In this document: piece after piece, positions 1 through 64,000 of the stretch
How the letters are laid out: each line of letters opens with the position of its first letter
How positions within the stretch are numbered: position 1 is the stretch's first letter
DNA from: an uncultured Acidimicrobiia bacterium
Lineage (GTDB): Bacteria > Acidobacteriota > Terriglobia > Versatilivoradales > Versatilivoraceae
Assembly (NCBI GenBank): GCA_963786955.1
Contig: CAWBAT010000004.1
Span: 96,001 to 160,000 of the forward strand
Direction of reading: 5' to 3'
DNA: 64,000 bases
Notes under the pieces: model-generated
What the model was told of the DNA's origin: nothing
Database searches by the model: none
What the model saw: the letters and a program-made list of their open reading frames with translations, nothing else
Translations under genes and position numbers: made by a program

Positions 1-235
1 CTGCTGTCAAGCGTACACAGCACTGACATCATCCTTCCGACAACCGACGGCCGTCAGATCAGGTTGCGTCGAGTGACGACGCCGACCGAAGAGCAAAAAA
101 CGTTACTCAACCACCTCGGCTTGGAGTTGCCCGAAAGACTCGATTTTGACTATGAATGTAGTGCAGACTCGGCAGCAGGCTAGATTGGTTCTAAACGACT
201 TAACAGAAAATCACGTCACTTCGTGAGAACTTGGG
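1..235 (+). mobile_element. 3' end of an IS1634-like insertion sequence (transposase C-terminus 1-183 plus right end)
   Basis: Frame 1 reads LLSSVHSTDIILPTTDGRQIRLRRVTTPTEEQKTLLNHLGLELPERL..CSADS*, resembling IS1634-family transposase C-termini; ends GAACTTGGG followed by TTAG. Confidence 0.65.
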
Positions 236-399
236 TTAGCGGCCAGACGCACGAAATTCAAACTTCAATTGGATGGCTGAACCAGAGGATTTTGAGGGCA
301 TCGGGCCAAATTGGTTGATTTCCGGCCGGTATGCGTCAAGAACAAAGGGCAAAACATTTTCAATGGCTGATCTTCCATTCCCGGCAGTCTTCGGTCTCA

Positions 400-434
400 C
401 GAAGACATGCCAAAAACACATGTCTTCGCCACCC
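400..434. repeat. REP-like hairpin CGAAGACATG-N9-CATGTCTTCG-CCACCC
   Basis: Perfect 10-bp stem; same motif occurs twice at 43133-43234. Confidence 0.7.
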
Positions 435-489
435 CGGCGAGCGCAGCTACCTTTGACTTGGCAAGCTTTCAACGCGGCCTCTCTTGCGG

Positions 490-888
490 CTATCGTTCGG
501 GGAAATGATTCATTTTCAGGCGAGCTGCCGCTTGGTCGCTTAAATCAACCATGGCTGCTGCGTTAATGGCAATCGCAATCGAGAGCGCCTCACTGATCTC
601 CTCCTTACTGGCTCCCAAGGACACGGCCTTTTTCAGGTGCCCGTCGAGACAGCCTTCACAGCGTGCGGCAAGGGACGCGGCTATTGAGATAAGCTCCTGA
701 ATCTTTGGCTCCAGCACGCGTCGTTCGGGGGTAAAATAGAGTTCTTTGTAAAAATTCCCGTAGATCTTCTTCATCCGCGGTTCCAGCATCGAATAAGATG
801 TGGAACCTGCGGGCGAACTTCCGGGGATGAGAGGCTCCGAAGGTTGCCCTTCTTTGCTTGAAGCTTTCTTCTTGGTTTCTTCATCCAT
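490..888 (-). CDS. Carboxymuconolactone decarboxylase/AhpD family protein
   Basis: ELISIAASLAARCEGCLDGH (CxxC..H) motif; GGAG RBS upstream. Confidence 0.85.
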   Translation of the reverse strand: MDEETKKKASSKEGQPSEPLIPGSSPAGSTSYSMLEPRMKKIYGNFYKELYFTPERRVLEPKIQELISIAASLAARCEGCLDGHLKKAVSLGASKEEISEALSIAIAINAAAMVDLSDQAAARLKMNHFPER

Positions 889-1042
889 AGATGGTTCTCC
901 TTCCCGATAGAAACGAGACCCTTAGTATAACTGGAACATTGGGCAGGACCAACGGATAAGCAAGCCAGATTGTTCCCCAGGATAGCAAGCACTATTCATT
1001 GCAGACAGATTAGATGTTGCTCATCGCTAAGTCTTCACCCCC

Positions 1043-1110
1043 CATTGTCCCCCCCTTGTGCAAGGGGGGACAATGATGTGCCGACTTTCCCCTTTGCAAA
1101 AGAAAGTCGG
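1043..1110. repeat. Two adjacent GC-rich hairpins (CCCCCCTT..AAGGGGGG type)
   Basis: CATTGTCCCCCC..GGGGGGACAATG and CCGACTTTC..GAAAGTCGG inverted repeats. Confidence 0.55.
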
Positions 1111-1166
1111 TCTTGTGTAGGCCACCGATGGGATGGCGCACTCGGGGAGTACGCTCTATTGGGACA

Positions 1167-1913
1167 TTACAATTTCTTAGCGACAATGATCATGCGTGGA
1201 CTGGAGACCGCATAAGGCGAGGAATCCTTGTTCCCGTAAGTGGCTACGACTTTGAACCCGGCGTCCTCCAACATATCTTCGAGTTCAGCATGCGTATAGA
1301 GCTTGATGTCATACTCAACGTTCCGACGCTCTCCATGATCGAAGATGATGCGCTTGGTATGAATTCTGGATGTGTGGGCGTTGAAACCGATGTCTTCCAG
1401 AAGAAAGAACTCGGGCTCAATCTCATCCCAGCGGCGAGGTTGATTTTCCACTTTGTGGATCGTCCAGTCCCGGTTGACGGTTTCAATTAAAAACCTACCG
1501 CCGGGAACTAGCGCCTTGGCCACCGTCTCGAGTACCCCTTTGTTTTCGGCGTCCGAAAAGTAGCCAAAACTGGTGAAGTAGGAGAAAGCGGCGTCAAAGC
1601 GGGTGACGAAATGAGTCTGTCGCATATCTCCGATCAGAAATTCCACATTGGGAAGTCCTTTCGACCGGGCCGACTGTATTGCCATCTCGATGAAACGAGG
1701 GGAAAGGTCAATGCCGGTGACTTCAAATCCTCGCTGAGCCAATTCAATGGCGTGCCGGCCATGCCCGCATGCTAAGTCCAAGACTCGCCCTCCCTTCGGA
1801 ATCGACAAGGTGGATACAATAAAATCGACCTCGGCACTATTCTTTTCCGGTGTGAACGTGGGGAAGTAAATGCGGTCGTAATCCCGATTAAACAATTCCT
1901 CATACCAGTTCAT
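1167..1913 (-). CDS. Class I SAM-dependent methyltransferase
   Basis: VLDLACGHGRH motif I, GIDLS, GDMR, FTSFGYF. Confidence 0.9.
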   Translation of the reverse strand: MNWYEELFNRDYDRIYFPTFTPEKNSAEVDFIVSTLSIPKGGRVLDLACGHGRHAIELAQRGFEVTGIDLSPRFIEMAIQSARSKGLPNVEFLIGDMRQTHFVTRFDAAFSYFTSFGYFSDAENKGVLETVAKALVPGGRFLIETVNRDWTIHKVENQPRRWDEIEPEFFLLEDIGFNAHTSRIHTKRIIFDHGERRNVEYDIKLYTHAELEDMLEDAGFKVVATYGNKDSSPYAVSSPRMIIVAKKL

Positions 1914-4147
1914 GGCGTATGCTCCGTTTTTATGGTTAGATTGTCCAGTGTCTCCGTTAGAGATGTGTGGTGAGCCGTGTCGCTTTCAGGCTCAAATTCT
2001 CCTATTTCTCTCACAACTTCCATGAGTTTGCCCACCTCAAACAAAATGGCCTCGCAATGCTTCTTCTGAAGGGAAGAACTTCTTCCAAAACGTATATAAA
2101 TAACCTGAACTTCTTCCCGGATCCGGTCCAGGGTTGTCTCAACAGCCCGGCGGAGCGCGAGGCAATATTCTCGACGAAGCTCATCAATCTTCAGCAACCC
2201 TTCCCATTGATGGAGATTTCGTAAGGTCAAAACAATCGACCCGCGCAACTCAAACAAAAGATTCTGATCGTTGGTTGTAAAATCCGTATTCTTGTCAACC
2301 AGAAGGACACCGCCAAGAGGTTTTTCTTGAAAGAAAAGCGTGCAAACCATGCAGTTCCGCTGGATGATCAGGCTCAGAGGCCCTTCAATTCCAGAATCAT
2401 TACCTGGCACATTGGAGTAATACACATTCCGTGAGTCGGCAGCCCAACCGGGAAACCATTCCTCTTTGATCTCCAAAGAGCACAACTCACCCCCGTCGCC
2501 CCGAATAACAGGATTCTCCCATAAGGCCCGAAACGTTCGGTCTTCCTGGGTGTAGAGTAAAAGAATCGCCTGTTGCACCGAAAAAATCCCTTGGAGCGTC
2601 TCACATAACCGGGGGAGATGAACACTCATTGGGCCCACCGCATCTGAGCAAGACAGGATCGCAACCTGATGAGTCAATGACTGAAGAGCTTCCATTTCCG
2701 CTGGATGGGCTTCTCCGATAACAGGGGACTGCTCCTCGTCATGAAAGGGAAACGGATCATCACCTACTCCCCCCGCGGACTCTGGATTGAATTCACCCAA
2801 GAGCTCCGCTGGATGGGATTCTGCGATAACAGGGGATAGTTTCTCGTCATCAAAGGGAGGCGAATCCTCCCCAGGTTTCCTCGCGGTCTCAGAATTGAAT
2901 TCATCTAAGTGCTCCATTGGCTCCGGAGGAGGCCAATGGGCATCGGCATCATCCCCGGACGCCTTCCCGCGCTTCGTATCGTGCTGTAATATCCACAAGG
3001 AATTCAAGGAAAGCATCAAGCCCACGATGACCGCAATCCAAGTCGTCCAACGTTGTCGGCTCAAAAACGATCCGGGACGCTCACCCGCAGAGATATCATT
3101 TTCCTCGTCGGGTGTGACGCGTGTTACCAATCTGGCTGAGATCGGTCCTAAAGGCAAAATTTGTAGATACTCTCCTGACAATCGCCCTGAGTAAGCTGCC
3201 GTCATCGGCAATCCGCTGAGAATCGACTCGAGTTCTGAAAAATTGTGGAGCTTCAGATCTTTCAGAAATTGAGGGGTCCCTTCCACCCGGTCCTGAGTGA
3301 CGGACTGCTCCAGTCTCGGACTGATCCCGAGCACCTTGTCGCCACTCCCGAGTATCAGGGCTTGCCGGTCACGGAAATCAGAGGCGAGGAAACATCCCTT
3401 GGCCAAAGGAAGCGGGTTGACCTCAGTGACGATGACTCCATGAAATTGATCTCCCGCGAAGAAGGGAGCCGCACACAGTACCCGGCTCCCCTGCTCCGGA
3501 GGAATCGCCGTGATCACTTCCCAGACTGCATCGTGTTCAGGATCATGTGCCGGACTGGCCTTGACAAAGATCGAGAGAGTGGAGGATTGATAGTCCTTCT
3601 TCATCCGTCCACTTCTAATTTGCTCTTTAAAGTTGAACCAGGGGAAACTCCGCTGGAACGAATCCACCGTAATGAGGCTAAGCCGTCCATAGATGGGATT
3701 CTGGCGCATGAGCGTTTGAAACATCGGATTGAGATACTCAGAAAGTCTAACTTCTTTCAACAGAGTGGGCGTCAAAGGAGTTAAGGTGCTCAGGAAGGCA
3801 ACTGACGTGCCGTCATTACGGACAGAGCCATAGATGCCAATCTTTTCATCGTAATCATATTCCCCGGGCTGAGCGGAAAGCCGGTAGCTTTCAGGATGTG
3901 AAAAGATATCCGTCGCCAAGTCCGCAAGGAACTTGGTGTCCAGGCGAGCTTTTTCCAGTTTAAGAGAAAACAAGGCGGCTATAGGCTTTGCCTGATTCTG
4001 CAGCGCCCGACCTACAAAGAGTTCATTCGGATGAGAGGTTTTGGGGCGAAATGAAAAGAAAATCACAAGAAGGAGAATCGCGATCATGATGCAATTCATC
4101 CCCAAGAGGTATCGGGTTCGCGGTCTTAAGAAAGTGTGCAGGCGCAT
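1910..4147 (-). CDS. Membrane sensor-like protein (TM-Cache-like-TM, acidic repeat linker, GAF, degenerate HisKA-like tail; no HATPase)
   Basis: Two hydrophobic segments, Cache-like periplasmic region, GAF-like C-half; start taken at ATG 4147 (MRLHTF). Confidence 0.6.
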   Translation of the reverse strand: MRLHTFLRPRTRYLLGMNCIMIAILLLVIFFSFRPKTSHPNELFVGRALQNQAKPIAALFSLKLEKARLDTKFLADLATDIFSHPESYRLSAQPGEYDYDEKIGIYGSVRNDGTSVAFLSTLTPLTPTLLKEVRLSEYLNPMFQTLMRQNPIYGRLSLITVDSFQRSFPWFNFKEQIRSGRMKKDYQSSTLSIFVKASPAHDPEHDAVWEVITAIPPEQGSRVLCAAPFFAGDQFHGVIVTEVNPLPLAKGCFLASDFRDRQALILGSGDKVLGISPRLEQSVTQDRVEGTPQFLKDLKLHNFSELESILSGLPMTAAYSGRLSGEYLQILPLGPISARLVTRVTPDEENDISAGERPGSFLSRQRWTTWIAVIVGLMLSLNSLWILQHDTKRGKASGDDADAHWPPPEPMEHLDEFNSETARKPGEDSPPFDDEKLSPVIAESHPAELLGEFNPESAGGVGDDPFPFHDEEQSPVIGEAHPAEMEALQSLTHQVAILSCSDAVGPMSVHLPRLCETLQGIFSVQQAILLLYTQEDRTFRALWENPVIRGDGGELCSLEIKEEWFPGWAADSRNVYYSNVPGNDSGIEGPLSLIIQRNCMVCTLFFQEKPLGGVLLVDKNTDFTTNDQNLLFELRGSIVLTLRNLHQWEGLLKIDELRREYCLALRRAVETTLDRIREEVQVIYIRFGRSSSLQKKHCEAILFEVGKLMEVVREIGEFEPESDTAHHTSLTETLDNLTIKTEHTP

Positions 4148-4318
4148 CGGGAAAAATGGGGCCAGCCTTAGGCGGTCGAATGAGGCAAAGAGTATCGCCG
4201 CAAAAACAGTAAAGAATGGCGTGCCGAATGTCAATGTTACTAGAAGGGGGATTCAGACTGTTGCCTTTGGAATGGGACTTGGTATCAGAAACCTTCTAAC
4301 GTTCGGCCCTTCATGAAC

Positions 4319-4355
4319 AAAAAAAAGCCCTTGCGGATTGACCCGCAAGGGCTTT
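4319..4355 (-). terminator. Rho-independent terminator of the rpoBC operon
   Basis: AAAGCCCTTGCGG-N6-CCGCAAGGGCTTT hairpin followed by a T-run on the minus strand, just after the rpoC stop. Confidence 0.85.
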
Positions 4356-4381
4356 CATTCCAGTCCACTCTATTTTGAAGG

Positions 4382-7300
4382 TTAGTTTACAGTAGGAAAG
4401 CCATCACTGCTCAAAGTGCTTTCGAATTCGGAGTCGCCCACAAAGTCTTCACCGACCCCTTCTTCACTGGGAGTTGGTTCTTCCGTCTTCAATTTGACAT
4501 TGCGGTAAAACTCCATTCCAGTGCCGGCAGGAATTAATCTTCCCATGATCACGTTTTCCTTTAAACCTCTCAGATAGTCGATCCGGCCACTGATGGAGGC
4601 TTCGGTCAGCACACGAGTGGTTTCCTGGAACGAGGCAGCGGAAATAAAGGAATCGGTGGAAAGAGAGGCTTTCGTGATGCCGAGGAGAAGCGGACTGCCT
4701 TTGGCAGGAACCCCGTCATCCGCTTTGACCCGATCATTTTCCTCCTGGAAGCGGAATTTGTCGACCTGCTCTTCCAAAAGGAAATCAGAATCACCCACCT
4801 CTTCGATCTTCATCCAGCGCATCATCTGCCGGACTATGACTTCGATGTGTTTGTCATTAATATTGACCCCCTGCAGGCGGTAAACCTCTTGAATTTCGTT
4901 GACCAGGTATGCCTGTAATTCCTTTTCTCCGAGCACGGCCAGGATGTCATGAGGATTCAAGGGGCCGTCCATGAGTGGTTCGCCCGCTTTCACAGTCTCG
5001 CCTTCTTGAACGTTCACGTGAACCCCTCGCGGCAGAGAGTATTCTTTTTCCATCCCACTTTCATTCGTGACCAGGATTTTGCGGGTTCCTTTGGCAATAT
5101 CCCCATATCGGACCACACCGTCAATTTCTGTAATGACGGCGGTTTCGCGTGGCTTTCGGGCTTCAAACAATTCCACGACGCGCGGCAGTCCGCCCGTAAT
5201 ATCCTTGGTTTTGGTGGTTTCACGCGGGATCTTGGCCAGAATGTCGCCAGGATGGACTTCTTCTCCATCCGTAACCATAAGGTGGGCCCGTGAGGGCATG
5301 AGATATTTTTTGACTGCCTTATGTTTGTCAGAACTCTTGATCACGATCTGAGGTTGTCGCTTTTCATCCTGTGACTCAATGACCACCAAGCGGGAGAGGC
5401 TGGTCACTTCGTCGACTTCTTCCTGCATCGTGACGGCATCAACCAAGTCCTTGAACTGGATGGTTCCTCCCACCTCAGTCAAGATGGCATAAGTGTAAGG
5501 ATCCCACTCGACGAGTACGTCACCGACTTTTAACTCGTCCTCTTCCTTTAATTTAATTTTGGCGCCGTAAACCACGGAATAACGCTCTTTTTCACGGCCT
5601 TTCTCATCCACGACCGCAATGAGTCCGTTCCGGTTCATGACAATCAGGTCACCCTCTTTGTTGGTCACAGTAATCAAATTGATAAATTTGAGGATCCCGT
5701 CATTTTTGGCTTCCAAAGTCGATTGCTCGGATACGCGACTGGCGGTCCCCCCGATGTGGAAAGTCCTCATCGTGAGCTGCGTTCCGGGTTCTCCGATAGA
5801 CTGGGCGGCAATCACCCCGACCGCTTCACCTAATTCAACCATCGAACCGCTACCGAGGTTGCGTCCATAACACTTCACACAAACCCCACGGCGGGATTCG
5901 CAGGTCAACACCGACCGAATCTTGACGCGTTCCACCCCGGCTGCCTGAATATCGTTGGCCAGGCTCTCTGTAATTTCCTGATTCAGGTTCACAATAACGT
6001 TGCTTTCGTAATCCTTGATCTCATCCAGAGAAACTCGACCGACAATTCGGTCGCGCAACGGTTCGATGATCTCCCCACTCTCCACAATCGCGGTCACGTA
6101 GATACCGTTGAGAGTGCCACAATCTCCCTCTGAAATAATCACGTCTTGGGCCACATCAACCAACCGGCGCGTCAGGTAACCGGAATCCGCCGTCTTCAAA
6201 GCGGTATCGGCCAGACCTTTGCGGGCACCGTGAGTTGAAATGAAGTACTGCAGCACAGTCAGTCCTTCACGGAAGTTGGCCTTAATCGGGGTCTCGATAA
6301 TTTCACCCGATGGCTTGGCCATCAAACCGCGCATCCCGGCCAACTGACGGATCTGCTGTTTGGATCCGCGAGCACCCGAGTCCGCCATAATGTAGATCGG
6401 GTTGAACTCGGTCCCTTCCTTGTTCTCTCTCTCAATCCCCTTGATCATTTCATCCGCAACCTTTTCGGTCACGTTGGACCAGATTTCAATCACTTTATTG
6501 TAGCGTTCGCCCTTGGTAATGGCGCCGTCTTGATACTGCTGTTCAACCTTTAACACCTCGCGCTCGGCGGATTCCACAAGCTTATTCTTCTCAGCCGGGA
6601 TGAGCAGGTCATCAATTCCGATGGAGATTCCAGCCTTGGTCGCATAGGTAAAGCCAAGCGCCTTGATTTCGTCCAGCATCTTGACGGTCTTTTCCAACCC
6701 CAATCGCAAATAACAAAATTGAACGAGTTGGCCCAAGCCTTTCTTCTTCATCAAGCCATTGATAAATGGCATTTCTTTGGGGAGATGATCGTTCAAGATC
6801 ACGCGCCCCACGGTAGTTTTCAGGTAATCCCTCTCCAGATGAATGACTTCCGTGTGCATGAGGTCCTGGTCATCGTAGGCGGTAGTCAAATCGATCACAT
6901 CACCGGTATAGCGGTAACGGATGGGAGTCAATGTTTCCAACTCCCCGGCTTCCAGTGCCAGGAGAACTTCCTCAGTACTCCCAAAAACCCGGCCTTCGCC
7001 TTTCGTCCCACCTCTCAACATGGTCAAATAATAACAGCCCAGGACGATGTCCTGAGTGGGCACGGTGATGGGCAACCCGTTTGAAGGCGACAGAATATTG
7101 TTCGACGACAGCATCAACACGGAGGCTTCAATCTGGGATTCGGGCGAAAGTGGAATGTGAACCGCCATCTGGTCTCCGTCGAAGTCAGCGTTGAATGCCG
7201 TACAAACCAGCGGATGGATTTGAATGGCCTTGCCCTCGACCAGCACCGGCTCAAATGCTTGAATCCCGAGGCGGTGCAAGGTGGGAGCGCGGTTGAGAAG

Positions 7301-8560
7301 CACGGGATGTTCTCGAATCACCTCTTCGAGGATATCCCACACAATGGGCTCCTGCTGTTCAACCATTTCTTTCGCGGCTTTGATAGTCGAACAATGCCCC
7401 GACTGCTCCAGCCGGTTGTAGATGAAGGGTTTGAATAATTCGAGAGCCATCCTCTTGGGTAAACCGCAATTATGCAACTTCAAGTCCGGTCCTACAACGA
7501 TCACGGAGCGGCCGGAATAGTCCACACGTTTTCCGAGTAGGTTTTGGCGAAAGCGGCCTTGCTTGCCCTTCAAGGTATCTGACAGTGATTTTAGCGGGCG
7601 GTTGTTCGCTCCGCGTAAGACTCTCCCTCTTCGGCCGTTGTCAAATAGGGCATCCACCGCTTCCTGAAGCATTCTTTTTTCGTTGCGAACGATGACGTCG
7701 GGCGCATGCAACTCAATCAGCTTCTTCAATCGATTGTTGCGGTTGATAACACGGCGATACAAATCGTTCAAATCTGAAGTCGCAAATCGGCCCCCATCCA
7801 GAGGAACCAACGGTCTCAGCTCCGGTGGAATTACCGGGATCACATCCAGGATCATCCATTCCGGTTTGTTGCCAGATTTGCGGAATGATTCGACAACCTT
7901 AAGGCGTTTCGAGTACTTCAACTTCTTTTGCTGGGAATTCTCGGTTTTCATCTTATGCCGAAGCTCAATGGACAATTCTTCAATATCAATCTGCTTCAGC
8001 AGTTGTTTGATCGCCTCCGCACCCATCATGGCCGTGAACTTCCCGGAGTACTCATCCATCATCTGGCGGAATTTGTCTTCACTCAGGACTTCTTTTTCCT
8101 TGAGGGGCGCATCGCCAGAATCAATGACCACATAGGCTTCGAAGTAGAGAATTCTCTCCAATTCCCGCAGGCTGATGTCCAGCAGATGGCCGATGCGGCT
8201 GGGAAGGCCTTTAAAAAACCAAACATGGGAACAAGGGCTCGCCAATTCAATATGTCCCAGACGTTCGCGGCGGACTTTGGAGAGGGTCACCTCAACACCG
8301 CATTTATCGCAAATGACTCCTCGGTGCTTCATCCGTTTGTACTTCCCGCACAGACATTCCCAATCCGTTACCGGTCCAAAAATCTTCGCGCAGAACAAGC
8401 CGTCACGCTCGGGTTTAAAAGTCCGGTAGTTGATGGTTTCGGGTTTGGTCACTTCACCCTTGGACCAGGAGCGAATTTTTTCCGGGGATGCCAAGCTGAT
8501 TCTGATGCTGTCAAAATCGGCAATGACATTGCCTCGATCATAGGGGTTTTGTCGAAACAA
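4382..8560 (-). CDS. rpoC: DNA-directed RNA polymerase subunit beta'
   Basis: [10 protein letters not shown] catalytic motif, Zn-binding cysteines, 1392 aa. Confidence 0.99.
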
Positions 8561-8674
8561 GGTGGACCTCCTCTGGAGGGTACGATTCTAAAAATTTTCA
8601 GACTTCTTATGACAATTTCAATTCAGACCGCCGTCATTGCGGCATTTTCTCAATAAAACCTATCGCTTCATTCT

Positions 8675-12943
<4,269 letters not shown>

Positions 12944-13128
12944 CTCTTTAACTCCTTGGGAACCAGTTGAGAACGATTGGCCCCGGCACAACGTTCAAAT
13001 ACTGGAAAAATGGATTGGATACAGGCTTATGGGGGAAAATAGGAAGAGGGGGAAGCACACTTCCCCCCGCAGGATTTTGATCAATTTTTGAATCAAAATA
13101 CAGACTTAGAAGCAATCGAGTCCTGTAG

Positions 13129-13512
13129 TTACTTTAATTCGACAACAGCCCCTGCGTCAGCAAACTTCTTCTTGATGGTCTCCGCTTCCTCTTTGCTGAC
13201 CCCTTCTTTAATCGTCTTGGGAGCACCATCCACCAAATCTTTGGCTTCCTTCAGCCCAAGACTGGTTACTTCGCGAACTGCCTTGATCGTATTGATTTTA
13301 TTAGAGCCAACATTCGTCAATACGACCGCAAATTCCGTTTTCTCCTCGACTGGAGCAGCCACTGCGCCACCCCCTCCACCGATAGCCATAACCGGGGCAG
13401 CGGCAGCCGCAGAGACACCGAAAGCCTCTTCTAGCCCTTTGACTAACTGAGAAGCTTCCAGTAGCGTCAGCACCTTAATCTCTTCTAATATCTTTTGCAC
13501 TTTGTCAGACAT
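13129..13512 (-). CDS. rplL: 50S ribosomal protein L7/L12
   Basis: [30 protein letters not shown]. Confidence 0.98.
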
Positions 13513-13555
13513 TCAGCATCTCCTCCTGAAAAATAGGATCATCCATTATTTTCAA

Positions 13556-14080
13556 TTATTCTGAAAAACTCTTCTTCTCTGCTGCCTGGTTCAGCACGAC
13601 CGCCAGATTCCGGGAAACGGCGGATAGGGCCGTCGCGAGGCGCTGGGCTTGAGCATTCAACAAGAACATTAATTTCGAGATCAACTCCTCCTTGGATGGA
13701 AGGCTGGCGATTTGATCCAAGTCCGCCAGATTAACCACTCTTCCTTCAACCATGCCCGCTTTGAAGACAAAAAGCGGATGGTTCTTCGCATAAGCGGTCA
13801 GGGCCTTCGCCAAGGTAACCGGATCGGTCTCGTTATAGATCACGGCACTGGTCCCGACAAACTGATCTTTCAAGGGCGCCACCGATGTTTTCTCCGACGC
13901 CTTTTGTGCCAAGGTATTCTTCACTACCTTGTACTTCGAGCCCGTCGCTCGAACGCTCCGCCTCAACTCGGAATCCTGAGCCACTGTGAGTCCCTGAAAG
14001 CCAGCAACAAAAAGATTCTTGGCCTTCTGAAATTCCGCATTCAGTTTCTGAATTTCCTGCTCTTTTTCATCACGATTCAT
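13556..14080 (-). CDS. rplJ: 50S ribosomal protein L10
   Basis: YKVVKNTL, LPSKEELISKL; synteny. Confidence 0.97.
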   Translation of the reverse strand: MNRDEKEQEIQKLNAEFQKAKNLFVAGFQGLTVAQDSELRRSVRATGSKYKVVKNTLAQKASEKTSVAPLKDQFVGTSAVIYNETDPVTLAKALTAYAKNHPLFVFKAGMVEGRVVNLADLDQIASLPSKEELISKLMFLLNAQAQRLATALSAVSRNLAVVLNQAAEKKSFSE

Positions 14081-14100
14081 GAAAAAATGCCCCCCTCGGC

Positions 14101-14796
14101 TTACTTTTCAAACAAGACCTGATCGACTGAAATTCCAGGTCCCATGGTCGAACTGATAAAAATACTGCGGACGTATTTTCCCTTTGTCGCAGCCGGTTTC
14201 GCCTTCATGACTGATTCAATGAGCGTCCTGGCATTGTCGAGGAGCTTCTCGCTCGTGAAAGATGCTTTACCAAGAGGCGTGTGGATGATTGAGGTTTTGT
14301 CCACGCGGAATTCCACCTTGCCCGCCTTGATCTCCTGGATCGCCTTCGCCAGGTCAAAGGTCACTGTCCCCGTCTTGGGATTGGGCATAAGGCCCTTGGG
14401 GCCCAGGATCTTCCCCAATCTCCCAACAGATTTCATCATATCGGGTGTGGCAATCAAAGCATCGAAGTCGAGCCAGCCTTCCTGCTGGATCTTGGCGACC
14501 AGTTCTTCGCCGCCGGCGAAATCGGCTCCCGCCAGTTCCGCTTCTTTGATCTTCTCACCTGCAGCAATCACGCAGACTTTTTTCATCTTGCCCAATCCAT
14601 GGGGCAGGACTACGGTCCCGCGCACCATCTGGTCAGCGTGCTTGGGGTCGACGCCCAATCGCAGCGCGATTTCCACCGTCTCATCAAACTTGGCTGTGGC
14701 TAACTTTTTCACCAGAGGAATCGCCTCTTCCAGTTTATACACCTTGTTCTCGACTAGGCTCTTAGCCTTCTTAAATCGCTTTCCAACTCGCCCCAT
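14101..14796 (-). CDS. rplA: 50S ribosomal protein L1
   Basis: [31 protein letters not shown]; start MGRVGK at 14796. Confidence 0.98.
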
Positions 14797-14809
14797 AATC
14801 GCTCCCTCA

Positions 14810-15241
14810 TTAACTGACAATATCGATGCCCATGCTGCGGGCGGTACCCTTGACAATCTTGACTGCCGCATCCAAGTTAAAGGCATTCAGGTCAGGCATC
14901 TTGAGCTTGGCAATTTCCTCCACCTGCTTTTCCGTCACCTTCCCCACTTTGCTTTTGTTGGGCTCACCGGATCCTTTGGCAATTCCGCAAGCTCTCTTCA
15001 ATAGAATTGAAGCGGGCGGGGTTTTGGTAACAAAGGAATACGACCGGTCCGCATAAACAGTGATGACAACAGGGATGATCAGGCCTTCCTGGTCTTTTGC
15101 CGAGGTCCTGGCATTGAACGCCTTGCAAAAATCCATGATATTCACACTGTGCTGCCCCAAGGCCGGACCCACCGGCGGCGCAGGCGTCGCTTTCCCGGCT
15201 GGAATTTGTAACTTCACGTAAGCCACTACTTTCTTAGCCAT
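14810..15241 (-). CDS. rplK: 50S ribosomal protein L11
   Basis: [17 protein letters not shown] motif. Confidence 0.98.
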
Positions 15242-15287
15242 TCAACAATCTCCGCCTTCATTCTTTATCTATTGTAACAGGCTCCCA

Positions 15288-15818
15288 CTAAACTTTTTCA
15301 ACTTGCAAAAAGTCTAATTCAACCGGAGTTTGCCGGCCGAAAATAGTGACCATGACTTTCAATGTATTCCGGTCTGGATTCATCTCATCGACGGTCCCGG
15401 TGAAGGTGTTAAAAGGTCCGTCAATAATCTTCACGGATTCACCCCGCTCAAAGCTCATCTCCACCTTCGGCTTTTCCGCGGTCACTTCAGCATGATGAAT
15501 GATCTGATCGACTTCCTGCTGGCTTAAAGGGGAAGGTTTCTGTCCCGAACCAACAAATCCTGTCACGCGCGGCGTGTTCCGGACAATATGCCACGCCTTG
15601 TCGCTCATTTCCATCTCTACCAGGACATACCCTGGAAACGTCATTTTTGAACTCGTTACCCGCTTTCCACCTTTCATTTCTACGACATCTTCGGTGGGGA
15701 CAATGAGTTGCCCAAACTCTTCCTCGACTCCAAAGGCCTGGATCCGGCTTTGCAGACTTTCGGAGACTTTACGCTCAAACCCTGAATACGTATGTACGAT
15801 GAACCACTGCTTTGCCAT
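15288..15818 (-). CDS. nusG: Transcription termination/antitermination factor NusG
   Basis: [23 protein letters not shown] domain with [10 protein letters not shown]. Confidence 0.98.
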
Positions 15819-15899
15819 GAATTTCCGCTCGCCCTGTGCCGCCGTGACACTTCCGTGTCAGCAGCCGGGATCTATTGAGTGATGAGAAAAACTGAAAGC

Positions 15900-16109
15900 C
15901 TACTTAAACAGCTTGAAAATAGATTCTACACCCTTCTGGAGCACCACATCGATGAGGCCCAGATAGGCTCCGAAAAAAAAGACCGCAAAAACGACCACTA
16001 CCGTCGTGCCGTAGACTTCTCGCCTCCCAGGCCATGAAACCTTCCGCATCTCAAGTCGAACTTCGATAAAGAATTGCTTAATCTGAGCAAACTTGAGTTT
16101 TTCCAGCAA
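15900..16109 (-). CDS. secE: Preprotein translocase subunit SecE
   Basis: EMRKVSWP motif plus single TM; synteny. Confidence 0.95.
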   Translation of the reverse strand: MLEKLKFAQIKQFFIEVRLEMRKVSWPGRREVYGTTVVVVFAVFFFGAYLGLIDVVLQKGVESIFKLFK

Positions 16110-16143
16110 TGAAAAGCCTCCGGTGATTCATTGATCAGTGATT

Positions 16144-16220
16144 TGGCAGGCCAGGAGGGACTCGAACCCCCAACATCCGGTTTTGGAGACCGGCGCTCTA
16201 CCAATTCGAGCTACTGGCCT
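16144..16220 (-). tRNA. tRNA-Trp (CCA)
   Basis: Cloverleaf, anticodon loop CTCCAAA, GTTCGAG T-loop, encoded 3' CCA. Confidence 0.97.
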
Positions 16221-16238
16221 ATGTTTCTCTATAACGGG

Positions 16239-16388
16239 TTATTTTGTTTCCTTATGAACTGTGTGCGATCTACACGAACCGCAGAACTTCTTAAACTCGA
16301 GTCGTTCTGTCGTCTTCTTCTTATTTTTTGTGGTTGAGTAGTTTCGCCGCTTACACTCGGTACATTGAAGGGTAACGATATCTCGCAT
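16239..16388 (-). CDS. rpmG: 50S ribosomal protein L33 (four-Cys form); below the ORF-track length cutoff
   Basis: Translates [49 protein letters not shown]. Confidence 0.97.
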
Positions 16389-16483
16389 TTCCGCTTTCCC
16401 GGTCTTCCTTTATTTCTAGGTCTTAAAGTCTTGCCCGTGGTTCGGTTTTTGGCCGTCACGGGCCGAATTCTTGCTCACGCGTC

Positions 16484-17671
<1,188 letters not shown>

Positions 17672-17766
17672 CGCTGTGTCTCCTTAACTACGCTAGTCGA
17701 TTAATGCTTGAATCTAAAATCGCCGTAATGGTTCTCAACTTCGCCCGCCCTCATAAGCATGAAAAC

Positions 17767-17843
17767 TGGAGCCCACGACCAGGCTTGAACTGGTGACCTC
17801 GTCCTTACCAAGGACGCGCTCGTACCAACTGAGCTACGTGGGC
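17767..17843 (-). tRNA. tRNA-Thr (GGT)
   Basis: Cloverleaf, anticodon loop TTGGTAA, 3' CCA. Confidence 0.95.
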
Positions 17844-17851
17844 CCGCTTGA

Positions 17852-17926
17852 TGGAGCGGGAGACGGGGATCGAACCCGCGACCAACAGCTTGGAAGGCTG
17901 TGACTCTACCACTGAGTTACTCCCGC
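17852..17926 (-). tRNA. tRNA-Gly (TCC)
   Basis: Cloverleaf, anticodon loop CTTCCAA, 3' CCA. Confidence 0.96.
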
Positions 17927-18036
17927 CCAAGTCAAAAAAAATATTCCAAACCAGGCAATTCTCTCAAACCTCTTGAGCAGCAAAGCAAAAAAACGATTGC
18001 ACTGGATTTGATATTCGTGAAGAGCTCCTGCTCTGA

Positions 18037-18125
18037 TGGTGGAGAGAGGAGGATTCGAACCTCCGTAGCTCGCAAGGAGCGGCAGATTTACAGTCTGCTG
18101 CCATTAACCACTCGGCCATCTCTCC
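18037..18125 (-). tRNA. tRNA-Tyr (GTA)
   Basis: Long variable arm, anticodon loop CTGTAAA, 3' CCA. Confidence 0.96.
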
Positions 18126-18159
18126 AAGTCCTGCGTCGAATGGCCTCGAATCGAGTGCC

Positions 18160-18235
18160 TGGAGCTGGCGAAGGGACTTGAACCCCCGACCCGCTGATTA
18201 CAAATCAGCTGCTCTACCAACTGAGCTACGCCAGC
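18160..18235 (-). tRNA. tRNA-Thr (TGT)
   Basis: Cloverleaf, anticodon loop TTTGTAA, 3' CCA. Confidence 0.96.
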
Positions 18236-18252
18236 CCGTTGACAAAATGCAG

Positions 18253-18281
18253 AATTTAACAGAAAGAGAAAAATTACGCAA
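18253..18281 (-). promoter_or_regulatory. Candidate sigma70 promoter of the tRNA-tuf operon
   Basis: TTGCGT-17 bp-TAAATT (with TGn extension) about 17 bp upstream of tRNA-Thr. Confidence 0.6.
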
Positions 18282-18394
18282 GTGGTAATTTCCTCTTAAA
18301 CCTAAGAAGAAATTCCAGCCTGTGGCCTAATCAGGAAAAAGCTGGAACAATCCTCCTCCAGAACCGGGTGAAGGAAGAATTATCGGTCCGGGGG

Positions 18395-19174
18395 CTAGTT
18401 TTTGCTTGGGGGATTCCTCCTTCCGGATCTCTGCCGCAGCACTTCATAGAGAACCACCCCGGCGGCGACGGAAACATTCAAAGAATGAATCTTCCCAGGG
18501 GTGGGAATCGAGACCAAAAAATCACAGGTTTCGCGGACAAGGCGACGGATCCCTTTCCCTTCATTCCCGAAAACCAGGGCTAACGGCATCTGATAGTCAA
18601 GTTCATCATATTGCTTCTTCTGCTCTGATTCGACCCCGACAATCCAGATCCCTTTCTCCTTTATTTCCTTCATCGCGTTGACCAGGTTACTCACCCGAGC
18701 AACTTGAACATGATCGAGGGCTCCCGCAGCAGTTTTGGCTACCGTTGAAGTTAGCCCTGTAGAGTGATCCTTAGGAAGGATGACCCCCTCGACACCGCTT
18801 GCGGCGCAAGTCCTGATAATCGCGCCCAAATTCCTGGGGTCTTCAATGGAATCCAATACGACCAAAGTCGGGCAGGCTGACAGACTTTCGAAAATATCTT
18901 CAATATCCTTATACTTTTGAGCGGAACAGACGGCCAAGACCCCCTGGTGGGAAGCTCCATTCGTCTGTCGCTCGAAATAGGCCCCCGGCTCGAATCTGAC
19001 AGGAATCCCCTTTTGGCGGCACAGATGGACTATTTCGGAGACGATTCGACTGGAAGCTGTTTTCTGGATATAGATTTTCTCAACACTACGGGCTCCGGAT
19101 TTCAGACACTCCAATACGGGATGAATCCCATAAATTTCGTCCCCTTCCTCCGAAGATCGCGGACCACCCGCCAC
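18395..19174 (-). CDS. rlmB: 23S rRNA (Gm2251)-methyltransferase, TrmH/SPOUT family
   Basis: IYGIHPV, DPRNLGAIIR, GNEGKG, SLNVSVA motifs. Confidence 0.93.
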   Translation of the reverse strand: MAGGPRSSEEGDEIYGIHPVLECLKSGARSVEKIYIQKTASSRIVSEIVHLCRQKGIPVRFEPGAYFERQTNGASHQGVLAVCSAQKYKDIEDIFESLSACPTLVVLDSIEDPRNLGAIIRTCAASGVEGVILPKDHSTGLTSTVAKTAAGALDHVQVARVSNLVNAMKEIKEKGIWIVGVESEQKKQYDELDYQMPLALVFGNEGKGIRRLVRETCDFLVSIPTPGKIHSLNVSVAAGVVLYEVLRQRSGRRNPPSKN

Positions 19175-19185
19175 GGATGCCTCCT

Positions 19186-20685
19186 TTATGACAGTAAGTC
19201 AATTTCTGCCAGGAAACTCGAAACCCTTTCCTGGCAATTTTGGATCGGTTTGGGAAGTGACAGGCGATTCCCTTCCTCTATTATAGGAACCAATTTATCG
19301 AGTTCCGGACCTGACTCCGTTCCGGTTAGTACAACTCGGATCGGGTGGAAGAGGTGTTTCCCTTTCCTGCCGCTCTTGCTCTTTACTCCGGCCACAATCT
19401 CTTTCCAATTTTCCACAACTCGTCCGGCTCTTGAAGCCAGTTCGTCATGGAGCGCCTGAATGACTTCCCGCGCTCCTTCAGTTCCAATAACTTCTTTAAC
19501 TGATTGTACTTCCAGCGATTTTTTCGGGTCGAATTCAAAAATCAGGGAGACTTTGGCTGGAAATTCGCTCAAATGATCGACGCCTCCCAAAAACGCATCC
19601 GTCAGCTTCGGAATCCATTCCCGAAGTCTTCCGTCCAGCTCTCCAAGTAGTCCACTTTGTTGGAGATAGGGGATCACGAGCTCAACGATTCGGGCCGGAC
19701 TGGAGGCTGCGAGATAGTGTCGATTAATCCAATAGAGTTTGGTCAAATCAAACACAGCCGGGCTTTTTGAAACGTGCCTTAAGTCAAAGGATTGAATTAA
19801 CTGCTCTATGGGCAAAATTTCATTCTGCCCCTCCGCAGGGGCCCAACCCAGCAGAGCCAAATAATTCACCAAGGCTTCAGGGAGGATCCCCATGTCCATA
19901 AGGTTTTTAATCGATGTGGCTCCATGCCGCTTGCTCAAACGGGTATGATCGCTTCCTAGTATTGTGGAGAGGTGAGCAAATTCGGGGACTCGCCAGCCAA
20001 AGGCCTCATAAATCAAGACTTGTTTCGGCGTATTCGAGAGATGATCATCGCCACGGATCACATGGGTGATCTCCATCAAAGCATCATCAACCACAACCGC
20101 ATAGTTGTATGTGGGTAGTCCGCTGGAACGAATCAAGATCAGATCGCTGATCACATCGCTCGAAAACTCCATCGGTCCATGGACGACGGATTGAAACCGG
20201 ATCGGACCGGAACGGGTCTTCAATCGAACGACGGCAGGCTGATTGGTTTGTAGTCGGCGAGAAACTTCATCGGCCGAAAGTTTGAGGCATGTTCCCGGAT
20301 ACTTCCAGGTAATCCCGGCTTGTTTGGCTTGCTCGGCCTGAAGTCCCAATTCTTCTTCCGAGCAAAAACAGTAATAGGCTTTGGCTTCAGCCACTAACTG
20401 AATGGCTTTTTCCTGGTAAAGACGTAACCGATCGCTTTGTCGATAAGGCCCTAGACTCCCTCCCCTATCGGGCCCTTCTTGCCACTCCATGCCAAGCCAG
20501 CGCAAATCCTCATAGATGAGCTCCTCAAAGCGCTGCTCGGAGCGGGATAAATCGGTGTCTTCAATGCGCAGAATAAAATCCCCACTGGTTTTGCGGACAA
20601 AGAGCCAATTAAAAATTGCGGTGCGGGCGTTGCCCACATGTAGATGTCCTGTGGGGCTGGGAGCAAAACGGACGCGCACGTGCAT
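19186..20685 (-). CDS. gltX: Glutamate--tRNA ligase
   Basis: RFAPSPTG.LHVGN (HIGH) and LSKRH (KMSKS) motifs. Confidence 0.97.
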   Translation of the reverse strand: MHVRVRFAPSPTGHLHVGNARTAIFNWLFVRKTSGDFILRIEDTDLSRSEQRFEELIYEDLRWLGMEWQEGPDRGGSLGPYRQSDRLRLYQEKAIQLVAEAKAYYCFCSEEELGLQAEQAKQAGITWKYPGTCLKLSADEVSRRLQTNQPAVVRLKTRSGPIRFQSVVHGPMEFSSDVISDLILIRSSGLPTYNYAVVVDDALMEITHVIRGDDHLSNTPKQVLIYEAFGWRVPEFAHLSTILGSDHTRLSKRHGATSIKNLMDMGILPEALVNYLALLGWAPAEGQNEILPIEQLIQSFDLRHVSKSPAVFDLTKLYWINRHYLAASSPARIVELVIPYLQQSGLLGELDGRLREWIPKLTDAFLGGVDHLSEFPAKVSLIFEFDPKKSLEVQSVKEVIGTEGAREVIQALHDELASRAGRVVENWKEIVAGVKSKSGRKGKHLFHPIRVVLTGTESGPELDKLVPIIEEGNRLSLPKPIQNCQERVSSFLAEIDLLS

Positions 20686-20789
20686 GATTTCCTTTCTCTT
20701 TCAACCAAACGAATGATGTTGCCCCCTCCATGTTACTACAAGCGTCCAGATGATCCAACGTCTCGTGCGATTCCCGGTAGCTCCTAACT

Positions 20790-21000
20790 AGTCCCCCCTT
20801 TCTTGAATAAGCCCCTCCACTCGTCCCCCTTTTTTTCAAGGTGGGACTTCAGGGGGGTGGGTCGGTCACCACATCGAATCGTCTTTTGATTCGCCGTGGG
20901 CTTTTGGTATGCGTTAATTGAATCCCATAAGGCCAACTATCGACGACCTATGTTGAAGAATCTTTCCAATCCCTCTTTGAAGGGGAGCGGGGTATGTCTC
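20790..21000. repeat. Cluster of degenerate CCCCCTT..AAGGGG palindromic repeats
   Basis: CCCCTCCACTCGTCCCCCTTTTTTTCAAGGTGGGACTTCAGGGGGG and ATCCCTCTTTGAAGGGGAGCGGGG. Confidence 0.45.
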
Positions 21001-21009
21001 TATCAAATC

Positions 21010-21087
21010 TTGCTCAGTGCGGATATTATAGTGCCGTGTCCGGAAGATTTCCCTCATCTGGTCAAGGAGCTTGGGTTTTTGATCTAT
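21010..21087 (-). pseudogene. intI: N-terminal stump of an integron integrase
   Basis: Minus strand reads (ATA)DQKPKLLDQMREIFRTRHYNIRTEQ, matching the IntI N-terminal pattern KPKLLDQVR..IR.RHYS.RTE; divergent from the cassette array; similarity stops abruptly. Confidence 0.85.
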
Positions 21088-21237
21088 GGTTGCGCAAATA
21101 GACAGAATTTTGAGGATGGGAATAGGAAGAATTTTTTCTATCTATTACAATGTGCTGAAAATAGCAATATCTTTTTGATATTTTTTGACTTAAGAAAGGG
21201 TTTGACTCATACTTCAGAGGGCAAATAAACAGAAAAC

Positions 21238-21284
21238 TTGCCAATATTGCAGAGTGCGATATTCTGCTTAATCATTAGTTAGAC
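21238..21284 (+). promoter_or_regulatory. Candidate attI site (crossover G/TTAGAC at 21278) with overlapping Pc-like promoter
   Basis: GTTAGACGG at 21278 has no upstream attC arm and is complementary to CCGTCTAAC at the end of cassette 1; TTGCCA-16-TATTCT at 21238-21265; second candidate TTGACT-17-CATACT at 21185-21213. Confidence 0.7.
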
Positions 21285-21295
21285 GGAGAGATGAT

Positions 21296-21844
21296 ATGGT
21301 GAGATGGACCGAGAATCGACCAGTTATTCTCACGTTTCTCGGTGCGTTGGGAGTCGGTGCATTTGGAGTTGCTTCTATCCATTCAGGTGTCCCATCACGT
21401 TTTTCGCCGTTGAGCGCATCGGTTACGATCGTCGCTATGCTTCTCACGGACTGGCTGACGACGCATATCACCTCAGGTCCGATGCACCATGTCATCTTGT
21501 AGTTCGTCGCAGTTATTCCTGTGACTTTGGCCTTTGTTGCGTGGTCGTATTTGCTGTTCAAGGGTCAGGAAGCCACACCTCGTCGCTCGTTGGTGCTCTT
21601 CATCATTCTTGCAGTTCTCTCGGCAATTGACCTCAGCTCAGGCTGGCACTACGGTTTGAAGTACCACGGCTTAGTACACACGATCATAGTGGTTGGATAT
21701 AACCTGCTGGCAATCGGATGCCTTATCTTGGTCTACCGCGCCAATCGGAGAGCGCCGCGATTCTCGTTGAACCTAGCCTTTCACGCCGGCCTTTTTTCGT
21801 GGCTCGCTTGGTGTGCTTTCCCCTGGCTCGGAGAATTACCTTGA
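21296..21844 (+). pseudogene. Cassette 1: multi-TM membrane protein interrupted by in-frame TAG at 21500-21502
   Basis: ORFs 21296-21502 and 21521-21844 share a frame and are hydrophobic throughout. Confidence 0.65.
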
Positions 21845-21848
21845 TTCC

Positions 21849-21916
21849 GTCTAACGCTGCATCCAGCCGACCCGCCGCCAAAAGCAGCGGCGGGCGGCTG
21901 ATGCCGAGCGTTAGGC
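21849..21916 (+). other. attC site 1 (68 bp)
   Basis: GTCTAAC...GTTAGGC with internal palindrome. Confidence 0.92.
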
Positions 21917-21945
21917 GGCTTAACAACCGGCGGCGGAGGTAGCAG

Positions 21946-22341
21946 ATGGGACCTGATGAACGAGAAATCCGCGAGGTTCATTCGACCTGGATCAATGCCG
22001 TCAATGCCGGCGATCTGGTCCGCTTGCTCACGTTGATGGCGGACGATGTCGTGTTCCTCAGTCCGGGCCAAGCGCCGTTCGGCCGGGATGGATTCTCCGC
22101 CAACTTCTCGGCCGCGCACCAACAGGTTCGGATCCGTTGCAGCAGCGAGTTGGAAGAGGTCGTAGTCATCGGCGAAGTCGCGTACACGCGGAGCCGGGAC
22201 GCGTTGTCGGTGACCCCGCGCGCAGGCGGGGAAGCGACGCAGCTCGCCGGTCATCGGATCACGGTATACCGCAAACAGCTCGACGGCCGCTGGCTCTTGG
22301 CCCGCGATGCCCATACTCTGTCCCCGGTTGAGAGAACCTGA
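21946..22341 (+). CDS. Cassette 2: SgcJ/EcaC-like (DUF4440, NTF2-like fold) protein
   Basis: DEREIR..W..AVNAGD..LMADDVVFL..G; YRKQ.DGRWLLARDA. Confidence 0.85.
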   Translation: MGPDEREIREVHSTWINAVNAGDLVRLLTLMADDVVFLSPGQAPFGRDGFSANFSAAHQQVRIRCSSELEEVVVIGEVAYTRSRDALSVTPRAGGEATQLAGHRITVYRKQLDGRWLLARDAHTLSPVERT

Positions 22342-22383
22342 TGGCTCCATGTTCTACATGATACGGTGGAATGTTCCCATGCC

Positions 22384-22505
22384 GCCTAACGAAAGGGTGC
22401 AGCCTACCACGGCCAGCGGCTTCTTTCATAGGCATTGCCAAATTCAACAGCATTCTTTGTTTTAACTTTATTCTGGCCGTGGCGGCTAACCCCAAGCGGT
22501 TAGCC
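22384..22505 (+). other. attC site 2 (122 bp, long AT-rich loop)
   Basis: GCCGCCTAAC complementary to cassette start GTTAGGCGGC; ends GTTAGCC. Confidence 0.88.
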
Positions 22506-22597
22506 AGTCCTGGCTTGAAACGTCCGTTTATGATTCCGATCGACACCGCCATTCTCTGACGGGTATATAATGTCACTAGAGTTGGTTTATCGAAACA

Positions 22598-22807
22598 ATG
22601 GAGGGAGCACCAGTAATGACTTCTTTACATGAGCAGTTCGTGATTGACGCCAAGGGCAAGAAGACTGGAGTCATTTTGTCGCTCAGACGGTATCAGAAAT
22701 TGATGGAAGACTTGCATGACTTGGCAAGAGTTGCCGAGCGTCGATTCGAAGACCCGATTCCTTTGGAGGAGATGAAGCGACGGTTGACAAGAGATGGCAA
22801 CTCATAG
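22598..22807 (+). CDS. Cassette 3: putative antitoxin of a RelE/ParE-type TA pair
   Basis: Small ORF (QFVIDAKGKKTGVIL..YQKLMEDLHDL..AERR.E..I.LEEMKRRL) overlapping the toxin; TATAAT at 22566 suggests its own promoter. Confidence 0.75.
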   Translation: MEGAPVMTSLHEQFVIDAKGKKTGVILSLRRYQKLMEDLHDLARVAERRFEDPIPLEEMKRRLTRDGNS

Positions 22808-23059
22808 AGCCCTTCTGAAGCCATCTGTCGAGAAAGACCTGCGTCCATTGTCGAAATCGATGGTGGCGCGAATAATGAAGCGCATCGAAGCACTGGGTGA
22901 TGACCCGTTTCCAGACCAGTCAATCAAGTTGGCGGGGACGGAACAGTTATACCGGCTACGTATCGGAGATTATCGCGTTGTCTACGTGTTGACAAAGCAG
23001 CCATGCAGGTAATCGTTCACTACGTTCGGCATCGCCGAGAGGTCTATCGTAGAGTTTGA
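22794..23059 (+). pseudogene. Cassette 3: RelE/ParE-family toxin with 1-bp frameshift near 22986
   Basis: YRLRIGDYRVVY, then the canonical tail VDKAAMQVIVHYVRHRREVYRRV* continues in another frame. Confidence 0.8.
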
Positions 23060-23077
23060 AACCATGCCGCCCGACTT

Positions 23078-23146
23078 GGCTAACAAATCGCTGGAGCGGA
23101 TGCCCGCCAAAAGCGGCGGGCACCGCTCAGCTCTCGCTCGTTAGCC
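23078..23146 (+). other. attC site 3 (69 bp)
   Basis: GGCTAAC...GTTAGCC; CCCGCCAAAAGCGGCGGG core. Confidence 0.92.
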
Positions 23147-23166
23147 AGCCGACTTTTGATTCCGTC

Positions 23167-23721
23167 ATGAAGACACAACGCAAGATCATCGTCTACATCG
23201 CGACCAGCGCTGACGGGTACATTGCCAGGCCGGACGGGGACGTCGAATGGCTCAATCGGCGACCTCGCAACGTCGATTACGGCATGAAGGAGTTCTATCG
23301 GACCATCGACACAATCCTTTGGGGTCGCAAGACCTACGACTGGCTTCTGAATTACTACAAGGAGCGCGGCAAGACCAAAGGCCTCTTCGACACGAAACTT
23401 GCGAACTATGTGTTTTCGCGGAAGCCACCCAAACGCCCCGCTCCAGGCGTGCAATTCGTATCGGAGCCCGTGGAGGCGTTCGCGCAGCGTCTGCGGGCAA
23501 CTCCGGGCAAACAAATCTGGATGATGGGCGGCGCCGGCCTGATCGCCTCTTTCCTGGACGCTGGCGAGATCGACGAGTTCGACATCCATGTGATGCCGCT
23601 CTTCATCGGCGAAGGTATTCCGCTCGTGGCGCCGCGTCATCGGGATGTGCCGCTTCGCTTGCGCTCGTCCAAGAAGTACACGGACGGTGTCGTTCGACTG
23701 CGGTATGAAGTTGGGCGGTAA
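23167..23721 (+). CDS. Cassette 4: dihydrofolate reductase-like (RibD C-terminal) protein
   Basis: RKIIVYIATSADGYIA, GRKTYD, IWMMGGA.L, DEF.I..MP..IGEGIPL. Confidence 0.9.
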   Translation: MKTQRKIIVYIATSADGYIARPDGDVEWLNRRPRNVDYGMKEFYRTIDTILWGRKTYDWLLNYYKERGKTKGLFDTKLANYVFSRKPPKRPAPGVQFVSEPVEAFAQRLRATPGKQIWMMGGAGLIASFLDAGEIDEFDIHVMPLFIGEGIPLVAPRHRDVPLRLRSSKKYTDGVVRLRYEVGR

Positions 23722-23769
23722 CAGCATCGGCGTGAACGCCGCCAGAGTCGTCGAAAACCGCGACTGGCT

Positions 23770-23832
23770 GGCTAACCCGCGTTTACATCCGACCGCCAAA
23801 AAGCGCGGCGGGTGAAGCGCAATTCGTTAGCC
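23770..23832 (+). other. attC site 4 (63 bp)
   Basis: GGCTGGCTAAC complementary to GTTAGCCAGCC; ends GTTAGCC. Confidence 0.92.
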
Positions 23833-23856
23833 GCCTAAGAAAGGTCAGGTGCTCGG

Positions 23857-24450
23857 GTGGACGTGGTTGACTGGCGACCGGAACTCATGAACGCAACGAT
23901 CAACGTCTTGTCGCGTGCGTTTGCCAAGAATCCAATTCATCTTGCGGCCTTTGGAGCCGACTCCGTCGTTGAACGAAACCGGGTGTTCTTTCGGGTTGGA
24001 CTCGCGCTGTTTCGCGGCCGTCGGCTGGTTGCGATGGAAGGGCCGAAGGTGGTTGGCTTCATGCACTGGGTCGAATCCCCGGGATGCCAGTTCTCTCTAG
24101 GGCAGAAAGTCCGTTTTGTTCCATCAATGCTTCGTGGCTTCGGGCTCCGGTCTACGCTTCGCGTCAGTTCGTGGCTCGCGGCGTGGGCTCAGAACGATGC
24201 CGCCGGTCTTCATTGGCACTTTGGACCAATCGGCGTTGATCCAGAGGTCCAGGGCAAGGGAGTTGGTCGACTTCTAATGACCATCTATTGCTCGGCGCTC
24301 GACGGACAGTTGGCATCTGGATTTCTCGAGACAGACAAGGCTGAGAACGTGGCTTTCTACAGGAGATTCGGCTTTGAAGTCGTCAAAGAGGTTCAGGTCA
24401 TCGGGACGACGACGTTCTTCATGGCCCGAAGTAGCACATGGCGCAGCTGA
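23857..24450 (+). CDS. Cassette 5: GNAT N-acetyltransferase
   Basis: IGVDPEVQGKGVG acetyl-CoA motif, LET...N..FY.RFGF. Confidence 0.88.
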   Translation: MDVVDWRPELMNATINVLSRAFAKNPIHLAAFGADSVVERNRVFFRVGLALFRGRRLVAMEGPKVVGFMHWVESPGCQFSLGQKVRFVPSMLRGFGLRSTLRVSSWLAAWAQNDAAGLHWHFGPIGVDPEVQGKGVGRLLMTIYCSALDGQLASGFLETDKAENVAFYRRFGFEVVKEVQVIGTTTFFMARSSTWRS

Positions 24451-24467
24451 ACGCCGGTACGTTGGGT
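24441..24467 (+). other. attC remnant (right half only)
   Basis: GCAGCTGAACGCCGGTAC-GTTGGGT; no R'' found upstream; GTTGGGTC matches the next attC's GACCCAAC. Confidence 0.65.
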
Positions 24468-24487
24468 CAAAGAAAGGAGAAGAAAAA

Positions 24488-24910
24488 ATGTTTCGCAAGG
24501 TCGCATGTCTACTCGCTCTGAGCCTCATCCTTGCTGCCGTCACTGGCGTGGCAGACGACTCGGATAAGGAGAAAGCCGCGGTGGCCGCAGCGGAGAAATG
24601 GCTCGGCCTCGTTGACGAAGGCAAATACGGCGAGAGCTGGAAGGAGGCAGCAGGCTTTTTCCGAAATGCCGTCAAACAGGAGCAGTGGGAACAGTCGTTG
24701 CAGGCCGTGAGGAAGCCTCTTGGCAAGCCGATTTCCAGACAGGTGAAGACCAAGACCTACAAGACATCATTGCCTGGTGCTCCCGATGGCGAATACGTCG
24801 TGATCCAGTTCGGGACCTCGTTTGAAAACAAGAAATCGGCGATCGAAACGGTCACTCCCATGATGGGCAAGGACGGAACGTGGAGAGTTTCCGGTTACTA
24901 CATCAAATGA
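24488..24910 (+). CDS. Cassette 6: secreted DUF4019-like protein
   Basis: Signal peptide; WL.LVD.G.Y.ESW, LPGAPDGEYVVIQF.TSF.NK, WRVSGYYIK. Confidence 0.85.
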   Translation: MFRKVACLLALSLILAAVTGVADDSDKEKAAVAAAEKWLGLVDEGKYGESWKEAAGFFRNAVKQEQWEQSLQAVRKPLGKPISRQVKTKTYKTSLPGAPDGEYVVIQFGTSFENKKSAIETVTPMMGKDGTWRVSGYYIK

Positions 24911-24912
24911 GG

Positions 24913-24971
24913 ACCCAACACGCAGGTCGAGGCGACGCGGAAGACCACGCGCCTCACCTGCCAGGTTAGGT
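24913..24971 (+). other. attC site (59 bp)
   Basis: ACCCAAC...GTTAGGT. Confidence 0.9.
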
Positions 24972-24998
24972 TCCACAATTCCACCTCAATTTGACACC

Positions 24999-25382
24999 AT
25001 GCCTACTCTTCAAATCACCGAGCCCGCGCTTCTCATACGGATTGCAAAGCTGTACAAACCCGGCATGAACGCCACTCAGCTTTGGGAGGCAACTCGTGGT
25101 GTCTGGAAGACTGGAATCGATCGGGAGAAGGCTGAATACGTATTGTCGGTCGCTAATGGCGTAGTACAGGAGGTCTACAAGATTGGCGCCTGGCAACCGG
25201 CGGGCACTGCAAGTTACACTACACGCGCAAGAAGCGAAGTGCAAATTGCAGGACGATGGGAGTTCACTGGAAGCGTCGCACATAGGACAGTACGAGACAA
25301 GTACATCGGGAAATCGATTGCGCACTACTTCAAACGTGGAAACGCAAATCCAGTCAACTACGTAAACATCAGGAACAAATGA
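24999..25382 (+). CDS. Cassette 7: hypothetical protein resembling the C-terminal domain of LEM-3-like GIY-YIG proteins
   Basis: LYKPGM...LWEATRGVW, V.NGVV.EVY.I..W, RWEF.G, YIGKS, G..NPV.Y; family similarity recalled, not searched. Confidence 0.6.
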   Translation: MPTLQITEPALLIRIAKLYKPGMNATQLWEATRGVWKTGIDREKAEYVLSVANGVVQEVYKIGAWQPAGTASYTTRARSEVQIAGRWEFTGSVAHRTVRDKYIGKSIAHYFKRGNANPVNYVNIRNK

Positions 25383-25451
25383 ACTGTGGCCCTGTGTGTT
25401 TCGCATAGTCAGCAAAGGCCAGAAAGTAATTTCTCAAGTCCTTGAGTTGGA

Positions 25452-25529
25452 ACCTAACCCGCCAATCAACCAAACCCGCAATAGCCGGCTTCGCCGGCCG
25501 TCGCGGGCCGGTAATTGGCAACGTTAGGC
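25452..25529 (+). other. attC site (78 bp)
   Basis: TGGAACCTAAC complementary to GTTAGGTTCCA; ends GTTAGGC. Confidence 0.92.
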
Positions 25530-25550
25530 GTCTAAAGGAAGGAGAGAGTC

Positions 25551-25967
25551 TTGATTGAAGCCCTCATTGGTGTGGCGGTAGGTGTTCTCACGATAGTCTT
25601 GGCACGGATCATCCGTGGGCAGCGTTGGTTGTATTCATTAGGCCTGCTCACTCTGCCTAGCTTGTACGCATCCTTTGCTCTATATGCCGGTGAGCAGGCT
25701 GTGGGCGTTAAGGAAATGATCTACGGTGTTCCGTTTGTCGTAGTTGGGCTGGTTTTCGCATCTGTGAGCGTCCGTCAGTCAGCCGTAGTGGTCGGTGCCT
25801 TCTGGATACTTCACGGGCTGTACGACTTGACGCATAGTCAGTTCATCACAAACGCTAGTGTTCCTGGTTGGTATCCCGTTTTTTGTTTCTCGGTTGATGT
25901 TGTTATCGGTGCATATCTACTATGGCTGTCGCGTCGTATCTCCAATGCAAATCTTCGCCAGGCGTAA
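25551..25967 (+). CDS. Cassette 8: small multi-TM membrane protein (DUF6010-like)
   Basis: W.LHG.YDL.H and VP.WYP.FC...D motifs; GGAG RBS. Confidence 0.75.
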   Translation: MIEALIGVAVGVLTIVLARIIRGQRWLYSLGLLTLPSLYASFALYAGEQAVGVKEMIYGVPFVVVGLVFASVSVRQSAVVVGAFWILHGLYDLTHSQFITNASVPGWYPVFCFSVDVVIGAYLLWLSRRISNANLRQA

Positions 25968-26025
25968 GTCGTGGCTTTGCCATTCTCGGAAGTGAGTTGG
26001 AGCAGTTCAGGTTCTTGAGGACGAC

Positions 26026-26098
26026 GCATAACCCTTCCATCAACCGGACAGTCACAAAGTTATGCTATTTTTACCGCCGGTTATGTCACACGTTAGAC
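26026..26098 (+). other. attC site (73 bp)
   Basis: GACGCATAAC...GTTAGAC. Confidence 0.88.
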
Positions 26099-26130
26099 CG
26101 CTGACGACGCTCACTGGAGCATTCTCTACC

Positions 26131-26835
26131 ATGACGACGCCGACAGCCGATAGCCAATCTCGATCACTACCGCATCATGTGGCCATCATCGGCGCCGCAG
26201 GTGGTCTCGGCCAGGGAATACTCGGCGTGTGCCGAGCAGCAGGAATGAGTTTCACTGCCATCGTCCGTTCTCGGCCGGAACGCATAACCGACGTGCCGGG
26301 CGGATCTCGCGTTGCTGTTGTCCAGTCTCTCGGCGATCGCCCCGCCCTCATGAAGGCATTCGCCGGTGCAGATGCCGTTCTCACCGCACTCGGAGTTACG
26401 GCAACGACCCATGAGCATTCCGCCTTGCTCTCAGCGAACATGGCCGCGGTTGAGGAGTCAATGTTGGCTGCAGGCGTCGACCGCATCGTCATGATCAACA
26501 CGTTGCTCACTTCACTACCAGGGCAACCTGCAAGCCGGCTCATGCGCTTCTTCATGTTGATGCCTGGGACAATGGGCCGCGGAGCTCGTGAACAGCAAGC
26601 GGTAATAGATGCGCTCGGTAACGGGGCGTTCTCATCGCTTCGCTGGACCCTCGTCCGCGGCGGCCTGAACTCTCGCGGCAAGGATGAGCGTCCCGTGGCT
26701 TCGGCGAACTGGAACGGCGCTCTAAACTCCTGGTCACCCGTTTCGTATGAGGCCATGGGCCGATGGATGCTTGAGGAGGCAGCGGCCAATGAGTTCGTCC
26801 GCGCAGCACCGCTGGTGTCACGGCGTCGCATGTGA
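26131..26835 (+). CDS. Cassette 9: NAD(P)H-binding Rossmann protein (BVR-B/NmrA-like)
   Basis: AIIGAAGGLG, AIVRSRPE, AFAGADAV, WTLVR. Confidence 0.82.
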   Translation: MTTPTADSQSRSLPHHVAIIGAAGGLGQGILGVCRAAGMSFTAIVRSRPERITDVPGGSRVAVVQSLGDRPALMKAFAGADAVLTALGVTATTHEHSALLSANMAAVEESMLAAGVDRIVMINTLLTSLPGQPASRLMRFFMLMPGTMGRGAREQQAVIDALGNGAFSSLRWTLVRGGLNSRGKDERPVASANWNGALNSWSPVSYEAMGRWMLEEAAANEFVRAAPLVSRRRM

Positions 26836-26851
26836 ACGTTGCCAACGAGCG

Positions 26852-26885
26852 GTCTAACAACGGCATGCAGCGGCCGGCGCTCGCA
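26852..26885 (+). other. attC left half, interrupted
   Basis: AGCGGTCTAAC complementary to GTTAGACCGCT, followed by AACGGCATGCAGCGG; no matching right arm. Confidence 0.7.
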
Positions 26886-27067
26886 CCGTCGAGAGCATTC
26901 TCCGAACAAGGCGGATAGACTTTGGGTCAAGCGTTGAGCTTCGAATAGAAGGGGGCGCGCCGTTACGCACTCCAAGAGAGATTTGCATGTGCGTCACCAA
27001 GAAGAACGTCACGATCAACACAGTGCATGGCGAGCCGCGCGTCAGAACGCAACGGAGGTCCCACCAA

Positions 27068-28261
27068 ATGGAACGAATGGCAGCAGTTCTCACGTTGTTG
27101 TGCAGTGCGATCGTGTCCACCGCCCATGCGCAGACGGGCTGGCTTCCACGCACGGTCGAGATGGGCCCGTATCTCACCGGCGAGAACCGGGCGGCCGCGC
27201 TCGCGCGGCTTCAGAGCATCGAGCGGCTGCTCAAGCAGGTACCGGAGCTCGCGCACCCCGATGGCTTCGAGGTCACGCCGTTCTTCGGGGGTGCCGGCAA
27301 AAGTCGGGAGGGGTTGGGCCACTCTGAGCACGCCGATTATGTCATCCCGTACCAATACCGGCTTTCGTTCTTCTACCCGAGCTTTGCAGCGAACAAGGCA
27401 GCGTTCAAGCCCGCGAGCGGTCAAATCATTTTCGCGGTCAACAGCGACGAGAACATGCATGGCGAGCTCGACCCGCAGGGCCGAGTAATATTCGTCGAGC
27501 AGCAGGGGCGTTGGCCACGCACACCCTTCTCGATCGTGACCTACGGCACGTCCGCGAGCGGCCACCTGCAACCCAACGAAGACTTCTCGCTCTGGACCTG
27601 GTTTACGCCAGGTGCCGAGTTCCCGTGGCACGCCGTGTCACGCGAGGACTATTACAACTATTTGATCGCCAGCGCCGAGGGGAACAATGGCGAGCGGCGC
27701 GCGCAGTACCAGAAGGTGCTTGAAAAGACCCCGTACGAGCGTTGGCTGGAAGAGGCGCCGCGGCGGAAGAAGGAGCGCGAAGAAACGTTGAAGGTACTCG
27801 CGCAAGTCCAGCCTGCCGCCGAAGTCGCCAAGCTGCGCAAGGCGATGGAGGATGCCGAGCGCGACGCCGGAGAACAGTTCAAGAAGAACGAAAACGAAGA
27901 CCGCGCAAGCGCCAGGACGGCGTTCAGGTCCACCGACGACATGCGCGCCGAGCTGAATCGCATGACGCCGGCGGAGCGAAAGCTGCCGGCAATCCTAGAT
28001 ACCGATCCTGCCCGGACCGAATGGCGCGTCACCGGAGCGAGCATACGCGACCGCGATACCGTCACAAACACGGTGAGCCGGGTCCTGACGCCGAACTACG
28101 ACTTCTGGCGCGCACGGAAATCGCTGGTCGAAGTGCGCACGATTAACGTGTATCTGGAAGGTTCGCCCGACCCGCCGGTACTCAACGCGATCTATCAGAT
28201 GTACCAGAAGTTCGATTGGCGCGCGCTCGCGGCGCTCATCGATCAGCCAACCAGAGAATAA
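27068..28261 (+). CDS. Secreted hypothetical protein with coiled-coil region
   Basis: Signal peptide (..STAHAQ), long GC-rich ORF; no attC after it. Confidence 0.7.
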   Translation: MERMAAVLTLLCSAIVSTAHAQTGWLPRTVEMGPYLTGENRAAALARLQSIERLLKQVPELAHPDGFEVTPFFGGAGKSREGLGHSEHADYVIPYQYRLSFFYPSFAANKAAFKPASGQIIFAVNSDENMHGELDPQGRVIFVEQQGRWPRTPFSIVTYGTSASGHLQPNEDFSLWTWFTPGAEFPWHAVSREDYYNYLIASAEGNNGERRAQYQKVLEKTPYERWLEEAPRRKKEREETLKVLAQVQPAAEVAKLRKAMEDAERDAGEQFKKNENEDRASARTAFRSTDDMRAELNRMTPAERKLPAILDTDPARTEWRVTGASIRDRDTVTNTVSRVLTPNYDFWRARKSLVEVRTINVYLEGSPDPPVLNAIYQMYQKFDWRALAALIDQPTRE

Positions 28262-28411
28262 GCCGACGTAGCCGTCGTCTCGCTCAACCCGGGCATCGGC
28301 GCCACTCGGCGATCTTCTCGATGTTCAACGAGAAAATTGAACTGGGCAGCGATCACACACCCATTGGACGATCCTCGATAGCCCCCGTAAAAGGGCGCTT
28401 CGAACGCCAGC

Positions 28412-29514
28412 CTACTTCTTAATGAACTCGACGCGGCGATTATTGGCTTTGCCTGCGGGACTGTCGTTCTTGTCGACGGGTTGCGTCGCGCCTTTGCCAT
28501 CGGCTTCCATACGATCGGCATTGATACCGAATTCCCGCGCGAGCGCCGCCTTCACCGACGCGGCCCGCCGCCTCGACAAATCCATGTTCGCAGCGGCGTC
28601 GCCGTCCGAGTCGGTGTGACCGACGATCAGAATTCTCAGGGCTGCATTGTCCATAAGAACGCCGGCAATCTCCTTCAGCGCGCCGAAAGATTCGCCTTTG
28701 ACCTTGTCGCTGTTCACGTCGAACAGAATGCCGCGCGTCACCCACTTGCCTTCAGTCAGCAGCTTGTTCCGAGTGTCGGCAGCACCCGCGGCGACGCGGA
28801 GGTTCCCGAGGTAGTACTCACAGTTGCCACATCCACCACGGATGTAGAAAACCAGCGAGTTGAGTTTCGCCGACGCGGAGACCGCGCGCGGAAGGTCCCA
28901 CACCTTTTCTTCGTTCATGTAGACGCGAACCCGCTGCCTTTGCCGCCACAGCGCAACGTGTACAATCTTGCCGTTCACCGCGAGCTGGTTCGTCTTCACT
29001 GAATTGGACGTGCCGTCGACGCCATCCTGTCGCGTCGTCGTAGTGGACGTACCCAGAGACTCGTCGCCACCACCGGCGCCTGGGAATGCCGTCACGGCCA
29101 TGGTGTTTGGGCTGCTCTCCCAGTCCGCGACTCTCTTCCGGTCCGCGAGTTCAACCAGCGCGATCTCGAGCGGAAATCCTCCGGAAAAGCCGGGGGGCGA
29201 CAAGAGGTCCAGCTCCACCGTCACGTTATCGGGCAGCGCCGTGATGAATTCCGGCGTGAAGACCCCCCCTTCGTCAGCTTAAGCCATCGCCCGTTTTGTC
29301 CCGAAAGTGTCACGATTTCGCCAGAAGCGTCGGTGTTCCACTTCCCTGGGAAATCCCCGATGGCGTCGTGAGTGAAGTCTTCGATGGCAACGATCTTCTC
29401 ACCGGAGACGAAATCGAATTTGCTGTACGCCCGAAACGATGGACTAGTGGCATCCTGTGCCGATGCCGAAGCGGATACAAGAAGAAGGGCGAGGGACGCG
29501 AGACGACACCTCAT
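28412..29514 (-). pseudogene. OmpA-family protein, frameshifted in a G7 tract (29263-29269)
   Basis: Signal peptide plus SKFDFVSGEK..DF....IGDFPGKW N-terminal part; C-terminal GHTD..G...N..LS.RRA..V..NRRVEF OmpA domain; one extra G joins the two ORFs. Confidence 0.8.
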
Positions 29515-29802
29515 GAGGTACTCCTTTCAATGTATGGCCCAGTCCTCCCAGGACGTTCTGCGAGTGGGGCCGAACGTTGCCACACCAGTCGACATTACGA
29601 CAAAACGGCGAACTTTACAGCGCTTGCTCCGGGCGCTCACGCCCATTTCCATTGAAAACCAATGTCACGTGAGGGCACACGTTAAACACCGAGTCGCAAC
29701 CCCCACGACGAGCGGAAGAAGGTGCAAGCGCTCACTGGCGGGGATGGAGCGGAGCGAATCTAACGCAACAAAAACACAAACCAACAAAACACATATACAT
29801 AA

Positions 29803-30087
29803 ATGAAAAATACCATCATCACAGTCTTTAGTCTAGCGACAATGGATACTCAGAAATACAACCAAGCCATCCGTGATTTGGAGGCCTCAGGTCAGGGAAA
29901 ACCATCGGGGCGGCTGTACCATGTTGCCGCCCGCCAGGAAGATGGAAGTATTATTGTGACGGATATTTGGGAATCGGCCGCGTTTTTTGAAGACTTGGGC
30001 AAGACATGGATACTGATTCTGAACAAAGCCGGAGTGACGCCCGTCGAACCCAAGGTTTATTCTGTCCACAATGTGATCAAAGGATAA
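29803..30087 (+). CDS. Small hypothetical protein (dimeric alpha/beta barrel-like)
   Basis: GRLYHVA....G.I.VTDIWES...F; lower GC; GTTAAAC at 29681 upstream. Confidence 0.65.
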   Translation: MKNTIITVFSLATMDTQKYNQAIRDLEASGQGKPSGRLYHVAARQEDGSIIVTDIWESAAFFEDLGKTWILILNKAGVTPVEPKVYSVHNVIKG

Positions 30088-30109
30088 AACCTGCGGCGAC
30101 GAACGGAGG

Positions 30110-30232
30110 GAAGTAGCTGATTTACTTGAAGATTTTTGCAGGAAGGGACAGAATTATGACCTTAAAGGGCACTTTTAGGGCCCGAAAACGTACCTTCGAG
30201 ATACCGAAGCCCTTTTGGATATTGCTTGCAAA
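30110..30232 (+). repeat. Dispersed 123-bp repeat, copy 1
   Basis: Colinear with 39983-40106 (GAAGTAGCTGATT..TTATG.CCTTAA..GGCCCGAAAAC.TACCTTC.AGA..CTTTTGG). Confidence 0.75.
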
Positions 30233-30264
30233 TGGTGATGATCTACAATCTCAATCAATCGAAA

Positions 30265-30327
30265 GCCTAACCCGCGCTTCCCCCCGACCGCCAAAAAGCG
30301 CGGCGGGCAAAGCGCAATTCGTTGGGC
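30265..30327 (+). other. attC site (63 bp), near-copy of attC 4
   Basis: GCCTAACCCGCG..CCGACCGCCAAAAAGCGCGGCGGG..AAGCGCAATTC-GTTGGGC. Confidence 0.9.
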
Positions 30328-30369
30328 GAGTATATAACTCATTAGAGGTGATGGGTCTTGAAACGTTCA

Positions 30370-30988
30370 ATGCGAATCATACTTGCAGCAGCTTTCATAA
30401 TCATTGGAGCGATGGATGCCATGGCGATCGAAGAGGCTACGTACAAGGTGGTGAAAAAGGACGACAAGTTCGAGATCCGCGATTATGCCCCCCACATCGC
30501 TCGCCGAAACCGTCGTGGAAGGAGATCTTGAAGAGGCTGGAAACAAGGCATTCAACAGGCTCTTTCGCTACATCTCCGGCGACAACCGGTCGCGCAACAA
30601 AGTGGCGATGACGGCCCCCGTATCCCAAGAGCCAACGGGGGAGAAGATCAAGATGACGGCGCCCGTAGGACAGCAGCGTGTCCAGGAAAGGTGGGCTGTC
30701 AGTTTCATGATGCCAGCCTCGTACACTCTGGAAACCCTTCCAGAGCCGGAGGACCCACAGGTCACGTTGCGTCAGGTGCCAGCGCGTCGGATGGCCGCGG
30801 TGCGCTACTCCGGTTTCTGGAGCGAAAAGAACTACCTTCGATACAGGATGGAGTTGGAGTCGTGGATTCATGAAAGGGGCCTTACCATTGTGGGCGATCC
30901 CGTATGGGCCCGCTACAATCCTCCCTTTACCCCGTGGTTTTTTCGGCGGAACGAGATTCTGATCCCGGTAGATGAAGGCGCTGACTAA
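30370..30988 (+). pseudogene. Cassette: SOUL heme-binding family protein with +1 frameshift near 30499
   Basis: MRIILAA..AIEEATYKVVKKDDKFEIRDYAPHI / LAETVV..AFNRLFRYISG..MTAPV..ARYNPPFTPWF.RRNE. Confidence 0.82.
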
Positions 30989-30994
30989 GAGAGA

Positions 30995-31065
30995 GCCCAA
31001 CAACCGCATCGAGCACTACGTCGTGCCCGCGACGGGCCCGACAAGGCTCATGCGTGACGTTGGGC
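30995..31065 (+). other. attC site (71 bp)
   Basis: GCCCAAC...GTTGGGC. Confidence 0.88.
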
Positions 31066-31097
31066 GTTACCGGTGCTAGACCTCAAACGGTGATCGA

Positions 31098-31634
31098 ATG
31101 AATACTTACATAGCCCTTTTCCGAGGTATCAACGTTGGTGGCAATAACTCTTTGCCGATGAAAAAACTTGTTACCATTCTGGAAGGCATTGGCGCACGAA
31201 AGGTCAAAACATATATTCAAAGCGGCAATGCTGTATTCCAGAGCGCAGAAAAGAACCCTTTACAACTCTCCAAACATCTAGCCGCTGAAATCAAGAAGCG
31301 CCATGGTTTCGAACCCTACATCCTCATTCTCGGACTCGAAGCAATAGAGAAAGCAATTGCGGAAAACCCTTTTCCAGAAGCTGAAACTGACCCCAGCAGT
31401 TTGCATCTTGGCTTTCTCGGCTCCAGCCCCAAGAGCCCTGATCTAGAGAAACTCTTCAGCCTGAAGAAGGAGAGCGAACGGTTTCATCTGAGCGATGGCG
31501 TGTTTTATCTACATGCGCCTGAAGGAGTGGGTAGATCAAAGCTCGCAGCAAGTACCGAGAAACTATTGGGTGTGCCGATGACAGATCGCAATTGGAGAAC
31601 TGTTTGTAAAGTCATGGAAATGGTGAGAAAGTGA
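31098..31634 (+). CDS. Cassette: DUF1697 family protein
   Basis: YIALFRGINVGG, V.TYIQSGN.VF, T.RNWRTV. Confidence 0.9.
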   Translation: MNTYIALFRGINVGGNNSLPMKKLVTILEGIGARKVKTYIQSGNAVFQSAEKNPLQLSKHLAAEIKKRHGFEPYILILGLEAIEKAIAENPFPEAETDPSSLHLGFLGSSPKSPDLEKLFSLKKESERFHLSDGVFYLHAPEGVGRSKLAASTEKLLGVPMTDRNWRTVCKVMEMVRK

Positions 31635-31642
31635 ATGGTTAC

Positions 31643-31724
31643 GCCCAACCCATCATTCCACCGGACCGGCCACAAGCGGCGCGTCGCACCGGTCGCGTCC
31701 GTCCGGTGAATTCAAACCTTCGGC
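31643..31724 (+). other. attC site (82 bp) with mutated R' (CTTCGGC)
   Basis: GCCCAAC..TTCCACCGGAC..GTCCGGTGAA; invariant GTT reads CTT. Confidence 0.8.
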
Positions 31725-31749
31725 GTCTTACCCTAAGAGGACAGTACCC

Positions 31750-32310
31750 TTGAATCACGTGACCCAAGAAGTGCTCGCCGCTGGCCTGGCCTCGATCCGG
31801 GAGTCGCCCAAAGACGAGGGAGTGCTCAACCTCATCGTGCGACGACCGGCGGTCGAAGCCCGCGAGGTACTCCAACTCGGACAGCTGGATCTAGTGACTG
31901 GCCTCGTCGGCGACACGTGGTGCACGCGGGGAAGCTCCCGTACCAATGATGGCACCCCCCATCCGGACATGCAGCTGAACCTGATGAACAGCCGCGTCAT
32001 TGCCTTGTTGGCCAGTCATTTAGAGCAGTGGCCCCTGGCGGGCGATCAACTCTATGTCGACCTGGATCTGAGCGTAGCCAACTTGCCAGCGTGGACGCAA
32101 TTAGAGATCGGGACGGCTGTTATCGCTGTAACGGACCAACCGCACACCGGCTGCAAGAAGTTTGCCGCGCGGTTCGGCCTCGACGCACTGGCGTTCATAT
32201 CGTCACCCGAAGGTCGATCCTTGAACCTGCGGGGAATCAATGCACGCGTGGTCCGCCCGGGGGTTGTCCGTGTGGGCGATGTCGTGCGCAAGATTGGCAG
32301 AGCTGATTAA
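31750..32310 (+). CDS. Cassette: MOSC domain protein
   Basis: GL.GD, LAGDQLYVD, PHTGC.KF..RFG, RGINARV. Confidence 0.85.
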   Translation: MNHVTQEVLAAGLASIRESPKDEGVLNLIVRRPAVEAREVLQLGQLDLVTGLVGDTWCTRGSSRTNDGTPHPDMQLNLMNSRVIALLASHLEQWPLAGDQLYVDLDLSVANLPAWTQLEIGTAVIAVTDQPHTGCKKFAARFGLDALAFISSPEGRSLNLRGINARVVRPGVVRVGDVVRKIGRAD

Positions 32311-32333
32311 TGGCTGGGGCTAATTACAGCGAC

Positions 32334-32396
32334 GCCGTACCACCCGTTGCAGACGACGCGTAAGAAACAGGGCACGCCTGACCTGGAACGATCGGC
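32334..32396 (+). other. Degenerate attC (63 bp)
   Basis: GACGCCGTAC...GATCGGC; both core sites one base off; resembles the attC at 24913. Confidence 0.6.
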
Positions 32397-32478
32397 GTAC
32401 GACCTAGCGGCGCGAGCCTCATCGAAGCTTGTGCTTACAACTTACACCGGAGTATTCCGCAGCAAACGGATTGCAGCT

Positions 32479-33021
32479 ATGAGATTCACTCGCAGAGACG
32501 CGGTCATCCAGGATTTGCCGCAGATTGTCGAGATCTACAACCTCGCGGTCGTGACTCGCGAAAGCAGTTGTGATCTCGATCCGATAACCGTAGCCGCACG
32601 CGAGCACTGGTTCGTGACGCATAGCGGTAGTCGTCGCCCGATATGGGTCGCGGAGGATCGCGATGCCCCCGGCCGCGGAGTTGTTGGGTACTTGGGGTTC
32701 TTTTACTTCATGAACGAGCGCCCGGGCTATTACATCACGTCAGATTTGGCGATCTATCTGCATCCTGACTATCAAGGGAAGCGCCTCGGTACGTACCTGC
32801 TACGAGAGGCCATCCGGGAAGCGCCGGCGCTCGGTATTGAAGTGCTTGCCGTGACGATATTTGCATCGAACCAGCCCAGTCTTCGCCTTTTCGAGCATCA
32901 CGGATTTGAGCGTTGGGGGTTTATGCCCCGTGTCGCGCGGCTTGGAGACATCGAACGCGACCTTGTGATGATGGGGCGAAGATTGGCCCCTCAACCGGTT
33001 GCAGCGGACCATGATGGATGA
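32479..33021 (+). CDS. Cassette: GNAT acetyltransferase (YncA/phosphinothricin acetyltransferase-like)
   Basis: DLPQIVEIYN, IYLHPDYQGKRLG, N.PSL.LF...GF..WG. Confidence 0.87.
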   Translation: MRFTRRDAVIQDLPQIVEIYNLAVVTRESSCDLDPITVAAREHWFVTHSGSRRPIWVAEDRDAPGRGVVGYLGFFYFMNERPGYYITSDLAIYLHPDYQGKRLGTYLLREAIREAPALGIEVLAVTIFASNQPSLRLFEHHGFERWGFMPRVARLGDIERDLVMMGRRLAPQPVAADHDG

Positions 33022-33072
33022 CGTGCCAAGGCACATGCGGCAGTGCACGGCCGTTCGACCGGAGCGTTAGAC
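32986..33072 (+). other. attC with degenerate R'' (gene reads into it)
   Basis: AACCGGTTGCAGCGGACC...GGCCGTTCGACCGGAGC-GTTAGAC. Confidence 0.65.
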
Positions 33073-33097
33073 GGAATCAATACCGAAGGAGCAAATC

Positions 33098-33466
33098 ATG
33101 ATCGAACACACCCTCGACACTGCGCAGTCCATTTTGTACGTGCGACCAAAGTCCGCTCTCGAGCAAGGCGACTTTGTGGAACTCGCGAAATCGGTCGACC
33201 CACACATTCGAGAGACCGGAGATCTCGCGGGTCTAATCATCGAAGCCCCTACATTCCCCGGATGGGAAGGCCTCGGAGCCATGGCGGCCCACTTCCGTTT
33301 CGTGCGAGATCACCAGAAGCACATCAAGAAGATTGCCCTCGTAACCGATTCCGCCCTGGGAAATGTCGCCGAGCATTTGGCGTCACACTTTGTGTCTGCC
33401 GAGATCAGACATTTCTCTGCGGGGGAACTTGAGGCTGCAAAACAATGGGTCATGAAGCGCCCGTGA
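33098..33466 (+). CDS. Cassette: SpoIIAA-like (STAS/SEC14) protein
   Basis: FPGWE...A...H..FVRDH...IKKIALV.D, IRHF...E...A..W. Confidence 0.85.
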   Translation: MIEHTLDTAQSILYVRPKSALEQGDFVELAKSVDPHIRETGDLAGLIIEAPTFPGWEGLGAMAAHFRFVRDHQKHIKKIALVTDSALGNVAEHLASHFVSAEIRHFSAGELEAAKQWVMKRP

Positions 33467-33469
33467 CTC

Positions 33470-33490
33470 GTATAACATGGCGCTCCACCC
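33470..33490 (+). other. attC left-half remnant
   Basis: CGTATAACATGGCGCTCCACCC directly after the stop; right arm missing. Confidence 0.5.
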
Positions 33491-33962
33491 ATTAAGCAAT
33501 AACTTAGCTACAGAGAGAATGGCCTCCTTTGACCCGATGGAAGCTTTTTATTGTCTGCATAATTTCCGCTCAACCCTTCGGTTGTGCTACTCTCGATCCA
33601 AAGACGGTGTGCGTCGAAGGGACCTACTCCTAAGTTCGTTGGAAACCCGTTTACTGGGTACAGCCTTTTATCGAAACCAAGAGGTGTTGGCCCATGTTCC
33701 ACCTGGCCGGTACATTCTCATAAGATCGGGAAAGAATGTGGAAGCAATTCGTTTCTTCGACATACAGGCTGCACTAAGTGAAGGGGACATGTGTGGTTGT
33801 GCAAGCTATGATGTTTATGAAGTACAGGCGGCAAGAGCCACGACACAGACGGCGGCGCCAAAACATAGAGGGCAAGTTTCAGAATTTAATCTCAGAGGTT
33901 TTCATCCCTTTGCATACCAGCCTGGGCACACCAAACTTGAAGGTACATTGAGCGGGGCTTAA
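33477..33962 (+). CDS. Hypothetical, possibly 5'-truncated cassette ORF
   Basis: Open frame ending 12 bp before an attC-like remnant; no family recognised. Confidence 0.35.
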   Translation: MALHPLSNNLATERMASFDPMEAFYCLHNFRSTLRLCYSRSKDGVRRRDLLLSSLETRLLGTAFYRNQEVLAHVPPGRYILIRSGKNVEAIRFFDIQAALSEGDMCGCASYDVYEVQAARATTQTAAPKHRGQVSEFNLRGFHPFAYQPGHTKLEGTLSGA

Positions 33963-33974
33963 TACGAATATCCA

Positions 33975-33993
33975 ACCCAACTTGTCGTTGGGA
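33975..33993 (+). other. Collapsed attC (R''-5 bp-R')
   Basis: ACCCAAC-TTGTC-GTTGGGA. Confidence 0.5.
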
Positions 33994-34239
33994 AGGAGAG
34001 TGAACTCGCAATAACAGCATGGACTTCGATTGACCACGTCGATCCGACGCACCCGAAGCTGAAGTGGTTTAGTTACCGGGATGGAACTCTGAACCGGCAC
34101 ACCTTTAACTTCTCATTAACTGATTTACCTTGAGTCCCTTGTTTTACGCGAAAGGAATCGCGATGGTACCGTTTGAGCGGCGGTGGACGCCATGAATTTT
34201 TACCCTAGGCTGTCAGGAACGAAATAGGAGACAGCGACA

Positions 34240-34644
34240 ATGCCTTCCAATTTGGATGATTTTGCGAAACGTTATGCCAAAGCCTGGTGCAGCCAGAGTC
34301 CGGAAAGCGTCACTTCGTTCTTCGCGGAAAACGGTTCGCTCAGCGTTAACGATGCGGCTCCTGCCGTGGGAAGAGCAGCCATCACCGAGGTGGCAAAGGG
34401 TTTCATGACGGCTTTTCCGGATCTGGTCGTGACAATGGATCACTTGATCGAGAAACCACAAGCAGTCGAGTTTCATTGGACGCTAACAGGGACAAACTCC
34501 GGGCCGGGTGGAACCGGCAAACGGGTCCGAATCAGCGGATTCGAGGAATGGCAGATCGACGCGGGCGGTCTCGTCGCCAAGTCTAGGGGCTATTTCGACG
34601 CCGATGAATACGAGAGCCAGCGTGAGCACGGAGTGGTCTGCTAG
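34240..34644 (+). CDS. SnoaL-like/ester cyclase family protein
   Basis: AFPDL.V.MD, HWTLTGTN.GPGGTGKRVRISG.E.W. Confidence 0.85.
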   Translation: MPSNLDDFAKRYAKAWCSQSPESVTSFFAENGSLSVNDAAPAVGRAAITEVAKGFMTAFPDLVVTMDHLIEKPQAVEFHWTLTGTNSGPGGTGKRVRISGFEEWQIDAGGLVAKSRGYFDADEYESQREHGVVC

Positions 34645-34775
34645 CCAAGGGTTGCCAGTTCCCCAATCTACCTTGAGGCCTTCCGGGTTGAAACAGCTTT
34701 TCGAATCCGTTGTTCCTCGGAAGGCGCCGTGCCGTTGAATCTCCGATTGATTATTGAAACCAGAAAGGAGCAAAC

Positions 34776-35276
34776 ATGAACAGGTTCTTTAGGTATAAGA
34801 GTCTGCAGAGTCTGAGGTCTATTCTCACCGCGGGTGGCGCGATCGTGTTACTTTTCTCAGCTTCTTACGTACTGGCAGCCGACCCCGACGCGATGGCGAA
34901 GGCGTTGACGCGCCTTGATGACGACTGGTCGAAGGCTGCGGTGGCGAAGGACGTGGACCGCGTGGCGTCGTTCTACGCTGAGAATGCGATTGCATATCCA
35001 CCGAATGAGCCCATGGCTATCGGGCGAACCGCTGCGAAGAAGGTTTGGGCATCGTATTTCGCCGACCCGACCTTCTCAATCTCCTGGAAGACAGTCCACG
35101 CGGGAGTGTCGACGAGCGGCGATCTCGGCTTCACAGCCGGCACCTACGAAGACTCGTTCAAGGGACCCGACGGTAAGCTTGTCAAAGAGAAGGGAAAGTA
35201 CTTGTGCACCTGGAGGAAGGAGAAGGACGGGACCTGGAAGGCTATCCACGACATCTGGAACCTGGATTCCAAGTAG
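34776..35276 (+). CDS. Secreted DUF4440/YybH-family protein
   Basis: Signal peptide; SGDLGFTAGTY, GKYLC.WRK..DGTWK. Confidence 0.85.
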   Translation: MNRFFRYKSLQSLRSILTAGGAIVLLFSASYVLAADPDAMAKALTRLDDDWSKAAVAKDVDRVASFYAENAIAYPPNEPMAIGRTAAKKVWASYFADPTFSISWKTVHAGVSTSGDLGFTAGTYEDSFKGPDGKLVKEKGKYLCTWRKEKDGTWKAIHDIWNLDSK

Positions 35277-35338
35277 CAGCGTCACTATCCCGCATCGGTC
35301 GGCCCGCATTGCGCCCGGCAAGGCAAAGGTGTGCGTCG

Positions 35339-35398
35339 GCATAACCTTCGCCAGCAACTGACGGCCTTCAGCCGCGGTTCAAGCGCAATCCTTCAGGC
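35339..35398 (+). other. Degenerate attC
   Basis: GCATAAC...AAGCGCAATC-CTTCAGGC (R' decayed). Confidence 0.5.
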
Positions 35399-35443
35399 GC
35401 CGTGGAATCGAGTCAGGCTGGCAATGACCATTGGAGATAAGAG

Positions 35444-36214
35444 ATGACAAGCATGAGCGGCAAAGTTGCTCTGGTTACTGGAGCAAGCAGTGGAATCGGG
35501 CGAGCAACGGCCGTAGCCTTCGCAGCGATGGGAGCCAAGGTTTCACTCGCTGCGCGGCGGGTGGACGAGTTGGTTGAACTCGTTTGCGAGATCGAGGCGC
35601 GGGGAGGCACGCCAACCTTCGTAAAGACGGATGTTTCCGTTGCAAAGGACGTGGAACAGATGGTCAAACACACGATTGAAACCTTTGGGCGCCTCGACTA
35701 CGCTGTGAACAACGCTGGCATCGAGGGGCAGTTCTCTGGAATCACGGATTTGCCCGAGGAAGAGTGGGACCGAGTTCTCGACATCAACCTGAAAGGAACC
35801 TTTCTCTGCATGAAGTACGAGGCTAGAGCGATGCTTGCGGGCGGCCATGGCGGCGCGATCGTCAACATTGGCTCCGTAAACTCTTTCCTCGGCTTCCCTA
35901 CCGGCTCAGCGTATGTCGCCTCAAAGCATGGGCTGATCGGGCTGACGACGAGTGTCTCCGCGGAGCTGGCGCCGCAGGGAATCAGGGTCAATCTTGTGTG
36001 TCCGGGAGTCATCGATACGCCGATGCATCGCCGGCTGCGCGGGTTAATCGGTGACGAGATCTACGACGAAGTCCTGAAACAACGCGTTCATACGCGACGA
36101 GCGGGTCGCCCGGAGGAGATCGCCCAGTCCATTGTATTCCTGTGCTCGGACGAGGCCAGCTACATCACCGGCACAACACTGACGCCGGATGGCGGCTTCA
36201 CTTTGACGATATGA
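35444..36214 (+). CDS. SDR family oxidoreductase
   Basis: TGASSGIG, NNAG, YVASKHG motifs. Confidence 0.93.
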   Translation: MTSMSGKVALVTGASSGIGRATAVAFAAMGAKVSLAARRVDELVELVCEIEARGGTPTFVKTDVSVAKDVEQMVKHTIETFGRLDYAVNNAGIEGQFSGITDLPEEEWDRVLDINLKGTFLCMKYEARAMLAGGHGGAIVNIGSVNSFLGFPTGSAYVASKHGLIGLTTSVSAELAPQGIRVNLVCPGVIDTPMHRRLRGLIGDEIYDEVLKQRVHTRRAGRPEEIAQSIVFLCSDEASYITGTTLTPDGGFTLTI

Positions 36215-36231
36215 CTTCACGCACTGTCGCC

Positions 36232-36263
36232 GCATAACCTGCCGCTAAGCGCGAGCGTTAGCC
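36232..36263 (+). other. Internally deleted attC (32 bp)
   Basis: GCATAAC-CTGCCGCTAAGCGCGAGC-GTTAGCC. Confidence 0.6.
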
Positions 36264-36374
36264 CGTTCTTGGAAGGACCGCCCATGTTACACTTGAGGAC
36301 GTCACTCGCAGAGCGCCCCTCAGTTTTGGAACGGAAACTGACGCGTCAAGCGTTGACTCACAAAGGAGAGACCG

Positions 36375-36899
36375 ATGCCGATCACGGCTTTCAACAGTTT
36401 TACCGATGGCCTCGATCCGAATCGCCGAAGCCGCGAGCACTTCGTGACCACCATCGATATAGCAGACGATCGTCGCTGGGTGCCCTATGCCGATGGTGTC
36501 TGGTTACAGCCCTGCCATTTTAACGTCACGTCGGGGGGATTCAGTGTTATTTTAAAAGGTCTCCCCGGCAGCATGCTGGGCACGCACTACCACGTTGGCA
36601 CGGTGCGTGGTTATACGATGTGTGGGCACTGGCGCTACCTCGAGCACGACTGGGTCGCAAAGCCTGGGACCTTCATCTATGAACCCGCCGGAGAAGCTCA
36701 TACGCTGGTTATCATGGAGGATTCACCAGAACCGGCGTTGATCCTGTTTGTCGTTGAGGGTGGCCTCATATATTTAGACCAACCCGTCAACGGTGGCGTT
36801 GCTGCCTACGAGGATGGATTCACCCTTCTCGAACTGACTCGGAAGTACTATCGCGAAGCAGGTCTCGATGCGCGCCAGCTGGACCAGCTCATTCGTTAG
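36375..36899 (+). CDS. Cupin, 2,4'-dihydroxyacetophenone dioxygenase/ChrR-like
   Basis: HYH.G.V..YT..G.W.YLEHDW.A..G.FIYEP.GE.HTL. Confidence 0.85.
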   Translation: MPITAFNSFTDGLDPNRRSREHFVTTIDIADDRRWVPYADGVWLQPCHFNVTSGGFSVILKGLPGSMLGTHYHVGTVRGYTMCGHWRYLEHDWVAKPGTFIYEPAGEAHTLVIMEDSPEPALILFVVEGGLIYLDQPVNGGVAAYEDGFTLLELTRKYYREAGLDARQLDQLIR

Positions 36900-36924
36900 T
36901 TGAAGCGCCCGGCCTGAGAGAGGC

Positions 36925-36999
36925 GTCCAGAAAGCTGCCTCCAGCGAATACTCCTTCGTCGCTTCCGCTTCCCGCAGCCGCTGACGCCCAGTGTTAACT
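36925..36999 (+). other. Highly degenerate attC
   Basis: CTCCAGCG...GCAGCCGCTGACGCCCAGT-GTTAACT; R'' not recognisable. Confidence 0.4.
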
Positions 37000-37010
37000 G
37001 GCCACTGACA

Positions 37011-38555
37011 ATGAGAGTTAGCCGACGGGAATTCCTTAAAGTGACCAGCTCAACCGCTGTCGCACGGGCGTTCGTGAACCGCATCAACCATTCATCCATG
37101 TCTATGGAGGCAGCACCGATGTCGGACCCTGCCAAGTCCAGTGATCTCTGCTTCATGAGCGCGCGCGAGCTAGCGACGCACATCCACAGCCGTAAACTCT
37201 CTGCACGTGAGGTGATGGCGGCACACCTGGGGCAGATCCAGCGGCTGAATCCCAAGCTTAACGCCATCGTGGCCAAGCTGGATGACGACCAGTGCTTGGC
37301 CCTAGCGGATGAAGCCGACCGCCGCATCGAGAGGAGAGAGAAAGTCGGGCCTTTGCATGGCCTTCCCATTGCCTTTAAGGATTTGGAGGCGGCGGTTGGC
37401 TTCCCATGGACCCGGGGATCTCGGATCTATGAGAACGACATGCCGACGGAGGACACCGTTCTCGTTGAGCGACTGCGGAAGGCGGGTGCGGTGCCAATCG
37501 GCAAGACGAACGTGTCTGAGTTCGGGATGGGTTCCCACACCTACAACAAGGTGTACGGGACAACCCTGAATCCCTACGACCTCGCGAAGAGCGCGGGCGG
37601 TTCAAGTGGCGGCGCCGGCGCGGCACTGGCTGCCGGGATGATACCCCTGGCTGATGGCAGCGACTTCGGCGGTTCCTTGCGCAATCCTGCCAATTTCAAC
37701 AACATCGTTGCTCTGCGCCCCACTGTTGGCCTCGTGCCCACGGCCCCAACCACAATCCCGCTTCTCGGATTCTTGGTGAAGGGGCCCATGGGTCGCTCGG
37801 TCGCCGACACTGCCTTCATGCTGAGCGTGATGGCCGGGTCCGACTCCCGTGATCCCGGCTGCTATCCCTCCGACCCCACAATGTTCGCCAAGCCTCTGGA
37901 TCGCGACCTCAAGGGCGTGCGGGTCGCCTGGTGCCCGGACCTCGGAGGACTTCCACTTGACCGACGAGTGCGAGTCGTTCTGGAAGCACAACGCGCGACC
38001 TTTGAGCATCTCGGCTGCATCGTCGAGGAAGCTTTCCCAGATCTAAGTGGGGCGAACGAGGTCTTCCTCACGATCCGCGCGTGGCGATCCTGGAATTTAC
38101 TTGGACCTTTGCTCGAAAAGCATCGGGCTGAGATGAAGCCGGAGGCTGTCTCAGAAATTGAGTCGGGGGCTCAGCTGAGCGGGTCCGACGTCGCCAAAGC
38201 AATGATCCAGCACGGTGCAATCATGGAACGGATGCGACGGTTTCAGGAGAGATACGAGTTCACGATCTGCGCGGTGAATCAGGTCCCGCCGTTCGACGCC
38301 ACAATCGACTGGCCAAAGGAAATCGAGGCAGTGAAGATGGAGAACTACGTGGCTTGGATGAAGTCGGCCTACTGGATGACCGTGACTTTCCGTCCAGCCA
38401 TCTCGGTGCCGGCCGGGTTCACTTTCGAGGGGTTGCCCGTCGGCATCCAGATCATGGGCCGTTACCGCGACGATCTCGGCGTTCTTCAGATTGCCCACGC
38501 TTTCGAACAGGCGACTGGCTTCGGTCGCAAGCGGCCGGCGGTCGCGTCGAATTAA
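37011..38555 (+). CDS. Amidase signature family enzyme with Tat-like signal (SRREFLK)
   Basis: GPLHGLP.A.KD, GGSSGGAG, GSDFGGSLRNPA. Confidence 0.92.
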   Translation: MRVSRREFLKVTSSTAVARAFVNRINHSSMSMEAAPMSDPAKSSDLCFMSARELATHIHSRKLSAREVMAAHLGQIQRLNPKLNAIVAKLDDDQCLALADEADRRIERREKVGPLHGLPIAFKDLEAAVGFPWTRGSRIYENDMPTEDTVLVERLRKAGAVPIGKTNVSEFGMGSHTYNKVYGTTLNPYDLAKSAGGSSGGAGAALAAGMIPLADGSDFGGSLRNPANFNNIVALRPTVGLVPTAPTTIPLLGFLVKGPMGRSVADTAFMLSVMAGSDSRDPGCYPSDPTMFAKPLDRDLKGVRVAWCPDLGGLPLDRRVRVVLEAQRATFEHLGCIVEEAFPDLSGANEVFLTIRAWRSWNLLGPLLEKHRAEMKPEAVSEIESGAQLSGSDVAKAMIQHGAIMERMRRFQERYEFTICAVNQVPPFDATIDWPKEIEAVKMENYVAWMKSAYWMTVTFRPAISVPAGFTFEGLPVGIQIMGRYRDDLGVLQIAHAFEQATGFGRKRPAVASN

Positions 38556-38687
38556 GGGATGAACTCGATTGCATTACGCGGGCGGCTGGGCCATTGACCG
38601 CAGTCTTGCGCAAAATAGGCTCACCCCTTTTGCAACCCACTTGATGGTTCCATGCTGAAATCAGCGTGGTCGACATCAATTTTGAAG

Positions 38688-39989
38688 ATGCCGATTCCAA
38701 ACTCATCCCCTACCCGGCTGCGGCGCAGCCTTCGCCCCTCCGGCTTAATCGCGGTCACGTTCTTCTGTGTCGCCGGAGGCGCCTTTGGTTTAGAAGATGC
38801 GGTCGGCGCCGCCGGGCCGCAGGTCGTGTTGCTGGGAATTCTCCTCTTACCCTGGCTCTGGAGTTTTCCCACCGCGCTCATGACTGCAGAACTATCCACG
38901 GCGATGCCGGAAGACGGTGGCTACGTCATCTGGGTAGAGAAGGCGTTCGGCCGGTTCTGGGGTTTTCAAGAGGGCTGGCTCAGTTGGATGTGCAGTTTTG
39001 CCGACAACGCGCTCTATCCGGTGATGTTCCTCGATTATCTCGCTTATCTGCGCGGCGACATGGGCCCCATGGAACGCTGGCTCATCGGCACAACCGTCAT
39101 TCTCGCGATCACCTGGTTGAATATTCGCGGTATTCAACTCGTTGGCTTCATGTCGATTCTCTTTACTCTTTTTGTGCTCGCGCCATTTGTCACAATGGTC
39201 TTCCTCGGCGCCTCAAGGGTAGAGACAAGTCATTGGTTTGCTTCGACTGGGAACGTGAATTGGCCTTTGCTCCTAAGCGTCCTCCTATGGAACACCTGCG
39301 GGTGGGACAATGCCGGCTGCTGCGCCGGCGAGGTCGAGAAACCTGCAAAAACCTATCCGCGCGCCATGACAATTGCCGTCCTGCTGGTCACCCTGTCCTA
39401 TCTGTTGCCGATGGCTGTCGGCGTCAGCGTTGTGACGAACTGGTCTCGGTGGAAAGAAGGCCTGTTCCCCAAGATCGCCGCACAAATTGGCGGCAGTTGG
39501 CTCGGTATCTGGTTAACAGCAGCGGCATTGGTGAGCGCGGTTGGCATGCTCAACGCGCTCCTGTGTACTTCCTCGCGCGTGCCCTTCGCCATGGCCGAGC
39601 GCAAGATGCTGCCGCGCGGGCTCGCCGCGCTCCATACCAGGCACGCCACCCCATGGCGCACCATCGTGGTAAACAGCCTTGGTGTCGCTGTTTTGATCGC
39701 GTTTTCCTTCCAGGAATTGATCGAGGTCGACATGTTCCTTTATGCTGCAGCCTTGGTCTTGGAATTCGCTGCACTGGTCTGGTTGCGGATCAAGAAACCC
39801 GAGATGGCGCGCCCCTATCGCGTGCCATTTGGCATCGCCGGTGTGATCGCGATCAGTGTTCCACCGATTGCGCTCTGTTTTTTCAGTATCGCGCTCGCCA
39901 ACAAGGCGACGAGGTATGTCGGACTGATCGCAATAGCAATTGGACTGGTAGTTTATCGATATGGTATGGGGTCGGACCAAGCGAAGTAG
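38688..39989 (+). CDS. APC family permease, resembling plant/protist polyamine uptake transporters
   Basis: GGAFGLED.V, PWLWS.P.AL.TAEL.T.MP.DGGYV.WV..AFG.FWGFQEGW; many TM segments. Confidence 0.88.
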   Translation: MPIPNSSPTRLRRSLRPSGLIAVTFFCVAGGAFGLEDAVGAAGPQVVLLGILLLPWLWSFPTALMTAELSTAMPEDGGYVIWVEKAFGRFWGFQEGWLSWMCSFADNALYPVMFLDYLAYLRGDMGPMERWLIGTTVILAITWLNIRGIQLVGFMSILFTLFVLAPFVTMVFLGASRVETSHWFASTGNVNWPLLLSVLLWNTCGWDNAGCCAGEVEKPAKTYPRAMTIAVLLVTLSYLLPMAVGVSVVTNWSRWKEGLFPKIAAQIGGSWLGIWLTAAALVSAVGMLNALLCTSSRVPFAMAERKMLPRGLAALHTRHATPWRTIVVNSLGVAVLIAFSFQELIEVDMFLYAAALVLEFAALVWLRIKKPEMARPYRVPFGIAGVIAISVPPIALCFFSIALANKATRYVGLIAIAIGLVVYRYGMGSDQAK

Positions 39990-40106
39990 CTGATTCGCTT
40001 GAACATCTCTGCAAAAAAGGGCAGTATTATGGCCTTAATGTGCATTTTTTCGGCCCGAAAACATACCTTCAAGACAAAGAATCTGCTTTTGGCCAGAGCT
40101 TCCAAA
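39983..40106 (+). repeat. Dispersed 123-bp repeat, copy 2
   Basis: Colinear with 30110-30232; overlaps the permease stop codon. Confidence 0.75.
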
Positions 40107-40385
40107 CAGCAAACGCTCATACCCACGTTTTAAACCGAGATGGTCGTGGCGTTCAAGACCTCGCAGACTCGCTTTGAAGGATTTTGTACCCTGCATGCAG
40201 AAAGTCAGGCTGTCAGGCTGCAAGCGTGTAGTCAAATTTCGGCCGCCTAAATTTCTAAAGCCAATCTAAAGATTTGTAAATTAGAATAACCACGAATAAG
40301 GGCTAGCTGAAACATTGGTGGATTGGGCTGCAGTAAATTGCCTAAGGCTTTTTGCGAATTCAGCGGCAATAGGGAGATGCCTTGA

Positions 40386-40949
40386 ATGGTGATTCATACT
40401 GCTTGCTTAAAGTTGATACCAGCCACGGTCGCTCTGGCCCGCGCGGAGATCCGTGACCGTGACGAGTTCGCCCGGTTGTTGGGGGCATTAGTCCCTAACA
40501 ACTGGCCCCCGGAAACCCTTGTAGACGCGCTGCCCGTATTCCTGGGCTGGCTGGAGGCAGCACCTGATTCGGTCGGTTGGTTCGGCTGGTACGCCCTGGC
40601 CACCGGCGATGGCACAACCGCGCCGCTTCTCGTAGCCAGTGGCGGGTTCAAAGGTCCCCCGCAAAAAGGAGCAGTCGAACTCGGTTACTCCGTCCTCCCT
40701 CAGTTCCAGGGCCGAGGGTATGCGACAGAATTGGTTTGCGGTCTGATTCAGTGGGTGCTGGAGCAGCCAGGCGTGGTCCGTATCGTAGCCGAGACCGAGT
40801 GGGCTAACCCCGCCTCGGTACGGGTTCTAATCAAGGCGGGATTTGCCCGAATCGGGCCGGCTTTGGAGCCCGGCGGTGGGCGGTTTGAATTTCCAGGTAG
40901 CGCGTCAGCCGCTGATCCCTGCACTCCAATTGCCCTGACCAGCTTGTAA
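40386..40949 (+). CDS. GNAT acetyltransferase, RimJ/RimL-like
   Basis: GFKGPP..G.VELGYSVLP.FQGRGYATE, N.AS.RVL.KAGF. Confidence 0.88.
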   Translation: MVIHTACLKLIPATVALARAEIRDRDEFARLLGALVPNNWPPETLVDALPVFLGWLEAAPDSVGWFGWYALATGDGTTAPLLVASGGFKGPPQKGAVELGYSVLPQFQGRGYATELVCGLIQWVLEQPGVVRIVAETEWANPASVRVLIKAGFARIGPALEPGGGRFEFPGSASAADPCTPIALTSL

Positions 40950-41062
40950 GAGACTTTTGGTAATCTTATGTACCGATCAAGCCGGGGAGTTGAGCTGGTC
41001 GATAAGCAGATCCCGGCTAGTTCTGCTCGACACGGAAAACTTCACTTGAGGTCTTGAGATCC

Positions 41063-41524
41063 ATGCATACAATCGCAGATAAAAAGATTCTAAACTCTCT
41101 CGTGGAGCGCCTGCGGCAGCTTAGGTCCGACACCCCGCGCCGCTGGGGTACGCTCACGGCGGGGGAAATGCTCTGTCACCTCGGGGATGCCCACGAATCG
41201 GTGCTAGGCACACGCATTCCTCCTGGGCCAATTCCTTCCGGCGCTCCACGCCCGCTCCTCAAATGGTTTGCCTTGTATACGGCTGTTCCTTGGCCGAAGG
41301 GCGTAAAGACTCGACCGGGGGTGGACCCAATGATCGACGGAACTCATCCTGTGGACTTTGAGCAGGATCGGGAACGGGCCATCCGCACTTTGAAGGCTCT
41401 TGCCATTGCGGAACCCACTACTTTTCCTGCAAGCCATTTCATGTTTGGCCCGATGTCCGCCCGAGATTGGCACCGCTGGGCTTATCGGCACGTCACTCAT
41501 CACTTGCGACAGTTTGGGCTCTAG
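41063..41524 (+). CDS. DinB/DUF1569 family protein
   Basis: WG.LT..EML.HL, H..FG.M...DW...AY.H..HHL.QFG. Confidence 0.85.
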   Translation: MHTIADKKILNSLVERLRQLRSDTPRRWGTLTAGEMLCHLGDAHESVLGTRIPPGPIPSGAPRPLLKWFALYTAVPWPKGVKTRPGVDPMIDGTHPVDFEQDRERAIRTLKALAIAEPTTFPASHFMFGPMSARDWHRWAYRHVTHHLRQFGL

Positions 41525-41605
41525 CCCCGGTGGCCGCAAGAAGTTAAACCCTGATCCAGTATGCCCCTTCACCAGAAAGCCACCATAAAAGATTAGGTTT
41601 GCCCT

Positions 41606-42001
41606 ATGAAAATGGACAAAAGCAAATATGACTCTATTGGGAAATTGAAAAATGGCCTTTTCAAGGAGCACTTCAAGGATGGCACCTTGTCCTGTGTTGG
41701 GAAATACAGGAATGGTGAGAAAACCGGAGGATGGAAATACTATTTACGTAATGGCTTGTTGAAAGCATTTGGAAAATATGCGAATGGTAAGTTAACGGGA
41801 AAGTGGAAATGGTATCGGGAAAATGGAAAGCTCATGCAGACAGGTGAGTTTAAGGACGAGAAAAGAGTAGGGCTGTGGAAAAGATATCATCCCAATGGGG
41901 CGTTATATGACGAGGGCGAATTCAAGGATGACCCAAAAACAGGTGAATGGAAAATTTATGATCTCAATGGAACTCTCATCAAGACAAGGAAATTTAGATA
42001 A
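41606..42001 (+). CDS. MORN-variant repeat (YwqK-like) protein
   Basis: Repeated G.WK.Y..NG.L...G.Y/F units. Confidence 0.85.
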   Translation: MKMDKSKYDSIGKLKNGLFKEHFKDGTLSCVGKYRNGEKTGGWKYYLRNGLLKAFGKYANGKLTGKWKWYRENGKLMQTGEFKDEKRVGLWKRYHPNGALYDEGEFKDDPKTGEWKIYDLNGTLIKTRKFR

Positions 42002-42064
42002 TGAGTCCCCTAAGAATTCGGAACTGAAGAACCAAAGGCAAAACAATAGGTTCCAGCGGCCACA

Positions 42065-42338
42065 CTAGTCCGGATTTCTCACCACCAGCGCCGCATTTCC
42101 CCTCACCCCCTGAAGCATTCTCAAAGCTTCAGCCTCTCACGCGTTGGGGCGAGGGGAGCCGATAATTCATTATTGGCTTCCTCTTTCCAAAGGAGAGAGG
42201 AGGTGGAAAGAAATTGTCGAACTGTTTGTAGGGAACGCTCGCCGCAGCGTTCCCTACATTGCCAAGGAACTCTGAATTCAAATGGTTTCGCTACTCTATT
42301 GTTTCTGTTTTCCCCCAGTGGTGAGAAATCCGGGCTAG
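42065..42338. mobile_element. MITE-like element with 21-bp terminal inverted repeats beginning CTAG
   Basis: CTAGTCCGGATTTCTCACCAC vs reverse complement CTAGCCCGGATTTCTCACCAC (20/21); contains nested hairpins; no transposase. Confidence 0.75.
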
Positions 42339-42441
42339 CGGTACCGTTGAACTGAAATACGAGCTTCATCAACTCAATAGCCCCATATTGTTATACTGGT
42401 GACCAACGACTTAACTGTCTGCACGATTAAGGAGGGTAACC

Positions 42442-43122
42442 ATGAACGAATCGATCTTGTTACATACCCGCCGCCGTCTTCTCGCGGGCATGACGATTGG
42501 AACCGCCGCGTTAGCCGTACCCGGCCTCTTCAGTATCTCTGGCCTCTTCGCTGAAGAACTCATGCTTACGCCGCGCCAGACGGAGGGGCCGTTTTATCCC
42601 GACCACCTGCCGCTCGACACGGACAATGACCTGATCATCGTCAACGATGACATCACACCCGCAGTCGGTGAAATCACGCACTTGAGCGGGCGCATCCTCG
42701 ATTCCAAGGGTGATCCCATTCGTGACGCGCTGGTCGAAATCTGGCAGGTCGACAACAACGGGATCTATCTGCACTCCGGCAGCAACAATCATGCGGCGCG
42801 AGACTCGAACTTCCAGGGCTTCGGCCGGTTCCTGACCGGCTCCAGCGGCGAATACTATTTCCGCACCATCAAGCCGACACTCTATCCCGGACGCACGCGG
42901 CACATTCATTTCGCCATCAAGATGAAGGGCCGAGAGAAGTGGACCACCCAGTGCTACGTCAAAGGCGAACCACAGAACGAGCGCGATTTTGTCCTTAAAG
43001 GAGTCACAGACCTCGAGGCGCGCGAGTCCTTGATTGTGGATTTCAGCCCGGTAAAGGGGTCGCGCATTGGGGAATTAGCCGCCCAGTTCAATATCGTGTT
43101 GGGGTTTACGCCCGTAGTGTGA
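42442..43122 (+). CDS. Intradiol ring-cleavage dioxygenase family protein (Tat-like N-terminus)
   Basis: TEGPFYP, VEIWQ.D..G.Y, F.TIKP..Y..R..HIHF, TTQ.Y. Confidence 0.9.
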   Translation: MNESILLHTRRRLLAGMTIGTAALAVPGLFSISGLFAEELMLTPRQTEGPFYPDHLPLDTDNDLIIVNDDITPAVGEITHLSGRILDSKGDPIRDALVEIWQVDNNGIYLHSGSNNHAARDSNFQGFGRFLTGSSGEYYFRTIKPTLYPGRTRHIHFAIKMKGREKWTTQCYVKGEPQNERDFVLKGVTDLEARESLIVDFSPVKGSRIGELAAQFNIVLGFTPVV

Positions 43123-43130
43123 GCAGGCCA

Positions 43131-43269
43131 TTCGAAGACATGCAGACTGCCCATGTCTTCGACACCCGGTGTTCTCCGTGGCTACCAGGCAACTCTGTTC
43201 GAAGACATGCAAACCACGCATGTCTTCGCCACCCAGCGGAGAGAAAAGCATTCTCCGTGGCTACCAGGC
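43131..43269. repeat. Tandem pair of REP-like units between convergent genes
   Basis: Two copies of TTCGAAGACATGC..CATGTCTTCG.CACCC..TTCTCCGTGGCTACCAGGC. Confidence 0.8.
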
Positions 43270-43274
43270 TTCCT

Positions 43275-44654
43275 TCAGAGCAATGTCCCGTGGAGAATCA
43301 TGGACGCGATGGAGAAATAGATAACCAAACCCGTCACATCCACCAGGGTCGCGACAAAAGGCGCTGAGGATGTCGCAGGGTCAAATCCCAGGCGTCTTAA
43401 TAGAAATGGGAGGAGCGACCCAGACAAGGTTCCCCAAAGCACCACCCCAACGAGAGAAAAGCTAACGGTGAAGGCTACCAATAACCAGTGGGGACCATAA
43501 ATATTGGAGAAAATCGACCAGACGGAGATTCTCAAGAACCCGATACTGCCTAATATTGTACCCAGAGCCAAACCCGAAAAAATTTCCCGCCGCATCACCC
43601 GCCACCAATCAGAGCCCCCCACCTCACTCAAGGCAAGAGCGCGGATCACCAGAGTGGAGGCCTGAGAACCGGAATTTCCACCGCTGGAAATGATGAGCGG
43701 GACAAAAAGAGCCAGCACCACCGCCTGCGCGATCTCGTCTTGGAAATGACCCATGGCCGTTGCAGTGAGCATTTCCCCCAGGAACAATATCACCAACCAA
43801 CCGGCACGTTTCTGCACCATGCGCCAAAAGTTAATCTGCATGTAAGGTTCATCTAAGGCTTCCAAACCGCCGATTTTTTGAATATCTTCTGTGGCGGCTG
43901 CCTCCGCAACGTCTAAAACATCGTCAATGGTGACAATGCCAACGAGCACCCCGTGAACATCCACAACGGGTAATGCCGTGCGGTCCTCTTCCTTGAATAC
44001 TCGGACAGCTGTTTCCTGAGTGTCAGTAACTTGGAGTGCAATGAAGTGGTGATCCATCAACTCGGAAACCTTCTGACCCAAGGGGGCCAAAAGAAATTCT
44101 CGGATGCGAATGTCATCCAGCAACACCTTGTGGTCATCGACCACATAAATCACATTGAGCGTTTCGCTGTCTTGCCCCGTCTCCCGGACAAAATCGAGTA
44201 CCTGCGCTACCGTCCAGTCCTCCTTTATGGAAATTAAATCGGGAGTCATCAAACGGCCGACGCTCTCCTCGGGGTATTCCAAGAGGGACATGGCCACAGC
44301 CCTTTCATGGGGCGCCATCATGTCCAACAACCGTTTCGACTTCGTTTCCGTAAGTTCTTCCAACAGGAGTGTTCTGTCGTCCGGGGACATCTCATTCAAG
44401 ATACCGATGGCTTCATCTTTTGCCATCGCCTGCAGCAGGTGTTCCTGCGTACTCGGCAAGAGGTATTGGAAAGTTTCCACGGCTTTTCTTCTCGAAAGGC
44501 TTCTTAAGACGACCACCTGTTCCGAGGCGGGCAGATCGCTCATCAGCTCTGCCAGATCGTTGGGCGGATAGTCTTTCAGCACCGTCGGAAGCATGGCATA
44601 ATCATGCGCCTTCAAAACCTGTTTGGCTCCCGGCAAAAGACGATGAATGGGCAT
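43275..44654 (-). CDS. mgtE: Magnesium transporter MgtE
   Basis: YPEESVGRLMT, CBS pair, SGGNSGSQ, DPA..SAPFVATLVDV.G. Confidence 0.96.
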   Translation of the reverse strand: MPIHRLLPGAKQVLKAHDYAMLPTVLKDYPPNDLAELMSDLPASEQVVVLRSLSRRKAVETFQYLLPSTQEHLLQAMAKDEAIGILNEMSPDDRTLLLEELTETKSKRLLDMMAPHERAVAMSLLEYPEESVGRLMTPDLISIKEDWTVAQVLDFVRETGQDSETLNVIYVVDDHKVLLDDIRIREFLLAPLGQKVSELMDHHFIALQVTDTQETAVRVFKEEDRTALPVVDVHGVLVGIVTIDDVLDVAEAAATEDIQKIGGLEALDEPYMQINFWRMVQKRAGWLVILFLGEMLTATAMGHFQDEIAQAVVLALFVPLIISSGGNSGSQASTLVIRALALSEVGGSDWWRVMRREIFSGLALGTILGSIGFLRISVWSIFSNIYGPHWLLVAFTVSFSLVGVVLWGTLSGSLLPFLLRRLGFDPATSSAPFVATLVDVTGLVIYFSIASMILHGTLL

Positions 44655-44804
44655 ATCAAAACTCCTCGGGGTTTTTGATTCAGTAGAAAGGAACTCGGTT
44701 GTTTCTTAATGGTTAGTCGGATTCATTCATGTGTATTGCTTTAGCCGGGGCCGTTGAGCCCGACCGTACCTAGCAGATCCAGTCACAACAAGAACCTCCG
44801 CGAC

Positions 44805-46277
44805 TTAGCGCTCAAAAGGATCCCTCCTGGGGAGGAGATGCTTTTGGATCTTCCCCAAAGCATTGCGTGGCAATTCGGTTATTTCAACGAATCTCTGTGG
44901 GATCTTGAACGATGCCAGATTCTTGGAACAAATCTCCTTCATCCATTCCGGATTAAATTCCCCCCGAGGGACAATATAAGCGATCGGCACTTCACCCCGA
45001 ACAGGGTCGTGTATGCCAATAACGGCGGCCTCTGCAACTCCCTCCTGTTGTTCCAGAAATTCCTCCACTTCCCTTGGATAGACATTGAAGCCACTGGAGA
45101 TGATGAGGTCACTCCTTCGTCCACAGATTGTGTAATATCCGTCCCCGGATCTCATCGCCAAATCTCCGGTGGCGAAAAATCCGTCTCTGAATGCGTTTGC
45201 GGTTGCTTCCGGTTTTCGCCAATAGCCGCTAAAAACGCTAGGGCTGCGGACATAGATTTCTCCCGTCTCATTGTCCCCAACAGCGTTCCCGAAATCATCC
45301 AGCAGCTGAACACTTACGCCAGGCAGAGGGCAACCGACTGTTCCCGGCCGACGCTCGCCGATATAAGGGTTACTGGTGATCATTAAAGTTTCTGTCATGC
45401 CATAGCGTTCCAAAATGGGATGCCCGAATTTCTTGTGAAACTCTGAAAATACTTCCGCGGACAGCGGTGCCGAACCGGAAACAAATAATCGCATCTGACG
45501 GCCGATTTTCTGGCAGATTTTAAATGGCAATTCCAACAGGTAAACATAGATCGTTGGGACGCCAAAAAACAAAGTTGGTCGGAAACCGACGAAAGTGCTT
45601 TCCGCCTTGTCCCGTTCATATTTCTCCCACAATCTCAGTCTGCATCCGGAAAAAAGCCAACAATGGAGGCCATTCCCAAGACCATGGACATGGAATAAGG
45701 GGAGGCTGAGAAGGAATCGATCTGCCGAATTTATTTGCCAAAAGGACAAAAGCGTCATGGCATTGGTTGTAAAATTCTTACGAGTAAGAACAGCTCCTTT
45801 GGGAGTTCCCGTCGTTCCAGAAGTATAGATGATGGCGGCGGGCGCGTCTTCGTCTACTTTCAGCGGGAGACGATGCGAGGGCATCTGTGAAGCCTTCGTT
45901 CCCACAATTGCCGGGTCCCAAACCGGGACTGTGCTGCAGATCGACTGACTGGCCAAGATCGCGCGCGGTTCTGCATCCTCGACAATTCGAGTAATTTCAC
46001 GCTCCTTGTAAAGGACATTGATGGGAAGAAAAACCGCGCTTAGCTTAATGCAAGCCAGATAGGCGAGAAGGAAGTCCAATCCATTGGGCAGGTAAACACC
46101 TAACCGATCTCCTGGGATCAATCCTTGCTGGTGGAAGAAATGGGCCCACTGGTTGCTCCGAAGTTCGAGCTCGCCGAATGTCAAGGTTGTGAGCGTGGAA
46201 GAACCCGATTGGATCTCGAGTCCAACTGAATCTCGCCGATCGACTAACGAAATGTCAAAGAAGTGAAGAAGATCCAT
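44805..46277 (-). CDS. Acyl-CoA synthetase (MatB/ACSF3-like)
   Basis: YTSGTTGTPKG, LPLFHVHG, ERYGMTET, GR.SDLIIS.GFNVYPRE, PRNALGK. Confidence 0.9.
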   Translation of the reverse strand: MDLLHFFDISLVDRRDSVGLEIQSGSSTLTTLTFGELELRSNQWAHFFHQQGLIPGDRLGVYLPNGLDFLLAYLACIKLSAVFLPINVLYKEREITRIVEDAEPRAILASQSICSTVPVWDPAIVGTKASQMPSHRLPLKVDEDAPAAIIYTSGTTGTPKGAVLTRKNFTTNAMTLLSFWQINSADRFLLSLPLFHVHGLGNGLHCWLFSGCRLRLWEKYERDKAESTFVGFRPTLFFGVPTIYVYLLELPFKICQKIGRQMRLFVSGSAPLSAEVFSEFHKKFGHPILERYGMTETLMITSNPYIGERRPGTVGCPLPGVSVQLLDDFGNAVGDNETGEIYVRSPSVFSGYWRKPEATANAFRDGFFATGDLAMRSGDGYYTICGRRSDLIISSGFNVYPREVEEFLEQQEGVAEAAVIGIHDPVRGEVPIAYIVPRGEFNPEWMKEICSKNLASFKIPQRFVEITELPRNALGKIQKHLLPRRDPFER

Positions 46278-46346
46278 GATTGGGGCGCGGCGATAAGAGA
46301 GGGCCCAGCCTTTCAGGTTGCTTCAGGCTGAAAAGAAGGGAACTTG

Positions 46347-47018
46347 CTAGACCTGAATCATCTTCAAATCTTTGTCGACTCTTATTTCTGCTTCGGTTGA
46401 ACGGGTCACTTCATCCACAGAGAGTCCTGGAGCAATTTCACGCAAAAGCAAACCGTTGGGGGTAACGTCGAGGACCGCCATTTCCGTGATGATGCGTTTG
46501 ACCACGCCTAATGCCGTCAATGGCAGCCGACAGTTCCTTTGAATCTTGGGCTTCTGGTCCTTTGTCTTATGCTCCATGGCCAAGACTACTCTTTTGGCGC
46601 CGACCGCCAGGTCCATCAAGCCGCCGACTCCCTGAACTTTTCTTCCCGGTACCATCCAATTGGCCAGATTGCCCGATTCATCGACCTCGTCTGCATCCAT
46701 AATGGACAAATCGAGGTGTCCTCCGCGAATCATGACAAAAGCTTCATCCACTGAAAAGTAACAGGAGGCCAGGGTTCTTGAAAGAATTGCATCCCCTCTT
46801 TCATGGTTGGGCAAATCTTCCCCTGTTGAAACAAGAGGGCGAAAGAACGCCAGTTGCCCTTCTTCCTCGAGCAGCATGACCTCGATTCCAGGAGGGATGA
46901 ATTGGTTCACGAGCGAAGGGATTCCCTTCCCCAGATTCACAGTTCCTCCGTCTTGCAGCTCCTGTGCGGCTCGTTTGGCAATGAATTCGTGGGTCAGATT
47001 CATGAAGGTCCTATTCAT
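46347..47018 (-). CDS. 3-oxoacid CoA-transferase subunit B-like
   Basis: IA.RAA.EL.DG..VNLG.GIP, MIRGGH.D, G.GG.MDL..GAK, IITE.AV. Confidence 0.88.
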   Translation of the reverse strand: MNRTFMNLTHEFIAKRAAQELQDGGTVNLGKGIPSLVNQFIPPGIEVMLLEEEGQLAFFRPLVSTGEDLPNHERGDAILSRTLASCYFSVDEAFVMIRGGHLDLSIMDADEVDESGNLANWMVPGRKVQGVGGLMDLAVGAKRVVLAMEHKTKDQKPKIQRNCRLPLTALGVVKRIITEMAVLDVTPNGLLLREIAPGLSVDEVTRSTEAEIRVDKDLKMIQV

Positions 47019-47707
47019 TCAGTGGCTTGGTTCAGTTCTTGGGCCGAGGCTAGGATTTCTTTCTGGACGACGCGCTGAACGAAGATCCCGGGAGTATGAA
47101 CCTGATTCGGATCCAGCTGACCGTCTACTACCAATTCCTCCACCTCAGCAATCGTAATATCCGCTGCGGCGGCCATTGTTGAATTAAAATTGCGAGAGGT
47201 CGTTTCATAAATCAAGTTTCCAAAGCGATCCCCCTTCCAGGCCTTGATAAATGCAAACGTGGCTTTGAGGGGAAATTCCAAAACGTAATTCTTTCCGTTC
47301 AGTGTTCTGGTTTCTTTATTCTCAGCCAGGATCGTTCCGAATGCGGTTGGAGTAAGGAATCCTCCGAGCCCCGCGCCTCCCGCACGGATGCGCTCTGAAA
47401 AAGTCCCTAGAGCATTCAGTTCAATCTGCAACTCCCCTTTTTTGACGAGATCCTCAAAAAAATGGTCCTCGCCGACGAAGGCGGCAATCAACTTTTTAAC
47501 CTGATGCTTTTCCAAGAGAATTTTAACCCCTTGGCCGTTGCTTCCAAGATCATGAGAGATGATGGTCAGATTCTTGGTTCCTTTCGTATAGAGCATATTG
47601 ATGAGACTTTGCGGGATTCCCTGATCTTCAAAGCCACCGATCATGATCGTTGCTCCGTCGACCAGGTCCACCATCGTCTGCTGGATACTGGGGAATATTT
47701 TGTTCAA
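47015..47707 (-). CDS. 3-oxoacid CoA-transferase subunit A-like
   Basis: DG.TIMIGGF, GT..ERIRAGGAG, KA.KGD..GNL, RNFN..MA.A, HTPGIFV. Confidence 0.9.
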   Translation of the reverse strand: MNKIFPSIQQTMVDLVDGATIMIGGFEDQGIPQSLINMLYTKGTKNLTIISHDLGSNGQGVKILLEKHQVKKLIAAFVGEDHFFEDLVKKGELQIELNALGTFSERIRAGGAGLGGFLTPTAFGTILAENKETRTLNGKNYVLEFPLKATFAFIKAWKGDRFGNLIYETTSRNFNSTMAAAADITIAEVEELVVDGQLDPNQVHTPGIFVQRVVQKEILASAQELNQATE

Positions 47708-47745
47708 GTGCGCCCTCGGAGAATGGAATTATATTTTTGCCGAAT

Positions 47746-48771
47746 TCACGCCAGACTTCGACCGAGTACGGCAGCAATCTGACCCAGCTCCCGGATGAGC
47801 GTTTCGAATTGGTGGGGATAGAGCGATTGTGCCCCATCGCTGACGGCCTTCTCCGGATTTGGGTGGACCTCAACTAACAGACCGTCAGCGCCCGCGGCCA
47901 CCGCCGCGCGAGCCATGGGAGGAACTTTGTCGCGGCGCCCGGTCCCATGAGAGGGGTCCGCGATGATAGGTAAGTGCGAGAGTTTCTGGACAACCGGGAT
48001 CGCGGAGATGTCCAAAGTGTTTCGAGTATAATTTTCAAAGGTTCGAATGCCGCGTTCGCAAAGAATAATATTCTGATTACCCCCTGCCAGAATGTACTCC
48101 GCGGACAACAACCACTCCTCTATGGTTGCAGCAATCCCTCGCTTCAAAAGCACGGGCTTCTGGATTTTGCCCAGTTCTTTAAGCAAATTGAAGTTCTGCA
48201 TGTTGCGTGCTCCAACTTGCAGGATATCCGTGTAGTCAAGCATCAAGGGGATCTGAGTCTGATCCATGACTTCGCTGATGACAAACAAGCCGAAACGATC
48301 CGCGGCACGCCGCATCAACCGGAGCCCTTCTTCCCCGAGGCCCTGAAACGAGTAAGGTGAGGAACGCGGCTTAAAGGCTCCTCCACGCAACACCGGGATA
48401 TTGCTCCGGGAAACTAGCTCCGCAATGGTCTCGATCTGCTCCTCGTTTTCGACACTGCAAGGGCCTGCCATGATGACCACTCGTTCGCCGCCGATCTCCA
48501 GATTCTGCCTGGCATTGGTCAACCGAACGCGCGTGCTCTCAGGTTTGAATTGGCGGCAAGCCAGTTTGTAAGGAACCGTGATTCGCACGACTTCTCCGAC
48601 GCCTTCCAAAATTTCGATTTCCTTGGGATCGACGACCTTCCTGCCTACCACGCCCAAGACGGTGCGATTCACTCCGGTGGAGCGATGGATATCAAAACCC
48701 AAATCGACCAGTTTCTCGACCACGTGTTGGATCTGCGCTTCTGAAGCGCCTTCCTGCATAATCACAACCAT
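47746..48771 (-). CDS. aroF: 3-deoxy-7-phosphoheptulonate (DAHP) synthase, type I-beta with N-terminal regulatory domain
   Basis: [30 protein letters not shown]. Confidence 0.95.
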
Positions 48772-48786
48772 GAGTGCTCTCGCTCC

Positions 48787-49056
48787 TTATTCTTCATGGA
48801 CAATTCTTTCCACCCGCCTGGACTCATCCAAAATTCTCTCAAAGAGCCGCTTCAAAGCTTCGTTCTCGAGAGGACCCCGATTGTCACGCAAAAGTCTTTC
48901 CAGGATTTCTTTTTCACGCTGGGGATCGTAAACGGGGAGCTGCTGCTGGCGTTTAATCTTCCCGATTTCAATCACACAATGAGATCGTTCACTCAGCAAT
49001 TTCGCGAGTTGCTGATCGATCTCGTCAATCCGTTTCCGCCAGTGGCTGATATCCAT
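48787..49056 (-). CDS. Chorismate mutase (AroQ)
   Basis: R.RID.ID..L..LL..R, IG.IK, YDP.RE. Confidence 0.9.
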   Translation of the reverse strand: MDISHWRKRIDEIDQQLAKLLSERSHCVIEIGKIKRQQQLPVYDPQREKEILERLLRDNRGPLENEALKRLFERILDESRRVERIVHEE

Positions 49057-49059
49057 ACC

Positions 49060-49854
49060 TTACATTCCTCCTCGTAACCAGCGGGTGAACTCTCCTACCT
49101 TCTTTGCCAGCGACGGGTCTCCTAAATTCTCTTCCATACAACGGACGATGGCACTTCCAACGACGACACCATCCGCAACGCGCGCGACCGCTTGAACTTG
49201 CTCTGGCGTCGAGATTCCAAAGCCCACTGCGATCGGAAGCGCGGAATGTTGCCGGATTCTCTCGACGAGCAGGCTGGCTTCATCCGATACAGATTCCTGG
49301 ACTCCGGTCACTCCCGTCCGGGATACCGCATAGATAAACCCGGAAGAATAGCGGGCGATCTTCTTAATGCGTTCGCTGGTGCTGGTTGGGGCGGCGAGGA
49401 AGACACAATCCATGGAAGACTTTCTCAAGCTGGCAACAGGGATTTCTGCTTCTTCGACAGAAAGATCCGTGATCAGAAACCCATCCACGCCGCTGGCTTT
49501 CGTTTCCCGGATCAAGGATTCAAAACCATACGCAAAGAGCGGATTATAATAACTAAACAAGATGAATGGGACTTCCGTTATCTGTCGCAATTCGCTGACC
49601 AAACGGAACGCTCTCGGAAGTGTGAACCCTCCACCGTTTAAGGCGCGCTCGCTGGCTCTTTGGATCACCGGCCCATCGGCGACCGGGTCGGAAAAGGGAA
49701 CACCCAGCTCAATCAAGTCCGCCCCCGCTTCCGCCAGAGCGAGTACCGTCTGACGCGTCGTTTCAAAATCCGGGTCTCCCAATGTGATAAAAGGAATGAA
49801 CGCTTTTTTCCCTTCCTGTTTCAGCTGCTGAAATTTTGAACTGATCCGGCCCAT
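49060..49854 (-). CDS. trpA: Tryptophan synthase alpha chain
   Basis: ELGVPFSDPVADGPVIQ, SRTGVTG, VGFGIS. Confidence 0.97.
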   Translation of the reverse strand: MGRISSKFQQLKQEGKKAFIPFITLGDPDFETTRQTVLALAEAGADLIELGVPFSDPVADGPVIQRASERALNGGGFTLPRAFRLVSELRQITEVPFILFSYYNPLFAYGFESLIRETKASGVDGFLITDLSVEEAEIPVASLRKSSMDCVFLAAPTSTSERIKKIARYSSGFIYAVSRTGVTGVQESVSDEASLLVERIRQHSALPIAVGFGISTPEQVQAVARVADGVVVGSAIVRCMEENLGDPSLAKKVGEFTRWLRGGM

Positions 49855-49880
49855 TGTTCTAAATATTGAAGAGCGAGTCG

Positions 49881-51107
49881 CTACTGAGAGGTTGCGGCCA
49901 CCGTCTGAACATCTTTGTCTCCGCGACCTGAGAGATTAATGATGACGAGGTCTTTTGCCCCCAAACCGGGAGCGATTCGGATGGCTTCAGCCACCGCATG
50001 AGCGCTTTCCAAAGCGGGAATGATTCCTTCCAGCCGACAGAGGAGATGAAACGCGTCCAGGGCCTCCTTGTCATTCACCGAGGTATAGCGGATTCGACCG
50101 ATGTCATGCAGGTAGGCATGTTCCGGCCCTACGGACGCATAATCTAAACCAGCCGATATGGAATGGGTTGTGGCGATCTGCCCATCTTCCGTCTGTAAGA
50201 CATAGGAGTAAGTCCCCTGCAGGATGCCAGGCTTGCCTCCTTCAAATCGGGATGCATGATCCCCCAAGCATTTTCCCCTTCCTCCAGCCTCGACGCCGAC
50301 CATCTGAACCGCAGAATCCTGCAGGAAAGCATGAAACAATCCGATGGAGTTGCTGCCGCCTCCGACACAGGCAAGGAGCAGGTTGGGAAGTCTGCCTTCC
50401 TTCTCCAAAATCTGATGGCGTGCTTCCTTTCCGATAACGGACTGGAAATCCCGTACCATCAGAGGATATGGGTGAGCACTCAGTACCGAACCGAGCAGGT
50501 AGTAGGTGTGGCGCACGTTGGTTACCCAATCCCGAATCGCTTCATTAATCGCGTCTTTAAGAGTCTTGCTCCCGCTGTTCACACCATGCACTTGCGCCCC
50601 CAGGATCCGCATCCGATAAACATTCAGCTCCTGGCGCTTCATGTCCTCGACTCCCATATACACTTCGCAATCCAATCCAAGCAGAGCGCATACCGTGGCT
50701 GTGGCAACGCCATGCTGCCCTGCCCCTGTTTCCGCAATGACCCGTTTTTTTCCCATTCGCTTTGCAAGCAAAGCCTGTCCCAGGCAGTTGTTGATCTTAT
50801 GGGCCCCGGTATGATTGAGATCTTCCCGTTTTAGATAAATTTTTGCTCCCCCCAAATGGCGGGTTAGCCGATCGGCATAAAACAGGGGGGTGGGTCTGCC
50901 GGAATAATTCGCGAACAGCCAGCTCAATTCTGTTTGAAAAGCGGGATCCTGCCTTGCTGCGAGGTAAGCCTGTTCCAGTTCATCGAGAGGCTGCATCAGC
51001 GTTTCCGGAACAAATTTCCCGCCGTAGGAGCCATAATGGCCGGAATCGTCGGGCAACTTTGGTACAGAGGGAAACGACATAAGCCTCCTATTCTCCCCGG
51101 AACTCAC
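49881..51107 (-). CDS. trpB: Tryptophan synthase beta chain
   Basis: [32 protein letters not shown]. Confidence 0.98.
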
Positions 51108-51733
51108 GCGTCAAACCGGAATTGATGAATCTGGTGGAAAAGGGCCGTCATTCTTTCGGGGTCCTTTTTACCGGGTTCACTCTCAACGCCACTGCAAATA
51201 TCGACCGCATAAGGATGAACCTGACGAATAGCCTCAACGATGTTCTCGTGCTTCAGCCCACCCGCCAGGATGATCCGTCCATAGGCTTTGGCGGCAACCG
51301 CAATCTCCCAATTGAAAACCTTTCCCGTACCACCCATGAGTTCAGGATCGAAGGTGTCCAGCAGATAAGCCCCCGCCGAATAGGCACTCAATAGGGCTAG
51401 ATCAAATTCGGGGTCCACACGAAAGGTCTTGATCACCCGAAGTTCATCCACCTTTTTCACATATTCCGGAGATTCAGATCCGTGGAGCTGCACCGCATTG
51501 AGTCCCACCGCATGCGCAATGCTCGAGATCCTCTCCGGACTGAACTCATCCGCAAAAACTCCAATTGTAGAAACCAAAGGGGGTAGCTCTTCAATAATCA
51601 ACTTGGCTTTGGACGGCTCGATATAGCGGGGGCTCTTCTTGCAAAAATTGAACCCCAAGGCGTCCGCGCCTAGATCGACCGCCAATTGGGCGTCTTCCAA
51701 GTTGGTAATCCCGCAGATTTTTACTTTGACCAT
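51104..51733 (-). CDS. trpF: Phosphoribosylanthranilate isomerase
   Basis: VKICGIT, QLHG.ES, GGTG..F.W, LAGGL. Confidence 0.96.
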
Positions 51734-51736
51734 GGC

Positions 51737-52540
51737 TTAATTCAGGCTTCGAATCATCAATTCCCGCAGCGATTTTCCAGGGTTTGCAGACTTCATAAAC
51801 AACTCACCGATAAGAAACGCATCATATCCGACTCCGCGCAACATCCGAATATCGTCGGCCGTCTGAATTCCGCTTTCACTGACGAGGATCACGGAGTCCG
51901 GCACATGGGGCGCCAAGTGCACGGAGGTATTCATATCCACTCGAAACGTCTTCAGGTCTCGATTATTGACACCAATGATTCGGGCGTCCGATTCTAAGGC
52001 AATGCGGAGCTCCGGAAGGCTGTGGACTTCCACGAGCACATCCAAGCCCAGTTTCCCGGCCAATCCCATGAGTTGTTTGAGCTGCGCAGGATCGAGAATC
52101 GCGACGATCAGCAGGATTGCGTCGGCTCCGGCCTGGACGGCTTCATAAAGCTGGTAAGAATCAAAGATGAAATCCTTGCGCAAGATCGGGCGAGCAACGG
52201 CATGGCGAACCAATTTCAAATGATCCAACGAACCTTGGAAATAGTCCTCCTCGGTCAAAACCGAAATGGCAGCCGCGTTGTTCGATTCGTAATCCATCGC
52301 AAGTTGAACCGGGTCATAATCGTCGCGAAGAAGCCCCTTGGAAGGTGAGGCCTTCTTAATCTCGGCAATCACGTTGAGTCGTTCCGTCCGATCTAACGCA
52401 TCATAAAACGAGCGCAGCTTAATTCCTTGACGTCGTATCCCTTGCGACGTTGCCTCCTCGAGAACAGGTTGAGTCCTCTTCAGTTGCTCCACTTTCGCCT
52501 TCTTGTCTTGAACAATGCGGGAAAGCCGATTTTCTTCCAA
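51737..52540 (-). CDS. trpC: Indole-3-glycerol phosphate synthase
   Basis: IAEIKKASPSKG, LRKDFI, GVNNRDL, SESGI; TTG start at 52540 after GAGG. Confidence 0.96.
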   Translation of the reverse strand: MEENRLSRIVQDKKAKVEQLKRTQPVLEEATSQGIRRQGIKLRSFYDALDRTERLNVIAEIKKASPSKGLLRDDYDPVQLAMDYESNNAAAISVLTEEDYFQGSLDHLKLVRHAVARPILRKDFIFDSYQLYEAVQAGADAILLIVAILDPAQLKQLMGLAGKLGLDVLVEVHSLPELRIALESDARIIGVNNRDLKTFRVDMNTSVHLAPHVPDSVILVSESGIQTADDIRMLRGVGYDAFLIGELFMKSANPGKSLRELMIRSLN

Positions 52541-52631
52541 TCTCAAACCTCGGGTTTCTGAATTCCTTGCAGTACCAGTATACAATTGTGGATAAGAGAG
52601 TAGAGTAACGAATCCCTCACCCCAAGCAGCA

Positions 52632-52693
52632 AAAGGGGTGAAAAGATTCCGCTGGGACGGGAATGAAGCATGGCAAATGCTTCACGCCTACAA
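52632..52693 (-). repeat. About 60-bp GTAG-type REP unit, copy of 63696-63757
   Basis: Reverse complement TTGTAGGCGTGAAGCATTTGCCATGCTTCATTCCCGTCCCAGCGGAAT..TTCAC. Confidence 0.75.
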
Positions 52694-52735
52694 TATTGGG
52701 GCAAGTCCCTCAAAATAATTTTAAGACATGGGTCC

Positions 52736-53809
52736 TCACGTGGCGCTCTCAATTGTTTTCACCTTCTTCTTGTTTGTGTACTCGATCAGAGCCTTCAACT
52801 TCTCCAAGGCAGCACCACTTTCCAGAGACTGTCTGGCCAATGCTACCCCATCTGCAATCGACCCGGCAACGCCAGCAACATAAATTCCAGCGGCAGCATT
52901 GAGCAGGACGATGTCACTCCTCGCATCATGACGCTTGAGCGCCAGCACATCATGGAGGATCTCCGCATTTTCATCGACGCCGCCGCCTGAATACTCTTGA
53001 GCTGGCTGGCGAGAAAATCCGAAAGTTTCCGGAAATACCATCGTTGTCTTGAGTGTTCCATCTTTGAGTTCGGTGATTTTCGTCGCCCCCCCCAAGCTGA
53101 TTTCATCTAAGCCATCCAGACCAGCAAACACCAACGCGTGCTCACAACCCAGCTGCTGTAAGGCTTCCCCCAAGAGATTTGTCAGATGCGGGGCATAGAC
53201 TCCGATGATCTGCCGGCGCGCGCCGGCCGGATTCAACAAGGGCCCCAGAAGGTTAAAGATGGTTCGAACACCCAATTCCTTCCGGACCCGGCTAACCATT
53301 TTCATGGCCGGATGAAAAGAAGGCGCAAAGAGAAAAGTAATGCCCGTCTCTGCCAGACATTCTTCCAGGATCTCCTTGGAGGCATCGACGTTGACCCCCA
53401 GCCGCGTCAGGACATCGGCACTGCCACATCGCCCTGAAATTGCCCGATTTCCATGTTTGGCTACGGGGACACCGGCTCCCGCAATGACGAATGCGGCACC
53501 CGTCGAGACATTGAAAGTGCCTGATCCGTCCCCACCCGTTCCGGCCGTATCGACCAGCCTTTCCTTCTGATGATTCAGTCTCACAGCGTAGTCGCGCATT
53601 CCGTGAACGAAACCGACCACTTCACTGACCGACTCCCCTTTGGCCGACAGCCTCATGAGCAAGGCGGCAATTTGAATTTCCGTGAGCTGTTCCTGAAAGA
53701 TTCCTTGAACACATGATTTGGCTTCTTCGCTTTCAAGATGAAAGCCTCTCTGCAATTTCTTCATGACTTCGAGATAAAAGGACTGGTAGTTCATGACCTG
53801 TGGTTCCAA
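52736..53809 (-). CDS. trpD: Anthranilate phosphoribosyltransferase
   Basis: DTAGTGGDG..TFNVST, KHGNR, GSADVL. Confidence 0.97.
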   Translation of the reverse strand: MEPQVMNYQSFYLEVMKKLQRGFHLESEEAKSCVQGIFQEQLTEIQIAALLMRLSAKGESVSEVVGFVHGMRDYAVRLNHQKERLVDTAGTGGDGSGTFNVSTGAAFVIAGAGVPVAKHGNRAISGRCGSADVLTRLGVNVDASKEILEECLAETGITFLFAPSFHPAMKMVSRVRKELGVRTIFNLLGPLLNPAGARRQIIGVYAPHLTNLLGEALQQLGCEHALVFAGLDGLDEISLGGATKITELKDGTLKTTMVFPETFGFSRQPAQEYSGGGVDENAEILHDVLALKRHDARSDIVLLNAAAGIYVAGVAGSIADGVALARQSLESGAALEKLKALIEYTNKKKVKTIESAT

Positions 53810-53878
53810 GATTGGAATCCAAACCTGGCTCGCTTCATCTTGATTTTCTTGGGGGAAATGGAAAATCCGCAGACCGGC

Positions 53879-54442
53879 TTATAACTGCAAGAAATTTTCG
53901 AGCAGTTTTTTCCCATGCGCGGTCAAGATGGACTCCGGGTGAAATTGGACACCCTCAATCGGAAAATCCCGATGGCGCAATCCCATGATCAATCCATCAG
54001 TTGACGTCGCAGAGACCTCCAGACACTTCGGCAAGGTTTTGCGTTCCACCATCAGAGAATGATAGCGCGTCGCCAGAAAACGATAGGGCAGCCCAGTAAA
54101 AATAGTCCGATTGTCATGGCAGATTTCGCTCGTCTTCCCGTGCATCAGGTACGGCGCGGGGACTACGCGACCGCCGAAAACTTGGCCAATCGCTTGGTGG
54201 CCCAGACAAACACCCAGAATCGGCTTCTTGGATTCAAAGGCCTTGATGACTTTCAACGTGATGCCAGACTGATCAGGGGTCCCAGGTCCCGGAGAAATCA
54301 CGATGCGTTCCGGGTCGAGCTCGGCAATTTGCGGGACATCGATCTTGTCGTTCCGGAAAACTTGGATATCTTGTCCCAATTCGCCCAAGTATTGAACAAG
54401 ATTGTAGGTAAAGGAATCGTAATTATCGATCACCAGAATCAT
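53879..54442 (-). CDS. trpG: Anthranilate synthase component II
   Basis: [29 protein letters not shown]. Confidence 0.95.
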
Positions 54443-54451
54443 TTCCGCTCC

Positions 54452-55930
54452 TCAAAACCCTCTCTCGGCCATTTCCACGGCTTTAATCAAGGCTCGCGAC
54501 TTGTTGATCGTCTCTTGATATTCCTTTTCAGGAATCGAATCCGCGACAATCCCGCCACCGGCCTGAATGTAAGCCTTTCCATCTTTGACAACCAAGGTGC
54601 GAATCGCAATGCATGAATCCAGGTTGCCGGAGAAGTCCAGATAAAGGATGGCGCCTGCATAAACGGCCCGGCGTGTCGGTTCCAATTGGTCGATGATTTC
54701 CATGGCCCGAACTTTGGGCGCTCCCGTGACAGTCCCGGCGGGGAAGCAGGCCATCAGTGCTTCGAACCGGTCGACCTCCGGTCTTAATTGACCCCGCAAG
54801 CTAGAGACTAAATGCATGACATGCGAATACTTCTCAATAGACATCAGGTTAACCACTTCCACGCTGCCAAATTCGCAAACCTTTCCAAGATCATTTCGTC
54901 CCAGGTCCACCAGCATGATATGTTCGGCCTTTTCCTTCTCGTCCGCCTTGAGCTCTTCCGCCAATAATGCATCTTCATCTTCATCTTTTCCGCGCGGGCG
55001 TGTACCGGCGATGGGACGGTATTGGATGGATCCATCGATAATCTTGACAAGCATCTCCGGGGACGAACCGATGACAGAATGATCCTTGAGTTTCAGATAA
55101 AACATGTAGGGAGAAGGGTTGACCATGCGTAGGGCCCGATAGATGTTGAAGCTCGAGGTCGTTACGGAAACGGTGAATCGTTGAGATAATACCGCTTGAA
55201 AAATATCACCGGCCTTGATCGATTCTTTGCACTTATCCACGGCCTTTAAATAATCCGATTTCGAAAAGTTAGACTTCACCGTATCGTCTTCCGTCTGCGC
55301 CTGCCCAAACGGAGGAATCGCGACGGGCTGTTTGAGAAGTGACTCCAAGGATTCGATCTCTGACAAAGCCGTCTGATACTTAGCTTCAAGCTGGTCGGCA
55401 CTTTCATCCACAAAAACATTTGAGATGATGAGAATTTGCTGCCGGACATGATCAAATGCCAAGAGAGTCGAGTAAAACATGAGGATCGCATCCTCCAACT
55501 GGAGGTCATCCTCGCCTTGCTGCGGGATATTCTCGACCCAGCGAATCGTGTCATAGGCAAAGTATCCGACGGCGCCACCCACAAAGGGGGGAAGCCCTGG
55601 CTGCTTGACAGGTTGGTAGCGTTCGGTGACCTTCTTCATGACGTCCAACAGGTGGCCTTTTCGCTTGAGGGTTTCCTTGCCGCGGATGATTTCCACAAGA
55701 TCCCCACGAGCACTCAGAATGAGATAGGGATTGCAGCCTAGAAATGAAAAACGTGCGATCTTCTCTCCACCTTCGACACTTTCCAGCAGAAAAGCGTTCG
55801 GCATATTGGGTTCAATCCGGAGAAAGGCCGAAACAGGTGTGAGCAAGTCCGCGCTAACTGCCTTGTATATTGGGATGATGTTCCCTTGCTTGGTAAGTTC
55901 TATAAATTTATCAAAGCTTGGATAGATCAT
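54452..55930 (-). CDS. trpE: Anthranilate synthase component I
   Basis: LLESVEGG, NPSPYMF, EH.MLVDLGRND, GAPKVRAM. Confidence 0.97.
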   Translation of the reverse strand: MIYPSFDKFIELTKQGNIIPIYKAVSADLLTPVSAFLRIEPNMPNAFLLESVEGGEKIARFSFLGCNPYLILSARGDLVEIIRGKETLKRKGHLLDVMKKVTERYQPVKQPGLPPFVGGAVGYFAYDTIRWVENIPQQGEDDLQLEDAILMFYSTLLAFDHVRQQILIISNVFVDESADQLEAKYQTALSEIESLESLLKQPVAIPPFGQAQTEDDTVKSNFSKSDYLKAVDKCKESIKAGDIFQAVLSQRFTVSVTTSSFNIYRALRMVNPSPYMFYLKLKDHSVIGSSPEMLVKIIDGSIQYRPIAGTRPRGKDEDEDALLAEELKADEKEKAEHIMLVDLGRNDLGKVCEFGSVEVVNLMSIEKYSHVMHLVSSLRGQLRPEVDRFEALMACFPAGTVTGAPKVRAMEIIDQLEPTRRAVYAGAILYLDFSGNLDSCIAIRTLVVKDGKAYIQAGGGIVADSIPEKEYQETINKSRALIKAVEMAERGF

Positions 55931-56019
55931 TTTTGGTTACGTTTCGATTATTCGAGACCAATGGAAGAGCTGAAGTTGAATGGAATCCCTCGCCCTTCTT
56001 ACTGAAATTCAGCTATCCC

Positions 56020-56724
56020 TCAAGACATTGAAGGCGGCGTCTTTTTTCTCTGTGCTCTCTTCTCCAACTCGGTCCAAACGTCCTCGACTTCCAGCCCTTC
56101 GTTCACGAAGAGCACGAACAGGTGATAAAGGAGATCGGCTGATTCCAGGGCTAACTCTGCTTTGGACTTATTCTTAGCAGCGATAATGGTTTCGGCAGAT
56201 TCTTCTCCAATCTTCTTGAGAATCTTGTCTAACCCCTGGGTGAACAGATAGGTTGTGTAAGATCCTTCAGGCATTAGCTTTTTGCGATCTCTGATGACAC
56301 GCAGCAAACGTTCGACCACCTCTGAAAACACAGGACTTGCCGACTCTGATCCACGGGTCATGCTCACATTGGATTCTTTCTTAAGGAGTTGATGATGGAA
56401 ACAACTCTCCTGCCCGGTATGGCAGGCCGGGCCACGAGGTTCAACTGATAGAATTAAAGCATCCCCATCACAGTCCAATTCGATCTGGATAATTTTCTGG
56501 GTATTCCCGGAGGTCTCTCCTTTGTGCCACAGTTTTCCGCGGCTTCTGCTCCAGAAATACGTCTCCAGGTGCTGGAGCGAAAGTTCTAAGGCTTCGCGAT
56601 TCATATACGCCAAGGTTAAGACCTTGCCACTGGAACTATCTTGCACAATGGCAGGGATTAGCCCCTGATCATCAAACTTCAATTTTGAAATGATATCCGT
56701 TACATCGACTTTCGACATACTCAT
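56020..56724 (-). CDS. hisIE: Bifunctional phosphoribosyl-AMP cyclohydrolase / phosphoribosyl-ATP pyrophosphatase
   Basis: WSRSR..LW.KGETSG, DCD.D, ACHTG..SCF, KKIGEE. Confidence 0.96.
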   Translation of the reverse strand: MSMSKVDVTDIISKLKFDDQGLIPAIVQDSSSGKVLTLAYMNREALELSLQHLETYFWSRSRGKLWHKGETSGNTQKIIQIELDCDGDALILSVEPRGPACHTGQESCFHHQLLKKESNVSMTRGSESASPVFSEVVERLLRVIRDRKKLMPEGSYTTYLFTQGLDKILKKIGEESAETIIAAKNKSKAELALESADLLYHLFVLFVNEGLEVEDVWTELEKRAQRKKTPPSMS

Positions 56725-56778
56725 CGCCTAGCAGTGTTCCTAAACTGAATCCATCTTACCGCCACCGGTCCAGCGGAT

Positions 56779-57552
56779 TCAGCGCACGAGGACCCCTCGA
56801 TCTCTGAGATAGCTTTTGGTCTGACCGATGGTAAACGTTCCGAAATGGAAAATGGAGGCGGCTAAAGCTGCGCTGGCGCCTCCTACTGTCAATCCTTCAT
56901 AAATGTGCTCCAAATTCCCTACTCCTCCGGATGCGATCACAGGAATTTGCACTCTCGAAGTGATGGCGTTCAATAATTCCAAATCGTATCCGTCTTGGGT
57001 TCCATCCCGGTCCATACTGGTCAATAGAATTTCCCCCGCTCCCAATTTTTCCGCTTTTTCGGCCCATTCGAGGGTATCGATTCCCGTAGCAGTCCGGCCT
57101 CCATGGATGTAGACTTCCCAGCCCGGACTTTTAGAGCCAGGCAAGGGCGGCCGCCGTTTGGCATCAATCGCCAAGACAATGCATTGGGTCCCAAATTTCT
57201 CGGCACCTATCGTGATTAACTCAGGTTGGAGGACCGCCGCTGTATTTAATGAAACTTTGTCTGCCCCTGCTCTCAAAATTTCCCGGATATCTTCAGCCGT
57301 GCGAATCCCACCCCCCACTGTGAAAGGGATAAAAACACAGTCAGCCACGCGCCGGACCACTTCGACCATGATCTTTCGCGCATCTGAGGAAGCTGTAATA
57401 TCCAGAAAAACAAGTTCATCTGCGCCCGCCTGATCGTAGCGCCGAGCGCATTCAACAGGATCTCCAGCATCGATGAGATCGACGAAATTGACTCCTTTGA
57501 CCACCCGCCCGCGGTCAACGTCCAAACAGGGAATAACTCGTTTAGCCAGCAT
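56779..57552 (-). CDS. hisF: Imidazole glycerol phosphate synthase subunit HisF
   Basis: [33 protein letters not shown]. Confidence 0.98.
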
Positions 57553-57605
57553 GAATTCGCAATTTTATTGAAACGAAACTCCAAACACAATCTTATTCCT
57601 GACCA

Positions 57606-57780
57606 GGTCGTTATGCGTTAGTTATCGGGGGAATTTCTGGTAGGGCGCGCTCGCCGAGCGCGCCGCGGACGGCCCGGCGGTCCGTCCCTACCCACTCAGC
57701 CGCTACAGAAGCGACAATCTCTAATCGTCACCGAATGCCTTGCCCTTACAGATTTCCCCCCGCAACTAACGCATTACACC
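57606..57780. mobile_element. MITE-like element (about 33-bp imperfect TIR) enclosing a GTAG REP hairpin at 57639-57692
   Basis: GGTCGTTATGCGTTAGTTATCGGGGGAATTTCTG vs reverse complement GGTGTAATGCGTTAGTTGCGGGGGGAAATCTG; ACCAGG spans both junctions. Confidence 0.7.
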
Positions 57781-57784
57781 AGGT

Positions 57785-58507
57785 TCAAAGAGAAATCCGG
57801 ATCGCGTCCCCGAGTGAAAATTTCTCCTCGTAGAGGGCTTTTCCGACAATCACCCCCTCGACTCCACTCCGGCCTAAAGGTTTAAGGACACGAAGATCCT
57901 CCAAGGAGGAAACCCCGCCCGAGGCAATCACTTTAAGACCTGTCTCCTGCGCGAGTTGCTCGGTAACCATCCAATTGGGACCGCTCAGCATCCCGTCTCG
58001 GGAAATATCCGTATAGACAACTCTCTCTACACCGATCTGGACCAATGACTTTGCAAAGGTCAAAGCCTCTACCTTTTCAACCTGATTCCAGCCATGGGTG
58101 GCCAGCAGGCCGTCTCGCGCATCGAGCCCCACAACGATCCGATCGGAGTATTGTTCTACGGCTTTCTTCAGGAATTCAGGGTCGCGAAACGCGGCTGTGC
58201 CGATGACCACCCGCGAAGCACCTCCGCCCAGGATCTCATCGAGATCGGACTCGTTTCTCACTCCCCCGCCAAATTGAACCGGGATGGAAAGAGTTCGGAT
58301 GATGGCTTTCGCGATATGTCGATTCTCCGATGCATTCGACATGGCACTATCCAAATCCACCAAATGAAGCCAGGAAGCCCCTTCCCTTTGCCAACGAAGT
58401 GCCATCTCTACAGGATCATCCGAATAAATGGTTTCATCTTCTGCTCGGCCTTGTAGAAGCCGAACGCATTTGCCTCGACGCAAATCGATGGCGGGGAAAA
58501 TGATCAT
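57785..58507 (-). CDS. hisA: ProFAR isomerase
   Basis: PAIDLR.GKCVRL.QG, HLVDLD, TDISRDG, ASGG. Confidence 0.97.
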   Translation of the reverse strand: MIIFPAIDLRRGKCVRLLQGRAEDETIYSDDPVEMALRWQREGASWLHLVDLDSAMSNASENRHIAKAIIRTLSIPVQFGGGVRNESDLDEILGGGASRVVIGTAAFRDPEFLKKAVEQYSDRIVVGLDARDGLLATHGWNQVEKVEALTFAKSLVQIGVERVVYTDISRDGMLSGPNWMVTEQLAQETGLKVIASGGVSSLEDLRVLKPLGRSGVEGVIVGKALYEEKFSLGDAIRISL

Positions 58508-58741
58508 GTCTCAACCTCAAATATGAAGGAGTTCTAAAATCAAGCTTGTGGATGAGTAATCGCGGTCAACAGGGGCGGGAATGAACCGCCCAATGATGAA
58601 TGGTGGGACAGGGCTTGCGATGGTTCAGGCTCAAATCTAATCTCATAGTGGAACATCTTAACACAAAGCCGGGGGCGAAAAAAGTGGAAGCAAGGTCTCC
58701 GGTACTATGTTGCCATAATTCGCGGGAATGATCGTCAGCCG

Positions 58742-59413
58742 GAGTTGCGGCCGGGGTCGTTGCCCCATGGGTGCTAACTTTTCAAGTCTTTCCTCGTCTG
58801 CCGCCGGAAGAACGAAACGCCAAGAGCGCCAAGCACGCCTAGAAAAGAGGATACATTTTGGTTAGCCGTCTGATCTTATCCTACCCGTAGTTCTTCCGGA
58901 TGGTTTCTGGCTACCCGCTGGATGCCGTCGCGCAACAAAATCACGTTCCAATTGATGATCAACCCCAGAGACAAGCCGCTCAATTTCAAGTATGTCAGCA
59001 ACTGAGCGAGGTAGATGGGAAGAACTTTTTCGACCGTCTGGTTTTCCACCAACACCCACTGGTCGATTCGCATGTCGATGTGGTAACCCACCTCAATAAG
59101 CACCCCTTCAAACTCAAGCGAAACAACGACTTCGCATTCGACCCGGTGGCGACGCCTTTGGAGCTCTTGTGCCAGACAAGCCAGATAGGCCGATTCCAGC
59201 AGCCCGGGCCCTAAGGCGCGAGGCACCTTGAGTACAGCGTAACAATATCCTGAGCTACTTCGTCGGCGGTCATGAAGGCTCCTACTCTTGGCAAACTTTG
59301 GGTTCTTGGCGTTTCCCAATTCTGGGCCTCATCTGCTCAACCGAGGATCCCCGAATGAACCCATCATCCAAGCTTTGGTTAGCGCTTATGGGTCAATGAG
59401 CCCGGCTACAGCA
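58742..59413. mobile_element. Inverted-repeat-bounded insert carrying a GxxExxY pseudogene
   Basis: 58751-58778 vs reverse complement of 59378-59405 match 22/28; inner inverted 3x9-bp CGCCAAG arrays. Confidence 0.65.
58876..59273 (-). pseudogene. GxxExxY (PD-(D/E)xK-like) protein, frameshifted after codon 11
   Basis: AGGAG RBS + MTADEVAQDIV / AVLKV.RALGPGLLESAY..QLLTYLKLSG..LGL.IN. Confidence 0.82.
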
Positions 59414-59541
59414 CAAACTTCTGCAGCTCAGTACTAACTCGATTTCGGGCTCTGCCCCGGCCCGAGTAAGTAGAATGCACTTAGCGCTATCCGCAATGAG
59501 CGCTTTTGTTCCGCTGAAAAGAAAGTGCCCTGTATAGGCAC

Positions 59542-59937
59542 TTATTCTTTAAAGATTCCACCGACAATCAGGCCAGCCACGGCGCCTTCCGTCAGGCTCC
59601 CCAAAAACCAAACCAGTGCCATCAGATAAGGAATGGGCATAACGGAGTAGGTTCCGTAGCCCATGGAGACTCCGGCCCCAAGTCCCCACCATAATCCATA
59701 CCTCAGTCCGGTGGCAATGGACTTGTTTGAAATCATGCACCCATAGATCCAGGCGAAGGAAAAAGATGCGATCAAGACCGCCACGTGCATGACGTTCATC
59801 TTCATTTCATTCATCGGCCTCCAGAGATTGGCGGTGGCCTCGTAAGCAGACCTGAGAACGACCCCGTGAATCAGGAAATCCAGCACGGACCAAGCCACAA
59901 ACACAGCAATTACGGAAAGAATTGTTTTCTTTAGCAT
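59542..59937 (-). CDS. Hypothetical 4-TM membrane protein
   Basis: GGAG RBS; LDFLIHG..L...Y..TA.LWRP; hairpin AAGTGCC..GGCACTT at the stop. Confidence 0.75.
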   Translation of the reverse strand: MLKKTILSVIAVFVAWSVLDFLIHGVVLRSAYEATANLWRPMNEMKMNVMHVAVLIASFSFAWIYGCMISNKSIATGLRYGLWWGLGAGVSMGYGTYSVMPIPYLMALVWFLGSLTEGAVAGLIVGGIFKE

Positions 59938-60182
59938 ATCGCTCCTCCTATTGAATGTTGATCCACCCGGGACTAATTCCTGACACCCTTTGGAACGCGG
60001 GGACCTTGCTTTTACTAAACTGCTTGCCCGGCTTGGACTGGGCGACTCAGACTGTTTTGGCAAGTCGCTGATTATTTCATGACAGCCAACAATCCGAGAC
60101 TTTCGATCTCATTTTTTCTATGATTTCAGATGCAAGCGAATTATACCTGAGAAGGGAGCACCTAACAAAGAGGAGAAATAAT

Positions 60183-62335
60183 TGGTAGTGGGTCAGTTTC
60201 CGGATACGCCCTAATCCAACCATAGTCGGTGACGTGGCCACGAGAGACGGGTACGAGGAAGCGATTGTGATTTCGGTCATCCCGGCCTCGCCGTTGAAAG
60301 TGTGCTATCTGCCGTTGCCTCTGCGTATTGTTTCCTATAGTATCCGGCCACTAGGGTGATGTGAATTTCTGAGTCACCCTCCGTCAGGTCGTGAACATCT
60401 GAATTCCCAAAATCCTGACACCCAAATCAATGAGCGAAATCATCACATTCCAGCCCGTAGATTGGGTCATCATCCTGCTCTACGGGGCAGTCATCTTTAC
60501 CGTCGGTATCTTCGTTGTCCGCAAGCCGGCTACAGCGGAAGGCTATTTCCTGGCGGGCCGCAAGCTCCGCTGGCCGTTCATCGGGGCCTCGATGCTGGCC
60601 TCGAACATCTCGGCAGAGCATTTCGTCGGGCTGGCTGGCGGTGGTTATTTGATCGGAATGGCCATCGGCGCCGCGTATGAGTGGAGCGCGATATTCTGCC
60701 TGCTTCCACTGATCTTCGTCTTCCTCTCTTTTTACCTAAAGAACCGCATTTTCACCGTTCCCGAGTTCCTGGAGCTGCGATACGACGTCAGCGTGCGGCT
60801 GCTCCTTTCCTGGATCATGGTCATATTCTCCATTCTGACCAAGATTTCAATTTCGCTCTGGGCATCCGCGCTCGTGTTCAAGACGCTGTTCAACTGGGAC
60901 CCGGTGATCGTCATCTGGATCGTGGCCATCGTCACGGCCCTGTACACAATGAAGGGCGGCCTGACCACCGTGGTCTACACGGACGCCATCCAGACGGTGG
61001 TCCTCCTGGCCGGCGGGTGCGTCCTTACAACCCTCGGCTTGCAGAAAGTTGGCGGTATCGGAGCCCTCCACGCCAAGTTGCCTGCGGAACTCTTTCAGGC
61101 TTTCAAGCCGGCTTCAGACCCGAATATCCCCTGGACCGGTGCTGTTTTCGGTATTATGTGCCTCGGTGGGGCGTTCTACTGGTCCATGGACCAGGTGATT
61201 GTCCAGCGTGCCTTCGCGGCCAGAGACCTGAACGAAGGACGCAAAGGCGCGATTTTTGCCGGCGCTCTCAAGCTCCTGATCCCGTTAGTGCTTGTCGTGC
61301 CGGGAATGATCGCCAGGGCACTGTGGCCCGCCTTGCCACAAGCCGATCAAGCCTATCCGAAACTCCTTGGATCGGTGATGCCCCATGGTCTGCTCGGTCT
61401 CACTGTAGCCGGGCTCACCGCGGCCTTGATGGGCCACATGAGCGCCACATTCAATTCGATCTCAACCATGTTCACCCGTGACCTTTATCTGCGCTGGCGG
61501 CCGAATGCGGATCAAAAACGGCAGATCCTTGTGGGGAGGATCGTGGTTGCAGCAGTCGCCGTTCTGGGCGCTCTCTGGGCACCGGAAATCGGCAGATTCG
61601 GCTCACTCTGGGATTACCTCCAACAGGTGTCGATGGGCATCATTGTCCCGTTTGCAGGGGTCTTTTTTATCGGGGTCGCCTGGAAACGCATCACGACGAG
61701 AGGCGTCTGGGCCGGCACCCTGACCGGATTCGCCCTCGCGATCGTGCTGATGTCGGACCGGATTTGGACACACCTTTACAATCAGTCTCCGTTCCTGCCA
61801 TTCATGCACACCAAGTATCTGGAGCCCTGGCTGCACGGTGCGATCATCGAGTTCTTGATTAGCGTCTTCGTGATGATAGCTGTCAGCCTGGGCTCGACGC
61901 CGGAGCCAGCCGGGAAGCTGGCGACAACGACAATTTCGTGGGGTGCGTTGAGACCCCAAGCCAGTGCGGAACCAAAGCAACCGTTCCTGCAGGACTACAA
62001 GCCCTGGCTCATCCTCGTCCTGGCCACAGCGATACTCTGCTATGTCACTTTCTCGATTGGAATCATCTGATGTTTTGCCTTAGCAAATTTTAAATCCAAA
62101 TCACGAACGACACGAAACAGCGGGCGAGACGAGCCGGCTCACAATTCCCGAAATGGACAGGCCGCGGGAAATCACGGACCGCATCAATCAACTCTCGCAG
62201 AAAGTACCTTCAAAAAAACAACTTAAATTACAGTAACCAAGCTGGACAGCTGAGTGGCCGTGATCAGTGGGCTTCTTACCGATTCCCAAGCGGGCACTTG
62301 GTTGTGTAGCGTAACCGGAAACTGACCCACTACCA
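60183..62335. mobile_element. Non-autonomous TIR-bounded element carrying a sodium:solute symporter
   Basis: TGGTAGTGGGTCAGTTTCCGGATACGC vs reverse complement TGGTAGTGGGTCAGTTTCCGGTTACGC (26/27); no transposase inside. Confidence 0.78.
60430..62070 (+). CDS. Sodium:solute symporter (SSS/SLC5, SGLT-like)
   Basis: YFLAGR, ASNISAEH.VGLAG, YT.KGGL..VVYTDAIQ, DQVIVQR.FAA. Confidence 0.95.
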   Translation: MSEIITFQPVDWVIILLYGAVIFTVGIFVVRKPATAEGYFLAGRKLRWPFIGASMLASNISAEHFVGLAGGGYLIGMAIGAAYEWSAIFCLLPLIFVFLSFYLKNRIFTVPEFLELRYDVSVRLLLSWIMVIFSILTKISISLWASALVFKTLFNWDPVIVIWIVAIVTALYTMKGGLTTVVYTDAIQTVVLLAGGCVLTTLGLQKVGGIGALHAKLPAELFQAFKPASDPNIPWTGAVFGIMCLGGAFYWSMDQVIVQRAFAARDLNEGRKGAIFAGALKLLIPLVLVVPGMIARALWPALPQADQAYPKLLGSVMPHGLLGLTVAGLTAALMGHMSATFNSISTMFTRDLYLRWRPNADQKRQILVGRIVVAAVAVLGALWAPEIGRFGSLWDYLQQVSMGIIVPFAGVFFIGVAWKRITTRGVWAGTLTGFALAIVLMSDRIWTHLYNQSPFLPFMHTKYLEPWLHGAIIEFLISVFVMIAVSLGSTPEPAGKLATTTISWGALRPQASAEPKQPFLQDYKPWLILVLATAILCYVTFSIGII

Positions 62336-62366
62336 TACAAATCGTTGCCCAAGTGTGCAATGAGAC

Positions 62367-62966
62367 CTACATGTCTGCAAAATTCTTCAGGATCTGCAGA
62401 CCCACTTGCTGGCTCTTCTCCGGGTGGAATTGCGTGGCCCACACATTCTTACGGTTTGTAATGGCGGGGAACTCGATGCCGTAATCCGAGGTTGCCAAGA
62501 CATCGTCCTGATTTTGCGGACTGGCATAATAGGAATGAACAAAATAGACGAAACTGCCTTCTTCTATCCCCCTCAGCAGTGGGTCCGGGCGTTTAATATG
62601 AAGCTGATTCCATCCGATATGTGGGACCTTTAATCCCGCGGGGATGCGCACAACATTCCCCGGGATAAAATTAAGCCCGGAATGTTTCCCAAACTCCTCA
62701 CTTTCGCTGAACAGAAGCTGTAAGCCGAGGCAAAGCCCGAGCAGCGGCGTGCCGGCTTCCACTTTTTCGCGGATAACCCCGTCCAGATTCTTCGCCTTTA
62801 AGTTGCTCATGGCATCGGCAAAAGCCCCCACGCCAGGTAGAACCATCTTATCAGCCTTGCGTATCTCTTCCGGCGCATTCGTTGCCAACACATCGACCCC
62901 AAGACTTTGAAAGGCTTTCTCCACACTGCGCAGATTGTTAATCGCGTAGTCGATGATGGCAATCAT
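62367..62966 (-). CDS. hisH: Imidazole glycerol phosphate synthase subunit HisH
   Basis: IIDY..NN..SV, LPGVGAF, G.CLGLQLL, QFHPEKS. Confidence 0.97.
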   Translation of the reverse strand: MIAIIDYAINNLRSVEKAFQSLGVDVLATNAPEEIRKADKMVLPGVGAFADAMSNLKAKNLDGVIREKVEAGTPLLGLCLGLQLLFSESEEFGKHSGLNFIPGNVVRIPAGLKVPHIGWNQLHIKRPDPLLRGIEEGSFVYFVHSYYASPQNQDDVLATSDYGIEFPAITNRKNVWATQFHPEKSQQVGLQILKNFADM

Positions 62967-63559
62967 TAAAGAACCCCTTTAGTCGACGGAATTCCAACCA
63001 CCCGAGGATCTCGGGTTACGGCCATGCAAATGGCCCTGGCGGCTGACTTGAACATGGCTTCCACCATGTGATGCGAATTCTTACCGTAGAGGACCTCCAG
63101 ATGCAAGTTCATGCGGGCCTGTACGGCCATGGCTCGAAAGAATTCCTCAACCAATTCTGTATTCAGCTGACCCACCATCTCGGCGGGAAAATCGGCCCTA
63201 CAAACAATGTAGGCACGCCCTGAAAGATCGACCACGGCTCGACACAGGGCTTCGTCCATGGGAACATAGGCAACCCCGTAGCGGGATATGCCTTCCTTTT
63301 TGGCGAGTGCAACGTTAAGAGCTTCACCGAGAGCGATCCCAACATCTTCTACTGTGTGGTGCCCATCAACCTCAATATCACCCTTACACAGAATCTCCAA
63401 ATCGAACAGACCGTGCCGCGCAAAGAGAGTCAGCATGTGGTCGAAAAAATGGATCCCAGTGGAGATTTTGGACTCTCCTTTGCCGTCCAGGCCTAACCTG
63501 ACGGTGACATCGGTTTCTTTGGTCTTGCGAACGACTTCGCCCACTCGCGCATTAGCCAC
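62966..63559 (-). CDS. hisB: Imidazoleglycerol-phosphate dehydratase
   Basis: R.TKET, FFDHML, D.HHTVED, N.HH..EA.FK, PSTKGVL; GTG start after GGAGG. Confidence 0.97.
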   Translation of the reverse strand: MANARVGEVVRKTKETDVTVRLGLDGKGESKISTGIHFFDHMLTLFARHGLFDLEILCKGDIEVDGHHTVEDVGIALGEALNVALAKKEGISRYGVAYVPMDEALCRAVVDLSGRAYIVCRADFPAEMVGQLNTELVEEFFRAMAVQARMNLHLEVLYGKNSHHMVEAMFKSAARAICMAVTRDPRVVGIPSTKGVL

Positions 63560-63635
63560 GTTCTTCCTCCGTCTCTGCCCATTAATAGGGCTTTCTTTCA
63601 CCCTGAGCGTGTGAAAAGAATGGAAAACGCCGCGT

Positions 63636-63757
63636 GAGGTTGGGGCTTTGATAAAGCCCCAAGCCTACAATGATTTCTACGTGCTTATCATCATGTTGTA
63701 GGCATGAAGCATTCTCAATGCTTCATGCCCGACCCGGCGGAATTTCTTCACACTTTC
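63636..63757. repeat. Back-to-back GTAG-type REP hairpins
   Basis: TTGGGGCTTT..AAAGCCCCAAGCCTAC and GTAGGCATGAAGCAT..ATGCTTCATGCC. Confidence 0.75.
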
Positions 63758-63886
63758 CCTGTTTCATCAATGCCATTGATTCACAAACCGTTCCGATGGA
63801 TGCAGGTTGTCGGCTGGTTCATGACAATCTCCAGAAGGCCAGGCTGCATCCATGCCAAGACCTGGCAGATCCCTGCCGGAGGCAAT

Positions 63887-64000
63887 TCAAGAAAGGTCTT
63901 TCCCCGTTACAATCCGCCCCAGGGCTGCTAAGAAAGCATCATTCTCAGCCGGCGTCCCAATGCTGATCCGCAAAAACTGCGACAGCATCGGATAACGGCT
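63887..64000 (-). CDS. hisC: C-terminus of histidinol-phosphate aminotransferase (partial)
   Basis: SRYPMLSQFLRISIGTPAENDAFLAAL; directly upstream of hisB. Confidence 0.85.
   Translation of the reverse strand, partial: SRYPMLSQFLRISIGTPAENDAFLAALGRIVTGKDLS

Follow-up and report, generated by a model that had tools for sequence, protein, structure and literature searches.

A probable sedentary chromosomal integron with a 26-codon integrase stump at the gltX locus of an Acidobacteriota bacterium

That chromosomal integrons can lose intI is well established, as in the ilvD integrons of Xanthomonas, and integrons are already known in Acidobacteriota. As outlined in two accounts of Xanthomonas (bioRxiv 10.1101/2025.06.18.660453; PMC8618304; for the inactivation also Gillings and colleagues, as summarized), intI is inactivated there by stop codons, frameshifts, and large deletions, the arrays vary from lineage to lineage and are considered frozen since the integrase was lost, and trees of the flanking gene disagree with those of intI, which points to recombination. 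A complete integron is defined by intI plus at least one attC site (Cury et al. 2016), and a CALIN by at least two attC sites within 4 kb with no intI nearby. According to the relevant part of the 2016 CALIN study (PMC4889954), 15 of 279 CALINs had a recognizable intI pseudogene, found via the C-terminal domain, and loss of intI is one proposed origin of such elements. Acidobacteriota are, in the literature consulted, already listed among integron carriers and have a taxon-specific attC model, so that the original prediction overstated matters in calling their integrons poorly characterized.

The locus described here lies in a 64,000-nucleotide stretch of DNA (the window, always meaning that whole stretch). 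It is very probably a sedentary chromosomal integron without an integrase. Its parts, set between gltX and an amidase gene, are a 26-codon stump, a promoter-like site facing outward, an attI-like site, and some 20 promoterless cassettes. With the Xanthomonas ilvD integrons, as those accounts portray them, it has in common a fixed core-gene locus across related species, an inactivated intI, lineage-specific arrays, and extra attC clusters elsewhere in the genome. It differs from them in phylum (Acidobacteriota), in anchor gene (gltX), in the 26 codons left of intI, in the presence of four paralogous truncated platforms rather than one, and in that the platform of a congener at the same locus comes from another IntI lineage. 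The neighboring tuf, tRNA, SpoU methylase, and gltX genes agree with the predicted core-genome location, and the titles of the closest gltX records point to a host in the Acidobacteriota, as had been proposed, and in the class Terriglobia. The platform and the flanks of the array are as follows.

19186..20685, minus strand: gltX (glutamyl-tRNA synthetase), left flank (Pfam tRNA-synt_1c, 2e-98, and Anticodon_2)
20794..20863, strand not assigned: REP-like palindromic repeat between gltX and the stump (blastn copies)
21010..21087, minus strand: intI stump, 26 codons (translation, tblastn with a relative's IntI, NCBIfam)
21185..21213, plus strand: candidate Pc, TTGACT / 17 nt / CATACT, directed into the array (consensus scan)
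21237..21284, plus strand: attI-like block ending in the core GTTAGAC (conservation among platform copies)
37011..38555, plus strand: amidase, right flank (Pfam Amidase)

Translation recovered the predicted IntI-type peptide with its apparent ATA start in the same frame. From 21087 to 21010 on the minus strand, it reads I-D-Q-K-P-K-L-L-D-Q-M-R-E-I-F-R-T-R-H-Y-N-I-R-T-E-Q; beyond ...IRTEQ, the frame runs into unrelated sequence and then a stop, and the paralogs read on past this break as ...TEQ(A/T)YVNW. Two paralogs and a metagenome copy have ATG at this codon, so the ATA is, by this comparison, a mutated start codon. A tblastn search of the region with the full IntI of a relative matched the stump (47% identity over 32 aa; E = 5e-4), and its sole NCBIfam match was the integron integrase NF011946 (E = 0.013). 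Profile scores place the N-terminal domain of the stump and of its 87%-identical paralog nearer to IntI than to XerC/XerD, the paralog obtaining 192 bits with the TIGR02249 integron-integrase model versus 51 with XerC and 45 with XerD. Of the full-length intI of a complete integron, with its catalytic C-terminal domain and IntI-specific insertion, only these 26 codons are present.

The stump, promoter-like site, attI-like block, and first cassette are contiguous and canonically divergent, and the cassettes are co-oriented, which bears out the predicted intI-attI-attC layout. A promoter consensus scan found 2 sites versus 1.1 expected in shuffles, and the promoter function of 21185..21213 is putative. 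The GTTAGAC at 21278-21284, predicted to be the attI core, ends the best-conserved part of the platform, at the point where the paralogs diverge: in copies A (the platform at gltX here), C, D, and L130, homology ends directly after GTTAG. Among five close copies of the platform, identity is 90% in the attI-like block, 86% in the block holding the candidate Pc, 84% in the stump, and 78% in the spacer; among nine copies, the respective values are 80%, 76%, 60%, and 64%. GTTAGVC occurs 31 times in the window versus 10.5 +/- 3.8 expected, a count reached by 0 of 100 shuffles.

An attC site is characterized by an R'' box (RYYYAAC) and an R' box (GTTRRRY) 50 to 150 nt apart in an imperfect hairpin with paired L boxes. 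Ten full plus-strand sites, read and folded directly (12 candidates were folded), have this form, and with about 8 remnants the total is about 18, close to the "about 19" first reported. A strict generic attC scan passed 7 of the 10, among 35 sites in the whole 5.65-Mb genome; these 7 lie within 9.2 kb, a >100-fold enrichment, and a further 4 are located shortly downstream of the three other platforms. Extrahelical bases on only one arm of attC give strand selectivity. In each of the 7 strict sites, single bases bulge out near positions 16 and 22-23 of the 5' (R''-L'') arm, and with respect to the cassette open reading frames (ORFs) the bulged arm is the same throughout.

Cassette crossover at G|TT leaves R'' complementary to the first bases of its own cassette. 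This complementarity, predicted for the proximal cassettes, was found in ten of them, where it holds at 69 of the 70 core positions and at 30 of the 60 that lie outside the core, versus a mean of 1.37 of 6 such outer positions for R''/start pairs that do not belong together. Of the 10 cassettes, 9 have contiguous complementary runs of 7 to 11 bases. None of 20000 permutations equaled the observed total, and 2 equaled the extension alone. The distal third (31.7-37.0 kb) has no R''/own-start pair with 7 complementary bases.

Home-made covariance models (R1 and R2) were trained on this array and are hence circular for it. The one built from 5 window sites recovered, at E <= 1e-5 on the plus strand, only its training sites in the window, and it scored sites that are clear by eye at noise level (30995-31065, 14.7 bits; 24913-24971, 10 bits); in the genome, it found one nontraining site, in the array of platform B (46 bits; E = 2e-7). 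When all 4227 Rfam families were run on the window at the gathering threshold, the only matches were 5 tRNAs, with none to an attC family.

It might be argued that the hairpins are generic intergenic palindromes (terminators or REP elements) or that the truncation is an assembly artifact among repeated platforms. REP-like and MITE-like repeats are indeed common in the genome and adjoin breakpoints (the repeat beside the stump has blastn copies on contigs C2, C5, C6, C8, and C9, and its motif occurs 17 times in the genome), and a loose version of the attC scan matches once per 3.6 kb. However, the R''/R' boxes, one-arm bulges, and cassette-specific complementarity are foreign to terminators and REPs, and the enrichment of strict sites also stands against this explanation. 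The platform copies are only 81 to 87% identical, so that collapse or swapping in assembly is unlikely, and the independently assembled genome of the congener G002 has the same kind of truncation. We consider both forms of this objection highly improbable and treat the sites as attC. The array is made up as follows.

21278..21916, plus strand: cassette 1, membrane-like ORF 21296-21844 (ORFs; no Pfam family)
21849-21916, plus strand: attC of cassette 1, 68 nt (fold -30.6 kcal/mol; strict scan passed)
21910..22505, plus strand: cassette 2, DUF4440/SnoaL-like, 21946-22341 (Pfam)
22384-22505, plus strand: attC of cassette 2, 122 nt (fold)
22499..23146, plus strand: cassette 3, toxin-antitoxin, Phd/YefM-like 22598-22807 and ParE 22794-23012 (Pfam)
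23078-23146, plus strand: attC of cassette 3 (strict scan passed)
23140..23832, plus strand: cassette 4, RibD_C-domain protein, 23167-23721 (Pfam)
23770-23832, plus strand: attC of cassette 4 (strict scan)
23826..24467, plus strand: cassette 5, GNAT acetyltransferase, 23857-24450 (Pfam)
24446-24467, plus strand: attC remnant of cassette 5, 22 nt (sequence)
24461..24971, plus strand: cassette 6, DUF4019, 24488-24910 (Pfam)
24913-24971, plus strand: attC of cassette 6 (strict scan)
24965..25529, plus strand: cassette 7, ORF 24999-25382, no Pfam family
25452-25529, plus strand: attC of cassette 7 (strict scan)
25523..26098, plus strand: cassette 8, DUF6010-like, 25551-25967 (Pfam, below cut-off)
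26026-26098, plus strand: attC of cassette 8, weak hairpin (sequence)
26092..26939, plus strand: cassette 9, NmrA-like NAD(P)-binding protein, 26131-26835 (Pfam)
26852-26939, plus strand: attC of cassette 9, poor 3' half (fold)
26933..30327, plus strand: poorly resolved stretch, several ORFs with an attC at the end
26987-28261: 424-aa ORF in this stretch
28282: R''-like GCTCAAC in this stretch, counted as an attC remnant
28412-29514, minus strand: OmpA-family gene in this stretch
29803-30087: ORF in this stretch
30107-30232: 125-nt repeated element in this stretch
30265-30327, plus strand: attC closing this stretch (read and folded)
30321..31065, plus strand: cassette, SOUL heme-binding protein, 30358-30988 (Pfam)
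30995-31065, plus strand: attC of the SOUL cassette (strict scan)
31059..31726, plus strand: cassette, DUF1697, 31098-31634 (Pfam)
From 31643: attC remnant of the DUF1697 cassette, R'' GCCCAAC intact, R' decayed
31727..33476, plus strand: distal cassettes, MOSC 31750-32310, GNAT 32479-33021, SpoIIAA-like 33098-33466 (Pfam)
33066 and 33470: distal attC remnants, R' GTTAGAC and R''-like GTATAAC
33477..36999, plus strand: region of the last cassettes, absent from G002 (Pfam, sequence)
33477-33962: ORF among the last cassettes
34240-34644: SnoaL among the last cassettes (Pfam)
34776-35276: DUF4440 among the last cassettes (Pfam)
35444-36214: SDR among the last cassettes (Pfam)
36375-36899: cupin among the last cassettes (Pfam)
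35339, 36232-36263, and 36993-36999 (terminal GTTAACT): attC remnants among the last cassettes

This content is typical of chromosomal integrons. In cassette 3, the ParE_toxin match (29.1 bits) is above the Pfam cut-off and the PhdYeFM match (23.3 bits) is below it. Complementarity of R'' to the cassette's own start spans 11 bases in cassettes 7 and 9 and 9 of 10 bases in cassette 8. The ORF of cassette 1 carries an in-frame TAG at 21500-21502, and the SOUL reading frame is interrupted near 30499, within a C homopolymer, where a metagenome contig has one base fewer; some apparent frameshifts in homopolymer runs may be assembly errors. Arrays in Vibrio come with an intact, SOS-regulated integrase and with attC sites that are highly homogeneous; the present locus has lost its integrase, and its attC sites range from 59 to 122 nt. 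To judge from what is described of the Vibrio-type sedentary integrons (Sci Adv 2024, PMC13108822), the likeness lies in a large array of promoterless cassettes on the chromosome, most of them without a known function and one of them a type II toxin-antitoxin cassette.

With clustered plus-strand attC sites (ten full, seven strict) and no profile-detectable intI at the gltX locus itself (E <= 0.001), the locus falls under the standard operational definition of a CALIN, with a stump that marks an integron platform at the site. An automated call of this kind had been anticipated and is to be expected from a tool that seeks the IntI C-terminal domain; the published pseudogene test used C-terminal profiles only. 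Like the CALINs of PMC4889954, so far as that study details them, the array has cassettes mostly of unknown function and no resistance genes; unlike them, it retains an N terminus and an attI-like site, which that C-terminal test would miss. CALINs might also form with no integrase at the site, if cassettes insert off target or if a rearrangement separates an array from a remote integron; both routes have been put forward in the literature consulted, and further integron platforms do lie on the same contig. Against this, the 5' end of intI, the promoter region, and the attI-like site directly adjoin the first cassette and keep the canonical divergent arrangement, and we regard such an origin as very unlikely.

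Comparison with congeners bears on how a local platform came to be here. The gltX orthologs are 90% identical in G002 and 80% in G001. G002 has an array at the same gltX locus, with the amidase gene syntenic directly past it (87% identity; tblastn), and no integron was found in G001 within 20 kb of gltX. Sedentary integrons are recognized by occurrence at the same locus in related species or by >19 attC sites; here, the locus is occupied in G002, and about 18 sites or remnants were counted. Homology to G002 ends at 20905, the segment 20905-31719 has no counterpart there, and homology starts again at 36967, so that only both flanks and two distal cassettes (MOSC and SpoIIAA; 89 to 91% identity, blastn) are common and nearly all the cassettes differ. 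Because G002 has these flanks and cassettes in common with our genome (G000), the array is old and in place and, on this comparison, predates the split of the two congeners. The platform tells a different story. That at gltX in G002, also truncated, is by homology of a different IntI lineage, its stump being 61% identical over 64 aa to the IntI of a different relative. Platform A is only about 54% identical to it, versus 82 to 86% to its three paralogs in G000 and 89% to the metagenome copy, and one orthologous platform pair (B and C10 of G002) is 77% identical. Since platform A thus belongs to the paralog family and not to the G002 gltX lineage, it was probably brought in or converted after the split, an order of events that we infer, and is probably not the platform that built the array. 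The proposal that the array arose in place and then lost its integrase is accordingly borne out only in part, the array being in place and its platform probably not the original one. A founding integron that was always here, reduced by one local deletion to 26 codons of its own intI, would fit the contiguity of stump, promoter, and attI with the array, the G002 array with its common distal cassettes, and the truncated intI adjoining gltX in G002 too. However, the platform identities, the distinct lineage of the G002 stump, and the segment without a G002 counterpart make this simpler history rather unlikely.

A full intI was also sought elsewhere in the genome. G000 (93% complete, 9 contigs) has none above the TIGR02249 cut-off; of its 10 matches at E <= 0.001, the best (190 bits) covers model positions 1-146 only, and tblastn with the IntI of 8 relatives found no C-terminal piece in the genome. 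G002 has no intact intI at E <= 1e-20. An intact gene could sit in unassembled or unbinned DNA of G000. The genome holds four stump-promoter-attI platforms, matched by blastn and each followed by attC sites, whose intI breaks after about 26, 37, 60 to 89, and 150 codons. Together with four truncated platforms in G002 and one on a metagenome contig (stop at codon 58), intI is dead in all nine copies seen. Could the array nonetheless still be active, served in trans by an integrase from an unassembled contig, a plasmid, or a transient mobile integron? The attI and promoter blocks show higher identity among copies than do the dead stump and spacer, ten proximal attC sites are still canonical, nearly all cassettes differ between G000 and G002, arrays A and B have a small cassette in common (86% identity), and CALIN cassettes are regarded, in the literature consulted, as mobilizable in trans. 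Yet neither genome has an intact intI at the above thresholds, intI is dead in every platform copy seen, and the conservation contrast could reflect gene conversion. We therefore hold continued activity to be doubtful and retain the reading of an integron without an integrase.

Under that reading, the locus would be unable by itself to excise or capture cassettes, and its likely present role would be plain expression of the promoter-proximal ones. The array would be eroding slowly: proximally, the attC sites keep their R'' and R' boxes, L-box pairing, and two bulged single bases, and distally they are down to remnants. The ParE/Phd cassette may counteract deletions. The locus stands out only by its family of multicopy platforms without an integrase. 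Because all nine copies have a dead intI and the promoter and attI are better conserved than the stump, it is conceivable, if speculative, that the stump-promoter-attI modules are maintained as integrase-free units, selected as expression heads or landing pads for arrays. If so, they would be serviced, if at all, by the integrases of visiting mobile elements and homogenized within each genome by conversion.

The left flank of the array is core genome, with EF-Tu, five tRNAs, a SpoU methylase, and gltX, in an assembly (G000) of 5.65 Mb in 9 contigs that is 93% complete; the window corresponds to C4:96001-160000. The next gltX relatives all belong to Acidobacteriota, as the original prediction had guessed for the phylum, and the "Acidimicrobiia" label of one of the closest gltX records therefore looks like a mislabel. 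In public sequencing runs, the fraction of the array's sampled words present reached a maximum of 0.19. The features at the gltX-proximal end are as follows (window coordinates).

19186-20685, minus strand: gltX
21087-21010, minus strand: 26-codon intI stump
21011-21283: segment with the stump, a promoter-like site, and an attI-like block (platform copy A)
21185-21213, pointing into the array: promoter-like TTGACT-17-CATACT
to 36999: cassette array

Translated from the minus strand, the stump reads IDQKPKLLDQMREIFRTRHYNIRTEQ and then passes into unrelated sequence and a stop. Its claimed IntI nature, as opposed to an XerC/D N terminus, was borne out by a tblastn check with a full IntI of a relative (369-aa open reading frame [ORF], locus L020), which aligned at 47% identity over 32 aa (E = 5e-4), and by NCBIfam searches, in which the 26 residues matched a single model, integron integrase NF011946 (E = 0.013), and no Xer model at E <= 1. 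The best evidence that the stump derives from an intI is indirect, from the profile scores of a longer paralog: this shares 87% DNA identity over the stump stretch, runs on for ~150 residues, and reaches 192 bits with the integron-integrase model versus 51 for XerC and 45 for XerD. The ATA previously read as the start codon is in the right position but is itself a mutated start, aligning with ATG in two paralogs (C and D) and in a metagenome copy.

By blastn, the platform segment is present four times in the genome (C4 and C5 are its contigs).

Copies of the integrase-free platform in the source genome
Platform A: 21011-21283 of the window; the copy described here
Platform B: blastn match C4:290292-290559, whole C4:289913-290559 (loci L001, L033); 87% identity to A; intI cut after ~150 codons
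Platform C: blastn match C5:573046-573316, whole C5:573020-573316 (locus L035); 84% identity to A; intI cut after ~37 codons
Platform D: blastn match C5:579224-579496, whole C5:579070-579496 (locus L037); 81% identity to A; intI cut after 60-89 codons

Platforms C and D lie in tandem, 6 kb apart, and B, C, and D each have one or two attC sites within the next 6 kb. A metagenome search for the family recovered a single contig (L130, 1,815 nt), which is the closest relative of A (89% identity), with an ATG start and an intact GTTAG core; its intI has an in-frame stop at codon 58, and the contig ends 5 codons further. The integrase gene is dead in every platform copy seen, each being cut at a different point. 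No intI above the TIGR02249 (integron integrase) cutoff was found in the genome; among its 10 matches at E <= 0.001, those in copy B (model positions 1 to 146) and copy D (1 to 59, with a TGA) are IntI-like and the remainder are Xer-like or broken recombinases. Likewise, tblastn with the IntI of eight relatives recovered no C-terminal IntI piece in this genome. Across the class, 9 of 41 genomes have a match above the TIGR02249 cutoff, none of them in this genus.

Homology among A, C, D, and the metagenome copy stops directly after GTTAG, the place expected for an attI crossover point; platform B lacks this core. The promoter-like site, a consensus match only, sits inside a conserved block of the platform. 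Identity among five copies is 90% in the attI-proximal 47 nt, 86% in the promoter block, 84% in the stump, and 78% in the spacer; among nine copies, the corresponding values are 80, 76, 60, and 64%. The apparently higher conservation of the attI and promoter blocks would fit attI and the candidate Pc still being in use, with gene conversion as an alternative cause of the same pattern.

Downstream, ten full attC sites of 59 to 122 nt could be folded, with RYYYAAC and GTTRRRY boxes and the inner boxes paired. Canonical attC sites carry extrahelical bases on one side, and the seven best sites agree with this in having single-base bulges, near positions 16 and 22-23, on the 5' arm only. A strict generic scan, in which a site had to match the box consensus, have 3 or more of 4 flanking bases complementary, form a single hairpin, and fold at <=-0.20 kcal/mol per nt, recovered 35 sites in 5.65 Mb, 7 of them in 9.2 kb of the window array. 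Platform B is followed by one such site, C by two, and D by one. Another three of the 35 lie within 5 kb at C4:897628-902405, 2 kb from the contig end and with no platform copy nearby; these attC-like sites may be a further CALIN (a cluster of attC sites lacking a nearby intI) or an array interrupted by the assembly. The proposal that each R'' is complementary to its own cassette's first bases held over ten cassettes, at 69 of 70 core and 30 of 60 further positions, a total that none of 20,000 permutations reached; R'' boxes paired with the starts of other cassettes averaged 1.37 of 6 further positions. No own-start complementary pair was found in the distal third of the array, which holds remnants only: GTTAGAC at 33066, R''-like boxes at 33470 and 35339, a 32-nt mini-site at 36232-36263, and a terminal GTTAACT at 36993-36999. 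The count of sites and remnants, earlier put at ~19, is now ~18.

An Rfam scan of the whole window found five tRNAs and no attC family, and the first simple scans and an inverted-repeat finder returned only 5 sites or mostly noise. Since MAFFT alignments of the sites were structurally poor, covariance models were bootstrapped instead. The model built from 5 window sites is circular for the array: on the plus strand of the window only these training sites fell below E = 1e-5, and other sites clear by eye scored at noise level, so that it is too specific to test the array independently. Its one independent result was a 46-bit match in the array after platform B. A loose energy-based scan was discarded as uninformative (1,569 matches genome-wide). 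The strict scan of ~70 kb beside five relatives' intact intI genes found 5 sites, in two of the five loci, too few for an independent attC model.

The cassette genes encode DUF4440/SnoaL, a ParE/Phd pair, RibD_C, two GNATs, DUF4019, DUF6010-like, NmrA-like, SOUL, DUF1697, MOSC, SpoIIAA-like, SDR, and cupin proteins, along with several without a family; this gene content is typical of chromosomal integrons. The ORF of cassette 1 is interrupted by an in-frame TAG, and per-kb GC across the array ranges from 0.49 to 0.63. The SOUL gene (30499) and an OmpA-family gene (~29260-29270) are each two ORFs split at runs of C, and one metagenome contig has one base fewer at 30499; both splits may be assembly indels and not true pseudogenes. 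A 125-nt element that starts just past a stop codon recurs at 30107-30232, 39980-40106, and C4:295177-295300 (76 to 86% identity), two copies lying beside array attC sites and one outside the array after an amino acid permease gene. It may be a very short cassette ORF, or else an RNA. Past the amidase and permease, the stretch 40386-43122 has four small genes in one orientation (GNAT, DinB-like, MORN repeat, and dioxygenase). Their content is cassette-like, but no attC-like sites were found in the spacers, and a continuation of the array there was dropped.

Comparison with congeners separates the history of the array from that of the platform. The congener G002 has a 13.7-kb array at this locus, and its homology to the window extends from gltX as far as 20905, returns in the MOSC (31719-32352) and SpoIIAA-like (32994-33470) cassettes, and picks up again at 36967 into the amidase; beyond these two cassettes, the arrays have nothing in common. 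The GNAT gene between them is absent from G002 except for its last 11 codons, and a 9-base direct repeat bordering the gap shows this to be a microhomology deletion in G002. The gltX stump of G002 is a truncated intI of another lineage (61% identity over 64 aa to the IntI of a relative, L026), and its attI region is only ~54% identical to that of the window. In the second congener, G001, no stump, strict attC site, or amidase was found within 20 kb of gltX, and among 80 gltX loci of our genome collection only that of G002 has an IntI-type fragment beside it. The family of platform A is also represented in G002, by four further copies (69 to 81% identity to A); one occupies the locus orthologous to B, next to the same TolC-like gene. 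Platform copies within the source genome are 80 to 86% identical, versus 77% for the orthologous pair of B and the copy on G002 contig C10. Most simply, the window platform would be a member of a paralog family that was spread or homogenized within this lineage.

Overall, these results confirm the observed stump, attI-like core, and array, and support in part the original prediction that the array arose in place: this is right for the array, which is old and anchored at gltX with distal cassettes common to G002, but probably not for the platform as the array's original one, which more likely came from the paralog family. The window platform and the proximal 10 kb would have replaced an earlier occupant of the gltX locus; conceivably, the polarity was the opposite and the replacement happened in G002. 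A shared ancestral truncation, considered from the similar peptide tails past both species' breakpoints, was rejected as unproven, as the tails lie in a multicopy REP-like hairpin.

REP-like or MITE-like repeats occur near the breakpoints of the truncated intI copies. Short REP-like hairpins (17 motif matches genome-wide) are found between gltX and the stump in each of the two species (20794-20863 and 20960-20990 in the window; the gltX upstream region L043 in G002), directly adjoining both breakpoints. A MITE-like element of ~290 nt, with terminal inverted repeats and internal hairpins, is found at 42065-42360, and a second copy lies at C4 ~289500-289730, to the left of platform B and ~190 nt from its intI breakpoint.

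Two observations hint, weakly, at mobility of the cassettes. A small cassette of 223 nt, attC included (30107-30328), has an 86% identical copy in array B. In Logan contigs from two runs of different studies (X3 and X4; one contig each, aligned at 92% likeness), the NmrA-like cassette is joined at its end to the attC before the DUF4440 cassette (26876/26882 to 21890/21897, with 6 to 9 other letters between), an order that differs from the window; this joint may come from other organisms or from similar attC sites.

At ilvD in Xanthomonas, integrase loss at a fixed core locus has been described, together with arrays that differ by lineage and intI histories that are incongruent (bioRxiv 10.1101/2025.06.18.660453; PMC8618304). 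In their account of CALINs, Cury et al. (PMC4889954) consider a possible origin by intI loss and report, from C-terminal profiles alone, pseudogenes in the vicinity of 15 of 279 CALINs. Such a test would miss the N-terminal stump and attI seen here; hence, some "orphan" attC clusters may be beheaded integrons misfiled by current tools. Acidobacteriota are already among the taxa for which integrons are listed, and an attC model exists for Acidobacteria. Our literature searches, which were aimed at other points, returned no paper on integrons anchored at gltX or on a multicopy integrase-free platform family.

This locus leaves the current view of integron biology unchanged; it is no surprise but a useful specialist example in an undersampled phylum. 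It documents cleanly one of the origins proposed for CALINs, the loss of intI, and the congener comparison indicates that the distal cassettes predate the species split, with the platform and proximal cassettes exchanged. The four-fold integrase-free platform family raises the testable question of whether attI and Pc are kept by selection.
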